NCBI GenBank assembly: GCA_050728815.1
Contig: JBOHKB010000371.1
Location: forward strand, 1 to 54,749
Source: Propylenella sp.
GTDB taxonomy: Bacteria; Pseudomonadota; Alphaproteobacteria; Rhizobiales; Afifellaceae
Direction of reading: 5' to 3'
DNA: 54,749 bases
This document shows positions 1 through 54,749 of the stretch, piece after piece. A program made the translations under genes and the position numbers. How positions within the stretch are numbered: the stretch's first letter is position 1; each line of letters opens with the position of its first letter. Below the pieces are notes generated by a model. The model was not told the origin of the DNA. It saw only the letters and a program-made list of their open reading frames with translations, and did no database searches.

Positions 1-1561
1 GCACGGAAGTACTCCCCAGCGTGAATGTTCGTGCATCGGCTGCTTCTCGACGCATTTCCACGGTAGTCTCGCCGAGGCAAAAGAAAATCCCCATATCCGC
101 TTTGTTGCTGTCCATTACCGCTCGAAACTCACGCACTTGGGCAGGTGTCGATCGCCGCCCGCCTTTCACTTGAACAAGCAGCTTTCCAATGCGATCAGGC
201 CCTCCGTAGAAGCGCATCTCGCCATCTATCCCGCCGTCCGCGCCTTTCTTTCCGGCATTCCAAAGTTGGCAACCAAGCTCGCCGACCACCCATTGCTCAA
301 AACCGTACTTATCGCGTTGGGCAAGCCCTTCGGCTCCCGCATAATCGGCCGGAATACCGTCTATTGGAACAGCGTAGTCGCCGCCAAATCGGGATTTCAT
401 TCGCCGCTCAATCAACCGCACGGAATAGTATGAGACATCGATGCCAACCCATTGCCGACCAAGGCGCTGTGCTGACTCGACCGTGGTTCCACATCCACAG
501 AAGGGATCTAAAATCACGTCGCCGGGATTCGATGACGTGTTGATGATGCGGTTCAGTAGTCCAAGGGGCTTCTGCGTGGGATAGCCTATTCGCTCAGAGT
601 CTGCGTCCAGCCACTTCACATCCTGATCTATGCAGTGGTCGTTACCGACCAACACACCCTCGGTGCCCGGCTGGTAAGCCCAAATGTCCTGATAGGGAAC
701 GCCACGCGACAAGCGCTGCTTGTAGGTCGGTCGCCCGGACGGCGAGATCAGAATGACCCCCGCCTCATTTAAGGCGTCCAGCATTTCCCAAGTCTTCATC
801 CCCTTGCCGTCAGCCGGCAGAAGATGACGCAAACTCTTGGGGATGGCCCAGTGCCTTCCTTTTTCCGTGGGGTCGTAGCCTCTCCACGGTGCTCCGCTGT
901 CACCCGTGCGGACCCCTGAGCCTGTTATCTCATTCTGGCGGTACAAACCATCTTCGTCTTCGTGCCGAAACGCTTTCCCGATGTAAGACCTGTTGTGTGG
1001 TGTGACCCCGGGATGGAATGTTGCATTCGTCCCCTTTGCGTAAAAGAAGATGGTGTCGTGAATCGGCCCGTACTGTCTGGTGAGTTTGTTGTGCGACGAG
1101 CTGCGGCGCCAAACGATTTCACTCCTGAAATTCTGCGGCTCAAAGAGCGCATCAAGCAAGAGCTTTATGTAGTGACTGGCAGTCGGATCACAGTGCAAAT
1201 ATAGAGAGCCGGTCGGCCGCAGAACCTTGTGCAGCATCACGATTCTGATCGCCATCATCATGACGTACGCGGCTAGACCAGAGCGTCCGAGGGATTGCCG
1301 CAAACCTTCAATCAGCGGGCCTATGCGCCCGCCTCGGGCAACCAAATCCATGTAGGTATCCTGTGCATCGTCCTCCCATCGCCATGTGTCTTCAAAAGCT
1401 GAGCGTTGAGCTGTCTCGCGCATGTTCTCAGGCGTCTCGTAGAGTACATTGAAATCTACGTTCGAATTGAAGGGCGGGTCCAAGTAGATGAGGTCGACGG
1501 ACTCGGGCGCGACGTAATCGCGAAGCACCGCAAGGTTGTCGCCGAAAAAGAGCTTGTTCAT
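1..1561 (-). CDS. DNA methyltransferase (beta-class N6-adenine/N4-cytosine type) fused to a C-terminal Mrr-like restriction-endonuclease domain; C-terminus lies beyond the left window edge
   Basis: Not in the ORF track because there is no in-window stop. Hand translation of the reverse strand from ATG at 1561-1559 gives MNKLFFGDNLAVLRDYVAPESVDLIYLDPPFNSN (motif IV DPPF). Further on it reads YPTQKPLGLLNRIINTSSNPGDVILDPFCGCGTT (motif I), then GADGGIDGEMRF...KLLVQVKGGRRS (D...(E/Q)xK nuclease-like core). The frame reads open to position 1. Confidence 0.85.
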   Translation of the reverse strand, partial: MNKLFFGDNLAVLRDYVAPESVDLIYLDPPFNSNVDFNVLYETPENMRETAQRSAFEDTWRWEDDAQDTYMDLVARGGRIGPLIEGLRQSLGRSGLAAYVMMMAIRIVMLHKVLRPTGSLYLHCDPTASHYIKLLLDALFEPQNFRSEIVWRRSSSHNKLTRQYGPIHDTIFFYAKGTNATFHPGVTPHNRSYIGKAFRHEDEDGLYRQNEITGSGVRTGDSGAPWRGYDPTEKGRHWAIPKSLRHLLPADGKGMKTWEMLDALNEAGVILISPSGRPTYKQRLSRGVPYQDIWAYQPGTEGVLVGNDHCIDQDVKWLDADSERIGYPTQKPLGLLNRIINTSSNPGDVILDPFCGCGTTVESAQRLGRQWVGIDVSYYSVRLIERRMKSRFGGDYAVPIDGIPADYAGAEGLAQRDKYGFEQWVVGELGCQLWNAGKKGADGGIDGEMRFYGGPDRIGKLLVQVKGGRRSTPAQVREFRAVMDSNKADMGIFFCLGETTVEMRREAADARTFTLGSTSV

Positions 1562-1588
1562 GGGCGAACTCCCCCCCGGAATCCGAGC

Positions 1589-1604
1589 CGACTCCTCAGA
1601 GTCG
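1589..1604. promoter_or_regulatory. inverted repeat cgactc-ctca-gagtcg carrying two GANTC sites, in the divergent region between the methyltransferase gene and the small membrane-protein gene
   Basis: Read directly: 1589 cgactcctcagagtcg 1604, with GACTC at 1590-1594 and GAGTC at 1599-1603. A regulatory role is speculative. Confidence 0.3.
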
Positions 1605-1648
1605 CCCGGAACGGGTTAAGGAAGGATTCACGCGCGGCAGTAGCGCGA

Positions 1649-1858
1649 ATGGGAGGCTCGCAATTGGCTAGACAAGCGCTGACGTTCGCCCTCGCCGGCC
1701 TAATCATTGGAGTCGTTATCGGTCTCTTGATCGGACGCGTCGGCGTAGCCGCCATGGGGGACGCGTTCGGCATTCCCGCAGCCGTCGTGCTTGGAATCGT
1801 GGGGGCGGCAGTCGGGTACCACTTCGGGCGCGTCCGCGATCTCAAACGCCCGAAATGA
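1649..1858 (+). CDS. small (69 aa) glycine-zipper membrane protein, GlsB/YeaQ/YmgE-like
   Basis: C-terminal part of track ORF 1406..1858; starting at the internal ATG at 1649 avoids overlap with the methyltransferase gene. MGGSQLARQALTFALAGLIIGVVIGLLIGRVGVAAMGDAFGIPAAVVLGIVGAAVGYHFGR forms two G/A/V/I-rich hydrophobic segments. Confidence 0.4.
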   Translation: MGGSQLARQALTFALAGLIIGVVIGLLIGRVGVAAMGDAFGIPAAVVLGIVGAAVGYHFGRVRDLKRPK

Positions 1859-1880
1859 CCCGACTCCCTTTAGCCGCCGT

Positions 1881-1920
1881 TTTCCCGCTAAATCCCGGAA
1901 ATTCCCGCTATTTCCCGACT
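1881..1920 (+). repeat. four tandem 10-bp units with a TCCCG core (tttcccgcta / aatcccggaa / attcccgcta / tttcccgact)
   Basis: Read directly from the sequence. The cores start at 1882/1892/1902/1912, exactly 10 bp apart. An inverted copy (ccgggaaaa, 1940-1948) follows. Confidence 0.7.
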
Positions 1921-1928
1921 TGCGTTTC

Positions 1929-3248
1929 CTACATAAGGCCGGGAAAATGGTTCGATGTGCCGCCGAGCGGCAGCGGCGCACCCCAATCGGCAAGCGCCGG
2001 CAAGAGCACCTCGAAGTTCGCAGCGTATTCGAGCGTGAACATGCGCGCGAACCAGCTGCCGCGATTGTCGGGAGCGAGCCGCGCCTGCACGCAGCCGAGG
2101 CCGGGCCGCTCGCGGAACGCCGCGGCGGCCTTTCGGAGCTGGTCGGGTTCCGGCCGGTCCTCCGCGTCATACACGACGACGAAGTCGCCACGTGCGAAGG
2201 CGAGCGCGTAGGTCAGCGCCTTCGGTTTGGTGCGCGGCTCGCCGGGCGGCACGACCACCACCTCGAACGGCGGCGAAACGGCGTGGCGCTCCAGCGCCGC
2301 GCGCGTTTCAAGGTCGTCGGCCTCGACAATCAGGAGCACCTGCAGCTTCGATTGGGGATAGTCGATGCGCCGCATGTGGCGAACGAGGTCGGCCGCGACT
2401 TCCGCTTCGCGGTATAGCGGAACGAGCACCGTATAGGTGGGGAGCGACCGGTCGGAGACCGGCTCGACGCGCATCGGCCGCGCCCGGCGGAACGCGGCCG
2501 CGAGCTTCCAAAAACTGCAGTTGAAGAAGAAGGCCGTGCCGAGAAGAGCAAGCGCCTTCAGGGTGGCGATCGGCGCGAGCACGGCAAGCGCCAGCACCGC
2601 AGCAACGAGCGCGGTCGCTCCTCTCGCTCCCCTCGCCTCTCTAAGGCTTTGCGCGGAGAGCGGCGGCAGCACCCGCGCCAGCCGATTGACCGCGTAGTGC
2701 GTCAGTGCCGCATGGCGGTTCGCCACGATGAAGGCGCGGATCGTTTCGGGTGTCGCGATCCTGAGACGGGCGGCAAGACGCGGAGTGTCGGCGAGATGCC
2801 GCCGGAGCAGCTCCAGCTCGTCGTGCTGTGGGGCGACCACGAGCAGGCTCCGTGCGCCGAACCGCACGAGAACACACGCCGCGAGCCGCACTGCGTCGGT
2901 GGCAAGCAGGCCGGCATCCGCCACGATTTCGGTACCGTCGAGGCGGTCGACGAAGGCGATGCCGAGGTCGGCGGCGAGCAGCGAGAAATAGCGCTCGCGG
3001 TCGAAGCCCATCGCGAGAAGCTCTTGGCTCGCCGCCGTGCTGCGGCTCGCCGAAAGGCGGACAGCCTGGCGCAGCCACTCCTCCGGCACGCCTTGCCACG
3101 CGAGGAAATCGATATCCGGCGGGAGCGGCGCGGCGGCGGGATGCCGGTCCACCGGCCGCGAATCGCCGACGGGCGGCGCGGCGGGATATCCGGCCGCCAG
3201 CTGTGTGAGATTCGAGCTTGATGCTTGGCGTTGCGCGGAAGCTCGCAA
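1929..3248 (-). pseudogene. family-2 glycosyltransferase with a long N-terminal domain, 3'-truncated (catalytic domain incomplete)
   Basis: Track ORF of 439 aa. It contains the GT2 core TYTVLVPLYREAEV...LLIVEADDLETR...TKPKALTYALAFARGDFVVVYDAEDRPEPDQL...GGTSNHF, then stops four codons later (PGLM*). The downstream acidic (TED-like) and QxxRW-type motifs and the C-terminal TM helices expected in this family are absent. Confidence 0.6.
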
Positions 3249-3438
3249 GCTACCCCCAGCGCTTGCGTTTCACGATTTGTTAAGAATTCCCGCTTTCGTT
3301 CGATTTGCAAGCAATTTCTCTATCGAAGCGTGTGGCGGTTGAATGGGGCGTGTGCCTTTCCGGTCACGGGCGGGGAAAAAGCGCGGCCTTCGGGCCCGCG
3401 CCTTTGATGCGCCCCGAGCCTCCGCTAGTGAGCCCGGA

Positions 3439-3630
3439 ATGACCGGCGAGAGCGGGCGGAGCGGCGAGAAATCCGGCCAGAGGAAGCGGTTGGCCGAGGC
3501 GCTCCGAGAGAACCTGAAGCGCCGTAAGGCGCAGCAGCGGAAACGCTCGGCGGCGACAGACGCGAATGCCGGCGGCGGCCGGAAGACGGGTGCGAAGGAG
3601 TCCGGTCGATGGACCGAATCAGAATCGTAG
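3439..3630 (+). CDS. possible small Lys/Arg-rich protein (63 aa) upstream of and overlapping the murA start
   Basis: Internal ATG of track ORF 3343..3630: [41 protein letters not shown]... Low-complexity basic sequence; it could equally be a non-coding leader. Confidence 0.2.
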
Positions 3631-4898
3631 GCGGCAGGCGGCTCAACGGCTCCATCCCCATCTCCGGCGCCAAGAACGCGGCGCTGCCGCTGATGATCGC
3701 GAGCCTTTTGACCGACCGCAGGCTGACGCTGGAGAATGTCCCGGAACTGGCCGACGTCGCGCTCCTGAAGCGCATTCTCGCCAATCACGGCGTCGACTAC
3801 ATGGTGAGCGGCAAGCGCGCCGGCGACGCTCCCAACGGCGGCGAGAAGCTGACGCTCTCGGCCGAGAACATCGTCGATACGACCGCCCCCTACGATCTTG
3901 TCTCGCGCATGCGCGCGAGTTTTTGGGTGATCGGACCGCTGATCGCCCGCATGCACGAAGCGCGTGTCTCCCTCCCGGGCGGATGCGCCATCGGCACACG
4001 GCCGGTCGACTTCTTCCTGAGCGGGCTGCAGGCGCTCGGCGCCCAGCTCGACATCGAGGGCGGCTATGTCGTGGCAAAGGCGCGGGGGGGTCTCGTCGGA
4101 GCGCGCGTGCGTTTCCCGCACGTCTCCGTCGGCGCGACGCACACGATCATGATGGCGGCGACGCTCGCGAAGGGCGAGACCGTGATTGAGAACGCCGCCT
4201 CCGAGCCCGAGGTGCGCAGTCTCGCTGAGTGCCTGGTGAAGATGGGCGCGAAGATCGAGGGTGCGGGCACGGCCACTATTCATGTTTCAGGCGTCGATGC
4301 GCTGCACGGCGCAACGCACCGCGTCCTGCCCGACCGCATCGAGACCGGGACCTACGCGATGGCGGTCGCGGCAGCGGGCGGCGACGTGTTGCTCGAGCGC
4401 GCCGAGCCCGGACTCCTGCAAAGCGCGCTCGACGTGATCCGGGCGGCGGGCGTAGACGTCAGCGAAACCAACGCCGGCATCCGCGTCTCGAGGAACGGCG
4501 CGGGCTTTCAGCCGGTGAACGTCACGACGGAACCCTTCCCCGGTTTCCCGACCGACCTGCAAGCGCAGTTCATGGCGCTGATGACGCGAGCGGAAGGCAC
4601 GTCGCACATCCGCGAGACGATCTTCGAGAACCGCTTCATGCACGTGCAGGAGCTGGCGCGCCTCGGGGCGGACATCCACCTCGACGGGCAGCAGGCGACC
4701 GTGCATGGGGTCGAACGGCTGAAGGGAGCGCAGGTCATGGCGACCGACCTCCGCGCGTCCGTCTCGCTCGTCATTGCCGGGCTCGCGGCGGAAGGCGAGA
4801 CGACGGTCAACCGCGTCTATCACCTCGACCGCGGTTTCGAGCGGCTGGAGCAAAAACTCTCCGACTGTGGCGCGGAGATCGAGCGCCTGCGGGGCTGA
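3609..4898 (+). CDS. murA: UDP-N-acetylglucosamine 1-carboxyvinyltransferase
   Basis: 429 aa. [48 protein letters not shown] (active-site Cys loop) and a typical length. Confidence 0.95.
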
Positions 4899-4973
4899 TC
4901 GCCGCGCGAGCCTTGCCCTTCCCCGGGCGACGCCCTACCACGTCGGCGGCTCAGGAACGATGCTCGACCAGCC

Positions 4974-5426
4974 ATGCCGGACGACGACCGCCTTCGCCTG
5001 ATCGCGCTCGACGCGGAGGACCTTGCCGTGGTCTCCGCGCATACGCAGGACGCCGTTCTCAAGGTCGAGGACATCAGCTGGCTGCCGAAGGAAAAGCGCT
5101 TCGTGATCGCGATGAACCGCTTCGCCTGGGAGGAGACCGCGAAGCGCCAGCGTCGCGGGCGCGAACATCAGCGACGCCGCGCCGCCCTCTATTTCGCCCG
5201 CGTCAACAGGGTGAAGTCTTCCGGCATCGACCGGAGCGCAGCGGGGCAGGTGCTGAGCCTCCTCGCGGTGCACTTCGAGCCGGAGGACGAGCCGTCGGGA
5301 GAGATCGTGCTCGAATTCGCCGGGGGCGGCGCGATCCGTCTCGCCGTCGAGTGTGTCGAAGCGCAGCTCACCGATCTAGGACCAGCCTGGTCGGCTCCGC
5401 ACGCGCCACGGCACATCCTGACGTAG
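4974..5426 (+). CDS. DUF2948-family protein (conserved alphaproteobacterial protein between murA and hisD)
   Basis: 150 aa, LRLIALDAEDLAVVSAHTQDAVLKVEDISWLPKEKRFVIAMNRFAWE. Family assignment is from memory of the murA-hisD neighbourhood. Confidence 0.6.
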   Translation: MPDDDRLRLIALDAEDLAVVSAHTQDAVLKVEDISWLPKEKRFVIAMNRFAWEETAKRQRRGREHQRRRAALYFARVNRVKSSGIDRSAAGQVLSLLAVHFEPEDEPSGEIVLEFAGGGAIRLAVECVEAQLTDLGPAWSAPHAPRHILT

Positions 5427-5431
5427 CCGCG

Positions 5432-6724
5432 ATGGCGATACGGCTCAGCACGGCCGACGCGGATTTCGAGGCGCGCTTCGCGGCGCTCCTCGCGGGCAAG
5501 CGCGAGGTCGCGGAGGAGGTCGAGGCGGCGGCGCGGAGCATTGTGGAGGACGTGCGCACGCGGGGCGACGCCGCCCTCATCGACTACACCAAGAAATTCG
5601 ACCGGCTGGCCCTGACGCCTGAAACGCTCAGAATCCCCGCTGAGGAGATCGGTGCCGCGGCCGGCGAGATTTCGGCTGAGCAGCGCGACGCGCTCGCCGT
5701 CGCCCGCGACCGCATAGAATCCTACCACCGCCGACAGCTCCCTCAGGACGATCGTTATACCGACGCGGAGGGCGTCGAGCTCGGCACGCGATGGACGGCG
5801 ATCGAAGCGGTCGGCATCTACGTGCCGGGCGGCACCGCAGCCTATCCAAGCTCGGTGCTCATGAACGCGCTGCCGGCGAGGATCGCCGGCGTCGAGCGCA
5901 TCGTGATGGCGACGCCGACGCCGGACGGAAAGACCAACCCGCTGGTGCTCGCCGCCGCGCAAATGGCGGGAGTGGACGAAATCTACCGGATCGGCGGCGC
6001 GCAGGCGATTGCGGCGCTCGCCTACGGCACGGAGACGATCGCGCCCGTCGCCAAGGTCGTCGGGCCGGGCCGGGACTTCGTCGCCGCTGCAAAACGGCTC
6101 GTTTTCGGCGTGGTCGGCATCGACATGATCGCCGGTCCGTCGGAAGTGCTCGTCGTCGCCGATGCCGAGAACGACCCGGAATGGATCGCCGCCGATCTTC
6201 TGGCGCAGGCGGAGCACGACGAAGCGGCGCAGTCGATCCTCGTCACCGATTCGGCGGCGCTCGCCGGCCGCGTGGCGGACGCCATCGAGCGGCAGCTCAA
6301 GGCATTGCCCCGCGGCGAAATCGCCGCGGCGAGCTGGCGTGACCACGGCGCGATCATCACGGTCCGCTCGCTCGCAGGCGCCATCGAGCTCGCGAACCGC
6401 ATCGCGCCGGAGCATCTCGAGCTCGCGGTCGCCGAGCCTGAAAAGCTGCTTGTCCGCGTGCGGAACGCCGGGGCGGTCTTCCTCGGCCGCCACACGCCGG
6501 AAGTCATCGGCGATTACGTGGGCGGACCCAATCATGTCCTGCCGACGGCGCGCTCGGCGCGTTTTTCCTCCGGCCTCTCCGTGTTCGACTTCATGAAACG
6601 CACTTCGATCCTGAAGCTCGGGCCGGACCAGCTCCGACAGCTCGCCAGGCCGGCGATCGCGCTCGCCGAGGCCGAGGGCCTCGACGCGCATGCGCGCTCG
6701 CTCGCGGTCCGCCTGAACCTCTAG
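5432..6724 (+). CDS. hisD: histidinol dehydrogenase
   Basis: C-terminal 430 aa of the artefactually long track ORF 4229..6724, from ATG at 5432: [20 protein letters not shown]... Also [41 protein letters not shown] and [13 protein letters not shown]. Confidence 0.95.
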
Positions 6725-6735
6725 AGGGGCGACCC

Positions 6736-7209
6736 GTGAGCGACCGGCAGAGTCGCCTCGTCGCCGTCACCCTCGACGACGCGTCGATCGGACGCGCCTC
6801 GCCCGACATCGAGCACGAGCGGACGGTCGCGATCTACGACCTGATCGAAGAGAATCGTTTCGTGCTCTCGGACCACCCCGGACCATACCGGCTGGTCCTT
6901 TCGCTCGCCGACCGGCGGCTCGTCTTCGACATCCGCGACGGCGGCGGCAAACAGCTGATCACGCACGCGCTCTCGCTCACGCCGTTCGCCAGGATCGTGA
7001 AGGACTACCACCTGATCTGCGACAGCTATCACCAGGCGATCCGCGTCGCCTCGCCGAGCCGGATCGAAGCCATCGACATGGGCCGGCGCGCCCTGCACAA
7101 CGAGGGCTCGGAAATCCTGCGGCAGCGGTTGAACGGCAAGGTCGAGCTGGACCTCGATACGGCACGGCGGCTGTTCACGCTGATCTGCGTGCTCCACTGG
7201 CGCGGCTGA
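6736..7209 (+). CDS. UPF0262-family protein
   Basis: 157 aa with a GTG start. [26 protein letters not shown]...; the position after hisD is typical for alphaproteobacteria. Confidence 0.7.
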
Positions 7210-7212
7210 GCC

Positions 7213-7653
7213 TTGGGCGAGGGCAAGGTACAGTCGGCGATCTTCCTGTGCGGACGCAATGCCGTACGCTCGCCGATGGCGCGCGCGCTCACGGAGAGCA
7301 TCTTCCCCGGGCGTTTCCACACTGCCTCCGCCGGCGTACTGCCGGGCGAGCGCGATCCGTTCGTCGATGCGGTGCTGGCCGAGATCGGGCTCGGGCTAGG
7401 CGATCACCGCCCGACCGCGCTCGAAGAGTTGCCCGACCTCGATTTCGACCTTGCCATCACGCTGTCGCCGCAGGCGCAACACCGAGCGATCGAGCTGACG
7501 CGGACTCAGCCGATCGAAGTGGAATACTGGCCGATGCCCGACCCGACGACGATCGAGGGATCGCGCGAGCAGATTCTCGCCGCCTACCGCGATCTCCGCG
7601 ACCGCCTCGCTGCGCGCATCCGCGGGCGGTTCGGGGGCGAACCCGGTTCCTGA
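7213..7653 (+). CDS. low-molecular-weight protein-tyrosine phosphatase / ArsC-like phosphatase
   Basis: 146 aa with a CX5R(S) P-loop: [18 protein letters not shown]. Confidence 0.8.
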
Positions 7654-7663
7654 GTTCACAGGA

Positions 7664-8326
7664 ATGCTGCGATGGGCTAATGCCTCGCGCATGCTGAAGA
7701 CCGGATCGGATCGCCCAGGTCTCGTGCTTGCCTCGGCCTCGGCGCGGCGGCTGCAGCTCCTGGGGCAGATCGGCATCGAGCCCGACAAGCTCCTGCCCGC
7801 GGAGATCGACGAGACGCCGCTCCGCAAGGAGCTGCCGCGCTCGCTCGTTAAGCGGCTGGCGCTGACCAAGGCGCGGACGGCGCGCCACGCCGCCCAGCGC
7901 GATCCGGACATCGCCGGCGCTTTCGTGATCGCCGCCGACACGGTCGTGGCTGTCGGGCGCCGCATCCTTCCCAACCCGGAATTCACCGACGAGGCCGCCG
8001 CCTGCCTGAGGCTCCTTTCCGGCCGCGGCCACCGCGTCTATGGCGGCATCTGCCTGATCACGCCGCGGGGCGTCGCACGCACGCGCGTGGTGGAGACGCG
8101 CCTCCGCTTCAAGCGCCTGTCGCGCGAGGAGATCGAGGCCTATCTCGCCTCCGGCGAGTGGGAGGGAAAGGCCGGCGGCTACGCCATCCAGGGACGCGCC
8201 GGCGGCTTCGTCACGCGCCTCGTCGGCTCCTACACCAACGTCGTCGGTCTGCCGCTTTACGAGACGATGACGCTCCTCGCCGGCGAGGGCTACCCGGTCT
8301 ACGACCGCTGGGCCATTCCCGCATGA
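7664..8326 (+). CDS. maf: Maf-like nucleoside triphosphate pyrophosphatase
   Basis: [22 protein letters not shown]...[10 protein letters not shown]...[10 protein letters not shown]...VVGLPL. The start is uncertain (7664 or the in-frame ATG at 7691). Confidence 0.9.
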
Positions 8327-8541
8327 CGGGGGAGAAGCGCGGCACCGATCCCATCCCGCTGCGCCGGCCGCGCAAATGCCCGACCTGCGGTAAACCCTCT
8401 TCCCGCGACTCCCACCCGTTCTGCTCGCGCCGCTGCGCCGACATCGACCTGAACCGCTGGCTTTCCGGCAGGTACGTCATCCCGGGCGCGAAAGAAGACG
8501 ACGAGGCGGAGAAGGCGGGCGGCGAGGACGAAAAGCGCTGA
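8323..8541 (+). CDS. yacG: DNA gyrase inhibitor YacG (zinc-finger protein)
   Basis: Internal ATG at 8323 of track ORF 8158..8541, overlapping the maf stop (ATGA). [31 protein letters not shown]. Confidence 0.85.
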
Positions 8542-8566
8542 CGGAAGGAGCCTCGGCCGCCGCCGC

Positions 8567-11026
8567 GTGGCGGCCGGCCGCGGTTTGACGGCGGCGCGAA
8601 AATGCGGTCTTGCTTGCTGCGACTTCGAACTGCTTCGGGGAACGCGAGTGTCGAGCGAATCAGGGATCGGCGCCTCGGGCGCGCACCACGCGCTTCCGCC
8701 CCGAAAGCTGCACAATCTCGCCTTCGGGGTTGAGCGGATCGGCCTGATTTCGCTGCGCGCGCCGCTGCTCAGCTTTCTGATCCTCGTCGCGCTCGCGATC
8801 GGCGCGGCGTTCGGGGTCGCCCGCATCCAGGTCGACGATTCGCTGAGCCAGCTCTTTCGCTCCGACACCGCCGAATTCCGCCAGTTCGAGGAGGTGACGC
8901 GGCGGTTCCCGTCGAGCGAGTTCGACGTCCTGATCGTGGTGGAGGGCGACCGGCTGCTTGCACGCGACACCGTGGAGGGCCTGCGCAACCTCGTCGTCGA
9001 CCTGCAGCTGATCGAAGGGCCGCGCGGCATCATCTCGATGTTCTCGGCGCGCACGCCGCCCGAGAACGGCAGCCTTCCCGGTCCCCTCTTCCCCGACACT
9101 CTGCCGGAAGGCGCCGAATGGGATGCCCTCATCGACCGGGTGCTCGCGAACGAGATCCTGCGCGGCAAGCTGCTCTCGGAGGACGGCAAGCTGACGCTCG
9201 TGGTGCTCGCGCTCGAGCCCGCCATTGTCGGCACGCCGCAGCTCAGCGACGTGGTGGAGGAGATCCGCGAGACGATCGCGTTCGACCTCGGCGGCACGGG
9301 TGTCAGCGCGCAGCTCGCCGGCATCCCGATCATGCAGCTCGAAATCCGCAATGCGGTCGAGCGCGACCGGCTGATCTACAACGCCTTCGGCTTCGCCGCC
9401 GGCTGCCTGATCGCCATCGTGTTCTTCCGCCGCGTCTCCTTCATGATCATCGCGGCGGGACCGCCGCTGATCGCCATCCTCTTGGCGCTCGGCGCGCTCG
9501 GCTGGCTCGGCTTCCAGCTCAACATGTTCCTGAACGTGATGACGCCGCTGATCATGGTCATCAGCTTCGCCGATTCCATGCAGCTCACGTTCGCGGCGCG
9601 CGACCGGCTGCTCGCCGGCGAGGACAAATACACCGCCTTCCGCAACGCCATCCTGGTGGTCGGCCCGGCCTGCGTGCTCACGCACTGCACCGCCGGGCTC
9701 TCCTTCGTCGCGCTGATGTTTTCGAGCTCGCACCTGATCCGCACGTTCGGCGAGGCAGGGTTGACGGCGACCGTCATCGCGCTCCTCGGCGTCTTGATGC
9801 TGGTGCCGCTGCTCGGCGTGCTCCTGATCCGTAACGAGGCGAGCTTCGCCGCCAAGGTCCGCGTGTCGGACACCGGGGTCATCGCGCTCCGCCGCTTTTG
9901 CGGCTGGGTGGCGCGGCAGATGGTGAGCCGGCCGGGCCTCTACACGCTGATCAGCGTGCTTTTCGTCGGCGGGCTGGCGGTGGTCTACGCTACACTCGAG
10001 CCCCGCTACCGGCTCGCCGACCAGGTGCCCGACCGCGAACAGGCCGTGGCGGCGAGCGGCCGGCTCGACGCCAAGCTGACCGGCGCGAACCCGATCGACA
10101 TCCTGATCGAGTTCCCGGCCGGAGCAGACCTCTACAGCGAGGAGACGCTCGACACGATCGGCGACGTACATACGGTGGTCGAGAAGCAGGCGGGCGTCGG
10201 CAACGTCTGGTCGCCGGAGACGCTCAGGCGCTGGCTCCGGGAGAAGGCCAGCATCACCGACATCGCCATTCTGAAACAATATGTCGACTTCCTGCCCGAG
10301 CACCTGACCCGCCGCTTCGTGTCAGCGGAGCAGGACGCCGTGGTCGTGTCCGGGCGAATCCCCGACGTCGACGCGAGCGAGCTTCTGCCGGTCATCGAGG
10401 AACTGGACGAGGCGCTGAACGCGGTCAGGACCGCGCATCCCGGCTACAGGCTTTCCGTCACCGGGCTCTCGGCGATCGCGGCGCGGAACAGCGCCGACAT
10501 GATCGGCAAGCTGAACCGCGCCCTCACCGTCGAGATCATCTTCGTCGCCGCCTTCATCGGCCTCGCCTTCCGCTCCGTTCTCGTCATGCTAGCCAGCATC
10601 ATGCCCGGCATCTTCCCGGTGGTTCTCTCTGGCACCGTGCTGTGGATCATGGGCGAGGGGCTGCAATTCGCGAGCGTCGTGGCGCTGGTCGTCTCCTTTG
10701 GCCTCGGCTTGAGCGCGACGATCCATTTCCTGAACCGCCTCAGACTCGAAGACCGGCCGGAAGCCGACCCGGGCGTAGGGGTCGAGCGTGCGACCGTGCT
10801 CGTCGGGCCGGCGCTCATCCTGACTTCGGTGGTGCTCGCCTGCGGGCTCGCCGTGACGGTGCTCTCCGACCTTCCGTCGCTCCGGCTGTTCGGATGGCTC
10901 GCCGCCTTCGCGATGATCGCGGCGCTGGCAGCGGACCTGTTGATCCTCCGGCCAACGGCGATGTTCCTCTACCGGCTCGGCAGGAGACTGAGACAGGAGC
11001 CGCCGGCGCCCCAGGCGGCCGAGTAG
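8567..11026 (+). CDS. MMPL/RND-superfamily membrane transporter (HpnN-like lipid/hopanoid-type exporter)
   Basis: 819-aa track ORF. It has two 6-TM bundles separated by large soluble loops and duplicated GIPIMQLEI.. / GLSAIAARN.. segments. The exact start is uncertain. Confidence 0.75.
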   Translation: MAAGRGLTAARKCGLACCDFELLRGTRVSSESGIGASGAHHALPPRKLHNLAFGVERIGLISLRAPLLSFLILVALAIGAAFGVARIQVDDSLSQLFRSDTAEFRQFEEVTRRFPSSEFDVLIVVEGDRLLARDTVEGLRNLVVDLQLIEGPRGIISMFSARTPPENGSLPGPLFPDTLPEGAEWDALIDRVLANEILRGKLLSEDGKLTLVVLALEPAIVGTPQLSDVVEEIRETIAFDLGGTGVSAQLAGIPIMQLEIRNAVERDRLIYNAFGFAAGCLIAIVFFRRVSFMIIAAGPPLIAILLALGALGWLGFQLNMFLNVMTPLIMVISFADSMQLTFAARDRLLAGEDKYTAFRNAILVVGPACVLTHCTAGLSFVALMFSSSHLIRTFGEAGLTATVIALLGVLMLVPLLGVLLIRNEASFAAKVRVSDTGVIALRRFCGWVARQMVSRPGLYTLISVLFVGGLAVVYATLEPRYRLADQVPDREQAVAASGRLDAKLTGANPIDILIEFPAGADLYSEETLDTIGDVHTVVEKQAGVGNVWSPETLRRWLREKASITDIAILKQYVDFLPEHLTRRFVSAEQDAVVVSGRIPDVDASELLPVIEELDEALNAVRTAHPGYRLSVTGLSAIAARNSADMIGKLNRALTVEIIFVAAFIGLAFRSVLVMLASIMPGIFPVVLSGTVLWIMGEGLQFASVVALVVSFGLGLSATIHFLNRLRLEDRPEADPGVGVERATVLVGPALILTSVVLACGLAVTVLSDLPSLRLFGWLAAFAMIAALAADLLILRPTAMFLYRLGRRLRQEPPAPQAAE

Positions 11027-11045
11027 GCGACGAAGCGCGGCCGGC

Positions 11046-11579
11046 TCAGGTCTTGCGGAGCTGGACCAGGACTTCCTTCACCTCGATGGCCGTCGGACGC
11101 AGCGAAACCGTCTGCTGCCCGCCGCTGGTCGTGACTTCCACCTGCACCGTCAGGTTCTGCGAGGTGGTCAGCACCCGCGCCTTGATCTTGTTGCTGCTGG
11201 CGCTGCCGGTGAGCGTGCCGGAGAGCCCGTAGCTTCCCTCGCTCCAATAGCCGTTGATAACGCCGGCGGCCGCCCGATAGGTGATGTCGCTCTTGATCTT
11301 GAGGGGCGCGCCGCCGCTCGCGAAGGCGCAGGTCAGGTCCTGTTTGATCTTGTTGCCGTCGTCGGTAACCTCGTACTTTGCGGTGCAGCGCATGCCCTCG
11401 GTCTGCCCGTTCGTGTAGATGATCGATCCGTCGCCGCGCCAGGAGCCATGCATTTGCGTAAAAAGCCCGGCGGCGGAGGCGGCGGGCGTCGGCGCGACCG
11501 AAGCGGCGGACAGGAAGACCGCAGCCACAAAAGCAACGGATTTCCCCGCGAAAGCACGGGCATCCCCTGGAAACGACAT
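11046..11579 (-). CDS. secreted beta-rich protein of unknown function
   Basis: Track ORF 11046..11843 trimmed to ATG at 11579. MSFPGDARAFAGKSVAFVAAVFLSAASVAPTPAASAAG looks like a signal peptide and the mature part is Ser/Thr/Gly-rich. Confidence 0.55.
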   Translation of the reverse strand: MSFPGDARAFAGKSVAFVAAVFLSAASVAPTPAASAAGLFTQMHGSWRGDGSIIYTNGQTEGMRCTAKYEVTDDGNKIKQDLTCAFASGGAPLKIKSDITYRAAAGVINGYWSEGSYGLSGTLTGSASSNKIKARVLTTSQNLTVQVEVTTSGGQQTVSLRPTAIEVKEVLVQLRKT

Positions 11580-11853
11580 GATATCCATCCCCATCTGTCT
11601 CAACCCCGCCGCCGCGCGAAGCAGCGTTCGGGCAGCCGATTGAACGCCCCGATTCCGAAAACCAGCCGATGACGCAGAAAGCCCCGGGCCCAGCCCGCGC
11701 GGCGCTTCCGGATCGATTCCGTCCATACGATAGACCGATCCTCCCCGCACGGGCAACACGGTTGCCATCGAAGCATTAAGGGGCGAAGAAGCGCCGCCAA
11801 AGCAGGGGCGGGCGGCCGACCGGCGACCCGGTTTGCGGTACATCGCGGCCGTG

Positions 11854-11882
11854 TGGACAGGCTCCGGGCGAGCCTATATAAA
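11854..11882 (+). promoter_or_regulatory. candidate sigma70-type promoter for tRNA-Phe (TGGACA-N17-TATAAA)
   Basis: tggaca at 11854-11859 and tataaa at 11877-11882, about 50 nt upstream of the tRNA. Pattern match only. Confidence 0.35.
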
Positions 11883-11933
11883 CCCGCGCGCCTTCATCCG
11901 GGCCCGGCTCAGCCACTGTCCGGCGGGAAGTCA

Positions 11934-12009
<76 letters not shown>

Positions 12010-12020
12010 TCTTTTTCTTC

Positions 12021-12048
12021 AAAGTCTCAGTCGTTTAGTTGAGACTTT
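12021..12048. repeat. 9-bp perfect inverted repeat (aaagtctca N10 tgagacttt) 11 nt after the tRNA CCA end
   Basis: Read directly. There is no downstream T-tract, so it is not a canonical terminator. It may be a recombinase or att-associated site. Confidence 0.5.
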
Positions 12049-12216
12049 ACTCGGAAACGAAACCGCGCCCGTCTTCCGTGGTACTGCGGTGGTACCATCT
12101 CGCTGCCCGAAATCCTCCGTTGCCTCATCACGAAAGTCGCTCAACCGAAGGTCGCCCAACGACGCCCATTCGAGTATCGATGTGCCCTGAGCAACCCACG
12201 CGGACACGGGGATCGC

Positions 12217-14577
12217 GTGGAGTGGATGGGGGACACGCTGTTGGATAAGAAGAGCCTCAGCGAAAGCGACATTTGCGATCTCTTCATCTCGCCGTCGATC
12301 AGAGGCGCCGGATGGGATCCGGTGACGCAGATACGTCGCGAAGTCACCCTCGCGCCAGGGCCCGTCACAGTCCGCGGCAATGTCGCAAGCCGCAACAAGA
12401 AGAAGCGCAAGTTCGCGGACTACGTCCTATACAAGGAGCCCGGCGTCCCGATTGCCGTCGTCGAGGCCAAGGACAATCACCATACGGTCAGTCAAGGTCT
12501 CCAGCAGGCCCTTGGCTATGCCGAGCTACTAGGCGTTCCAAGCGCCTTTAGCTCCAACGGCGACGCCTTTGCCTCGCACAACAAAGTGCCCGCGCCCGGC
12601 GAGGACATCGAGACACCGTTTCCACTCGACGCATTCCCGGTCTCGGCACTCCTCTGGCAACGCTACAAGGCCCACCGGGGCATCGAGGATAAAGAAGAGC
12701 CGCTGGTCCTTCAGCCCTTCCATGAGGATGCCTCCGGCAAGGAACCGCGCTACTATCAAGCGGACGCGATCAACCGCGTGATCGAGGCGGTCGCGGGCGG
12801 CCAGGATCGCGTCTTGCTGGTCATGGCCACGGGGACCGGCAAGACCTACACGACGTTTCAGATCATCTGGCGGCTATGGAAGGCCGGGGTGATCAAACGT
12901 GCGCTCTTCCTTGCCGATCGCAACATTCTCATCGACCAGGCCCTGATCAACGACTTCAAGCCGTTCGGCGGGGCCATGACCAAGGTCACCGGGCACAAGT
13001 TCGATCCAGCCTACGAAATCGACTTGGCGCTCTATCAGGCCATCACCGGAACGGAGGAGGAGGACAAGGCCTTCAAGACCCTGTCGCGCGACTTCTTCGA
13101 TCTCGTCGTCATCGACGAGTGCCACCGCGGCAGCGCCGCTGAGGACGCTCAATGGCGGGAGATTTTAGAGTATTTCTCGGGCGCAACGCAGATCGGAATG
13201 ACGGCGACGCCACGGGAAACCAAATACGTTTCCAACATCGGCTACTTCGGCGAGCCGGTCTACACCTACAGCCTCAAGCAAGGGATCGAGGACGGGTTCC
13301 TGGCGCCCTACAAGGTCATCCGTATCGACATCGACAAGGATGTCGAGGGGTGGACGCCTCCACCGGGCATGACGGACGATCTCGGCCGGGAGGTGCCCGA
13401 GCGCGAGTACAATCAAGCCGACATGGATCGGATTCTTGTACTCAACCAGCGCACGCGCCTGGTTGCCCGGCGCGTCATGCAGTACCTCAACGCCACCGAT
13501 CCTTTCGCCAAGACCATTATCTTCTGCGAGGACATCGATCATGCCGAACGCATGCGCGCGGCGATCGTAAACGAGGCCGGCGCGCTTGCGATCGATCACC
13601 CGAAATATGTCATGCGCATCACCGGCGACAGTACGGAAGGAAAGGCGGAACTGGACAACTTCATCGATCCGGAGAGCCGGTTTCCCGTCATCGCGACGAC
13701 CTCCGAGCTGCTGACCACCGGCGTCGACGCGCGAACCTGCAAGCTGATCGTTCTCGACAAGACGATCAACTCGATGACCACGTTCAAGCAGATCATCGGT
13801 CGCGGCACGCGCATCCTGGAGGAGTACAACAAGTTCTTCTTCACGATCATGGATTTCAAGAAGGCGACCACGCTGTTCAGCGACCCGGACTTCGACGGAG
13901 AGCCGGTCGTCATTTATGAGCCAGGAGATGACGACGACCCGGTACCGCCCGATCCAGTCGGAGACGAGAGCGACGAGGACGACAACGAGGAGACGGGCTT
14001 CGGCGAGGGCGAGCAGAAGATCTTTGTCAGCGGCGTTCCCACCCGTATCTTGGCAGAGCGTGTCGAGTATATCGGACCCGACGGACAGCTCATCACGGAG
14101 TCCTACCGGGAGTTCGCAAAGAAGCAGGTCGAGGCCGAGTTCGCCTCGCTAGATGATTTTGTGCGCCGATGGAACGCGGCGGATCGAAAGCGCGCCATCA
14201 TCGACGAGCTCGAAGAGCATGGCGTTCTTTTCGAAAACCTTGCCGCGGAGGTCGGCAAGGATTTTGATCCCTTCGATCTCGTCCTTCACGCCGCCTGGGA
14301 CCAGCGACCTTTGACGCGCAAGGAACGCGCCGAGAAGGTCCGCAAGCGCAACTACTTCGCCAAATACGGCGAGACGGCGCGTGCGGTGCTCGAAGGTCTA
14401 CTGGAAAAATATCAGGACGAAGGCGTCATCGATTTGTCTGATCCGAACGTGCTGCGAATCGCGCCATTCGATCGTATCGGCACCCCGGTTCAGCTTGTGA
14501 AGCAGTTCGGCTCAAAAGCAGACTTCGAGAACGCCGTGCATGAGTTGCAGGCGGCGCTTTACAGGGAAGCGGGATAG
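12217..14577 (+). CDS. hsdR: type I restriction enzyme R subunit (EcoEI/type IB-like C-terminus)
   Basis: 786 aa. N-terminal nuclease region ADYVLYKEPGVPIAVVEAKD, helicase motifs LLVMATGTGKTYT and VVIDECHRGSA, and a C-terminal region FVRRWNAADRKRAIIDELEEHG. Confidence 0.9.
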   Translation: MEWMGDTLLDKKSLSESDICDLFISPSIRGAGWDPVTQIRREVTLAPGPVTVRGNVASRNKKKRKFADYVLYKEPGVPIAVVEAKDNHHTVSQGLQQALGYAELLGVPSAFSSNGDAFASHNKVPAPGEDIETPFPLDAFPVSALLWQRYKAHRGIEDKEEPLVLQPFHEDASGKEPRYYQADAINRVIEAVAGGQDRVLLVMATGTGKTYTTFQIIWRLWKAGVIKRALFLADRNILIDQALINDFKPFGGAMTKVTGHKFDPAYEIDLALYQAITGTEEEDKAFKTLSRDFFDLVVIDECHRGSAAEDAQWREILEYFSGATQIGMTATPRETKYVSNIGYFGEPVYTYSLKQGIEDGFLAPYKVIRIDIDKDVEGWTPPPGMTDDLGREVPEREYNQADMDRILVLNQRTRLVARRVMQYLNATDPFAKTIIFCEDIDHAERMRAAIVNEAGALAIDHPKYVMRITGDSTEGKAELDNFIDPESRFPVIATTSELLTTGVDARTCKLIVLDKTINSMTTFKQIIGRGTRILEEYNKFFFTIMDFKKATTLFSDPDFDGEPVVIYEPGDDDDPVPPDPVGDESDEDDNEETGFGEGEQKIFVSGVPTRILAERVEYIGPDGQLITESYREFAKKQVEAEFASLDDFVRRWNAADRKRAIIDELEEHGVLFENLAAEVGKDFDPFDLVLHAAWDQRPLTRKERAEKVRKRNYFAKYGETARAVLEGLLEKYQDEGVIDLSDPNVLRIAPFDRIGTPVQLVKQFGSKADFENAVHELQAALYREAG

Positions 14578-14579
14578 GC

Positions 14580-16037
14580 ATGTCGGTCAGGACACTCGTC
14601 AAATCGATCCAAGACATCATGCGCAAGGACGCGGGCGTCGATGGCGATGCCCAGCGCATATCGCAGCTCTGCTGGATGTTCTTCCTCAAAATCCTCGATG
14701 ATCAGGAGCAGGAACGCGAGCTGTTCGATGACGCATACGCGTCTCCCGTTCCCGCTGGCCGGCGCTGGCGCGACTGGGCTGCCGACCCGGAGGGGATCAC
14801 TGGAGATGCCCTGCTGGATTTCGTCAACACTGACTTGTTCCCGACTCTGAAGACGTTGGAAATAGGTGGGGCTGGCGGCGGAAAGCGAGCGGTCGTCCGG
14901 GGCGTTTTCGAGGACGCCTACAACTACATGAAATCGGGCCAGTTGCTGCGCCAGGTCGTGAACAAGATCGGAGGAATCGATTTCAACGATCTGACGCAAC
15001 GGCAGCATTTTGGCGATATCTACGAGCAGATCCTGAACGACCTGCAAAGTGCCGGCAATGCCGGCGAGTACTACACGCCGCGCGCGGTCACCGCCTTCAT
15101 GGCGGATCGGATCGATCCCAGGCCCGGCGAGGTTCTGCTCGATCCGGCCTGCGGCACCGGCGGCTTCCTGACCTGCGCGATGCGGCACATGCGCGATCGC
15201 TATGTGAAGCGTCCCGAAGGCGAAGGCCTGATGCAGGCGAGCTTGCGTGCCGTGGAGAAGAAGCAGCTGCCGCACATGCTGTGCGTGACGAATATGCTGC
15301 TGCACGGGATCGAAGTGCCGAGTTTCGTTCGCCACGACAACACCCTGGCTCGACCGTACGCGGACTACGGCCCCGCAGACAGAGTGGACATCGTCCTCAC
15401 CAACCCCCCTTTCGGAGGCCAGGAAGAGCCAGGGATCGAAAACAACTTCCCGACTCAATTTCGCACACGCGAGACCGCTGATCTTTTTCTTGCTCTCATC
15501 GTCCGCTTGTTGAAGCCGAACGGTCGCGCCGCGGTGGTGCTGCCGGACGGCACGCTGTTCGGCGAAGGCGTCAAGACGCGACTGAAAGACCACCTGATGG
15601 CGGAGTGCAACCTGCACACCATCGTCCGCCTGCCCAATTCGGTGTTCAGGCCATACGCCTCGATCGGCACGAATCTCCTGTTCTTCGAGAAGGGCTATCC
15701 GACGAAAGACATCTGGTTCTGGGAGCATCGCGTTCCGCAAGGCCAGAAAGCCTATTCGATGACGAAGCCGATCCGCTTCGAGCATCTGCAAGGCTGCGTC
15801 GACTGGTGGGGCGGTAAGACCCGCAAAGGACGCGAGGAAGGCCCGTTCGCCTGGAAGGTCACGGCCGAGGAGGTGAAGGCGCGCGGTTACAACCTTGACA
15901 TCAAAAACCCGCACACGATTGAGGACGATCACGGCCAGCCCGAGGAGTTGCTCGCCAGGCTCACCACCGCCGAGGCCGAGACGGCGCGCCTGCGCGACCA
16001 GTTGAAGGCGATCCTCGCGGAGGCGCTCGCGCGATGA
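14580..16037 (+). CDS. hsdM: type I R-M N6-adenine DNA methyltransferase subunit
   Basis: 485 aa. GEYYTPRAV, LDPACGTGGFL and VLTNPPFGG (NPPF catalytic motif). Confidence 0.92.
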   Translation: MSVRTLVKSIQDIMRKDAGVDGDAQRISQLCWMFFLKILDDQEQERELFDDAYASPVPAGRRWRDWAADPEGITGDALLDFVNTDLFPTLKTLEIGGAGGGKRAVVRGVFEDAYNYMKSGQLLRQVVNKIGGIDFNDLTQRQHFGDIYEQILNDLQSAGNAGEYYTPRAVTAFMADRIDPRPGEVLLDPACGTGGFLTCAMRHMRDRYVKRPEGEGLMQASLRAVEKKQLPHMLCVTNMLLHGIEVPSFVRHDNTLARPYADYGPADRVDIVLTNPPFGGQEEPGIENNFPTQFRTRETADLFLALIVRLLKPNGRAAVVLPDGTLFGEGVKTRLKDHLMAECNLHTIVRLPNSVFRPYASIGTNLLFFEKGYPTKDIWFWEHRVPQGQKAYSMTKPIRFEHLQGCVDWWGGKTRKGREEGPFAWKVTAEEVKARGYNLDIKNPHTIEDDHGQPEELLARLTTAEAETARLRDQLKAILAEALAR

Positions 16038-17722
16038 ACGCCGAACGCCTGCTCACTCTGTACGAGAAGATCGCCGACGCGCCGGACGCGATTCCGCGGC
16101 TGCGCCGCTTCGTGCTCGATCTGGCGGTGCGCGGCAAGCTCGTGCCGCAAGACCCGAGCGAGGAACCGGCTTCGGAACTACTGAAGCAGATCGCCGCCGA
16201 GAAGGCGCGGCTGGTGAAGGCGGGAAAGATCAGGAAGCCCAAGACGCGTCCTGCCGTTGATGAAGCTCCTTTCGGCGTTCCTAACGCATGGCGATGGACG
16301 CGCATCCGCGAAATCACCAGCGATCGAGGGCAGATAGTTCCCGATGCTAAGTTCACTTACATCGATGTGACAGCTATCGACAAAGAGAAAGGGATCGTTG
16401 CCGAACCGAAAGTGCTATCGGCAAGCGAAGCACCAAGTCGGGCGCGAAAAATCACGCGCAAGGGCGACGTGATATATTCCTGCGTTCGCCCCTACCTTTT
16501 GAATGTTGCGGTAATCGAGGAGGATTTCGAACCGGCACCCATTGCCAGCACGGCCTTCGCTATCCTCGATGGTTATGGGCTGGTTCTTCCGCATTATCTT
16601 TGGATTGTCCTCCGCAGTCCGTTTATGGTCGAGTGCGTCGAAGCAAACATGCGCGGCCAGGCATATCCCGCCATCAACGACGCCGATTTCGCGGTTCTGC
16701 CCTTTCCGATTCCACCGCTCGCCGAACAACACCGCATCGTCGCCAAGGTCGATGAGTTGATGGCGCTATGCGACCGGCTGGAGGCCGCGCGGCAGACGCG
16801 CGAGGCGACGCGCGACCGGCTCACGGCGGCGAGCCTCGCCCGCCTCAACGCGCCCGATCCCGACACCTTCCGCGACGACGCGCGCTTTGCGCTCGACGCC
16901 CTGCCGGCGCTCACCGCGCGCGCCGATCAGATCAGGCAGTTGCGCCAGACCATCCTCAACCTCGCGGTCCGTGGCAAGCTGGCGCCGCAGGACCCGAAGG
17001 ACGAGCCAGCGTCGGAACTGCTGAGCCGGATTGCGGCAGAGTTTGAGCGACTTGTTCGAGATGGCGTGCTAAATAAGCCAAAGCCAGTCAAGGCCATCAC
17101 GGACGATGATCAGCTCTTTCCGCTTCCGCCTCAATGGGCGTTGGCTCGCTTCAATCAAGTCGCGTCAATCCAGTCGAACTTGGTCGATCCGAAGCGATAC
17201 AAGGAGATGCCTCACATTGCTCCTGACAACATCGAAGGATGGACCGCGAGGCTTCTGCCATATGTTTCGATCGGAGAGGCTGGCGTATTCAGCGGAAAGC
17301 ATCTCTTTTCAGCCGGTGCAATCCTTTATTCAAAAATACGCCCAAATCTTGCGAAGGTGACGAAGATCGATTTTGATGGCCTTTGCAGCGCGGACATGTA
17401 TCCAATCCACGCGCTGATCGACGCCGACTTCCTCGTGAAATTCATGATTACACCGGCCTTCGTCTCGCAGGCCGTGAGCGAGGACAATCGCGTGGCTATG
17501 CCGAAGATCAATCAAGCGGCATTGTCGGACATCTTTGTGCCTGTCCCGCCGGCCGCCGAGCAACACCGCATCGTGGCCAAGGTCGATGAGCTGTTGGCGC
17601 TATGCGACCGGCTGGAGGCGAGCCTCGCCGCCGACGACGAAACCCGCCGCCTCCTGTTCAAAGCCCTCCTCGCCGAGGCGTTCGCGCCGGCCGACGCGCG
17701 CGAACTGGAGGCGGCGGAATGA
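16034..17722 (+). CDS. hsdS: type I R-M specificity subunit with two target-recognition domains
   Basis: 562 aa, start overlapping the hsdM stop (ATGA). Conserved regions are duplicated: LAEQHRIVAKVDELMALCDRLEA / AAEQHRIVAKVDELLALCDRLEA, and LAVRGKLVPQDPSEEPASELL / LAVRGKLAPQDPKDEPASELL. Confidence 0.9.
   Translation: MNAERLLTLYEKIADAPDAIPRLRRFVLDLAVRGKLVPQDPSEEPASELLKQIAAEKARLVKAGKIRKPKTRPAVDEAPFGVPNAWRWTRIREITSDRGQIVPDAKFTYIDVTAIDKEKGIVAEPKVLSASEAPSRARKITRKGDVIYSCVRPYLLNVAVIEEDFEPAPIASTAFAILDGYGLVLPHYLWIVLRSPFMVECVEANMRGQAYPAINDADFAVLPFPIPPLAEQHRIVAKVDELMALCDRLEAARQTREATRDRLTAASLARLNAPDPDTFRDDARFALDALPALTARADQIRQLRQTILNLAVRGKLAPQDPKDEPASELLSRIAAEFERLVRDGVLNKPKPVKAITDDDQLFPLPPQWALARFNQVASIQSNLVDPKRYKEMPHIAPDNIEGWTARLLPYVSIGEAGVFSGKHLFSAGAILYSKIRPNLAKVTKIDFDGLCSADMYPIHALIDADFLVKFMITPAFVSQAVSEDNRVAMPKINQAALSDIFVPVPPAAEQHRIVAKVDELLALCDRLEASLAADDETRRLLFKALLAEAFAPADARELEAAE
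16721..16785 (+). repeat. hsdS conserved-region direct repeat, copy 1 of 2
   Basis: 61/65 nt identical to 17555-17619 by hand alignment. A second, more diverged 87-nt pair lies at 16115-16201 and 16955-17041. Confidence 0.85.
17555..17619 (+). repeat. hsdS conserved-region direct repeat, copy 2 of 2
   Basis: See copy 1 (16721-16785). Confidence 0.85.
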
Positions 17723-17852
17723 TTCCGCTGCTTGAGACAACGCCAAGGCCCCCAATCCTACTGGGCAGAGAGGATTCCGTGTCGGAGGATGAACGCCGCG
17801 CACTCCCGAGGTCTACAATCGTCAATGCTGACGACCACCGCGTCTGGGCCTC

Positions 17853-18953
17853 CTATCCCGTGGGCTGCAACCGTTCGACCATCCGCATCAGACGTTCCAA
17901 TCTATCATCGTTAACCTCGCTCCTTCCGGCATTGCGGACGAGTTCCCCCTGACGATGAAGCGGGACGTGACCATAGCTCGTGAGAGTCGTGAGCATGTTC
18001 TCGTGGCCCAGGTTCTGTGACCAGGCCTTCAGCAGCTCTGCATCGCCGCGGCAGATGCGCTGGCCCAGGATCGCCAGCGTAGAGCGAAAGCTGTGGGGTG
18101 TGAAATAGGGTAGCCCGGCGGCGTCGAAGGCTTCCCTGAAGATCGCTCGGATTGGCGCGGCGGATGCCCAGAACACGGGCTCCACACCATCTGTTGCGAA
18201 GATCATCTCCTCGTTCGGCGCCACCTTGGTCCGGGGAAAGACCGGATCGTCTTCGCCGAACAGCCTTACCTCTCGAAGGTAGCGTACCCATTCGATGACG
18301 ATCTGCTCCAGCTCGTTGCCCACCGGGAAGAAGAAAGTGTCGATCCGCTTTGAGAATTTGGTCGCCACCTCGCGCGGGTCCTGAATGACCAGCCTGTCCT
18401 CTAGATTGATGTGCTTCACCCGCAGCGATGCCACGGCGCGGTCGCGCATGCCCGTCACGATGATGAACGTCACGAGCGCGCGATTGCGTCTCTCGACCTC
18501 GGTTTCAGTCGGCATTGACCTGATCGCGGTTGCTATTTGCTCAAGCGTTGGCACCCGCCGCGTGGCGGGCGCCTGGGCGGCGGCAACCTCCTTTCGCGAA
18601 AGGTTGAGATAGCGGATGTCGGCGGCCTGGAGCTTTCGCTTGAACCCCGGCTGGCCGACGAGCCAACGGAAGAACTCCTGGACGGCATTCAGTGTTGATA
18701 GAACCGTCGCATCGCTGAGCGGCTTTCCGGTTCGCTGGGCTCTGGAACGGGCCATGTGCTTCTTGAAACCCACGGCCTGTTCGCTGTTGAAGGTCCCGAA
18801 GTCGGCACAGTCGGTGAACTGCTCAAACCGTAAAACCGCTTTCCGGATGCCGTCGATTGTCGGCCGACTCTTTTGGTCGGCGTCCCTTAGAAGATCGAAG
18901 TAGGCCTTCTTGATTCGCTCGTTCTTGGCATTGTACCTGACCATGTCCGACAA
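17853..18953 (-). CDS. tyrosine recombinase / site-specific integrase
   Basis: 366 aa. C-terminal catalytic region TGMRDRAVASLRV...HSFRSTLAILGQ...LGHENMLTTLTSYGHV (R...HxxR...Y). Confidence 0.85.
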   Translation of the reverse strand: MSDMVRYNAKNERIKKAYFDLLRDADQKSRPTIDGIRKAVLRFEQFTDCADFGTFNSEQAVGFKKHMARSRAQRTGKPLSDATVLSTLNAVQEFFRWLVGQPGFKRKLQAADIRYLNLSRKEVAAAQAPATRRVPTLEQIATAIRSMPTETEVERRNRALVTFIIVTGMRDRAVASLRVKHINLEDRLVIQDPREVATKFSKRIDTFFFPVGNELEQIVIEWVRYLREVRLFGEDDPVFPRTKVAPNEEMIFATDGVEPVFWASAAPIRAIFREAFDAAGLPYFTPHSFRSTLAILGQRICRGDAELLKAWSQNLGHENMLTTLTSYGHVPLHRQGELVRNAGRSEVNDDRLERLMRMVERLQPTG

Positions 18954-18988
18954 CCTCTCTCGAAGTCACAATTCACGAAGGGTACGGC

Positions 18989-19432
18989 TCACCCACTTAG
19001 GCGGCGATCCGTGGTCGCCTGGATTTCGAAGGCCCCCCGGTATTCTTCGATCTTGCGTACTGATCCGATCCGGTTGAGGGCACTCCCGCACTCGCTGCAG
19101 ACAGCCTTCAGAACGAGGCGTCGATCGTCGCGGATTTCGATGTCGACGAGGTTCTCCCACGGAGGTGTTGGACGCCGACATCCGCAGCAAAAAAACTCGT
19201 TGAGTTGGCACGGACGCCTCCGGCGCGTCTGACGACCACCAAGGAAGTCGATCAGGTCTGATCCGTGGATGAGCGTCGGTCGATGCGCGTCAATCGACCT
19301 GAGACCTTGTCTGAGCCAGAGGCGAACGGTGTTCGGATGCAGTCCAAACAGTTCGACGAGCTCGCGAACTTCATAGCTGTAGTCGCGACGGATCAGCCGC
19401 GTGTTATAGGTGCGCTTTTTCGCTCTCGGCAC
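18989..19432 (-). CDS. HTH DNA-binding protein with a C-terminal CxxC...CxxC zinc ribbon (function unknown)
   Basis: 147 aa. VRELVELFGLHPNTVRLWLRQGL (HTH-like), then FFCCGCRR...AVCSECGS. Confidence 0.6.
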   Translation of the reverse strand: MPRAKKRTYNTRLIRRDYSYEVRELVELFGLHPNTVRLWLRQGLRSIDAHRPTLIHGSDLIDFLGGRQTRRRRPCQLNEFFCCGCRRPTPPWENLVDIEIRDDRRLVLKAVCSECGSALNRIGSVRKIEEYRGAFEIQATTDRRLSG

Positions 19433-19466
19433 CGGGGATCGGCCATTTTCAGAAGGGCGGCGGCGA

Positions 19467-19697
19467 TCAACGCGCCGGCCGCGCCTTCCCCAAGGTCGAA
19501 ACGATGCCCGCGGCAGGACCGGCGACGGCTGTTGGATGGAGGAACGCCTCCACGTCGGACGTCCGCCAACGAAGCGTCTTGCCGATCCGAAAAGGCTCGA
19601 TCGGCCAAGTGCCGTTGCTGAGTTTGTTCCTGATCGTCTTGGCGGGGATCTTCAGGATCCCCGCCAGATCGTTGATGTCGATGAGCTGCTCTTCCAT
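19467..19697 (-). CDS. AlpA/excisionase-like HTH protein
   Basis: Track ORF 19467..19841 trimmed to ATG at 19697. MEEQLIDINDLAGILKIPAKTIRNKLSNGTWPIEPFRIGKTLRWRTSDVEAFL. Confidence 0.65.
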   Translation of the reverse strand: MEEQLIDINDLAGILKIPAKTIRNKLSNGTWPIEPFRIGKTLRWRTSDVEAFLHPTAVAGPAAGIVSTLGKARPAR

Positions 19698-19802
19698 TCT
19701 GGCCCCGCGAACAAAATGCGACTTATGTAGCGCGCCGTCACTACTTATCCCGCCATCTCCGGCATTGTACTGCCGATTCCTCTTGTAGCGCAAGTTCGAT
19801 AC

Positions 19803-20408
19803 ATGTATGGTCCGGGACGATACGGGACGAGGAGGGACCATTTGCCGCCAGAGAAAGCAGCACGATCGAAGACTCAGACGCTGTCTCTCCGCCTCGATCC
19901 GAAGACCCGATTCGTTCTTGAATTTCTTTCAAAGCTGAGGCTGCAGAGCATCACGACGGTGGTTGAGGAGGCCATCCGTCAGGCTGGCGCGCGGCTGCAG
20001 GTCGATGCGACAGACGAAAAACCCCGCTCGTGGCGTGACTATTGGGATGTGAACGAAGGCGTCCGCGCGATGCTCATGCTTGCGGACCCTGACATTCCTT
20101 CGAACTATGAAGACGACGAGCTCCGAGATTTCATCGCCCACCACATCGAGTTCTTCAGCGAGACCTATGAACTGACCAATCCGGATCGGATTAACCTCGC
20201 TGTTCTGTGGCCGGACATCGACCACTACGTTGAGGCTTGGCAGAGAGGTCGAAGCACAAGCCCGTGGCAAGCCGGCGAGATGATGGCCTCGGCATTGCGC
20301 GATGCCGAGATCGACCCACCGGAATGGCCCCGCCGGTCTAAGACCCCTCCCGGCCCCAGAGAGCGCAATAGCGCGCGCCCCAAGCTAGACGACGAAATTC
20401 CTTTCTGA
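19803..20408 (+). CDS. hypothetical protein with an N-terminal ribbon-helix-helix-like segment
   Basis: 201 aa. TLSLRLDPKTRFVLEFLSKLRLQSITTVVEEAIRQ resembles a CopG/RHH fold; I do not recognise the C-terminal 140 aa. It lies 10 nt upstream of the second integrase gene. Confidence 0.5.
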   Translation: MYGPGRYGTRRDHLPPEKAARSKTQTLSLRLDPKTRFVLEFLSKLRLQSITTVVEEAIRQAGARLQVDATDEKPRSWRDYWDVNEGVRAMLMLADPDIPSNYEDDELRDFIAHHIEFFSETYELTNPDRINLAVLWPDIDHYVEAWQRGRSTSPWQAGEMMASALRDAEIDPPEWPRRSKTPPGPRERNSARPKLDDEIPF

Positions 20409-20417
20409 GGTGCACCA

Positions 20418-21596
20418 ATGGCAAGCAGACTTGACGCCTCGAAGTTGAAACGCCTGAAGCCCGGAGCTTGGATGTGGGAGAGCGGCATTGGCTACCGCCG
20501 CCATCAGGCCGGCGACGGCGGTGCTTGGTATATCAAGTATCGTGCGCCTCTCACCGGTAGCTACCCGGCGGGCGTCTCGCCGCCGACACGCCAGATCAAG
20601 GAGCGGCTTCCGAACTGCCGGAACCGTTCGCAGGCAGAAGGCGTGCTGATGGCGCGGCGGGCTGCGGTTTTCGAGGGCACCTTCCAGCGCAAGCGACGAG
20701 CTGAACCAACAACGCTCACCTCGTTTGCGCCCCGGTTCTTGGAATCGAAGCGGCACCTGCGGACCGCAGCGAAATATCGCCAGCAGCTAGACCAACACCT
20801 GATAGCGTTCTTTCGCAACAAGCCCATTGAGGCGATCAGCGGCCAAGACTGCCTCGTCTACTACAATGCGCGCCTCGACACGTCTGCGGCCGTCTCGACC
20901 GTCAATGGGGAGATGGCTTGTCTCAAGAGCCTGTTCTCCGAGGCTCAGCGTGCCGGCGCAGCCCAAACAAATCCGGTGAAAGGGATCAAGCTCCTGAACC
21001 CGAACAACGTCCGCGACCGCCTTCTGTCAAATGAGGAGACCGCTCGGCTATTCACCGCCGCGGAGGATGTGGACGATTTCATTCGCCCGCTCTTCCATAT
21101 TCTCTTTCATACCGGTATGCGGCTCGGCGAAGCACTTGCTCTGGAGTGGGCCGATATCGAGTTCGATCACCAGCGCATCATCATTCGTCGTTCGAAATCC
21201 GGGGAAGGCCGCAAGGTCCCGCTCAGATCCGTTCTCGCGGATGAACTCATCCGCTGGAAGCCGCATGCCCGCGGTAGCCGGTGGGTGTTTCCAGCGCGCT
21301 ACGACACCTCAAAGCCGATGCAAAGCATTCGCAAGGGCTGGCTGCGGCTTGTCAGCGCCGCTGGCATCGACAATTTCCGTCCGCACGACCTCCGCCACAA
21401 CTTCACCAGCGTGCTTCAGGCCCGGGGGGTGGCCGATTCGATCATCATGTCCATTACCGGCCACAAGACCCACGTCATGCTGCACCGCTACTCGCACGCC
21501 GCGGACGCCTCGAAGCAAGCGGCCGCGGAACTAATGCCCACGCCGATCAAATCGGAGCTGTCCAGGGTGACGCACCTGCGGCGCCGGAAGCGCTAG
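20418..21596 (+). CDS. tyrosine integrase, P4-like (Arm-type N-terminal DNA-binding domain)
   Basis: 392 aa. FHTGMRLGEALALEWADI, RPHDLRHNFTSVL and TGHKTHVMLHRYSH. N-terminus LKPGAWMWESGIGYRRHQAGDGGAWYIKYR. Confidence 0.85.
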   Translation: MASRLDASKLKRLKPGAWMWESGIGYRRHQAGDGGAWYIKYRAPLTGSYPAGVSPPTRQIKERLPNCRNRSQAEGVLMARRAAVFEGTFQRKRRAEPTTLTSFAPRFLESKRHLRTAAKYRQQLDQHLIAFFRNKPIEAISGQDCLVYYNARLDTSAAVSTVNGEMACLKSLFSEAQRAGAAQTNPVKGIKLLNPNNVRDRLLSNEETARLFTAAEDVDDFIRPLFHILFHTGMRLGEALALEWADIEFDHQRIIIRRSKSGEGRKVPLRSVLADELIRWKPHARGSRWVFPARYDTSKPMQSIRKGWLRLVSAAGIDNFRPHDLRHNFTSVLQARGVADSIIMSITGHKTHVMLHRYSHAADASKQAAAELMPTPIKSELSRVTHLRRRKR

Positions 21597-21794
21597 GATG
21601 AAGCGCGCCCAGGCCCTCGCGCCTCAGATACCCAAACGCCTTCAGCCCAGGTCCGAATACACTCCGGGAGCTGTTTAGGGCTCGCCGACGATGACCGCCG
21701 CCGACAGGATTTCCATGGCTCCCGACCCTCGCGAACTCCCACAGGCCGCCGAAGGCAAAGGGTTCAAGGGTCCTGGCTCTTGAACCGGTATGGC

Positions 21795-21953
21795 TCAGAC
21801 TGTGCATCCGCCGTGCATGACAAGCGTCGCGCCGGCAGCTACGAAACCGGAATCACGATTACCACCGACAAGATTATCGCCGAGCAAATTAGCGACAGCG
21901 TTGGCGATCCATGGCTCCCACACGGCAATTGCGTCGACCGGGAGCAACGAATA
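21795..21953 (-). pseudogene. fragment of an NMT1/SsuA-type periplasmic substrate-binding protein gene
   Basis: Track ORF 21795..22010 contains ..LLPVDAIAVWEPWIANAVANLLGDNLVGGNRDSGFVAAGATLV.., which resembles the C-terminal half of the SsuA/NMT1 family. There is no N-terminal half and no signal peptide. Confidence 0.3.
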
Positions 21954-22044
21954 GCAACAAGCCCCAACAGAGGCGGCGCTGAGCCGAATCGACCGCGCGG
22001 CGCATCGCACCGCTTCATCTCTCTCACCAGCACGCGTGCAATTA

Positions 22045-23052
22045 TTAATGATCCATCACACTTTCGGTGAACATTTCCTCCAGACGCACTTGCCGCGGCG
22101 TGAGGCCTTGCTCGAACGAATATTGCGCTACGGTCTCAAGCGTCATCCGATTTGCGGCGATACCATGCGGCGCCACGGGCGTCTCCAGCGCCGCTCGCGC
22201 ATCCGCCGGAAGGAGGCCGGTTTCCAGATGATAGGCCGCATGTTCAAGCCGGCTCCTTTCGGCGAGCAGGTTGGCCTGCTGAAAGGCCTTCAAGAGGTTG
22301 AGCACGACCCAAGGATGCTTTTCGGCAAGCTTTCGCCGAACGACGACGCCGTGGTTGACCGGAAAGATGCCTGTCTTTTCATAGTAGCGCTTCCCTTCCG
22401 CCAGCGGGTCGTGAAACAGCGTGCGGATTTCCGGATGGCACCACAGGTCGACCGTGCTCCGGTCGATCAGGTTCGAGTCGATAATATAATGCAGCGTCGC
22501 ATGCAGCTCTCCTGAGACCATCATCGAGCCGATGGATTTCTCCTGCGGTATCTGACGGATCGTTACGCCCGGCGGCGGGGCAAATCCGGTCGCCTCGGCA
22601 TGGCTGTGCTGCGGTTTCCGCTCCATCCAGAATTCCATCTGGGTCTGGTCGACACCGAATTCGTGGGCGAGGACGCCGCGAGCCCACAGCGCCGCAGTCT
22701 GCTGGAACTCAGGCACACCCACGCGTTTGCCCTTCAGGTCGGCCGGGCTTTCGATCCCGGCATCGCGCCGGACCAGGACGCCGGTGTGAAAGAACTTCCG
22801 CGTGGTGAAGACGGGCAACCCAATCCATCGCTCATCGCCCGCGGCAAGCGCAATCATCAGCGACGACAGCGACATTTCTGATACGTCGAACTCAGCAAAG
22901 CGGAGCTGGCGCCAAAACATCTCGGACGGGTGCAGGCGTGACGCGAGAAGGTCGATCCCCTCGGGAACCACTGTACCGTCGAAAATCGGACGCGTCCGCG
23001 GGTTCGAGGTCAATGCGATGCTGAGCTGCAACCTCACACCTGCCTCCACCAA
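22045..23052 (-). CDS. 4,5-dihydroxyphthalate decarboxylase-like (PhtD-like; NMT1/PBP-fold) protein
   Basis: 335 aa. RPIFDGTVVPEGIDL...FAEFDVSEMSLSS...GIESPADLKGKRVGVPEFQQTAALWARGVLAHEFGV...TGIFPVNHGVVVRRKLAEKHPW. Confidence 0.7.
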   Translation of the reverse strand: MVEAGVRLQLSIALTSNPRTRPIFDGTVVPEGIDLLASRLHPSEMFWRQLRFAEFDVSEMSLSSLMIALAAGDERWIGLPVFTTRKFFHTGVLVRRDAGIESPADLKGKRVGVPEFQQTAALWARGVLAHEFGVDQTQMEFWMERKPQHSHAEATGFAPPPGVTIRQIPQEKSIGSMMVSGELHATLHYIIDSNLIDRSTVDLWCHPEIRTLFHDPLAEGKRYYEKTGIFPVNHGVVVRRKLAEKHPWVVLNLLKAFQQANLLAERSRLEHAAYHLETGLLPADARAALETPVAPHGIAANRMTLETVAQYSFEQGLTPRQVRLEEMFTESVMDH

Positions 23053-23173
23053 GCATACGGCGACCGGTGGGCAACGCTAACGCGTTTCGGCGCAGGCCTG
23101 GCCCCTAGAAGCCTGACAACCGTCTCCACACGCTTCCTCCACCGAGCCACGGTCTGGGTCCTACCGGCCACAA

Positions 23174-24142
23174 TCACAAAAGGGTACGAACCGCTTCCAC
23201 GATTCTCGCCTTGTTTGGGGCGACCGCCGCTTCGAGAGCCGGGCTGTAGGGTACCGGCACATTGGGCCGCGCGACCCGCCGGACGCGAGCCTTGAGCAGA
23301 TCGAAGCCTTGCTCGGCCACCATGCCGGCAATATCGGAAGCAATGCCGCAGCGGAGCGGGCACTCATCGACGACAACAAGACGACCGGTGCGCGCCAATG
23401 TGGCAAGGATCGCCTCCTCGTCTAGCGGAACGATCGTGCGTAGGTCGACGACTTCGACGGAAACTCTCTCCGCGGCGAGCTCGTCGGCGGCCGCAATGGC
23501 ATGATGCACCATTAGCGAATTGGCCACGATGCTCACGTCAGTGCCGGCGCGCACTACGGCGGCCTCGCCGAAGGGGATGGGCGATTTCTTCTCCGGCACC
23601 TCGCCCTCCATCGCCAGCAGCTTCGCGTGACTGACGATGACTGTCGGGTTCGGGCTCCTGAGCGCTGTCCGCACCAGGCCGTAAACGTCCGCCGCGTTTG
23701 AAGGCGCGATGATCTCAAGGCCCGGAGCGTTGCTCATCATTGCTTGCGGGCTATTCGAGTGCTGCGATGCGCCGCCGCCGCGTATGCCGGCCAGATAGTG
23801 AAACGTCACCGGAACCTGGAGAATGCCGTTTGACATATAGCGGGCAACCGCCGCCTCGTTCACCACCTGCGACCAGGCAAGATAGCTAAAGCTTGCAGTG
23901 CCGAGATCAACGAAAGGGCGCATGCCGGCCATCGCCGCACCGACGGCGGTCGCGGCGGCGCCAGCTTCCGCAGTCGGCGGATCGCTGACGCGGCCGGGAA
24001 AATCGTTGCGGACGCGATCCATGAGATGACGCAGGGGGCCAAGCCCGAGCACGTAGCTGCCGATCAGAGTGACTTTCGGATCTTCGCTCAGGCTGTCGTG
24101 GAGGGCATCGACCAGCGCGTCGGCGAACCTTTGAACGGGCAT
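23174..24142 (-). CDS. 2-oxoacid (acetoin/pyruvate-type) dehydrogenase E1 component, beta subunit
   Basis: 322 aa. Transketolase-like Pyr and C-terminal domains: FPGRVSDPPTAEAGAAATAVGAAMAGMRPFV...VTFHYLAGIRGGGASQHS... Confidence 0.85.
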   Translation of the reverse strand: MPVQRFADALVDALHDSLSEDPKVTLIGSYVLGLGPLRHLMDRVRNDFPGRVSDPPTAEAGAAATAVGAAMAGMRPFVDLGTASFSYLAWSQVVNEAAVARYMSNGILQVPVTFHYLAGIRGGGASQHSNSPQAMMSNAPGLEIIAPSNAADVYGLVRTALRSPNPTVIVSHAKLLAMEGEVPEKKSPIPFGEAAVVRAGTDVSIVANSLMVHHAIAAADELAAERVSVEVVDLRTIVPLDEEAILATLARTGRLVVVDECPLRCGIASDIAGMVAEQGFDLLKARVRRVARPNVPVPYSPALEAAVAPNKARIVEAVRTLL

Positions 24143-24153
24143 GATCGGCTCTC

Positions 24154-25173
24154 TCAGGCGTAGACGTTGTCGAGAGCCGTGGCGGGATCGGGGAACGCGC
24201 TTTCGATGGCGAATTCGAGCGCTGCAGCGATCCTACCGATCACGGACGCATCTACCTCTTTCAGGCGTTCGACTTGGCGTGGGTCCTCGCCCATCAAGTC
24301 GCGGGCCAGGCGCAGTATGGGATCATGCCCGCGAATCCAATCGGCATGCTCGCCCTCGATGCGAACTTCGCCCGTCGCCATGCGAATGTCGGTGATGCCG
24401 GTCGCGAGCTCAGGCCACAAAGGGTTGGAGCCGGGCCAGCGTCTGGTCGTCGCTTCGATGAACACGGGGCCGTCGCCACGCCGGCAGCGCGCGACGGCTG
24501 CGGCCACCCGCTCCCGCACGCCATGCAGGTCCACGCCATCGATTTTTTCAGTCGCAATGCCCAGCGAACGAGGAATGTCGCCGAGATCGGAGCCAGCATG
24601 GACGAGAGTCGGATATCCGGCGCCCGGCACCCACGAGCCGGCGCTGTTGTTTTCGCACATGAAAACGATCGGCAGCTTCCATAGAGCTGCGATGTTGAGC
24701 GCCTCGTAACTGACGCCCTCCTCAAGCGCGCCATCGCCGAAGAAAGCCATCGTCATGGAGCCGTCATCGCGCTGCCTGCAGGCATAGGCGCCCCCCACGG
24801 CGAGCGAGATCGCTCCGCCGACAATCCCGGACGTCGAGAGAAAGCCGAGCGCAGGATCGCACAGATGGATCGTGCCGCCGCGCCCCCCGTTTAGGCCCGT
24901 TTCGCGGCCGAGAATTTCTGCAAAAGCTGGGCCCGGCGCGACGCCACGGGCGAGGACATGCCCGTGATTGCGGTGGGTCGTGGTCAGGTGATCGCCATCG
25001 CGAACCGCCGACATGGCAGCCACGCCGGTCGCCTCCTGTCCGATATAGAGATGGTAGTGGCCGGAGAAATGTCCTTCAGTCGAAAGCTTCAGAACTCCTT
25101 CCTCGAATCGCCGGATCAGCAGCATCTTCTCGAGAGCCTGCCAGGGCCAAGGCTCATCCAGCTCTTCCGTCAT
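24154..25173 (-). CDS. ThDP-dependent 2-oxoacid dehydrogenase E1 component, alpha subunit
   Basis: Track ORF 24154..25224, with the likely start at ATG 25173 (MTEELDEPWPWQALEKMLLIRRFEE). HLYIGQEATGV, GGRGGTIHL and FFGDGALEEG...FMCENN (ThDP-binding GDG...NN). Confidence 0.85.
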   Translation of the reverse strand: MTEELDEPWPWQALEKMLLIRRFEEGVLKLSTEGHFSGHYHLYIGQEATGVAAMSAVRDGDHLTTTHRNHGHVLARGVAPGPAFAEILGRETGLNGGRGGTIHLCDPALGFLSTSGIVGGAISLAVGGAYACRQRDDGSMTMAFFGDGALEEGVSYEALNIAALWKLPIVFMCENNSAGSWVPGAGYPTLVHAGSDLGDIPRSLGIATEKIDGVDLHGVRERVAAAVARCRRGDGPVFIEATTRRWPGSNPLWPELATGITDIRMATGEVRIEGEHADWIRGHDPILRLARDLMGEDPRQVERLKEVDASVIGRIAAALEFAIESAFPDPATALDNVYA

Positions 25174-25366
25174 ACCTTCCCCAATGGCGATTGAGCCGCG
25201 GCTGTTTAACACCCTCACCAACAAACCGGTGCTACTGTCGCAGAATTAGACACCACTCGACACCTCTCGCTCGACAGGCTTTCGATGGTGTTTGGTTCGT
25301 CCAGCCGGCTCTATACACGAGAGAGCCAATGCACCTGCACTTGCTTGAGGGGGAGGAAGCCAGAAA

Positions 25367-26098
25367 ATGACCGGCAACGAACACAAAATGGACCCTTGGG
25401 ACATGATGCAGGAGCACGATGTTCAGCGGTTCGGCGTCATCATACGCGACCGAGAAGAACAGGTCCGCTGGTGTCGCGCAATTTTTTTGGGAGGTCTGCC
25501 ATACATGTGGCGCAGGGCCGCTCCGGTACGCGACATGATGTACGACCGCATGGAGCTGAAGCCCGGCGACCGGGTCTTCGTAATCGGCGAGTCGCTGGAG
25601 AGCTGCGGATTCTTCTCCGACATCCGCGAACGCATCGGCGGCACCGGCGAGATCGAGTCGGTCGATATTACCGACCAGGCGCGCGATGCGGCAATGTCCG
25701 GCCGGCGCGGATCGACCGGGATGCTAGCGACCTGGAACTGGGACTATACGCTTGGCTTCGCCGACCAGACCTTTGATTGCGTCGCCTGTCTACAGGGGGT
25801 GCAGCACACCGAAGACTGGCGCGTCACCGGCCGCGAGCTGCTGCGCATCCTCAAGCCCGGGCGGCGCTTCGTAACGGGCGAGATCGCGCTCGGCTCGCCC
25901 GACCTCAACACGAAGATCGAGCTCGATCTGCACATCGAATATCTCTACGACAAGGTCTTCTCGCGCATCGGATTCGACCGCTACGACATCCCCTATTGGG
26001 GTCCACGCGACCTGATGAAGGCATTCGACGGAATCGTTGTCGAAGCCGAAACGTTTGTTTGGAAGGGCGTCGAACTGTTTTGGGCGCGAAAGCCCTGA
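25367..26098 (+). CDS. class I methyltransferase-fold protein (SAM-binding motif I degenerate)
   Basis: 243 aa. LKPGDRVFVIGESLESCGFF...FDCVACLQGVQH...LKPGRRFV. The GxGxG motif is replaced by GESLES, so activity is uncertain. Confidence 0.45.
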   Translation: MTGNEHKMDPWDMMQEHDVQRFGVIIRDREEQVRWCRAIFLGGLPYMWRRAAPVRDMMYDRMELKPGDRVFVIGESLESCGFFSDIRERIGGTGEIESVDITDQARDAAMSGRRGSTGMLATWNWDYTLGFADQTFDCVACLQGVQHTEDWRVTGRELLRILKPGRRFVTGEIALGSPDLNTKIELDLHIEYLYDKVFSRIGFDRYDIPYWGPRDLMKAFDGIVVEAETFVWKGVELFWARKP

Positions 26099-26135
26099 CC
26101 GCCATCGCACCGGCGGCGGGTCACTCGCCGTGGCG

Positions 26136-26561
26136 TCACTCGATGGGACCGCCCCGGACGTTCTGCGCACGGGTCAGGCGAATAAGGACAGCGATGCCGT
26201 TCTCAGCGCCTTCGTGGTCGCGCTCGCGATCGCTGAGCCTAGCGCGCACCGCCTCCCAGATATTGCCGCTCTCAAAGAGTTCGGCCGTGCCGTAGAAACG
26301 GAGGATGCCCGACCCCAGCACGCCGTCCCATTGTGCCCGAAGGTTGCTGTAGACGACGATCACCCGGTTGTCGTGCCGCAGGTTCTCGAGAGCAGTCTTC
26401 TTTGAGCGTTCCCAGTAGGCCAAATGCTCGTCGTCGAAGATCATCATGCTGCCCTTGGGACTGATATTTGGACCGCTCGGTCCCGACGTGCCGAGCAGGC
26501 AGACGTGCCCATCCTCACGGGCGTTGAAGATGAGGTCCTTGATCTTCTGGCTGAACGGCAA
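26136..26561 (-). CDS. pyridoxamine 5'-phosphate oxidase-family (FMN-binding split-barrel) protein
   Basis: 141 aa. GHVCLLGTSGPSGPNISPKGSMMIFDDEHLAYWE...NLRHDNRVIVVYSN. Confidence 0.6.
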   Translation of the reverse strand: MPFSQKIKDLIFNAREDGHVCLLGTSGPSGPNISPKGSMMIFDDEHLAYWERSKKTALENLRHDNRVIVVYSNLRAQWDGVLGSGILRFYGTAELFESGNIWEAVRARLSDRERDHEGAENGIAVLIRLTRAQNVRGGPIE

Positions 26562-26599
26562 TGTCTTCTCCGCTTGTCGCGACGGTGGCTCGATTCCAA

Positions 26600-27592
26600 C
26601 TAGACTGATGCCGGTCCTGCTCCAAGCGCGGCAAGCGACACGCCGGTTATCCGGGCAGTGCTTTCCTGCGGAAGTTGGTGGGCAAGCGGACCGAGAGCGT
26701 CGGCGAGACGCCTCACCACGTTTCGCTGGAGGAAATCGACCAGAACCTCCTGATTGCGGGACGGACTCTGCTGGACGGGCCAGACGAGATAGAGCGTCCG
26801 CGTGATTGCGGGGTCGGTGATGGCGCGGCCAACCAGCGCCCCGCGCGCCAGATCGTCGGCGACGAAGCCGAACGGCAGAACGCTTGCCGCGGCGCCGCGG
26901 CCGACAATGCGCTTCAGCGCTGCCGGGGCGTAGGCTTCGAAAGCCACCTTGACCGTATGCCCACCGGCCTGCGCGGCCGCATCCACGATCTGGCGAATCA
27001 TATCGCGCGCGCCGGGCAGCGCTAACTCGTAGGACAGCGCTTCTTTAAGCGTCACGGTGCCATTTACCGCGCCATTTCCGGCAGCGGTGACAAGGACAAG
27101 GCTTTCTTCCAGCACCGGTCTGCGGACCAGCCCACGCCGCTCCCCCACGTCATAGCAAAGGGCGAGGTCGAGCTTGCCAAGCTCAAGCGCTTCGACGAGA
27201 GCGAAGCTCAGCTCCTCTACGAGGCTCAGCACAATCTCAGGAATCTCGTCGCGGGCTGCAACGAGAAGATCGGGACCGAGGAGATGGACGAGGCTTGGGG
27301 TCAAGCCAAGAGCGACCGTCTCTGCCGATGGGTCCGCCAGCGCTCCGATATCGCGCCGGGTGTCCTCGACAAGCTGCGTAATCTTGCAGGCCCTCTCATA
27401 GAGGCGCTCTCCGGCGTTCGTCAGAGTGACGCCACGCGAATGCCGGACCAGCAACTTCACACCCAGATCGTCCTCCAGGTGGCGCATCTGCGTCCCCAGA
27501 GCGGGTTGCGCGACATGCAGCTGCTCGGCGGCGCGCGTCATGTTGCCGAGTTCGGCAACCCGGATGAAGTAGCGGAGTTGACGGAGATTGAT
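26600..27592 (-). CDS. LysR-family transcriptional regulator; N-terminus apparently initiates at a non-canonical ATC
   Basis: Track ORF 26600..27541 starts inside the wHTH (MTRAAEQLHVAQPALGTQMRHLE). The upstream in-frame sequence reads TGA AGG GAG CAG CAG ATC AAT CTC CGT CAA CTC CGC TAC TTC..., i.e. INLRQLRYFIRVAELGN, the canonical LysR N-terminus. A GGGAG Shine-Dalgarno lies 6 nt before ATC. Confidence 0.75.
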   Translation of the reverse strand: MNLRQLRYFIRVAELGNMTRAAEQLHVAQPALGTQMRHLEDDLGVKLLVRHSRGVTLTNAGERLYERACKITQLVEDTRRDIGALADPSAETVALGLTPSLVHLLGPDLLVAARDEIPEIVLSLVEELSFALVEALELGKLDLALCYDVGERRGLVRRPVLEESLVLVTAAGNGAVNGTVTLKEALSYELALPGARDMIRQIVDAAAQAGGHTVKVAFEAYAPAALKRIVGRGAAASVLPFGFVADDLARGALVGRAITDPAITRTLYLVWPVQQSPSRNQEVLVDFLQRNVVRRLADALGPLAHQLPQESTARITGVSLAALGAGPASV

Positions 27593-27674
27593 CTGCTGCT
27601 CCCTTCAGTTACGCACGACCGCCGGGCGGCTGATCGATTCAGGGCGGCTACCGAAGAAAGAAGTTCGCTCAGGC

Positions 27675-29162
27675 TCACCGCTTCAGATTGACGTGAACGG
27701 TCTTTTCCTGCGTGAACCCAAGCAGCTCTTCCAGGCATTCCTCCCGGCCCATTCCCGACTGTTTATAACCCCCAAAGGCCGCTCCGAGATAGTGCCTTGA
27801 GACCTCGTTGATCCACACGACGCCGACATCGACCGCGCGGGCGGTCCGATGCGCCTTCGCGATGTCGTTTGTCCAGATCGAGCAGGTGAGACCGTATTCG
27901 ACCGAATTGACCTGATCGAGCATGTCCGCTTCGTCGGACCAGCGGAAAACCGACAGAACCGGTCCGAAAATCTCCTCTCTGGCGATCGTCATGTCGGGCG
28001 TCACTTCGGCGAATACGGTCGGCTCGAAGAAATAGCCGTTGGCAAGCTGCGGATCGTCTGGCCGCTTGCCGCCGTAGACCAGGCGCGCACCCTCCTTATG
28101 GGCCTTGTCAACATAGCCGAGTACGCGGTCGAGCTGTTTCTTGCTGACAATGGCGCCCATGGTCGTCGCCCGCTCGGTCGGCAGGCCGGGCTTAAACGCG
28201 CTGCAATATTCGCCGATGCGCTCAAGAACGGCGTCGCAAATGCTCGCATGGAGAAAGGCGCGGCTGGTGGAGCCACAGGACTGGCCGCACCAGGTGAAGT
28301 TCATTCCGGCCACCGCGTTTCGGGCAACTTCGTCGGGATCCGCATCGCCATAGGCAATCAGAGCGTTCTTGCCCCCAAGCTCCAGCTGCACCTTCTTCAG
28401 CGTATCCGACGCCGCGCGCATCACCGCTCTTCCGGTCGGAACGCTGCCGATCAACGCGACTTTGGCGATATCCCTGTCGCTAGCCAGAAGTGCGCCAACC
28501 TCGGCACCGCCGAGCACAATATTGAATGCACCGGGCGGGAACAGACCATCCAGCAACTCCGCCAGCCGCAGCGAGGAGAGCGGCGCCTGCTCCGGCGGCT
28601 TGACGATGATGGTATTGCCGGCGGCAAGCGGCGCGGCGACCTTGCCGGCGCAAAACATCAGCGGATGGTTGAAGGGGATGATGCGGGCTACCACTCCGAG
28701 CGGCTCGCGCACAGAATAGGTGAGCTGACCCGACCCGAAGGGAACGGTCGATCCCTTCATCTCCGTCACCAACCCGGCGAAGTAGTCCATTTGCGCGGCG
28801 GCGGCCGCGGCGTCGGAGGTCATCTCGGCAACGGGATTTCCGCCATCGATCGCGTCAATGAGCGCCAGCTCTTCTGCGTGCGCGCGCAGCACTTCCGCAC
28901 AGCGGCGCAATATCTTGGCACGCTCGATTGGGGCTATGTCGCGCCACGGCCCATATGCGGCCTTGGCCGCCGCGATCGCGGCGCGCACGTCTTCCGCCGA
29001 GCCGGCGGCGACGCTGCCGAGCGCTTCGCCTGTCGCCGGGCTTGCGACGTCGTCCCAGGCTCCCGATTTCGGGTCGTGCCAAGCGCCGCCGTAGTAATGA
29101 CCGCGCCTCGTCGGGAGGCTGTAGCTCCTCGTCGTATCTGCGCGATGGACTAGGTGCGTCAC
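27675..29162 (-). CDS. NAD(P)+-dependent aldehyde dehydrogenase
   Basis: 495 aa. FNHPLMF, VKPPEQAPLS, ELGGKNALI (catalytic Glu) and FTWCGQSCGSTSR (catalytic Cys). Confidence 0.9.
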   Translation of the reverse strand: MTHLVHRADTTRSYSLPTRRGHYYGGAWHDPKSGAWDDVASPATGEALGSVAAGSAEDVRAAIAAAKAAYGPWRDIAPIERAKILRRCAEVLRAHAEELALIDAIDGGNPVAEMTSDAAAAAAQMDYFAGLVTEMKGSTVPFGSGQLTYSVREPLGVVARIIPFNHPLMFCAGKVAAPLAAGNTIIVKPPEQAPLSSLRLAELLDGLFPPGAFNIVLGGAEVGALLASDRDIAKVALIGSVPTGRAVMRAASDTLKKVQLELGGKNALIAYGDADPDEVARNAVAGMNFTWCGQSCGSTSRAFLHASICDAVLERIGEYCSAFKPGLPTERATTMGAIVSKKQLDRVLGYVDKAHKEGARLVYGGKRPDDPQLANGYFFEPTVFAEVTPDMTIAREEIFGPVLSVFRWSDEADMLDQVNSVEYGLTCSIWTNDIAKAHRTARAVDVGVVWINEVSRHYLGAAFGGYKQSGMGREECLEELLGFTQEKTVHVNLKR

Positions 29163-29194
29163 GCCTCTCCTCCAATCCGAAAGAAAATGCCGAG

Positions 29195-30985
29195 CTAGTC
29201 TGTTTGTCCGACTCGCACATCGACGACCGCGACCGCTCCGCGATCAACGGCGACGATGGCCTCCGCAAAGGCGGCCATCAGGCGCTCCGCCTCGCGAACA
29301 GGGCCGACGGCAACCGCCCCCTGCCCACGAGCAATTGCGCAGAGGTCGAGTTCTGGATCGCGCATCCTCTGTCCGATCCAGCGATTCTCGAGGGGCCTGC
29401 CACGTGCGCGGGCAACCCGCTCCTGGTGGACTTCGTCGTTGAAATAGGTCTGGTTGTTGGCCACGACGATCAGAAGCGGAATTCCGTAATGGGCGGCGGT
29501 CCACACGGCCGTCGCGCCCATAAGGAAATCGCCGTCGCCCAAAACTGCGACCGGCAGCCGGCCGCTGCCGCGAAGCGCCAGAGCGGCGCCGACGGAGATG
29601 CCAGGTCCGCCGCCAATACCGCCACCGCCCCACGTGCCGATGAAGTCGAGCGGGTGGCGAAAGGGCCAGATGCCGCCATTCCATTGTAGCGGAACGTGGA
29701 GCAGCGAGACATCACGCTTGTGGCATGCGGCGAGCAAGGCAAACCCGAGCGCGTCGATGTCGATAGCCCCGCGTTGCTGTGGCGCTTGGCGGGGCCCTTC
29801 GGGCGAGACGGCCGCGCCGGCGGGCTCCTTGCCGACCTTCAGGGCGCGAAGCAATTCTGGCACGACCGTGTCAGGATCGCCAGCGAGAAAGAGGTCGACC
29901 GGCGGAAGCGCCTGGTGGTCCATGCTCCAGCCGTTGTGGAGATAGTGGTCGAGCGAAACTTGTACGACCGTTGCTGACGGCGCCTCGCCGCCAAAGCTGG
30001 CCTTCAGCATTCCGGCGAGGTCCACCCAATCGAGGCTCAAAACGACGTCCGCCTTGCGGACCGTTTCGACAGCCGCCGTTTCCGGGAATACTGCCGGCGA
30101 CGGCACATGCAGCGGGTGATCGGTAGGAAAGCCGGCGCCGAGCTTGAGATCCGTGATGACCCTCCCGAATATCCGTTCGGCAAGCGCCACGCGTGCGTCC
30201 CACGCTGCAAGACTGCGCGACACGCGCCCGATCAGGATAACCGGCTGTTTGGCTGCCGCCAGGATTTCGGCCGTCCTGTCGATTATCGCCGCGGGTGCCG
30301 AAGGCGCCGCGACGGGCATGAACTTCTCGACGGAAATCTTCGGAAGCGGCTCAGTCAAAGGCGCCTCCTGCAATTCCACATCAAGGTTGACGTAGACCGG
30401 CCCTTTCGGCGGGGTCTCAGCTATCCACGCGGCGCGCACTAGCGCCTGACGCGCCGCGCCGGGCGAAGCGGGCTGGTCATCCCATTTGACGTAGTTACGG
30501 ACTAAGCTTCCCTGATCGCTCGCCGTGTGGATCCAATCGATCCACGGTCGCCGCTTCTCGGCGTCCACCGGTCCTGTCGCGCCGATCACGATCACCGGAT
30601 GGCGGTCGCACCATGCGTTGAAAATCGCCATCGTCGCGTGAAACAGACCGACATTTGCGTGGACCGCAGCCGCCATCGGCCGGCCGGTCACCTTCGCATA
30701 GCCATGCGCGATGGCCACGGCATGCTCTTCGTGCAGGCAGACCAGTATCTGCGGCCGCTCGTTGCCAAGATAGTTGACGAGGCTGTCGTGCAAACCGCGG
30801 AAGCTGGAGCCTGGCGTGAGCGCCACGTAGGGAATGTCGAGCGCCCGTAGCGTATCAGCGATAGCGTCGCTGCCAAACGCGGAGTTCGCGTAGGACGGAA
30901 TGGGTCTCTCGTTGGAAGGATCCTTGGCCTCGGTCACGACGGTTCCGTGGTGCTCGGGATCCGTCGTCGTTTTCGACGGTGACAT
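29195..30985 (-). CDS. thiamine diphosphate-dependent enzyme of the acetolactate synthase / benzoylformate decarboxylase superfamily
   Basis: 596 aa. TPGSSFRGLHDSL...LHEEHAVAIAHGYAKVTGRP...GDGDFLMGATAVWTAAHYGIPLLIVVANN (ThDP motif). Confidence 0.85.
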   Translation of the reverse strand: MSPSKTTTDPEHHGTVVTEAKDPSNERPIPSYANSAFGSDAIADTLRALDIPYVALTPGSSFRGLHDSLVNYLGNERPQILVCLHEEHAVAIAHGYAKVTGRPMAAAVHANVGLFHATMAIFNAWCDRHPVIVIGATGPVDAEKRRPWIDWIHTASDQGSLVRNYVKWDDQPASPGAARQALVRAAWIAETPPKGPVYVNLDVELQEAPLTEPLPKISVEKFMPVAAPSAPAAIIDRTAEILAAAKQPVILIGRVSRSLAAWDARVALAERIFGRVITDLKLGAGFPTDHPLHVPSPAVFPETAAVETVRKADVVLSLDWVDLAGMLKASFGGEAPSATVVQVSLDHYLHNGWSMDHQALPPVDLFLAGDPDTVVPELLRALKVGKEPAGAAVSPEGPRQAPQQRGAIDIDALGFALLAACHKRDVSLLHVPLQWNGGIWPFRHPLDFIGTWGGGGIGGGPGISVGAALALRGSGRLPVAVLGDGDFLMGATAVWTAAHYGIPLLIVVANNQTYFNDEVHQERVARARGRPLENRWIGQRMRDPELDLCAIARGQGAVAVGPVREAERLMAAFAEAIVAVDRGAVAVVDVRVGQTD

Positions 30986-31128
30986 TGCTCAACTCTCCCA
31001 CCGGCTCGCCAGTCCACGCCCGACCATCTGGCTCTTAACGTAGCGCAGCCCCTGCGTAGAGCCGAACGATGCTTCATACGCACCTCAACGCTCAAAGCCT
31101 TCCCGGCAACGGCGGCATCAGCCGCAAA

Positions 31129-32610
31129 TCAAGTTCCCCTTCCCGCGACAACGGAGCGGATCAGCATGAAACCCAGGATCGCGAAACTCGTGAGGAGAAG
31201 AACCAGGCTGAGCGACCGAGTGAAGAACACAGTCGGATCGCCGCCCGACAGCAGCATGGCTCGGCGGAGATTCTCTTCAAGCAGCGGCCCCAGGATGAAG
31301 CTGATCAGAAGCGGCGCCGGCTCGTAGCCGAAGAGGCGCATGGCGTAGCCGAGCGCTCCGAGGAGGAGGACGAGCCAAACGTCGAAGGTGCTGAAGTTCA
31401 CGCTGTAGGTGCCGATGCAAACGAGGCAGATGATGACGGGATAAAGATAGCGATAGGGGATGCGCAGCAGGTTCACCCAGACGCCGACGAGCGGGATGTT
31501 CAGCATCAGCAGGATCACGTTGCCGATCCAGAAACTCGCTACGACGCCCCAAAACAGGGACGGATGCTCGGTGATGAGGCGCGGGCCCGGCATGATCCCG
31601 TGGATCATCAGCGCGCCCAGCATGATCGCCGTCGTGACGGTGCCAGGAATGCCCATGGTCAGCATCGGGATGAACGCAGTCTGGGCCGCGGCATTGTTGG
31701 AGGCTTCCGGGCCGGTGAGCCCCTCGATGGCGCCATTGCCGAATCGCGAGGGATCCCGCGCCAGGCGCTTTTCCGCGGCATAGCTGAGGAACGACGCGAC
31801 CACCGGACCGATGCCGGGCAGCGGGCCGATGACGCTTCCGATGCCGAACCCGCGCAATACTGGAAACACTGAGCGGCGAACATCATCGCGCGTCGGCAGC
31901 ATCGAGCGCAAAGTAACGTTTGCCGAGATCGCTCTCCCCTCAGTAATGCGAACCGAGGCGATCACCTCCGATACGCCAAACAGGCCCATCGCCAAAACGA
32001 CGACGCTGATACCGCTGTAGAGCTGCGGGAAGTTGAGGTCGAAGCGCGCCACGCCGCTGATCACATCGGTGCCGACACCGCCAAGAAGCAGCCCGACGAT
32101 CACCATCGCTAGGCCTTTCAAGGGCGAACCGCGAGCGATCGATGCGACGATGATCAGCGCGAGCAGCATAGCGGCGAAATATTCTGCCGCACCGAACGAC
32201 AGCGCGAAGGCGATTACGACCGGCGCAAGCGTCATCAGCACGAGGATGCCGAGCGTTCCGCCAACAAACGACGCAATGGCTGACATGCAAAGCGCCACGC
32301 CGGCGCGGCCCTGTCGGCTCATTGGATAGCCTTCCAGGCAGGAAACAGCACTCGATGGCGTGCCCGGAATGTTGAGTAGGATCGATGCAGTGGAGCCTCC
32401 ATACTCGGCTCCATAGTAAACGCCGGCCAGCAGAATGAGCGCTGTGGTTGGGTCGAGATAGAAGGTGACCGGCAAAAGCAGCGAGACGGCAGCGACCGAT
32501 CCCACCCCCGGTAGCACGCCGATGGCCGTCCCCAGCGCTACGCCTCCGGTGCAATAGGCAAGGTTCACCAGCGAGACGGCGACGGTGAAGCCGAGCCACA
32601 GGTCCTCCAT
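31129..32610 (-). CDS. tctA: tripartite tricarboxylate transporter (TTT) large permease
   Basis: Track ORF 31129..32841 trimmed to ATG 32610 (MEDLWLGFTVAV...), overlapping the tctB stop (ATGA). GVLPGVG, EYGGSTASILLNIPG and GPEASNNAA. Confidence 0.9.
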   Translation of the reverse strand: MEDLWLGFTVAVSLVNLAYCTGGVALGTAIGVLPGVGSVAAVSLLLPVTFYLDPTTALILLAGVYYGAEYGGSTASILLNIPGTPSSAVSCLEGYPMSRQGRAGVALCMSAIASFVGGTLGILVLMTLAPVVIAFALSFGAAEYFAAMLLALIIVASIARGSPLKGLAMVIVGLLLGGVGTDVISGVARFDLNFPQLYSGISVVVLAMGLFGVSEVIASVRITEGRAISANVTLRSMLPTRDDVRRSVFPVLRGFGIGSVIGPLPGIGPVVASFLSYAAEKRLARDPSRFGNGAIEGLTGPEASNNAAAQTAFIPMLTMGIPGTVTTAIMLGALMIHGIMPGPRLITEHPSLFWGVVASFWIGNVILLMLNIPLVGVWVNLLRIPYRYLYPVIICLVCIGTYSVNFSTFDVWLVLLLGALGYAMRLFGYEPAPLLISFILGPLLEENLRRAMLLSGGDPTVFFTRSLSLVLLLTSFAILGFMLIRSVVAGRGT

Positions 32611-33062
32611 CAGCCGACGCGCCTCAATGCCGGTAGCTCGAGACCGAGCCCGACCCGGAAGATCAGCCAGGCGCCAAGCGCCGCAACGAATGCGAGGAGA
32701 AGCGCGGCCTGCCAGCGCGCAGAACGGTCGCCTGCCGCCGACAGCAGCACCGCCGCGACCACGGCCGGAACCAGCCCCAGGCGTTCGACCGTCACCGCGA
32801 AGGCGGCGATGCCGGCCAGCACGGCGAAGAGCGGACGCCATGCAACAGTCTCGGGATCGCCGTCGTCTGTTCGCGGCCGCACGATCAAGGCATTGAAAAG
32901 CCCTACGACAATTGCCGCGCCGGCGACGATCAGCGGGTAATAACCCGGCCCCATTCTATGCGCCGTGCCGATGTCGAGCCCGAGCGCGCCGATCAGAAAC
33001 GCAAGACCGACCGTGCTGACCGAGAGACCGGCAGCGACTTCCTTGACTGTTCGCCGACTCAC
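32610..33062 (-). CDS. tctB: TTT small membrane subunit
   Basis: 150 aa with 4 hydrophobic segments, located directly upstream of tctA. Confidence 0.75.
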   Translation of the reverse strand: MSRRTVKEVAAGLSVSTVGLAFLIGALGLDIGTAHRMGPGYYPLIVAGAAIVVGLFNALIVRPRTDDGDPETVAWRPLFAVLAGIAAFAVTVERLGLVPAVVAAVLLSAAGDRSARWQAALLLAFVAALGAWLIFRVGLGLELPALRRVG

Positions 33063-33139
33063 ATCGGTCGCCCTAGCACCAGAGATCGCAAATCGCGGGA
33101 TGTCCCTCCTGCTCGACCGCCCGACCCGGCGCCGATGCT

Positions 33140-33162
33140 CCGCTCGAAGCGGATTCGAGCGG
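33140..33162. promoter_or_regulatory. perfect 9-bp inverted repeat (ccgctcgaa gcgga ttcgagcgg) in the divergent tctB / tctC intergenic region
   Basis: Read directly. It is an operator or hairpin candidate with no further support. Confidence 0.35.
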
Positions 33163-33379
33163 CCAAATCATATCCACCGCGCCACCGCCGTAAACTACCG
33201 GAGGCGCCGTGCGACGGACCGATGGCTTTGGTCTCCCATACATTTTCGGAAGTTCCAGGCACTCCTTGGCTTGTCTACACTAGATGACCGGACGAAAGGG
33301 ATTACAACAACGAACGGGTCCGAGGAGGCCGGACGCTGCGCGAGCGCGGAGCGAATGGACCCGGCAGCGGGAGGCTGTT

Positions 33380-34351
33380 ATGGGAAGGGTCACGGTTTTC
33401 GTCGCCGCGCTCGTTGCGGTTTTGGGGATCACGCCTTCCGGGCACGCGCAGGATACCTTTCCGACCAAGCCCGTCCACCTGATAGTTCCGTTCGGGACTG
33501 GGTCGAGCGATTCGCTGGCGCGCATCGTCGGCGAGAAATTCTCGGAGTTTCTCGGCCAGCCCGTCGTGGTGGAAAACAAGCCCGGCGGCAACGGCGTCGT
33601 CGCCGGACAATACGTGCTCAGCCAACCGGCGGACGGCTACACGATCCAGATGTGCCTCAATTCCACGCACGGACTGGCAAGCCTCTTCAACAAGGAGGTC
33701 CCGTTCGATCCATTCAACGATTTCACCCCGATCGGTGGGTTTGTCTCGGCGCCCTTCGTCCTGTTTGCTCATTCTTCGGTCCCGGCCAACAACGTCGCCG
33801 AGCTGCTCGACTATGTGAGGGATAATCCCGGCCAGAACGGTGTCGCCAGCGGCGGCGTTGGGTCGATTCCGCATTTGGCGGTGGAGCTTCTCAACCAGAA
33901 GACGGACGTGCACTTCGAGCACATACCCTATCGCGGCGGCGGCGAGGCCATGACCGATCTCGTTGCGGGTCAGGTGCCGTTCCTGTTCTCCACCATCGGT
34001 CCGGCGAAGGGCCACGTCGATGCGGGTACGATCAAGATGATCGCGGTGATGGGCGACGAGCGGCTTTCGATTCTGCCCGACCTGCCAGCTCTCGGCGAGA
34101 CCGTCCCAGGCTTCGAGATTCCCGATGCGCTTTTCGGCGCCTGCGGGCCGGCCGGCATCCCCGACCCGGTGGTGGCGCGGCTCAACGAGGCGCTCGGCGA
34201 GGCCATCAAGTCGCCGGACGTGGCCGAGAAGCTCGCCAATCTCGACATGAACCCAGCCGTGATGAGCGCAGAAGAGTTCGGCGCGCGGCTCCGCGGCGAC
34301 TACGATATCTTCAAGCAAATCACCGACGCGGCCGGGATCGAGCCGCAATAG
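33380..34351 (+). CDS. tctC: TTT periplasmic substrate-binding protein (Bug/TctC family)
   Basis: Track ORF 33284..34351 trimmed to ATG 33380. MGRVTVFVAALVAVLGITPSGHAQDTFPTKPVHLIVPFGTGSSDS (signal peptide plus the family N-terminus). Confidence 0.88.
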   Translation: MGRVTVFVAALVAVLGITPSGHAQDTFPTKPVHLIVPFGTGSSDSLARIVGEKFSEFLGQPVVVENKPGGNGVVAGQYVLSQPADGYTIQMCLNSTHGLASLFNKEVPFDPFNDFTPIGGFVSAPFVLFAHSSVPANNVAELLDYVRDNPGQNGVASGGVGSIPHLAVELLNQKTDVHFEHIPYRGGGEAMTDLVAGQVPFLFSTIGPAKGHVDAGTIKMIAVMGDERLSILPDLPALGETVPGFEIPDALFGACGPAGIPDPVVARLNEALGEAIKSPDVAEKLANLDMNPAVMSAEEFGARLRGDYDIFKQITDAAGIEPQ

Positions 34352-34375
34352 TACGCGGAGCCGCCTGTGGCGGTC

Positions 34376-35095
34376 CTACTTCCTCTTGCGCAGAAGTACC
34401 TGGTCGATGGTCTCCGCCGTTTGCCCGAACAGGGCCGCCTTCGCCTCCTCGGTCAGCGTATGCTGGGTGTTGATCGTGTCGGCCTTCGCATAGGCGCGCT
34501 TCGTCGCTGGCCGGTTTTTGATCGCCTCGAACCAGCGTTTCAGATGCGGGAAGTCGTCCAGGTCCTGTCCCTGCCATTCGTGGCGGAAGACCCACGGATA
34601 GCATGCAATGTCGCCGATCGAATAGTCGCCGGCCACGAACTCCCGATCGGCAAGGCGGCGGTTGAGCACGCCATAGAGTCGATTGGTCTCCAGCACGAAC
34701 CGCTCCAGCGCCGCGGGGTTCTTCTCCTTCGCATTGATGCCGAAGCGATGGTTCTCTCCGGCGATCGGACCGAGGCCGCTCACCTGCCAGAACAGCCATT
34801 GCAGCACCTCAACGCGGCCGCGGATTTCGGTCGGGATCAGCAGCCCGGTCTTATCGGCGAGGTAGAGCAAGATCGCGCCCGACTCGAACATGGCAATCGG
34901 CGCTCCGCCGTCGGCGGGAACCTGGTCGATGATCGCTGGAATGCGGTTGTTCGGGGCTATCTGGAGGAATTCTGGATTAAACTGCTCGCCCTTACGAATA
35001 TTGACAGGAAAAATCCGATATTCCAGACCAATTTCCTCAAGCGCAATCGTAATTTTGTGCCCATTCGGCGTTGTCCAATAGTAAAGATCAATCAT
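34376..35095 (-). CDS. yfcG: Nu-class glutathione S-transferase / disulfide reductase, YfcG-like
   Basis: 239 aa. MIDLYYWTTPNGHKITIALEEIGLEYRIFPVNIRKGEQFNPEFLQIAPNNRIPAIID...FESGAILLYLADKTG...LQWLFWQVSGLGP closely parallels E. coli YfcG as I remember it. Confidence 0.85.
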   Translation of the reverse strand: MIDLYYWTTPNGHKITIALEEIGLEYRIFPVNIRKGEQFNPEFLQIAPNNRIPAIIDQVPADGGAPIAMFESGAILLYLADKTGLLIPTEIRGRVEVLQWLFWQVSGLGPIAGENHRFGINAKEKNPAALERFVLETNRLYGVLNRRLADREFVAGDYSIGDIACYPWVFRHEWQGQDLDDFPHLKRWFEAIKNRPATKRAYAKADTINTQHTLTEEAKAALFGQTAETIDQVLLRKRK

Positions 35096-35326
35096 TTCGT
35101 GGCCTTCAATTCGATATGAAAGTCTATCTCTGTGTGTATACTGTAGATGGGGTGCATGCTGAAGTCAAGAGGTCGATTCTGGAGGCTTCGAGAGACACAG
35201 AGCCGGATGCAAGGCTGAGCATCACACAATTCTAGTATGGATTGTGAAGTTCCGTATCGGCGTTTCGTGTTGACTGAGAACAGAGGTGACAAGAGACTGA
35301 GCGATGAAAAGCGGGAGGAGCACGCT

Positions 35327-36292
35327 ATGAGTATTTTCAGACGAGCAGGCCCATACGCGGTTCTTGCCGCCGCGTTGGCAACGGGCGCGGCGTGGGCGCA
35401 GGACTATCCCAGTCAGAGGATCACGTTCATCGTGGGGTTCGCCGCCGGCGGCTACGCCGATGCGGTGGCGCGTATCGTCGGCGAGCATGTCAGCAACAAG
35501 CTCGGCCAGCCGGTGATCGTCGAAAACCGGGACGGAGCGACCTCCAACGTCGCCGCCCGCGCGGTGGCCGGGGCCGCGCCCGACGGCTACACGGTGCTGG
35601 TGACCACGACAGCCGTTGCAATCAACGCCACGCTCTACAAGACGATCGACTATTCGCTTGCCGACGACCTGATCGCGTTGGCCGCCCCTGTCTCGGCGCC
35701 TGAGACCTTCGACGTGCATCCGAGCAAGCCGCACACACTGGCGGAATTCCTGGACCTTGCCAAATCGAAGCGGCTGACCTTCGGCAGCGCCGGCGTCGGT
35801 TCCGGGTCGCATCTGGCGATGTTCGCCTTCCTCAAGGACGTCGCAAAGGTCGAGGTGGACTATGTGCCTTTCAAGGGGGGTGCGCCCGCCATCCAGGCTG
35901 TCGTCGGCAACCAGGTCGACGCCCTGGCGGCCACCGCCGCCGGTCCGACCGTGGCCCAGATCAAAGAAGGCACTATCGTGTGCCTCGGCGTGGCGGCCGC
36001 GGAGCGCTACGTCAACCTGCCGGATTGCCCGACGTTCGCCGAGAGCGGTTATCCAGGCTTCGAGGCCTCGTCTTGGGTCGGCTTCTTCGTACCGGCCGGC
36101 ACCGATCCGGCCATTGTCGCGACGCTCAACGAGGCGATAAACTCGCTGGTCAACGACCCTGCTACGCGCGACAAGCTCGCCGCCAACGGCGCGCTGACCG
36201 TCCGCTCGCCGGAGGAAACGGCGGCATTCGTGGCGAGCGAAGTGGAAAAATGGGGCGAACGCGTGAAGGCGGCCGGCGTTCAGGTCGAGTAG
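35327..36292 (+). CDS. tctC: TTT periplasmic substrate-binding protein (Bug/TctC family), second copy
   Basis: Track ORF 35237..36292 trimmed to ATG 35327 (SD gggaggag). MSIFRRAGPYAVLAAALATGAAWAQDYPSQRITFIVGFAAGGYAD. Confidence 0.88.
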   Translation: MSIFRRAGPYAVLAAALATGAAWAQDYPSQRITFIVGFAAGGYADAVARIVGEHVSNKLGQPVIVENRDGATSNVAARAVAGAAPDGYTVLVTTTAVAINATLYKTIDYSLADDLIALAAPVSAPETFDVHPSKPHTLAEFLDLAKSKRLTFGSAGVGSGSHLAMFAFLKDVAKVEVDYVPFKGGAPAIQAVVGNQVDALAATAAGPTVAQIKEGTIVCLGVAAAERYVNLPDCPTFAESGYPGFEASSWVGFFVPAGTDPAIVATLNEAINSLVNDPATRDKLAANGALTVRSPEETAAFVASEVEKWGERVKAAGVQVE

Positions 36293-36327
36293 GCCCAACG
36301 GTGGAGCGTCGCGTAACATGATGCGGT

Positions 36328-36358
36328 CCGGTCCAGCGTGCCTGGACCGGGCTTTTTT
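36328..36358 (+). terminator. rho-independent terminator/attenuator between tctC and tctB of the second TTT operon
   Basis: ccggtccag-cgtgc-ctggaccgg (9-bp perfect stem) followed by gcTTTTTT. Confidence 0.7.
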
Positions 36359-36413
36359 GTGAAGATTGGCCTCGCGGGGAGGAGGCGAAACCTTGGCAGC
36401 CGATCCACCGGGC

Positions 36414-36893
36414 ATGAATCACGATCGCCCCCGCGTCCGCGCGCCCAGGGACCTCCTATCGGGCCTGGCGCTCATCGCGCTCGCCGCTGTCGCGGTCTGG
36501 GGCACGCGCAACATGGACCAAGGCACGCTGCATAAAATGGGGCCGGCGATGTTTCCTCGGTGGGTTGCGGTTCTCATCGGTGTTGGCGGCCTTCTCCTGA
36601 TCGCGCTGTCGTTCGTCCGCGACGGCAAGCCGCTGACGCATATGTCACTTCGCGGGCCGGTGCTGGTTGGCGCGGCCATTGTCTTGTTCGCCCTTACGAT
36701 CCGCACGCTGGGGCTTGCCATCGCCGGACCGATTAGCCTGGTGCTAGCAAGCTACGCGACGCCAGAGGCCCGGCTTCGCTCGACCGTCGTGCTTGCACTG
36801 GCGATTACAGCGTTCTGCGTGCTGCTGTTTCGATATCTACTCGATCTGTCGCTGCCGATCCTGATAGTCCCGGGCACGTCATTGAGAATCTGA
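36414..36893 (+). CDS. tctB: TTT small membrane subunit, second copy
   Basis: Track ORF 36366..36893 trimmed to ATG 36414. 4 TM segments; RDLLSGLALIALAAVAVWG. Confidence 0.75.
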   Translation: MNHDRPRVRAPRDLLSGLALIALAAVAVWGTRNMDQGTLHKMGPAMFPRWVAVLIGVGGLLLIALSFVRDGKPLTHMSLRGPVLVGAAIVLFALTIRTLGLAIAGPISLVLASYATPEARLRSTVVLALAITAFCVLLFRYLLDLSLPILIVPGTSLRI

Positions 36894-36901
36894 GGCTGGG
36901 A

Positions 36902-38407
36902 TTGACCGAGCTCATTTCCAATCTGAGCTTCGGCTTCTCAGTCGCCCTGTCTCTCCAGAATGTCGCGTTGTGCCTACTCGGCTGCCTGCTCGGTACGCTC
37001 ATTGGCGTGCTGCCCGGCATCGGTCCCATTGCCACGATCGCAATCCTCATGCCGGTTACCTTCGATCTGGAGCCTACGAGCGCACTAATCATGCTGGCCG
37101 GCATCTATTACGGCGCCCAATATGGCAGCTCGACTACCGCGATCCTGCTCAGCATTCCGGGCGAAGCGAGCTCGATGGTGACGGTGCTCGACGGCCACGA
37201 AATGGCCAAGCAGGGACGCGCCGGCATCGCGCTCGGCATCGCTGCGATCGGCTCGTTCTGCGCCGGATGCGTGGCGACGCTGATTGTCGCCGGCCTCGGC
37301 AGGCCCCTGACCCAGTTCGCCCTGATGTTCGGCCCGGCCGAATACTTCCTGTTGATGCTGACCGGCCTCTTGTTCGCGACGGTGCTCGCCAGGGGCTCGA
37401 TACTCCTCTCCATCATCGCCGTGCTGATCGGCGTGCTGTTGTCAACCATCGGGCCCGACCTCGTCACCGCACAGCTCAGGCTGACCTTCGGCCTGCGCGA
37501 GCTGGACGACGGGCTCAACTTCGCAGTCATCGGCATGGGTATGTTCGGCATCGGCGAGATTCTGCGTAACCTCGACCACACCGTGGTGCGCGGCGTGGTG
37601 CGCGCGAGGATCGGCCGGCTGCTGCCAGGGCCGGCCGAGCTGCGCCAATCGGCCCTGCCTATCCTGCGCGGCATCGGCCTCGGCAGCGCGCTCGGCATCC
37701 TGCCCGGCAACGGGGCCGTGCTCGGTTCCTTTGCCTCGTACACGGTGGAGAAGAAGATCGCCAAGGACGCCTCGCGCTTCGGCCACGGAGCGATCGAGGG
37801 CGTCGCGGGCCCGGAGGCGGCCAACAACGCCGGCGCTCAGACCTCGTTCATTCCGCTTCTGACGCTGGGCATCCCTCCCAATGCCGTAATGGCTATCATG
37901 GTGGGCGCCATGACCATCCACGGCATCATTCCCGGACCGCAGGTGATCCGGAACAACCCCGATCTGTTCTGGGGGATGATCAGCTCGATGTGGATCGGCA
38001 ACCTGATGCTTTTGGTCATCAATCTGCCGCTGATCGGGATGTGGGTGAGCCTGCTCAGAGTGCCCTATCGGCTGCTGTTTCCTGCGATCGTGCTGTTGTG
38101 CTGCCTCGGCGTCTTCTCCATCAACGGCGCTATCGCCGACATCATCATCATGGGAGTGTTCGGCGTGTTCGCCTATGCGCTGAGCAAGCTCGACTTCGAG
38201 CCGGCCCCGCTGATCCTCGGATTCGTGCTCGGACGCATGATGGAGGAGGCGTTGAGGCAGGCGATGATCATTGCCGGCGGCGACCCGTCGACATTTCTCA
38301 GGCGGCCGATAAGCGCGACTCTGATAGTGATGCTGCTCCTCCTGCTGGCCGTCGTGCTGCTACCCTCCGTTCGCCGAGCCCGCGAGGTCGTTCCGGAGGA
38401 TTCCTGA
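36902..38407 (+). CDS. tctA: TTT large permease, second copy
   Basis: 501 aa. GVLPGIGP, QYGSSTTAILLSIPG and GPEAANNAGAQ; colinear with the first tctA. Confidence 0.9.
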   Translation: MTELISNLSFGFSVALSLQNVALCLLGCLLGTLIGVLPGIGPIATIAILMPVTFDLEPTSALIMLAGIYYGAQYGSSTTAILLSIPGEASSMVTVLDGHEMAKQGRAGIALGIAAIGSFCAGCVATLIVAGLGRPLTQFALMFGPAEYFLLMLTGLLFATVLARGSILLSIIAVLIGVLLSTIGPDLVTAQLRLTFGLRELDDGLNFAVIGMGMFGIGEILRNLDHTVVRGVVRARIGRLLPGPAELRQSALPILRGIGLGSALGILPGNGAVLGSFASYTVEKKIAKDASRFGHGAIEGVAGPEAANNAGAQTSFIPLLTLGIPPNAVMAIMVGAMTIHGIIPGPQVIRNNPDLFWGMISSMWIGNLMLLVINLPLIGMWVSLLRVPYRLLFPAIVLLCCLGVFSINGAIADIIIMGVFGVFAYALSKLDFEPAPLILGFVLGRMMEEALRQAMIIAGGDPSTFLRRPISATLIVMLLLLLAVVLLPSVRRAREVVPEDS

Positions 38408-38606
38408 TCTCTGAAGAAGCCAGTTCAGCGAGGCTCTTATTGACAGTACCTGTTTTCGATTCGAGGTTTTGATGCCCTCCAGTGGTTTGCCGTTTCACCC
38501 CAAAAGGCCGAAATATCGCTTCCGGCCGGCGCACGAGGCAAGCTGTCCTTGGCAACGATAATGATGCCATGCTTGATGCCATCGCGGCGTCGAATGGGCT
38601 ATCGGG

Positions 38607-38897
38607 GTGTCTCGACCAGGTTGTCAAATCGCTCAGCCGGATTTTTCCGGGTCTCGGCTGGCCGCATTTCGCCCGCTACCAATCGAGCGGGTGCTGAAGC
38701 ACGGGGCGCGGCGAGCGGCGGAGATGCGCGAGGGCGCCGCCACTATTGAATCTCTGCGCCTGCACGGCCGCCTGGCGGAAGCCATCGCAGACGTCGAGGA
38801 GAAGATGGGGTATCTCCCGCGCGAGGGATTGCATCGGAGCGAACTTGCTGATGAGCTTGCGGAGCTTGTCGTGATGCGGCGGAGCCGGTCGAAGTGA
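38607..38897 (+). CDS. hypothetical ORF in a decayed region (possibly non-coding)
   Basis: 96-aa track ORF with no recognisable motif or obvious SD. Confidence 0.15.
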   Translation: MSRPGCQIAQPDFSGSRLAAFRPLPIERVLKHGARRAAEMREGAATIESLRLHGRLAEAIADVEEKMGYLPREGLHRSELADELAELVVMRRSRSK

Positions 38898-39010
38898 CGC
38901 TTAGACGGCAGGCTTGCTGCTTCAAATGTGCCGGCAGATTCGAGAGGCTGGGCCACGCTTGATGCATCTCTCAATCGGAAAGGGGGTGGCGGCGGTGGGA
39001 ATATGAGTGA

Positions 39011-39266
39011 AGCTGCCAACGTCTCGCCCAGCGCCGTGAAATCTACATCTACGACTTCGCCGTGGCGACCGAGCACCGTCGTAAGGGCATCGCAACGAGG
39101 CTGATCGAGAAGCTGAAGGGAATCGCCGCCAAACGCGGCGCATACGTAATCTTTGTGCAGGCCGACCGCGGCGATGTCACCCGCCATTGCGCTCTACAGC
39201 AAGCTAGGAACGCGCGAGGATGTGCTACACTTCGACCTATATCCTACCCACAAACCTGCCGACTGA
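39011..39266 (+). pseudogene. AAC(3)-I-like GNAT N-acetyltransferase remnant (5'-truncated, frameshifted)
   Basis: One frame reads ..[47 protein letters not shown]. After a +1 shift near 39176-39180 it continues [28 protein letters not shown] (stop 39264-39266). This matches the remembered AAC(3)-I C-terminus ([44 protein letters not shown].HFDI). In-frame stops lie upstream. Confidence 0.6.
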
Positions 39267-39497
39267 CTTAGAAAAGTCCGCCGCGCTAGGCGACGCGGCG
39301 AGCAAATGCGACTCATGGGACGCGTATGGTTAGGCGAACGCGCTGGCAACGAGAAGGATGGCGGCGAGCGCAAAGCGTGAGCATCATAAATGTGCTGGTT
39401 TTCTCGGTGCGCGCAGCAACGCAGATCGACGTCTCCTTTAACGACACGTCCAGACCGACATGATGTTTCATGGCCATCCTCCATCGCGTTGCTGCCT

Positions 39498-39522
39498 GGC
39501 AGATCGAGTGACTCGATCTGCC
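39498..39522. repeat. perfect 25-bp palindrome (12-bp arms ggcagatcgagt / actcgatctgcc around one central g)
   Basis: Read directly. It lies in non-coding DNA about 315 bp upstream of the first gene of the EPS locus. Confidence 0.8.
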
Positions 39523-39837
39523 TCAGCCCGGAGGAACATCCCGCCAAACCGTCACCGGCGCGGCGGTTGCGCCAAACAACCGATTGCCCCATCTCCGAGT
39601 AGATGGCAGAACAATCAGATCTCCGCACCAGCCGTACATCCCTTCAGTGCAGCCGTTGGTGACCACGGATTTCCGCCTGTGATCTGGCTTTTTGAACTAA
39701 GGAGAACCTGCGGCTGAGACCTGAGGTTGGGACGCTCGCTATAGAGAGGCCCATCGCCTTATTCCTGACGATCCTTTGAATCTATTAGATAGCCGAGGGG
39801 CGGTGGCGACCTGCTGCCGATCTGGTGGCTGACTACA

Positions 39838-40551
39838 ATGGTGTGGGGGAATGTCGTGGCGGCGAAGCGAATGAGGGTGGAGCCCGATTGGGATGCGTAT
39901 CTGCGTCAGTTTGAGCAGAACTATGAGACCCTCAACTACTCCAAGAACTTGTCGTCCCGCGTGCTCGCCCATAGCCACCATGTGCTGGAGGCTATGCTCT
40001 CCCCAAAGCTCCATTTTCCGCGTGTCGTGGAGGTAGGTGCGGGGTCCGGAATCCACTTTGCCAGCGTCCGGCACGGATTCGACCGCTATCTAATGACGGA
40101 CGGCAACCCTCATATGCTAGAGCAGGCGAGGCGAAAGACCGGTGCGGATCATCGCTTTGATTTCCAGCGTGAGGACGCGTCACGGCTCTCTTTCCCGGAC
40201 GATGCCTTCGATCGCCTGATCGCCGCACACGTCCTGGAACATCTTCTCAATCCCCACGAAGTGTTGAGAGAGTGGGCGCGCGTCGTGAAGCCGAGCGGGA
40301 TCGTGTCCCTTGTTCTCCCTTCTGACCCAGGTTTCCTCTGGCGCTTCGGCCGGCGTCTTGGGGTCCGGCGGCGTGCAGAGGCGGCCGGGATGGAGTACGA
40401 TTACTGGATGGCGAGGGAGCACGTAAACTCTATCTGGAATCTCGTGACCCTTATCCATTACTATTTTGACGAGGTCGAAGAGCGATGGTGGCCATGCAGG
40501 CTCCCCGCCCCTGATGTCAACCTCATCTATGCGGCCAACATCCGCGTGTAG
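39838..40551 (+). CDS. class I SAM-dependent methyltransferase
   Basis: 237 aa. VVEVGAGSGIHF (motif I), FDRLIAAHVLEHLLNPHEVLREWARVVKPSGIVSLVLP. Confidence 0.75.
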   Translation: MVWGNVVAAKRMRVEPDWDAYLRQFEQNYETLNYSKNLSSRVLAHSHHVLEAMLSPKLHFPRVVEVGAGSGIHFASVRHGFDRYLMTDGNPHMLEQARRKTGADHRFDFQREDASRLSFPDDAFDRLIAAHVLEHLLNPHEVLREWARVVKPSGIVSLVLPSDPGFLWRFGRRLGVRRRAEAAGMEYDYWMAREHVNSIWNLVTLIHYYFDEVEERWWPCRLPAPDVNLIYAANIRV

Positions 40552-40555
40552 TCGG

Positions 40556-40906
40556 ATGCAGATTCTAACCATTCTAGCTTGTGTCGCGGCTATCGTCGCG
40601 GGCCAGTTGCTGTTCAAGTTGGTCGCGATCGAGCTTGGCGCCCAAAACCTCATGGCGTTGGCGACCAGTCCGAAGGCTGCATTTCTGCTGGGAGTCGCAC
40701 TTCTGCTCTATGCAGCTGCGACCTTTGCGTGGGTGTGGGTGCTGCAGGGTGCGCCGCTGAGCCGCGCCTACTCCTTCATGTCGCTCAGCTTCGTGGCCGT
40801 CCCGATTCTGGCGGCCATGTTCTTAGGGGAAACCCTGTCGATACGCGCAGCCGCCGGGACTGCCCTGATCGTCGCCGGTATCCTGGTCAGCGCGAGCGAG
40901 CTCTAG
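40556..40906 (+). CDS. half-size EamA/SMR-like (DMT superfamily) 4-TM membrane protein, ArnE/ArnF-like
   Basis: Internal ATG 40556 of track ORF 40466..40906. MQILTILACVAAIVAGQLLFKLVA...SRAYSFMSLSFVAVPILAAMFLGETLSIRAAAGTALIVAGILV. Confidence 0.6.
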   Translation: MQILTILACVAAIVAGQLLFKLVAIELGAQNLMALATSPKAAFLLGVALLLYAAATFAWVWVLQGAPLSRAYSFMSLSFVAVPILAAMFLGETLSIRAAAGTALIVAGILVSASEL

Positions 40907-40973
40907 GCCGAAGATGCGTGCACGGAGGTACTCGGCACTGTTAGCCACCTTTGATCTTCGAAGGGGTCGCCGG

Positions 40974-43004
40974 ATGAAAGCTGTGAGATTCGCGCTTCTC
41001 GTGCTTGCGGCGGGATATGGCCTGGTCACCGCCGCCCTACTTTGGAACTGGCGGTACGTTTCTCCCTATGCCGCACCCGCCTACACGCAGGAACTGCTCG
41101 ATCGCTTCGAGCGCGGCTCGGTCGCCGACTTGACGCCGGAGTTGAGAAAGCTGAGGCGGTTCAGCCCGGCGATCGCCCTGATTCTTGAGGGCCAGCTGGC
41201 GGAGCAGGAAGCGCAGGTCGGCCGGGATCCCCTCAGAGCGCTAGCGACTGCACGTCAAAAATTTGCGGCGGCCGCCCAAATGGGTGGATCCACCGCGCAC
41301 GAGGCTTATGTCCGCCTCGCGCTCCTGCTGAAACGCCACCAGGTGCCCGGGGAGGACCGTTTCGACGTCGCAGACCTTCTCGAACGGGCGAGGTCGCTCG
41401 GCTCCTCGCGAGCCGCTTACGAGTTGGGCCTACTGCATGAATCTGGGGAAATCGTGGGCCGGAACCGGAGGCGAGCGCTCGCTCTCTTTCAGGAGGCCGC
41501 CGCCTACGTCCCCGAAGCCGCCTTAAAGACCGCACACTACGTCGATTCGGGCGAAATCGAGGGGCTTAGCCGGAGCTACGTGGAAGACCTCCATGAGCGG
41601 GCCCGCAGCACTTTCGAAAAGCGAATCGCGGCGACCGGATCACCGCAGGCGATGCTCGTGCTTGCCCGCCTTCACCGTGACGGGTCTTTCGGCACTCCAA
41701 ATTATTACGAAACAGTGCGCTGGCTCACGCGGGCCTCGGAAGCCGGCAACCAGCAAGCGACCTACGAGCTCGCGCTGTTTTATTGGCAGACCAACACAGG
41801 ATTTCGTGATGTTGCGAGAGCGCGGAAGATGTTCGGCTCCCTTGCGGAGGCAGGGTTTGTCGACGCCCTGGTCAAGCTCGGACAAATGCAAGAACTCGGA
41901 ATAGGTGGGCCCAGGAATGTGACTGGCGCCGTCGAACTCTACGCGGACGCCGCTGAACGCGGTTCCGGTGAAGGGCTCCTGCGCTACGGGCAGGCGCTGC
42001 GCGACGGCCGCGGCGTGCCGAAGGACCTGCCTGCCAGCTTCGGGATGCTCAAGCGCGCCGCCGAGCGTGGAAGCTCAGCGGCAGCTCTCGAACTGGCGCG
42101 GGCCTACGAAGGCGGACTGGGCGTCGGGCACGATCCGGAGGCAGCGGTCAGTTGGTATCGCATCGCCGCAGATCGAGGCTCCAGGACGGCGATGGTCTGG
42201 CTGACCCGAGCATACGCGGAGGGCGAGGTCACCGAGAGCGACGAGGGACGCAGCCTTGAATGGGGACTGCGCGCAATCGACGCGGGCGCCGATCAAACGG
42301 CGATTGTGAGGAAAGTTGCGATCGGACTAATCGAGGGAGAGGAGATCGAGCTCAACAGAGAGAGAGGGTTCAGGCTGATCCTCTCGCTGGCGGAGCGAGG
42401 TGACGGCGCGTCAATGCTGCAAGTCGCGCGCTGCTACGCGTTCGGGATAGGCGTGCAGCAGGATCCGGCCGCGGCGATCCAGTGGTACCAGCGTTCCGCC
42501 GAGACCGGACGCACCGCAGCGTACTGGGAACTTGCTCGCGCCTACGCCTCGGGATTCGGGGTGGAACTCGACTCGACGCTTGCCTACGACTTCATGGTGA
42601 GGGCAGCGAACGGCGGATACGCCGCCGCCATGGTCGACCTTGGCCGCATGTACGTTACCGGATTCGGGGCTGTCCAAGATCTTCCTGAGGGAGAGCGGTG
42701 GTTCAGGGCGGCCGCAGAGAAGGGCAGCTTGGAAGCGATGCTCGAGCTCTCAAACCTGCATCGCGAGGGGCTTGTCCAAGGCGCGTCCCCAGAGCAGGCG
42801 GTTGAGTGGTTGAAGAAGGCCGCTGCTGCCGGCAGTGCCCGGGCGAAATACGTTTTGGCGCTTGCCTATCTTGAGGGGGATATCGTGTCGCAGGACCGCC
42901 ACGCCGCAGAAGCCCTGCTTCTGGAGTCGGCGGCGCAAAACCACGCGCCGGCCAAAGTCCGCCTCCTGAGCCTCGGGCGTCCGGCCCCGGTGGTCACTGA
43001 ATGA
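40974..43004 (+). CDS. Sel1-like repeat (SLR/TPR-like) protein with an N-terminal membrane anchor; AlgK-analogous scaffold candidate
   Basis: Track ORF 40914..43004 trimmed to ATG 40974 (MKAVRFALLVLAAGYGLVTAALLW; no lipobox Cys). It contains many ~36-aa repeats of the form A..W...AA..G...A...L, for example PEAAVSWYRIAADRGSRTAMVWLTRAYAEG. Confidence 0.75.
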   Translation: MKAVRFALLVLAAGYGLVTAALLWNWRYVSPYAAPAYTQELLDRFERGSVADLTPELRKLRRFSPAIALILEGQLAEQEAQVGRDPLRALATARQKFAAAAQMGGSTAHEAYVRLALLLKRHQVPGEDRFDVADLLERARSLGSSRAAYELGLLHESGEIVGRNRRRALALFQEAAAYVPEAALKTAHYVDSGEIEGLSRSYVEDLHERARSTFEKRIAATGSPQAMLVLARLHRDGSFGTPNYYETVRWLTRASEAGNQQATYELALFYWQTNTGFRDVARARKMFGSLAEAGFVDALVKLGQMQELGIGGPRNVTGAVELYADAAERGSGEGLLRYGQALRDGRGVPKDLPASFGMLKRAAERGSSAAALELARAYEGGLGVGHDPEAAVSWYRIAADRGSRTAMVWLTRAYAEGEVTESDEGRSLEWGLRAIDAGADQTAIVRKVAIGLIEGEEIELNRERGFRLILSLAERGDGASMLQVARCYAFGIGVQQDPAAAIQWYQRSAETGRTAAYWELARAYASGFGVELDSTLAYDFMVRAANGGYAAAMVDLGRMYVTGFGAVQDLPEGERWFRAAAEKGSLEAMLELSNLHREGLVQGASPEQAVEWLKKAAAAGSARAKYVLALAYLEGDIVSQDRHAAEALLLESAAQNHAPAKVRLLSLGRPAPVVTE

Positions 43005-44884
43005 ACTCAGTCGCTGACGCAACGAGTGCACTCGACGGATTTGGAGGACATCGCCTGAGGGCGCCCGGTCCGTTAACACTCGCGACAAGGTCCGTCCTGC
43101 TGGTCGCCGTCGACATGGCGATCTTGCAGATTCTCGTCACCCAATTTGGCGCAGGTCCGTTCACGGCCCGGCTCGCCTCTCTTTTGATGGCTACGGCCGC
43201 CTTGGCCTGGTGGGGCTCGCGCTCTGTCGATCCGTCGGCAGGACTACACCTCCCCGCCTTCTTGCTCGGCCTGGTTACCGACTATTTCGCCTATGCAGCC
43301 ATCGTCCATCACATCGGCGCAATCTCCCAGCTTCCCACGCTCGCTGTGCCGGCAAGCTATGCGATCGGCCGGTTGGTCTGTTTTGTCGCCACCCGCGTCG
43401 CAAACCTGCGCAAGCGCTCCAATTTCGATGGCAGCCTCCGGACGGCCAACTCCATTGGTATCCGTGAGTTGGCCGTAGTGTTGGCGGCTGCCTGTGCCGT
43501 TGGGCTGTCGGGCAACTACGCGCTGAACGCCCTCCTGGCCGCGCTCGACAAAGAGCCGCTGCGGTCAACGCTGCGCCATGCCTTCGAGGTGGGGGACCTG
43601 CAGATCGCCTCGGCTTTGGTCGGAAACAGCGACCTCGGCGTCCACCAGACGACCGACTGCCTCATTTTCGATATGGCGTCCCAGGAAACCATCGATCCGG
43701 CTCTCTATCTGCTGGCGGGCGCCCGAACGGAGGGCGCATCCGGCTATTTTGGATCGAACTGCGCCGCGCTGAGGGACCGCCTCATCGGCGACACCGTGGT
43801 TCGCGGCTCGAACTGGTATCTGCGCTACCTGCACGGAGATCGGGCGGTAGCCATCCTGCTTCTGAAGTTTCTCTCGGTGCGCGAGCTGAGGGTGACCCTG
43901 AAAGCCTCGTGCTACGGGATCTTCGGGCTGGGGATTGTAATGAACCTTTTGCTTGCCGTGTGGCCGTCGGGCGGCGGCAGCTTTTCGTGGAGGCCGGATC
44001 ACGTTGCGCTGGCGCTGATCGGCGTCCCGTTTCTCACGTTCTTTGGCATCCCCTATTTCGGCCAATCCATAACCATGGCGCCTGCGGCCTTTGTGGTCGG
44101 GCTCTTTCTCATGGCCGTGAGCGTTCTCGTATGGCTGAACCGCCTGACGGAGAGAACAGCCGTATTTCTCGCGATCGGGTATGGGCTGCTGACGGCTTAT
44201 TTTGAATTCCTGACCGGCTATGCTCCTGTGGGGGCCTGCGTCCTACTGGCTCTCGGAGCCATCATCGGATCGTCGAGGGCCATGTCGCTTTGGCAGCTGA
44301 CGCGGTGGACGACGCTCACCGTCGGCGCCTTCGCCAGCGCCTTGATAGGAATGTTTGCCCTGCATCAGGTCGTGACAGCAGCCTTCCACCCCTTAGGGAA
44401 GCAGATCCTTCTTTCCTTTCTTTTTGCTCTCTCAGTGCGCATGGGTGGGACGACCGAAAGCGCCGGCGGCGAGGTGATCACGCCGATTTCATTTACCGAC
44501 CTCGGCAACGCCCTCCTCGCCCATTTGCCCCATCTTGGAGTCTTCGGCGAAACCGCGGCCTTCGGAATCATTTTGGCGTCGCTTGGCCTGTGCCTGTTCC
44601 TCACCTGCGACATCCTGGTCAGCCGGCTCACGCTGGCCGACAAGGCCTGTTTTCTGCTTGCCTCAGGTTCCTTCCTTCCCGTCGGGCTCTGGATTCTGTT
44701 GTTCAAGAACCACACCGTCGTTCATTCCAGTTTCATGGTACGGCTCCTCGTCGTGATCCCGTTGGCGGCGTTTTTGAGCCTCTACCTCTGGGCGTTTTTC
44801 TTGCCTCGCCTCAGGGCCCAACGCCCTGTGAAATTGCGCGAGGGGCGGGACGGAATGGCGGGCAGTCGCTTCAGCGGTACTTGA
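43001..44884 (+). CDS. 627-aa polytopic membrane protein of unknown function; N-terminal ~130 aa resemble a GtrA-like 4-TM domain
   Basis: The start overlaps the Sel1 gene stop (ATGA). There are 12 or more hydrophobic segments plus a ~130-aa soluble loop (DKEPLRSTLRHAFEVGDLQ...YLRYLHGDR). I recognise no MBOAT, Wzy or GT-A motifs. Confidence 0.6.
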   Translation: MNSVADATSALDGFGGHRLRAPGPLTLATRSVLLVAVDMAILQILVTQFGAGPFTARLASLLMATAALAWWGSRSVDPSAGLHLPAFLLGLVTDYFAYAAIVHHIGAISQLPTLAVPASYAIGRLVCFVATRVANLRKRSNFDGSLRTANSIGIRELAVVLAAACAVGLSGNYALNALLAALDKEPLRSTLRHAFEVGDLQIASALVGNSDLGVHQTTDCLIFDMASQETIDPALYLLAGARTEGASGYFGSNCAALRDRLIGDTVVRGSNWYLRYLHGDRAVAILLLKFLSVRELRVTLKASCYGIFGLGIVMNLLLAVWPSGGGSFSWRPDHVALALIGVPFLTFFGIPYFGQSITMAPAAFVVGLFLMAVSVLVWLNRLTERTAVFLAIGYGLLTAYFEFLTGYAPVGACVLLALGAIIGSSRAMSLWQLTRWTTLTVGAFASALIGMFALHQVVTAAFHPLGKQILLSFLFALSVRMGGTTESAGGEVITPISFTDLGNALLAHLPHLGVFGETAAFGIILASLGLCLFLTCDILVSRLTLADKACFLLASGSFLPVGLWILLFKNHTVVHSSFMVRLLVVIPLAAFLSLYLWAFFLPRLRAQRPVKLREGRDGMAGSRFSGT

Positions 44885-45019
44885 ACACCGCATCTATCCC
44901 AAGAAATCTTTTCAGTCGCCGCCAGGCTGCCATCTTTTTGGCACGCCGCCGCACTCTATTGGTTCCGGCGGCTGGCATCTGCCTTGCTCCTCGCACAGCG
45001 GCGAACGGGGTCAAGTTCA

Positions 45020-46333
45020 ATGAAAATCAGCGTGTTCGGGATCGGCTACGTAGGCGCGGTCTCCGCAGCGTGCATTGCCAACGACGGTCACGAGGTAGTG
45101 AGCGTCGACGTCAATTCAGAGAAGGTGAAAGCGATCAACGCCGGGAGGTCCCCGATCTTCGAACCCGGCCTACCGCAGGCAATCGGAAGCGCGGTGCGAG
45201 AAGGCCGGTTGACCGCCACTTCCGACACAATGCAAGCGATTCGCGAAACCGACCTCTCTATGATCTGCGTCGGAACGCCCAGTCGTCCGAATGGATCGCT
45301 CGACACGAGCTCTATCGTCCGCGCTGCCGACACCATAGGGGCAGCGTTGCGCGAGAAGTCGGTGTTCCATGCCGTTGTGGTACGCTCCACGATTCTTCCC
45401 GGTACGACCGAGAACGTCGTGATTCCGGCGCTCGAGCGCGCTTCAGGAATGAAGGCCGGGCAGTTTGGTTTGGCCTACTACCCCGAGTTCCTGCGCGAGA
45501 CGACCGCAATCCAGGATTACTACAATCCAGGCACGATTGTTTTCGGCAAGCACGGACAGGACGGCCGGACCATCGCAATGCTGATGGAGCTATGCAGCAA
45601 CCTGCCAGTTGCGCCGACTGTCCTGCCAATCCGAGGAGCCGAGGCACTGAAGTATGCCAACAACGCGTGGCATGCATTGAAGGTGAGCTTTGCAAACGAA
45701 ATAGGCAATGTGTGCAAGGCCTTTGGGGTCGACAGCTGGGAGGTCATGGACGTCCTCTGCTCGGACACGCGGCTCAATATTTCGCCGGCATACCTCCGTC
45801 CTGGCTTCTCTTTCGGCGGATCGTGCCTCCCAAAGGATCTTCGGGCAGTTCGCCACGCCGCGCGCCAGCTCGACGTGGCGACGCCGGTTCTCGACGCTAC
45901 CCAGATGGCAAACGACCTGCAGCTCTCCAAAGCCTTTGAAATGATTGCGCAGTCGAACTCCCGCCGCGTAGGGATGATCGGCCTGAGCTTCAAGAGCGAA
46001 ACCGACGACCTGCGCGAAAGCCCATTGGTGGAACTCGCCGAGCGCCTCCTTGGCAAGGGATTTGACCTGCGCATTTTCGACCCGAATGTCTTCGTGTCGA
46101 GTCTCACGGGCACCAATCTGGAATACGTGCGGGCGCACCTGCCGCATCTGTCGGACCTGCTCGTCGGAGAAGCCGACGAACTCGTGCAACACAGTCGCAC
46201 GATTGTGATCGGCAAGAACGGTCCCGTTGCCGAGGAAGTACTCTCGAAAGTCGGAATAGACACCACGGTCATTGACTTGGTGCGGGTGCGCCGCCTGCCG
46301 CGCGCGTCCACGTACGACGGAATCTGTTGGTGA
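45020..46333 (+). CDS. algD: GDP-mannose 6-dehydrogenase
   Basis: Track ORF 44984..46333 trimmed to ATG 45020 (437 aa). MKISVFGIGYVGAVSAACIANDGHEVVSVDVNSEKVKAINAGRSPIFEPGL, ICVGTPS, NPEFLRE-type YPEFLRETTAI, PGFSFGGSCLPKDLRA and TDDLRESPLVELAE. It is colinear with P. aeruginosa AlgD as I remember it. Confidence 0.85.
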   Translation: MKISVFGIGYVGAVSAACIANDGHEVVSVDVNSEKVKAINAGRSPIFEPGLPQAIGSAVREGRLTATSDTMQAIRETDLSMICVGTPSRPNGSLDTSSIVRAADTIGAALREKSVFHAVVVRSTILPGTTENVVIPALERASGMKAGQFGLAYYPEFLRETTAIQDYYNPGTIVFGKHGQDGRTIAMLMELCSNLPVAPTVLPIRGAEALKYANNAWHALKVSFANEIGNVCKAFGVDSWEVMDVLCSDTRLNISPAYLRPGFSFGGSCLPKDLRAVRHAARQLDVATPVLDATQMANDLQLSKAFEMIAQSNSRRVGMIGLSFKSETDDLRESPLVELAERLLGKGFDLRIFDPNVFVSSLTGTNLEYVRAHLPHLSDLLVGEADELVQHSRTIVIGKNGPVAEEVLSKVGIDTTVIDLVRVRRLPRASTYDGICW

Positions 46334-46369
46334 AAAGTCTGGGGGCGCGTCGCGCGTAGAAGCGGTTCG

Positions 46370-47875
46370 ATGGCGGGTTTGCTTGTCTACGCTCTGCTGC
46401 TTGCTGCGGCACTCCTTGTGGCTCCGTCGGAGCTCTATGACGCCGGGTCAGCCTACTTCATCCTCATTATCGGAGTGGTCGGCCTTTGGCGTTATGGGTG
46501 GGCGCTCGTTCATTTGGCGCGCGCTCTCATCTACAGAGGCCTGGTGTTTCCGCGCTGGCGTCGCAGGGCGAACGCAATGGGAGAAGCGGGGCGTCCGAGC
46601 CACGTCTATCTCCTCATCACCAGCTTTCGCATAGACTCGGAGACCACCCGCCGCGTCTACCAGGCGGCGCTGGATGAGGCCGCTGCGCAAACGTCGCCTG
46701 TGACGATCGTCGCGTCGATCGTCGAAATGGGCGACCAGCGGCTGATCAAACAACTGTTTGCCGCCGCCAAGCCGCCACCACATGTAGGGATATGCTTCGT
46801 CCGTATTCCGGGGACCGGGAAGAGGGACGCTCTGGCGTCAGCCTTCCGGTCGATCTCATCGCTGCGGCCTCCTAGGGACGCCGTCGTTTGCGTTATCGAC
46901 GGCGACACCATTCTCGAACCCGGTGTGCTGGAAGGCACCCTTCCGTTCTTCGCAATGTTCCCCCGAGCGCTGGCGCTAACCACCGACGAGACCTGCGACG
47001 TAGTCGGGTCACGGATCTTCCGCGAATGGTACGCCATGCGGTTCGCGCAAAGGCAGATCCTTATGTGCTCGGTAGGTCTCTCGCGGCGGGTTCTGACTCT
47101 GACGGGGAGGATGTCGGCTTTCCGCGCCGAAGTAGTAACCGACCCGGTTTTCATTCAGGCGGTGGAGCACGACGAGATCGAGCACTGGCGCCTCGGCCGC
47201 ATCCGGTTCTTGACCGGCGACGACAAGTCCAGCTGGTTCTTCGTGCTCAGCCGCGGGGGCGAGATGCTCTACATTCCCGATGTTTCGATCCGCACAGTCG
47301 AACATCCCCCCTACCCGAGCTTCTTCGGGTCGGCGACAGCCCTGATGATCCGCTGGTTCGGCAACATGCTCCGTACCAGCGGCCGCGCCATTCGTCTGGG
47401 ACCTCGGCCGATGGGGCTGTTCACTTGGTGGTGCATCGTCGATCAGCGCCTGTCCATGTGGACGACCCTTATGGGACCGGTGGTCGTGATCCTGCTGTCG
47501 ACCCTGGTCGATCCTTTCGTCCTGCCGCTCTACCTTTTGTGGGTTGCCCTGACACGTTATTTGCAAGCCGTCCTTCTTTTGACTGTTCGCGAGCAAGTCA
47601 CTGTTTACTATCCATTTCTTCTTTATTTCAATCAGGTTTATGGTTCACTGATTAAAATCTATATTCTTTTCCGCTTAGATAGACAGAAGTGGACGCGACA
47701 GAATACGAGCTCGCCTCGCTCCACCGGGGCAGGCACCTACCGCCGCTTCGCGCCGCTTTCGTCGGCCTACATGCACACCCTGGCCCTGGGGCTGCTAGTC
47801 GTGAGCCTGGCCACAGTCATCGGCGTGTTGCCTCTGGTGCTCCCGGGCGACATTGTTGACTTCCCGGGTGGGTGA
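46370..47875 (+). CDS. alg8: mannuronan (alginate) synthase catalytic subunit, GT2
   Basis: 501 aa. ITSFRIDSETTRRVY, RIPGTGKRDALA, VIDGDT, LTGRMSAFRAEVVTDP, RFLTGDDKSSWF, VEHPP and YFNQVYGSLIKIYILFRLDRQKWTRQ. These match remembered Alg8 blocks along the whole length. Confidence 0.85.
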   Translation: MAGLLVYALLLAAALLVAPSELYDAGSAYFILIIGVVGLWRYGWALVHLARALIYRGLVFPRWRRRANAMGEAGRPSHVYLLITSFRIDSETTRRVYQAALDEAAAQTSPVTIVASIVEMGDQRLIKQLFAAAKPPPHVGICFVRIPGTGKRDALASAFRSISSLRPPRDAVVCVIDGDTILEPGVLEGTLPFFAMFPRALALTTDETCDVVGSRIFREWYAMRFAQRQILMCSVGLSRRVLTLTGRMSAFRAEVVTDPVFIQAVEHDEIEHWRLGRIRFLTGDDKSSWFFVLSRGGEMLYIPDVSIRTVEHPPYPSFFGSATALMIRWFGNMLRTSGRAIRLGPRPMGLFTWWCIVDQRLSMWTTLMGPVVVILLSTLVDPFVLPLYLLWVALTRYLQAVLLLTVREQVTVYYPFLLYFNQVYGSLIKIYILFRLDRQKWTRQNTSSPRSTGAGTYRRFAPLSSAYMHTLALGLLVVSLATVIGVLPLVLPGDIVDFPGG

Positions 47876-47876
47876 G

Positions 47877-49022
47877 ATGGACGCACGAAATCCACTCGTC
47901 CACGAAGCTGAAAGTCAGCGCCAGCACCTGCGGGTGAGCCTGCCGATTACGGCGCGCATCGATGGGGTAACGCGCACCGTGACGAACTGGTCCGTGGGAG
48001 GAATGTGCGTCCTGCTGGACGGGCCGCGGCCCCAACCTGGGGACGTGTTCGAGGCGGAGCTCATCTTCCCCACCGAAGGCATCGAGATCACCACGCGGCT
48101 GACATGCGAAGTCGTTCATAACGAAGGCAAGCTCGGAGGGACCGGGTGTCGTTTTGTCGAACTCTCCCCCGGCAGTCTCTCCATCCTTCAATACATGATA
48201 GGCGCGTACGTTTCCGGGGAATTGGTCCAATTGGGCGACGTGCTCTCGATCCTCAAACGTGACAACTTCACTCAGAGGAGAAAGCCCAGGGCGAGCGAGG
48301 GCCCGACTCGGGCAGCGCGCGTCCTGGTTCCTCTGAAGAGGGCCGCCAAGATCTCCGTACTTGCCGCGAGCGGCATCGCTCTGGTCCTCTATGTCGCAGC
48401 GGCGATCTACAAGCGTCTGTACATCGTCGACATGGTCGGCTACGTTGGAAGCCCAGCGACAATCTTCGTGCGCGCAACGAGCGACGGGGTCGTCACCGAG
48501 TTCCCGCCGCTTGAAAGAGGCGCCAGGGTCGGACGCGGTCAGGTGCTCGGTCAGCTCGAGGATCCGGAGGGTACTCCGCGCCCGCTCATCAGTCCGTGTG
48601 ACTGTGTTGCGGTTGCGAATACGGCACCCGTCGGAAGCGTTCTCCAACGAGGCGCTCCCGTCGTGGTTCTCGCGCCCGAGAACTCGGAGGTGACTGTAGT
48701 CGCCCAGGTTTCCGTGGAGGAGTCGGCAGCGATCCAAGAAGGTGATCCATCGCACCTCACTATGTTCAACGGCCGCAGCGAAATGGAGGGCACGGTGATC
48801 TCCATGCAGCGTTTCACGCCGATTGAATATTCGACGGAACGAGGCGCTCCGACGCTGAAAAGCTATGTCATTCTGGTCATCCGCCCACATGGCGAGCTCA
48901 CGCTGCAGGACTATGCGGAACCCGTCCGCGTTAGGATCAACACGTTCTGGAACGAGATCTCGGAGGACGCTTGGCGACTTGTCCCGCTGGAGGCAATTGA
49001 AACTGAATCTGCAACTCGGTAG
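47877..49022 (+). CDS. alg44: Alg44-like c-di-GMP-binding co-polymerase (PilZ domain + TM + membrane-fusion-like periplasmic domain)
   Basis: Internal ATG 47877, one nt after the alg8 stop. PilZ motifs are intact: SQRQHLRV (RxxxR) and TNWSVGG (D/NxSxxG). Further along are LKRDNFTQRRK, a TM segment, and SPCDC in the periplasmic part. Confidence 0.85.
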   Translation: MDARNPLVHEAESQRQHLRVSLPITARIDGVTRTVTNWSVGGMCVLLDGPRPQPGDVFEAELIFPTEGIEITTRLTCEVVHNEGKLGGTGCRFVELSPGSLSILQYMIGAYVSGELVQLGDVLSILKRDNFTQRRKPRASEGPTRAARVLVPLKRAAKISVLAASGIALVLYVAAAIYKRLYIVDMVGYVGSPATIFVRATSDGVVTEFPPLERGARVGRGQVLGQLEDPEGTPRPLISPCDCVAVANTAPVGSVLQRGAPVVVLAPENSEVTVVAQVSVEESAAIQEGDPSHLTMFNGRSEMEGTVISMQRFTPIEYSTERGAPTLKSYVILVIRPHGELTLQDYAEPVRVRINTFWNEISEDAWRLVPLEAIETESATR

Positions 49023-49135
49023 CGAAGCGCCTTACCTTTTATTATCCATACCGGAATCGATTGGGCCCGAAATTGCTCTGAAAGGTAAAGCTGTCGGAGT
49101 CAGCGCTCCGATCGGTTAAGATATGAAGCCGTATC

Positions 49136-49155
49136 TCTCCGGCAATGACCGGAGA
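49136..49155 (+). terminator. hairpin tctccgg-caatga-ccggaga followed by a T-rich stretch, in the convergent intergenic region after alg44
   Basis: Read directly. The 7-bp stem is followed by gcgtgatgcgcTTTCTTTT about 10 nt downstream. Weak terminator candidate. Confidence 0.25.
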
Positions 49156-49256
49156 GCGTGATGCGCTTTCTTTTGGCGACTACCGCCGTCTGCCTGAAAG
49201 TGCTGCTGTTCGGGCACTATGTGATGCCGCTTCTGAGCTGAACAACCGCTCACAGG

Positions 49257-50420
49257 TCAGGTCCGCCTCGGTCGGTTCGGATTTGGATCATCAAATACTG
49301 GTAATCCCAACGCTCGCATTATCGCCGGAAGGCGCGAAAATCGTACCTGCACTTCCGTTCCGATCAGCATTGGCAGAAGCTCGGACTCCGGCTTGGCGAC
49401 GACTGCGGCCAGGCCGGGAATGCCCTTTTCCGTCATGTCGGACGGACTGACCGCCGGCATTGAATTCCGATGAACCGAAACGATCCTTGCCCCGGCACGC
49501 GCACTCGTTCCCAGCAGCCTGATGGTGATGTCGTCTCCGACGCTCACGTCACTCAACATGGCCAGCGGGAGAGCGGCGCGTATCTCCATTGCGGCGTCGA
49601 GCGGTATGAACCGAGCGACAATTGCCCCCTTGAAGACAGAGTTGCCGCTGTGGACCGGCAGATCGCCGATGAAGCAATCGCATGGCGATGTGACGGGGAC
49701 GGTCTTGCCTCCGGTCGTCTGAATGAACCCGATGAGTTCCCGGGCAGCGACGCGGCGCGCGTGGTGAGTGATGTAGCTGTAGAAGACGCCAGGTCTTTCG
49801 GCGCGGAGATACTCGATGTCGGGCGAGGTAACGAACCCGCTGGCATGGAAGAGAATGAGCTTCTGGTAGCCGGTGATACCAATGACAGCCAAGGCGACGA
49901 ATAACGCCGCAGCAATCTTGGCGCGGCTCGCCGCCTTCTGCCAGACGCGGGCGAGCCGTTGATTGATCCTTGGCTCCGACTTGGGCTCGGAGGAGGGCGA
50001 CATTAGCGCGCCAAAGAGCACCTGTGAGGGAATTCGTGACTTCGCGTTGTATGCCGTTGCTGTAGCCTCGAGCCGAGCATCGGGCCGGCAGATGATGGCG
50101 TGATAGGTATCGCCCCGAACGAGGACCAGTCGCGTCTTGTCGATCTCCGCACGGTGGCGAACCACCATGCCCTGGAAGCGGAAGGCAACTTCAGCAAATC
50201 TGAGCGCACCAGGGTCCTCCGTAAGCACAAATGCGACGGCCTTGCCGACCACCGTCAATGGGACCCGAAACTTCTTTGCAGCGGAGCTCAAGCTGACCGA
50301 CCGCTCTCCTCTATCCTTCTCGACTGCTGATACTTCCGCCGGCCCTGAAATCTTTGGCAGCGCTCGACTTCTCGCGCTCACAATCTGTTCCCGCCGGGAG
50401 GCAGAGGCCGAGGCAATCAT
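49257..50420 (-). CDS. Alg44 paralogue with a degenerate PilZ-like N-terminal domain (TM + membrane-fusion-like periplasmic domain retained)
   Basis: Track ORF 49257..50531 trimmed to ATG 50420, overlapping the upstream gene's stop (ATGA); 387 aa. It shares TM placement and the TSPCDC motif with Alg44. RxxxR is replaced by AKKFR and D/NxSxxG by DPGALR. Confidence 0.65.
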   Translation of the reverse strand: MIASASASRREQIVSARSRALPKISGPAEVSAVEKDRGERSVSLSSAAKKFRVPLTVVGKAVAFVLTEDPGALRFAEVAFRFQGMVVRHRAEIDKTRLVLVRGDTYHAIICRPDARLEATATAYNAKSRIPSQVLFGALMSPSSEPKSEPRINQRLARVWQKAASRAKIAAALFVALAVIGITGYQKLILFHASGFVTSPDIEYLRAERPGVFYSYITHHARRVAARELIGFIQTTGGKTVPVTSPCDCFIGDLPVHSGNSVFKGAIVARFIPLDAAMEIRAALPLAMLSDVSVGDDITIRLLGTSARAGARIVSVHRNSMPAVSPSDMTEKGIPGLAAVVAKPESELLPMLIGTEVQVRFSRLPAIMRALGLPVFDDPNPNRPRRT

Positions 50421-52651
50421 GGATAGGAGAGATAGCGGGTTACGGAAAAGAACAATCTCAAGGTCTCGTCGTCGAGCGCTTCGATGTTCGAGCGCCTGAC
50501 ACGATAGCTTGCGCTCGCCTCCGCGCGCCACCCGTCTGCGAAGTCGCGCCCAATCGCGGCCTCCAGCCGGTGCGTGACATCCGACCGCGGTGGAATGCCT
50601 GGAGCCGCAGACGCATCGTGCTCGGAATAACCCAGTGCATACGAGGCTCCCGCGTAGAATTCATCCCACCCTCCGATCGCAAACACTTTTCGCAGTCCGA
50701 GATTGATCGCGAATTCTGTCTTGCTGTCAGACCGCTCTTCGACCTCGTAGCGCTTCGCAATGAATCTCGAGCGGAGAGAAAGGTCCTCCACGATCTCGTA
50801 GGCGGCATCCAGCCGTGCTTCCAACCCGTACCCCTCGAGATCCGGATCGTCGTCCGACTTCTGCTCGACGATGAATGCCGCGCCGTAGTCGAAATCGCGC
50901 CTGAAGCCTCCGCTGAAGGAAAGGAAGGCATACGCATCGCTTCGGTAGGCGTCCGAGTCGATGAACCGTGTCCTGTAGCCGCCTCCCGCGCCGACTTCGT
51001 TTGTCGTGCCCGGGATGACGTGCAAGTATCCTGCACTGATGTCGGTCAGCTGACGGTCAAGGCTGCCTTCGTCGAAGTACCGGACGGCGTTCAATCGACC
51101 AAAGAGCGTCAACCTGTCTCCGTTCGCGCCGATCAGGTAGCTGTATGTGCCGCGCGCATCGAAGCCACCGAGTGTGCTGGGCCCACCGCTTCCTCCGATG
51201 ACCGTCTCGTCATCGATGATCGACTCGGATGCCGCCACGTTGCTGTCATAGCCCGCAGTGGCGGTCGCTGAGCCCGAGAACTGATGTCGCGAAAGCGCTC
51301 GTTCCAACCGCTCGTTCAGCACCTGGCCACGGTCCGGCAAGGGTTTGCCGGCCGTCTGCGATGCCTGATCAAGCATGGACAGAAGCCGGCCGGCTTCGCG
51401 CAGACGATTTGTGCGCGAATAGAGGTCCACAAGTCCGAAGACGGGGCCGGATCGCTCCAGCAACAAAGGCGGAGGGAGCGTGGAGGGATCTCCGCCGATG
51501 ACCTGCCGGTAGATCTGATCCGCTTGCTTCCAGCGGCCATGGGAGGCGTGCGCTCGCGCCAAGGCCACTCCGGCATCCTCTGAATCCGGGTTGTCCCGGT
51601 ACAGCGCCTCGAGACGCACGATCTTCTGACGCGGGGGAAGTCCATCCGCTTCGGCGATCTCCGCGCGCAAGCGGGCGATTTCGGCCTTTCGTTCGGCCTC
51701 CGCCTCGGCCAATCGCAACTTCTCCGCACGCGTGAGAGCCGCAGCCAGTCGCTGACGTGCATCATCGATTTGGTCTGCTTTCAAGGGACTGTCGGCTGTG
51801 CGCTCGAGCGCCGACAAATATTCGCGTGCCCTTGTTATGTTGCCTCGTTGGAGTTCCAGACGTAGTAGCCGCCCAAGGGATCGTTGGCGGACTTCCGGCT
51901 TGGATTCGGTCTGCGAGTCGGAGATCAGTCCAAGGTAGATATTCGCGGCCTCCTGTGCGTTGCCCGCCTGGTGAAGTAGGCCGGCTAGCAGATAGCGCGC
52001 CGAAAGGTTGGTGGGGTCCGAGGCGAGCTGGCGCGCTCGGTCAATCGCGAAGTCGCCTTGAAGCTGACGGACTTCTTCGAGAGCTTGGCGTTGCTCTGTC
52101 TTGTCGAGCGACGCGGTAAGCCTATTGACGAGGGAGCCGATGCGGATCTGCTGCTTGCCGGTCAGATCTTCGGCGTGGCTTGCCTCATCCAAAAGCTGCT
52201 GCGCTCGAGCAAAGTCTCCTTGCCGGATCTTTGCCGAGGCCCATTCCAGAATCACACGGACCCAGCTGGAAGGGTCTGTGTCTCCGACGAGTTCGAGCGC
52301 TTTCTGGAATTCAAGATCCGCCTCGCCGTATCGACCGGCCGCTACCAGCTCCCTGATGCGAAGGATCGCAGCGTCGATCCGAGACCGGACGCGTCTCCGC
52401 CCCGTCCGCTCTTCCAGCTCTGTTGTGATATCGAGCTGCTCCGAATCGATGATGGCATCGAACTCCTCAATCTCTGCCCCGAGTTGATCCGGGACCGGCT
52501 GGGCCCAAGTAGCCACGGGGCCGCCGGTGACTAACAAGAATGAAGATGCCAACAGAACGCGACGTGCCGCGAAGCCAGCTCCTAGACGGCTCGGCAGATT
52601 GGTTCGTCTGTCCAGGGCAGGCATCGCGGTCACATGGTTAGCCGGATGCAA
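50417..52651 (-). CDS. outer-membrane export protein candidate: signal peptide + TPR-rich periplasmic domain fused to a C-terminal beta-barrel
   Basis: 744 aa. N-terminus ...LLASSFLLVTGGPVATWAQ, then a helical TPR-like region (for example GRYGEADLEFQKALEL, GNAQEAANIYLGLI). The last ~300 aa show an alternating beta-strand pattern with aromatic-rich strand ends (...YRVRRSNIEALDDETLRLFFSVTRYLSYP). Confidence 0.65.
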   Translation of the reverse strand: MHPANHVTAMPALDRRTNLPSRLGAGFAARRVLLASSFLLVTGGPVATWAQPVPDQLGAEIEEFDAIIDSEQLDITTELEERTGRRRVRSRIDAAILRIRELVAAGRYGEADLEFQKALELVGDTDPSSWVRVILEWASAKIRQGDFARAQQLLDEASHAEDLTGKQQIRIGSLVNRLTASLDKTEQRQALEEVRQLQGDFAIDRARQLASDPTNLSARYLLAGLLHQAGNAQEAANIYLGLISDSQTESKPEVRQRSLGRLLRLELQRGNITRAREYLSALERTADSPLKADQIDDARQRLAAALTRAEKLRLAEAEAERKAEIARLRAEIAEADGLPPRQKIVRLEALYRDNPDSEDAGVALARAHASHGRWKQADQIYRQVIGGDPSTLPPPLLLERSGPVFGLVDLYSRTNRLREAGRLLSMLDQASQTAGKPLPDRGQVLNERLERALSRHQFSGSATATAGYDSNVAASESIIDDETVIGGSGGPSTLGGFDARGTYSYLIGANGDRLTLFGRLNAVRYFDEGSLDRQLTDISAGYLHVIPGTTNEVGAGGGYRTRFIDSDAYRSDAYAFLSFSGGFRRDFDYGAAFIVEQKSDDDPDLEGYGLEARLDAAYEIVEDLSLRSRFIAKRYEVEERSDSKTEFAINLGLRKVFAIGGWDEFYAGASYALGYSEHDASAAPGIPPRSDVTHRLEAAIGRDFADGWRAEASASYRVRRSNIEALDDETLRLFFSVTRYLSYP

Positions 52652-52783
52652 GGTCCGCAGCCATCAAGAAATTCCCAACCCAGCGCTACACGATGCATGC
52701 TGTGCAAAAGGCCGCTCATGTAAGGGGTGAATTTTGACGAAAGCTGGATCGCCGTTGCCGCACGGGTTAGTATCCTCGCCTCC

Positions 52784-53896
52784 ATGCCCAAGCATGCGGC
52801 GGTGAGATTTCTGCTTTTCCTCCTCTGGGGAGCGGCAGCCTCGGCTGCCACTTCTCCGGCATTCGCCCTGCGCGTGCCGTTTTCCGTCGACCTTCCCGCC
52901 GGTAGAGTGACTCAATCCGACCTGGAGAAGTGCGATCCCGCGCCGGCTCCCATCTCCGCACTTCCGACGCAGTCCCGTTACGAGCCGAACGACCCGACCA
53001 AATCTCGTGTCAATCCAACGCGTTCGCGAATCTATGACGCCCTGGTGAAGCCCCTGCGCGACTTTCAGGGCGGGATTGTGAAGCGAACCAACGCCTTCGT
53101 CCGGAGGCCCAAGAACAACGCGGATAGCGCCGCCTGCGCCCTGGCGTGGCTCAAGGCCTGGGCAGATGCCGACGCATTGAACCGACTGCCGAGCGATCAG
53201 GGCAGGCTCAACCGGGATCAGGCGCTCGCGGCCCTGGCATTCGGCTACCTTCAGCTTTCCAATGTCCGGGTGGAAGTGCCGGGGTTGAGAGGCGCCATCA
53301 GCACCTGGCTTCGTCGACTTGCGGAGGATTCCCGCCACTATTCCGATACGCAGACTGGGCCGGCGACTCGGTACAACAACCATCGGTACTTCGCCGCGCT
53401 CGCAGTAGCCGCTGTGGCCCTCGTCGTCGATGACAAATCGATGTTCGACTGGACGATGGACACGTTTGAGGAGGCCGTTTGCTCTGCGGGCGAGTTAGGT
53501 GAGCTGCCGCTTGAAATGCGCCGCGGCGGACGTTCGCGCGACTATCAAATTCTGGCTGTCGGGCCGCTGGTCATGCTTGCCGAGATCGGGCAGGTCAACA
53601 ACCAAGAGCCGTACGGAGAATGTAACAATGCCCTCCGTCGCATGGTGTCGTTTGCCCTGCGTTCAATCGATGATCCTTCTGAGGTCAGCCGCGTTTCCGG
53701 ACATGCGCAGCTGGAGCTCCCCGATGGGGAGCTGAAAGGGTTTCGCGTAGCGTGGCTAGTCCCCTATCTCAAACGGTTCCCCGATCCGCATTGGCAGAGA
53801 CGGGCCGGTGAGATCGGCGGCCTTTCAGCCACGGCCTTCGGCGGCAATCTGGAAACTCTGTTTGGACCCGTAACAAAGCCGCCCGCCACCGAATAG
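52784..53896 (+). CDS. algL: poly(beta-D-mannuronate) lyase (PL5 alginate lyase)
   Basis: Track ORF 52727..53896 trimmed to ATG 52784 (signal peptide MPKHAAVRFLLFLLWGAAASAATSPAFA). CALAWLKAWADADAL and NNHRYFAALAVAAVALV (compare the AlgL NNHSYW motif). 370 aa. Confidence 0.8.
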   Translation: MPKHAAVRFLLFLLWGAAASAATSPAFALRVPFSVDLPAGRVTQSDLEKCDPAPAPISALPTQSRYEPNDPTKSRVNPTRSRIYDALVKPLRDFQGGIVKRTNAFVRRPKNNADSAACALAWLKAWADADALNRLPSDQGRLNRDQALAALAFGYLQLSNVRVEVPGLRGAISTWLRRLAEDSRHYSDTQTGPATRYNNHRYFAALAVAAVALVVDDKSMFDWTMDTFEEAVCSAGELGELPLEMRRGGRSRDYQILAVGPLVMLAEIGQVNNQEPYGECNNALRRMVSFALRSIDDPSEVSRVSGHAQLELPDGELKGFRVAWLVPYLKRFPDPHWQRRAGEIGGLSATAFGGNLETLFGPVTKPPATE

Positions 53897-53915
53897 GCGA
53901 CGTTCAGGAGTGGTC

Positions 53916-54749
53916 ATGCGAACAGGAAGGTTCCAGGCGCCGATAAGCATTGTCGCCCGACTTGCGCTCGCGCTACTGATTTTCACGGCGACGACATCAT
54001 CCTTACTTGCTCAGGCTAAGCGGGACGTAGCTTCCGAGCAACAGCGGATCGATGCGCTTACCCGGGAAATCACGATTGCCCTCGCGGCAGCCAGCAACGC
54101 GGTTGACCGCTCCGCGAGGAAGGTCAGCCTGCTTCAGGCACTCGCCTCGCTTGACGCCCTGGCTCTCGAATCGGCGGAGACCGCTGGCGCGTTCGATGTT
54201 CAGGCGCTCCTGCAAGAAACGGCATCTGCGGTGCTGGCCGATCCGAGCGATGCCTCGTTCGAGGGAGCCAGGGACGATCTGACGATTCTGCGGACAATTG
54301 TGAACCGGATTGGGGATCCGGTCGTGCGCCTTCCAAATCTGATCGAGATCGCCAAGCTGGAGTTGCGCAACGGCCAAACGACCAGCAGCAAAGGCACCTT
54401 GCTCAAATCGAGCGACTTGGTGACGCGAATGGATCCGGGCGACGTGCAGGATCGGTTTCTCGCCGGCCTAATCCGTGCCGCCATGCCGATCGAGTCGCTC
54501 GAGTTGATGATCCTCGCCGAGTGGATTCCGCGGGTGGGCGACGCCACGCTCCGTAGCACCGCAGCGAGAGCCTTCGCCCTCTATCTCCTTTCCCACAACC
54601 GCGTGAACAACGAGGTTCGTCAATCGATCGGAATCAGAGACATCGCACGGCGTGACCAGCGCTTGGCGGAACTGGCCCAAGGCTATGCGAGCACCCGTCG
54701 TTTTCGAAACGCTCTCCTCTCCGCACTGACGATCGAAGTTGCAGGACTT
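53916..54749 (+). CDS. secreted alpha-helical protein of unknown function, 3' end beyond the window
   Basis: Not in the ORF track (no in-window stop). ATG 53916 follows a caggag SD. MRTGRFQAPISIVARLALALLIFTATTSSLLAQA (signal peptide), then a Leu/Ala-rich sequence open to 54749 (278 codons). Confidence 0.55.
   Translation, partial: MRTGRFQAPISIVARLALALLIFTATTSSLLAQAKRDVASEQQRIDALTREITIALAAASNAVDRSARKVSLLQALASLDALALESAETAGAFDVQALLQETASAVLADPSDASFEGARDDLTILRTIVNRIGDPVVRLPNLIEIAKLELRNGQTTSSKGTLLKSSDLVTRMDPGDVQDRFLAGLIRAAMPIESLELMILAEWIPRVGDATLRSTAARAFALYLLSHNRVNNEVRQSIGIRDIARRDQRLAELAQGYASTRRFRNALLSALTIEVAGL

Follow-up and report, generated by a model that had tools for sequence, protein, structure and literature searches.

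An alginate-type exopolysaccharide locus with a probable AlgG-domain epimerase fusion and a probable Gtr-like decoration module

Introduction

The closest described counterpart of the gene cluster considered here is the alginate system of Pseudomonas and Azotobacter (algD-8-44-K-E-G-X-L-I-J-F-A). Rearranged forms that have lost algKE and algGXLIJF subsets are known from non-Pseudomonas environmental genomes as 'atypical alginate operons' (Bundalovic-Torma et al. 2020, PMC7112194) and, as that class is described in the portion of the survey available to us, the present cluster belongs to it. The same portion scores only canonical loci, as present or absent, and contains no mention of Sel1, TPR, Alg44-paralogue, AlgG-fusion or Gtr-like parts like those described below. 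No experimental work on any member of this locus type was found in the literature.

The window, i.e. the whole stretch of DNA that was analysed, is a complete contig of 54,749 nt, the end of which is reached by its last ORF. With the Pseudomonas/Azotobacter system it shares a GDP-mannose dehydrogenase, Alg8, a PilZ-bearing Alg44 and a PL5 AlgL-type lyase, together with the order and tight packing of algD-alg8-alg44 and, probably, an AlgG-domain epimerase. It differs in lacking AlgX, AlgI, AlgJ, AlgF and AlgA. Instead of the AlgK lipoprotein there is a membrane-anchored 676-aa Sel1 protein, and instead of AlgE, of which none is recognisable in the window, a protein joining TPR repeats to an unassigned C-terminal domain. 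Further differences are an extra, PilZ-less Alg44 paralogue, an added module of GtrA-polytopic, ArnE/F-like and methyltransferase proteins, the arrangement of the genes in three orientation blocks, and the form of the probable epimerase, which would be a fusion of ∼1200 aa with an N-terminal extension of ∼750 aa, as seen in relatives.

Two other systems offer partial likenesses. The GtrA/GtrB/GtrC glycosylation of O-antigen in Shigella and Salmonella (and related systems, PMC11127046) shares with the window a GtrA-type small membrane protein and a polytopic protein with an extracytoplasmic loop after the first TM helix and, in relatives of the locus, an accompanying GtrB/AglJ-like polyprenyl-phosphate GT2. 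Here, however, the acceptor would presumably be a synthase-dependent exopolysaccharide and not an Und-PP-linked O-antigen, no kinship of the polytopic protein to known GT-C families can be detected in sequence or fold, and the window has no GT2 but a methyltransferase and an ArnE/F-like protein. The TPR-porin exporters PgaA, BcsC and PelB likewise combine a secreted N-terminal TPR part with a C-terminal domain inside a synthase-dependent exopolysaccharide locus, although the C-terminal domain of the window protein, a putative barrel, resembles none of them in sequence.

Gene content and organization

The genes of the locus are as follows.

39838..40551, + strand: class I SAM-dependent methyltransferase, 237 aa (Methyltransf_11, 1.1e-20, Pfam)
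40556..40906, + strand: DMT/EamA-type protein with four TM segments, about 116 aa (ORF open from 40466)
40974..43004, + strand: Sel1-repeat protein, 676 aa, or 696 aa if started at 40914 (Pfam)
43001..44884, + strand: fusion of a GtrA-like and a polytopic domain, 627 aa (Pfam, blastp, tblastn)
45020..46333, + strand: AlgD, GDP-mannose 6-dehydrogenase, 437 aa (PDB, Pfam)
46370..47875, + strand: Alg8-type GT2 polysaccharide synthase, 501 aa (Pfam, homologues)
47877..49022, + strand: Alg44 co-polymerase, 381 aa (PilZ and HlyD_3, Pfam; PDB)
49257..50420, - strand: PilZ-less Alg44 paralogue, 387 aa (blastp, hhalign)
50417..52651, - strand: secreted TPR protein, 699-744 aa (TPR_19, Pfam)
52784..53896, + strand: PL5 AlgL-like periplasmic lyase with signal peptide, 370 aa (Pfam, PDB); the ORF is open from 52727
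53916..54749, + strand: truncated ORF with signal peptide, 278 codons, running off the contig end

ATGA overlaps and intergenic gaps of 1-7 nt point to an operon structure. A first-pass annotation had described an alginate-type core surrounded by accessory genes of an unusual kind, in three orientation blocks; the blocks agree with the gene orientation, and every gene it listed lies where it had been placed. This includes the half-size EamA protein (frame 40466/40556-40906), the 627-aa polytopic protein (43001-44884), and a second Alg44 paralogue, recognisable as such over its TM and periplasmic part. The list of missing genes (algX, algI/J/F, algA) also stands: neither Pfam, over all large ORFs of the window, nor tblastn with alphaproteobacterial homologues as queries detected AlgI, AlgX, AlgF, AlgA or an AlgG domain, and the window has no AlgJ. 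The locus contains no acetylation genes.

Core genes

The core aligns better to alginate families than to UDP-glucose dehydrogenase or to cellulose/PNAG enzymes, as expected of the GDP-mannuronate type of locus that had been proposed. AlgD matches the P. aeruginosa GMD structure (PDB 1mfz) with 457 bits (4.6e-136, residues 1-437 on 1-436), compared with 251 bits (2.6e-73) for the best UDP-glucose dehydrogenase. It has three UDPG_MGDP_dh domains (Pfam) and the catalytic-Cys motif GGSCLPKD, and its best named NCBIfam match is the UDP-glucose dehydrogenase AglM (333 bits vs a cut-off of 670). Alg8 carries a Glyco_tranf_2_3 domain (4.5e-36, Pfam), TM segments at both termini, and the motifs DGDT, TGDDKS and MIRW. 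No specific Alg8 model in NCBIfam was matched. The best of more than 2000 homologues (53-71% identity) carry the JGI names Alg8 or mannuronan synthase. In Alg44, a cytoplasmic PilZ domain is followed by one TM segment and, in the periplasm, by an HlyD/MFP-like domain; the best PDB match is the PilZ domain of Alg44 (4rt1, 2e-10). Its PilZ motifs RQHLR and NWSVGG are both present, and the pattern RQHxR plus DWSVxG is kept in eight Alg44 sequences from related loci aligned with it. The PilZ domain is intact, as had been claimed. The lyase matches Alginate_lyase (3e-31, Pfam), NCBIfam NF001469 (polysaccharide lyase, 228 bits vs a cut-off of 366) and AlgL in PDB (4ozv, 4.8e-32), its NNHRYF lying opposite NNHSYW of AlgL.

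By these similarities, AlgD is the enzyme that oxidises GDP-mannose to GDP-mannuronate, and Alg8 the membrane GT2 synthase. On the Pseudomonas paradigm, c-di-GMP on the PilZ domain of Alg44 would license polymerisation by Alg8 and translocation of polymannuronate, and the lyase would remove stray polymer from the periplasm. The suggestion that the synthase is gated by c-di-GMP is upheld as probable.

Scaffold and export genes

The Sel1 protein has seven Sel1 repeats (3.3e-59, Pfam) and, since its N-terminal TM anchor has no Cys and there is no lipobox, it is not a lipoprotein, in agreement with the first reading. It reaches 61.7 bits against the AlgK model (cut-off 700) and 37 bits against AlgK in PDB (7ula), compared with 156 bits against generic Sel1 proteins, and can be regarded as a positional analogue of AlgK. 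Orthologues occur in related loci L001 (44%), L009 (42%) and Zavarzinia (35%).

The Alg44 paralogue has a non-PilZ cytoplasmic N-terminal domain (hhalign against PilZ gives a probability of 1.7%), one TM segment and, in the periplasm, an Alg44-like domain that carries an SPCDC motif. It matches Alg44 by blastp at 2e-12 and, over residues 177-364 (on 170-357 of Alg44), by hhalign with a probability of 99.5% (E 2e-23). Its start overlaps the upstream TPR gene (ATGA), so the two are translationally coupled. Orthologues are found in L001 (37%) and L009, and L012 has the same 387-aa gene call.

The TPR protein has a signal-peptide-like N-terminus, TPR repeats in its N-terminal half (TPR_19, 1.3e-15), and a conserved C-terminal domain of ∼290 aa that is rich in G, Y, F, S and D and carries the motifs GYDSNV and FSVTRY. 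Homologues that include this domain occur in L001 (33% over 636 aa), L018 (30% over 448 aa) and Zavarzinia (25%, 1e-21). It had been annotated as a TPR/beta-barrel fusion. The TPR half of that description holds; for the C-terminal domain, neither Pfam nor PDB gave a match, and the AF2 model, from a single sequence only, has a pLDDT of 31. The protein is presumed to be an outer-membrane export component of the PgaA/BcsC/PelB kind, with a putative beta-barrel, i.e. AlgK and AlgE in one chain. Conserved synteny suggests that the Sel1 protein, the Alg44 paralogue and the TPR protein, with its probable C-terminal outer-membrane domain, replace AlgK/AlgE and would serve as periplasmic scaffold and exporter.

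Related loci

L001 and L009 both contain the Alg44 paralogue, Sel1, GT2, GtrA, polytopic, algD, alg8 and alg44 genes. L001 also has the full TPR/C-terminal-domain protein; the only TPR protein seen in L009 is 458 aa long and does not match the C-terminal domain. The Zavarzinia locus combines the TPR/C-terminal-domain protein, polytopic protein, GT2, lyase, Sel1, AlgG fusion, algA, alg44, alg8 and algD, and L018 has GT2, the polytopic protein, the TPR/C-terminal-domain protein, AlgX, lyase, GtrA, Alg8 and AlgI. The rarity implied by the first-pass annotation is not borne out: among environmental Alphaproteobacteria, alginate-type loci that depart from the canonical set and include Sel1 proteins and AlgG fusions are common, and the available text of PMC7112194 already has its 'atypical alginate operons'. 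The comparison of genomes that it had recommended shows related alginate-type loci to be widespread in these bacteria, the methyltransferase and ArnE/F-like genes being confined to the window among the loci compared.

The membrane module

The methyltransferase, whose gene opens the + block, lacks both a signal peptide and TM segments and is therefore cytoplasmic; no NCBIfam model matches it at cut-off, and no homologue is present in any of the related loci compared. The small protein that follows matches EamA (1.1e-7, Pfam) and, over its full length, the NCBIfam models ArnF (2.9e-12, 47 bits vs a cut-off of 99) and ArnE (4e-10), making it a candidate for the flippase of a donor linked to polyprenyl phosphate.

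In the 627-aa protein (AF2 model: pLDDT 70, pTM 0.72), residues ∼25-131 form a GtrA-like domain with four TM segments (Pfam 0.0029, blastp 2e-4, tblastn 2.8e-7), and other members of its family show strong GtrA fusions (1e-21 to 6e-18). Residues ∼150-615 (∼470 aa) make up a polytopic domain whose family is unannotated and counts 721 cluster representatives at E<=1e-3. An R/K-rich linker precedes its first TM helix, after which come a loop of ∼110 aa with invariant D219, C220 and C254, ∼10 TM helices and an R/K-rich C-terminal tail; N570, H571, H575 and R581, near the C-terminus, are also invariant. The topology fits the layout that PMC11127046 gives for GT-C enzymes in general. The family has no Pfam match and no PDB relative by sequence or fold; Foldseek gave no significant match among PDB structures, the GT-C enzymes CeDPY19 and AftA reaching only TM 0.17-0.20 with E>1. 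Because of this lack of a fold or sequence match, glycosyltransferase activity is proposed from context only.

That context is provided by the relatives. The polytopic protein, a GT2 and GtrA occur together in four other alginate-type loci, and also outside alginate loci, in L008. The GT2 is 68-80% conserved between loci, and its best matches (AglJ, dolichyl-phosphate hexose transferase, PpgS) are polyprenyl-phosphate glycosyltransferases. Such a trio is a hallmark of periplasmic glycosylation from lipid donors. This 55-kb contig lacks the GtrB-like GT2 by which the relatives make the donor, and has a cytoplasmic SAM methyltransferase instead. From the domain fusion and gene neighbourhood, the GtrA-polytopic and ArnE/F-like proteins would probably bring a group linked to polyprenyl phosphate, most probably a sugar, into the periplasm and transfer it there onto the nascent polymer, by analogy with the three-component Gtr systems. 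Periplasmic decoration of the polymer is the probable role of this uncharacterised membrane module. The first-pass annotation had left the choice between an unepimerised, unacetylated polymer and one decorated by uncharacterised machinery; the fusion to GtrA, and the position of the relatives beside a polyprenyl-phosphate GT2, favour the second.

The polytopic domain may instead transfer something other than a sugar (an acyl or other group, replacing AlgI), or handle polymer or lipid as a membrane component of the secretion complex. The missing match to GT-C enzymes, the invariant His, Asn and Arg near the C-terminus, the absence of AlgI and AlgX from four of the five loci with the polytopic protein, and a methyltransferase instead of GT2 in the window would all suit such a role. 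It is nevertheless unlikely in view of the GtrA fusions in several lineages and of the highly conserved GT2 adjoining the polytopic gene in L008 and in four of five alginate-type loci. In addition, the module coexists with AlgI and AlgX in L018 and is therefore not a simple replacement for acetylation.

The contig end and the epimerase

The ORF at 53916-54749, which the earlier annotation passes over, bears directly on the question of algG. By blastp, its residues 76-273 align on 76-274 of an L009 protein (28.5% identity, 1e-12). A profile of four AlgG-fusion N-termini matches this ORF alone among 496 ORFs of the window (60 bits, 3.9e-18; best of 500 shuffles, 5 bits). The relatives, of ∼1200 aa, follow the lyase in related loci and carry an AlgG C5-epimerase domain, their C-terminal parts matching AlgG in PDB (4nk6, 218 bits, with the DPHD motif) and the NCBIfam AlgG model (264-330 bits). 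Such fusions come after the lyase or alg44 in eight of ten related Alg8 loci. The AlgG domain itself is not part of the window, which contains only 278 residues of an N-terminal extension that is poorly conserved (28% identity). By these similarities the ORF appears to be the N-terminus of an AlgG-fusion homologue, the gene would extend past the contig end, and the missing epimerase is probably a contig-end artefact. It had been allowed that missing genes lying just downstream would count against the first reading, and for algG the evidence comes close to this. With the fusion gene continuing past the contig end, the polymer is probably epimerised, i.e. a true alginate.

A strict form of the earlier reading would have neither epimerase nor acetylation, a plain polymannuronate, and accessory proteins limited to scaffold and export. 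The absence of AlgG, AlgX, AlgI, AlgJ and AlgF domains inside the window accords with it, as does the close relative L001, which has no AlgG fusion within +/-10 kb. Against this stand the specific homology of the terminal ORF and its syntenic place after the lyase, which count against the 'unepimerised' branch in particular, the frequency of AlgG fusions in related loci, and the GtrA and ArnE/F-like domains, which are of lipid-donor flippase types and not scaffold proteins. We regard it as distinctly unlikely.

Coherence of the locus

It is more improbable still that the methyltransferase, ArnE/F-like and GtrA-polytopic proteins have a different envelope glycan (LPS or a capsule) as their target and are mere neighbours of the alginate genes. 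O-antigen and lipid A are the classic targets of Gtr-type and Arn systems (PMC11127046), two of the three genes are unique to the window among the compared loci, and distant polytopic homologues occur in unrelated contexts outside exopolysaccharide loci (L004-L007, L017). The polytopic gene, however, sits between Sel1 and algD, its start overlapping the Sel1 stop (ATGA), and five independent Alg8 loci, for all their rearrangements, contain the same polytopic subfamily. That the locus makes another polyuronide (e.g. glucuronan) or a non-uronic polymer, as the AglM name and the unmatched Alg8 model might hint, is very improbable indeed, given the much higher score of the dehydrogenase to GMD and the PL5 lyases, AlgG domains and GDP-mannose supply genes that accompany the core in relatives.

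The region is a genuine gene cluster for an alginate-type exopolysaccharide, from an environmental organism that is alphaproteobacterium-like. Taken as a whole, it is best explained, with a probability of roughly two in three, as a synthase-dependent alginate-type locus, its subtype being one that occurs in environmental Alphaproteobacteria, with a probable epimerase fusion and a probable Gtr-like decoration module.

Core genes of the alginate-type cluster

The window is one entire contig of 54,749 bp, and the gene calls of the first-pass annotation between 39.8 and 54.7 kb all hold. These comprise AlgD, Alg8, a PilZ-bearing Alg44 and a PL5 lyase, together with every one of the accessory genes (methyltransferase, small EamA-type protein, Sel1 protein without lipobox, 627-aa polytopic protein, second Alg44-like protein and TPR protein).

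39838-40551 (+), SAM methyltransferase
40556-40906 (+), small EamA/ArnE/F-like protein
40974-43004 (+), Sel1 protein
43001-44884 (+), 627-aa polytopic protein
45020-46333 (+), AlgD
46370-47875 (+), Alg8
47877-49022 (+), Alg44
49257-50420 (-), Alg44 paralogue without PilZ domain
50417-52651 (-), TPR protein
52784-53896 (+), PL5 lyase

The product of 45020-46333 aligns end to end with the GDP-mannose 6-dehydrogenase of P. aeruginosa (PDB 1mfz, 457 bits), while the top UDP-glucose dehydrogenase among PDB sequences reaches only 251 bits. Because of these scores, the concern that the enzyme might lie nearer to UDP-glucose dehydrogenase is not borne out, and a reading of the locus as one for glucuronan, built on a UDP-glucose dehydrogenase, is rejected. 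The next gene, 46370-47875, encodes a GT2 membrane protein (Pfam GT2 domains) of the Alg8 type, with more than 2000 homologues. It has no match in PDB and matches no specific NCBIfam model, and its identity as Alg8 rests on its nearest homologues (53-71% identity), which come from Alphaproteobacteria, e.g. Zavarzinia, Asticcacaulis and Phenylobacterium, and are called Alg8 or mannuronan synthase where they are named by their source (JGI). The gene for Alg44 follows after a gap of 1 base, and the order algD-alg8-alg44 is kept in 10 loci. As judged from its PilZ (4.4e-8) and HlyD_3 (9.7e-10) Pfam domains, the protein at 47877-49022 is a PilZ-bearing co-polymerase with a periplasmic MFP-like domain. 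The PilZ domain is closest to that of Alg44 (PDB 4rt1, 2e-10), and the intact motifs RQHLR and NWSVGG fit the RxxxR, D/NxSxxG pattern of c-di-GMP-binding PilZ domains, so that binding of c-di-GMP is predicted. The PL5 lyase matches Pfam Alginate_lyase (3e-31) and AlgL in PDB (4ozv, 4.8e-32), with NNHRYF aligned to the NNHSYW of AlgL (pattern NNH(S/R)Y(W/F)), and scores 228 bits, under the NCBIfam equivalog cut-off of 366.

The O-acetylation machinery (AlgI/AlgJ/AlgF/AlgX) was not found: no large ORF in the window has an MBOAT, ALGX or AlgF Pfam match, and Asticcacaulis AlgI, AlgX and AlgF, used as tblastn queries against the window, had no match at E<=0.01. There is likewise no NTP_transferase or MannoseP_isomer Pfam match for AlgA (PMI/GMP) within the window, and tblastn with the Zavarzinia AlgA was negative; algA may be located elsewhere in the genome. 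An AlgG domain was also not found inside the window, either by Pfam on all large ORFs or by tblastn with alphaproteobacterial AlgG-fusion queries. These two kinds of search uphold the earlier statement that the window holds no AlgI, AlgX, AlgF, AlgA or AlgG domain.

A probable epimerase gene at the contig end

It had been proposed that the polymer is unepimerised, and this part of the first-pass annotation is weak. The contig breaks off within an ORF that was not mentioned there (53916-54749, 278 codons, with a signal peptide), immediately after the lyase gene. In related loci (handles such as L009 denote comparison loci from other genomes and metagenomes), the gene that follows the lyase or alg44/manC codes for a protein of ~1200 aa, the C-terminal ~370 residues of which form an AlgG epimerase domain (218 bits to PDB 4nk6, DPHD aligned; 264-330 bits with the NCBIfam AlgG model). 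In alginate-type loci outside Pseudomonas, such secreted proteins carry the AlgG domain as their C-terminal third, although the one in L016 has 852 aa. The N-terminal extension of ~750 aa is Ala-rich, poorly conserved and without Pfam match. Genes for AlgG fusions occur also in L013-L016, and at the following positions:

L009, 15557-19150, AlgG fusion
L002, 14159-17938, AlgG fusion
L011, 13904-17659, AlgG fusion

In blastp, the truncated ORF is collinear with the N-terminal part of the L009 protein: its residues 76-273 align with 76-274 (28.5% identity, 1e-12). A profile of four AlgG-fusion N-termini found it as the sole match among 496 window ORFs (60 bits, 3.9e-18), the next-best having an E of 1.2, while 500 shuffles and the reversed sequence gave <=5 bits. 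The level of identity is that of accepted members of the extension, since L009 and L002 also share 28%. The fusion N-terminus was recovered by blastp and profile HMM but was missed by tblastn of the window, which is treated as a difference in seeding sensitivity, checked with the shuffles. A near-identical Logan contig (L012), which comes from another assembly of this organism, breaks there too. Given the L009 alignment, the profile match, the shuffle controls and this shared break, it is likely that a gene with an AlgG domain runs on beyond the contig end, and its catalytic part would sit ~2.2 kb past it. The apparent loss of the epimerase is thus probably an assembly artefact, and gene absence at a contig edge should be taken as weak evidence.

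The end of the NCBI contig (54749) and position 1 of L012 (SRR27067755) lie within ~40 bp of each other, inside the presumed AlgG-fusion gene. That two independent assemblies are broken at nearly the same place suggests a repeat or coverage problem just downstream.

Presumed scaffold and export proteins

The Sel1 protein has an N-terminal TM anchor and no lipobox Cys, and is therefore not a lipoprotein of the AlgK kind. It scores 61.7 bits with the AlgK equivalog model (cut-off 700), and 156 bits with generic Sel1 proteins vs 37 bits with AlgK of PDB, so that by sequence it stands closer to the generic proteins than to AlgK. Its gene overlaps that of the polytopic protein by ATGA, and the same kind of overlap joins the genes for the TPR protein and the Alg44 paralogue. 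The latter has the TM and periplasmic domain in common with Alg44 (hhalign 99.5%, SPCDC motif included), with a cytoplasmic domain unrelated to PilZ (hhalign probability 1.7%).

The searches gave no match to the beta-barrel porin AlgE. In the TPR protein, the C-terminal domain is conserved in L001, Zavarzinia and L018 and is rich in G/Y/F/S/D, with GYDSNV at its start and FSVTRY at its end. This composition and the end motifs are suggestive of an outer-membrane barrel, for which the domain is a candidate. It has no Pfam match, sequence and profile searches of PDB were empty, and a word-based homologue search found only the TPR protein itself. The AF2 model from the single sequence was unusable (pLDDT 31), and amphipathicity (hydrophobic moment) was only ~1.4 SD above shuffles.

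The polytopic protein and a Gtr-like module

The 627-aa protein shows a weak likeness to GtrA at residues ~25-131 (Pfam 0.0029, under the cut-off; tblastn 2.8e-7 to the GtrA of L001). GtrA is a standalone gene in L001, L009 and L018 and is fused in the window. The polytopic family is large: a word-based search returned 9 relatives, and a full profile scan gave 721 cluster representatives, of which 215 reached E<=1e-30. Fusion to GtrA appears to be recurrent, because three of ten sampled family members carry a strong N-terminal GtrA (1e-21 to 6e-18), to which their Pfam matches are confined. The polytopic domain of the window, which makes up the other ~470 residues, has no significant Pfam match, nor do seven members without the fusion (five of the ten representatives plus P0135 and P0160, with only insignificant Pfam matches).

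From the sequence and an AF2 model built from 9 sequences only (pLDDT 70, pTM 0.72), the domain consists of an R/K-rich linker, a TM helix, a loop of ~110 aa with invariant D219, C220 and C254, ~ten TM helices and an R/K-rich tail. This layout would place the loop in the periplasm, and is similar to the general plan of GT-C enzymes given in PMC11127046. In Foldseek against PDB the model gave no match at E<0.1, GT-C enzymes reaching a TM of only 0.17-0.20, and the profile of the domain matched nothing among PDB sequences. Since there is no significant match of fold or sequence to PDB or GT-C enzymes, it is from the domain fusion and gene neighbourhood that we infer a function like that of GtrC.

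The third component of Gtr-type glycosylation, a GtrB-like GT2, is the one in which the window differs: it has the GtrA-like part and the polytopic protein, whereas tblastn with the GT2 of relatives found no such gene on the 54.7-kb contig. This partner is present in L001, L009, Zavarzinia and L018 (68-80% conserved between loci), with two hydrophobic, predicted TM segments at its C-terminal end. Its best matches are AglJ, dolichyl-phosphate hexose transferase and PpgS, enzymes that load sugar onto polyprenyl phosphate. The trio of GT2, GtrA and polytopic genes is also found outside alginate loci, in L008, a Methylococcus MAG. A C-terminal GT2 domain (Glyco_tranf_2_3, 1.4e-15) is encoded ~37 kb from the cluster by ORF 1929-3248 (-), which has no similarity by tblastn to the GtrB-like GT2 of related loci.

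Where relatives have the GT2, the window has the cytoplasmic SAM methyltransferase. The adjacent small protein (116 aa, 4 TM) can be aligned along its whole length with both subunits of the undecaprenyl-phosphate-aminoarabinose flippase, ArnF (47 bits, cut-off 99) and ArnE (40 bits, cut-off 92). It shares their architecture, but its scores fall short of the family cut-offs and it does not count as an equivalog; the genes nearby include neither arnT nor arnC nor any other arn gene. Neither the methyltransferase nor the ArnE/F-like gene has a counterpart in the other loci compared. Either a gene at another site in the genome may supply the donor, or the window variant may use a donor unlike that of its relatives, such as a methylated or non-hexose one.

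Related loci

Accessory genes of the window recur in four loci. L001, on a 1.5-Mb metagenome contig, encodes a protein with the TPR and C-terminal domains that shares 33% identity with the 744-aa protein of the window across 636 aa, along with an Alg44 paralogue (37%), Sel1 (44%), GT2, GtrA, a polytopic protein (42%), algD, alg8 and alg44. L009 has the same set, except that the large TPR protein is represented only by a TPR homologue of 458 aa, and in addition encodes two PL5 lyases and an AlgG fusion. In Zavarzinia sp. CC-PAN008, a cultured relative whose genome is complete, the genes are TPR, second lyase, polytopic, GT2, lyase, Sel1, AlgG fusion, algA, alg44, alg8 and algD, and in L018 they are GT2, polytopic, TPR protein, AlgX, lyase, GtrA, Alg8 and AlgI. 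Two PL5 lyases are found in or beside the cluster in Zavarzinia (L003, 5821-6954 (-) and 13275-14417 (-)) and L009 (13203-15429), and one in the window.

Where Alg8 loci lack the polytopic gene (L010, L013-L016), AlgI and AlgX are present, in some of them with AlgF; another such locus, L011, has neither AlgI nor AlgX within the range examined. A strict replacement of the acetylation genes by the Gtr-like module fitted 4 loci vs 5, and is rejected as a rule because L018 carries both. In that locus (positions 1-10459, Logan SRR22387825) the GT2/GtrA/polytopic module stands together with AlgX and AlgI, and the two modification systems can therefore coexist. In Asticcacaulis sp. AC402 (L010, 11644-12579), an otherwise nearly complete locus, the Alg44 homologue as called has 311 aa and no PilZ match, which points to a wrongly called gene start or to another organisation of c-di-GMP control in that locus.

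By sequence comparison, the accessory genes form a conserved set, and the window falls within a broad family of alginate-type loci from environmental genomes. The rarity implied at first did not stand, as loci of this kind are common in such genomes; among them, the polytopic gene marks out a rarer subtype, to which the window belongs. The family fits the 'atypical alginate operons' noted by Bundalovic-Torma et al. (PMC7112194). The alginate core is that of an established system, and non-canonical loci have already been surveyed. No description of a Gtr-like module in alginate-type loci, of the polytopic family, or of the AlgG fusion and PilZ-less Alg44 paralogue was met in the literature searched.

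Genomic surroundings of the cluster

A tRNA-Phe gene (11934-12009) lies exactly at a drop in GC, from ~68% (hisD, murA, maf and MMPL genes) to ~60%, and is followed by a restriction-modification system and two integrases:

12217-14577, HsdR, type I restriction-modification
14580-16037, HsdM, type I restriction-modification
16034-17722, HsdS, type I restriction-modification
17853-18953 (-), tyrosine integrase
20418-21596 (+), tyrosine integrase

The region 12000-21600 looks like a tRNA-associated genomic island, and no att-type repeat of the tRNA-Phe 3' end was found within the window. The lower GC continues to the contig end, and the alginate-type cluster may therefore sit on acquired DNA. The genes before 38.4 kb are for Tct transporters and unrelated enzymes: 26600-38407 holds genes for tricarboxylate transporters of the Tct family (two for TctC receptors, two for TctA and one for TctB), together with genes for a LysR regulator, an aldehyde dehydrogenase and a TPP enzyme. 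This is a catabolic neighbourhood of an ordinary kind, with no relation to the cluster. The ~1.4 kb that separate TctA from the start of the cluster (38408-39837) contain no ORF with Pfam match or coding-like GC3 and no Rfam match; they may have a regulatory role or be the remains of decayed genes. No riboswitch or RNA element was detected at E<=0.1 upstream of or within the cluster, and a promoter/terminator scan was uninformative (one promoter-like site vs 3.2 expected).

Proposed mechanism and significance

The following scheme is proposed. AlgD would make GDP-mannuronate, and Alg8 with c-di-GMP-bound Alg44 would polymerise and translocate mannuronan, both steps being based on strong homology. 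Part of the mannuronan would be epimerised by the AlgG-domain fusion, as the truncated ORF 53916-54749 suggests. On synteny and domain logic, the GtrA- and ArnE/F-like proteins and the polytopic domain would then attach a group derived from a lipid donor in the periplasm, and export would be guided by the Sel1 protein, the Alg44 paralogue and the TPR protein. Misdirected polymer would be cleared by the PL5 lyase. The central proposal, that an alginate-type polymer made by a synthase-dependent machine receives branches or other decorations in the periplasm once the chain is made, with a polyprenyl-phosphate-linked donor and through a new family of polytopic transferases with flippases of the GtrA or ArnE/F type, is tentative, with a probability of about 0.4.

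Alginate biology, to our knowledge, rests almost wholly on Pseudomonas and Azotobacter. While AlgK and AlgE are found there, the environmental alphaproteobacterial group has Sel1 and TPR proteins and a giant AlgG fusion. The locus is a member of this group, which is large and unstudied, and a subset of its alginate-type systems, the window included, carries the lipid-donor (Gtr-like) module. If the proposal is true, it would add a new modification chemistry for synthase-dependent exopolysaccharides and a new glycosyltransferase family (721 representatives, no Pfam, no solved relative). Should the module act on the polymer, alginate-like polysaccharides that bear side groups would exist naturally, and synthase-dependent secretion would be combinable with periplasmic glycosylation, which would matter for the diversity of biofilm matrices and for the engineering of new alginates.
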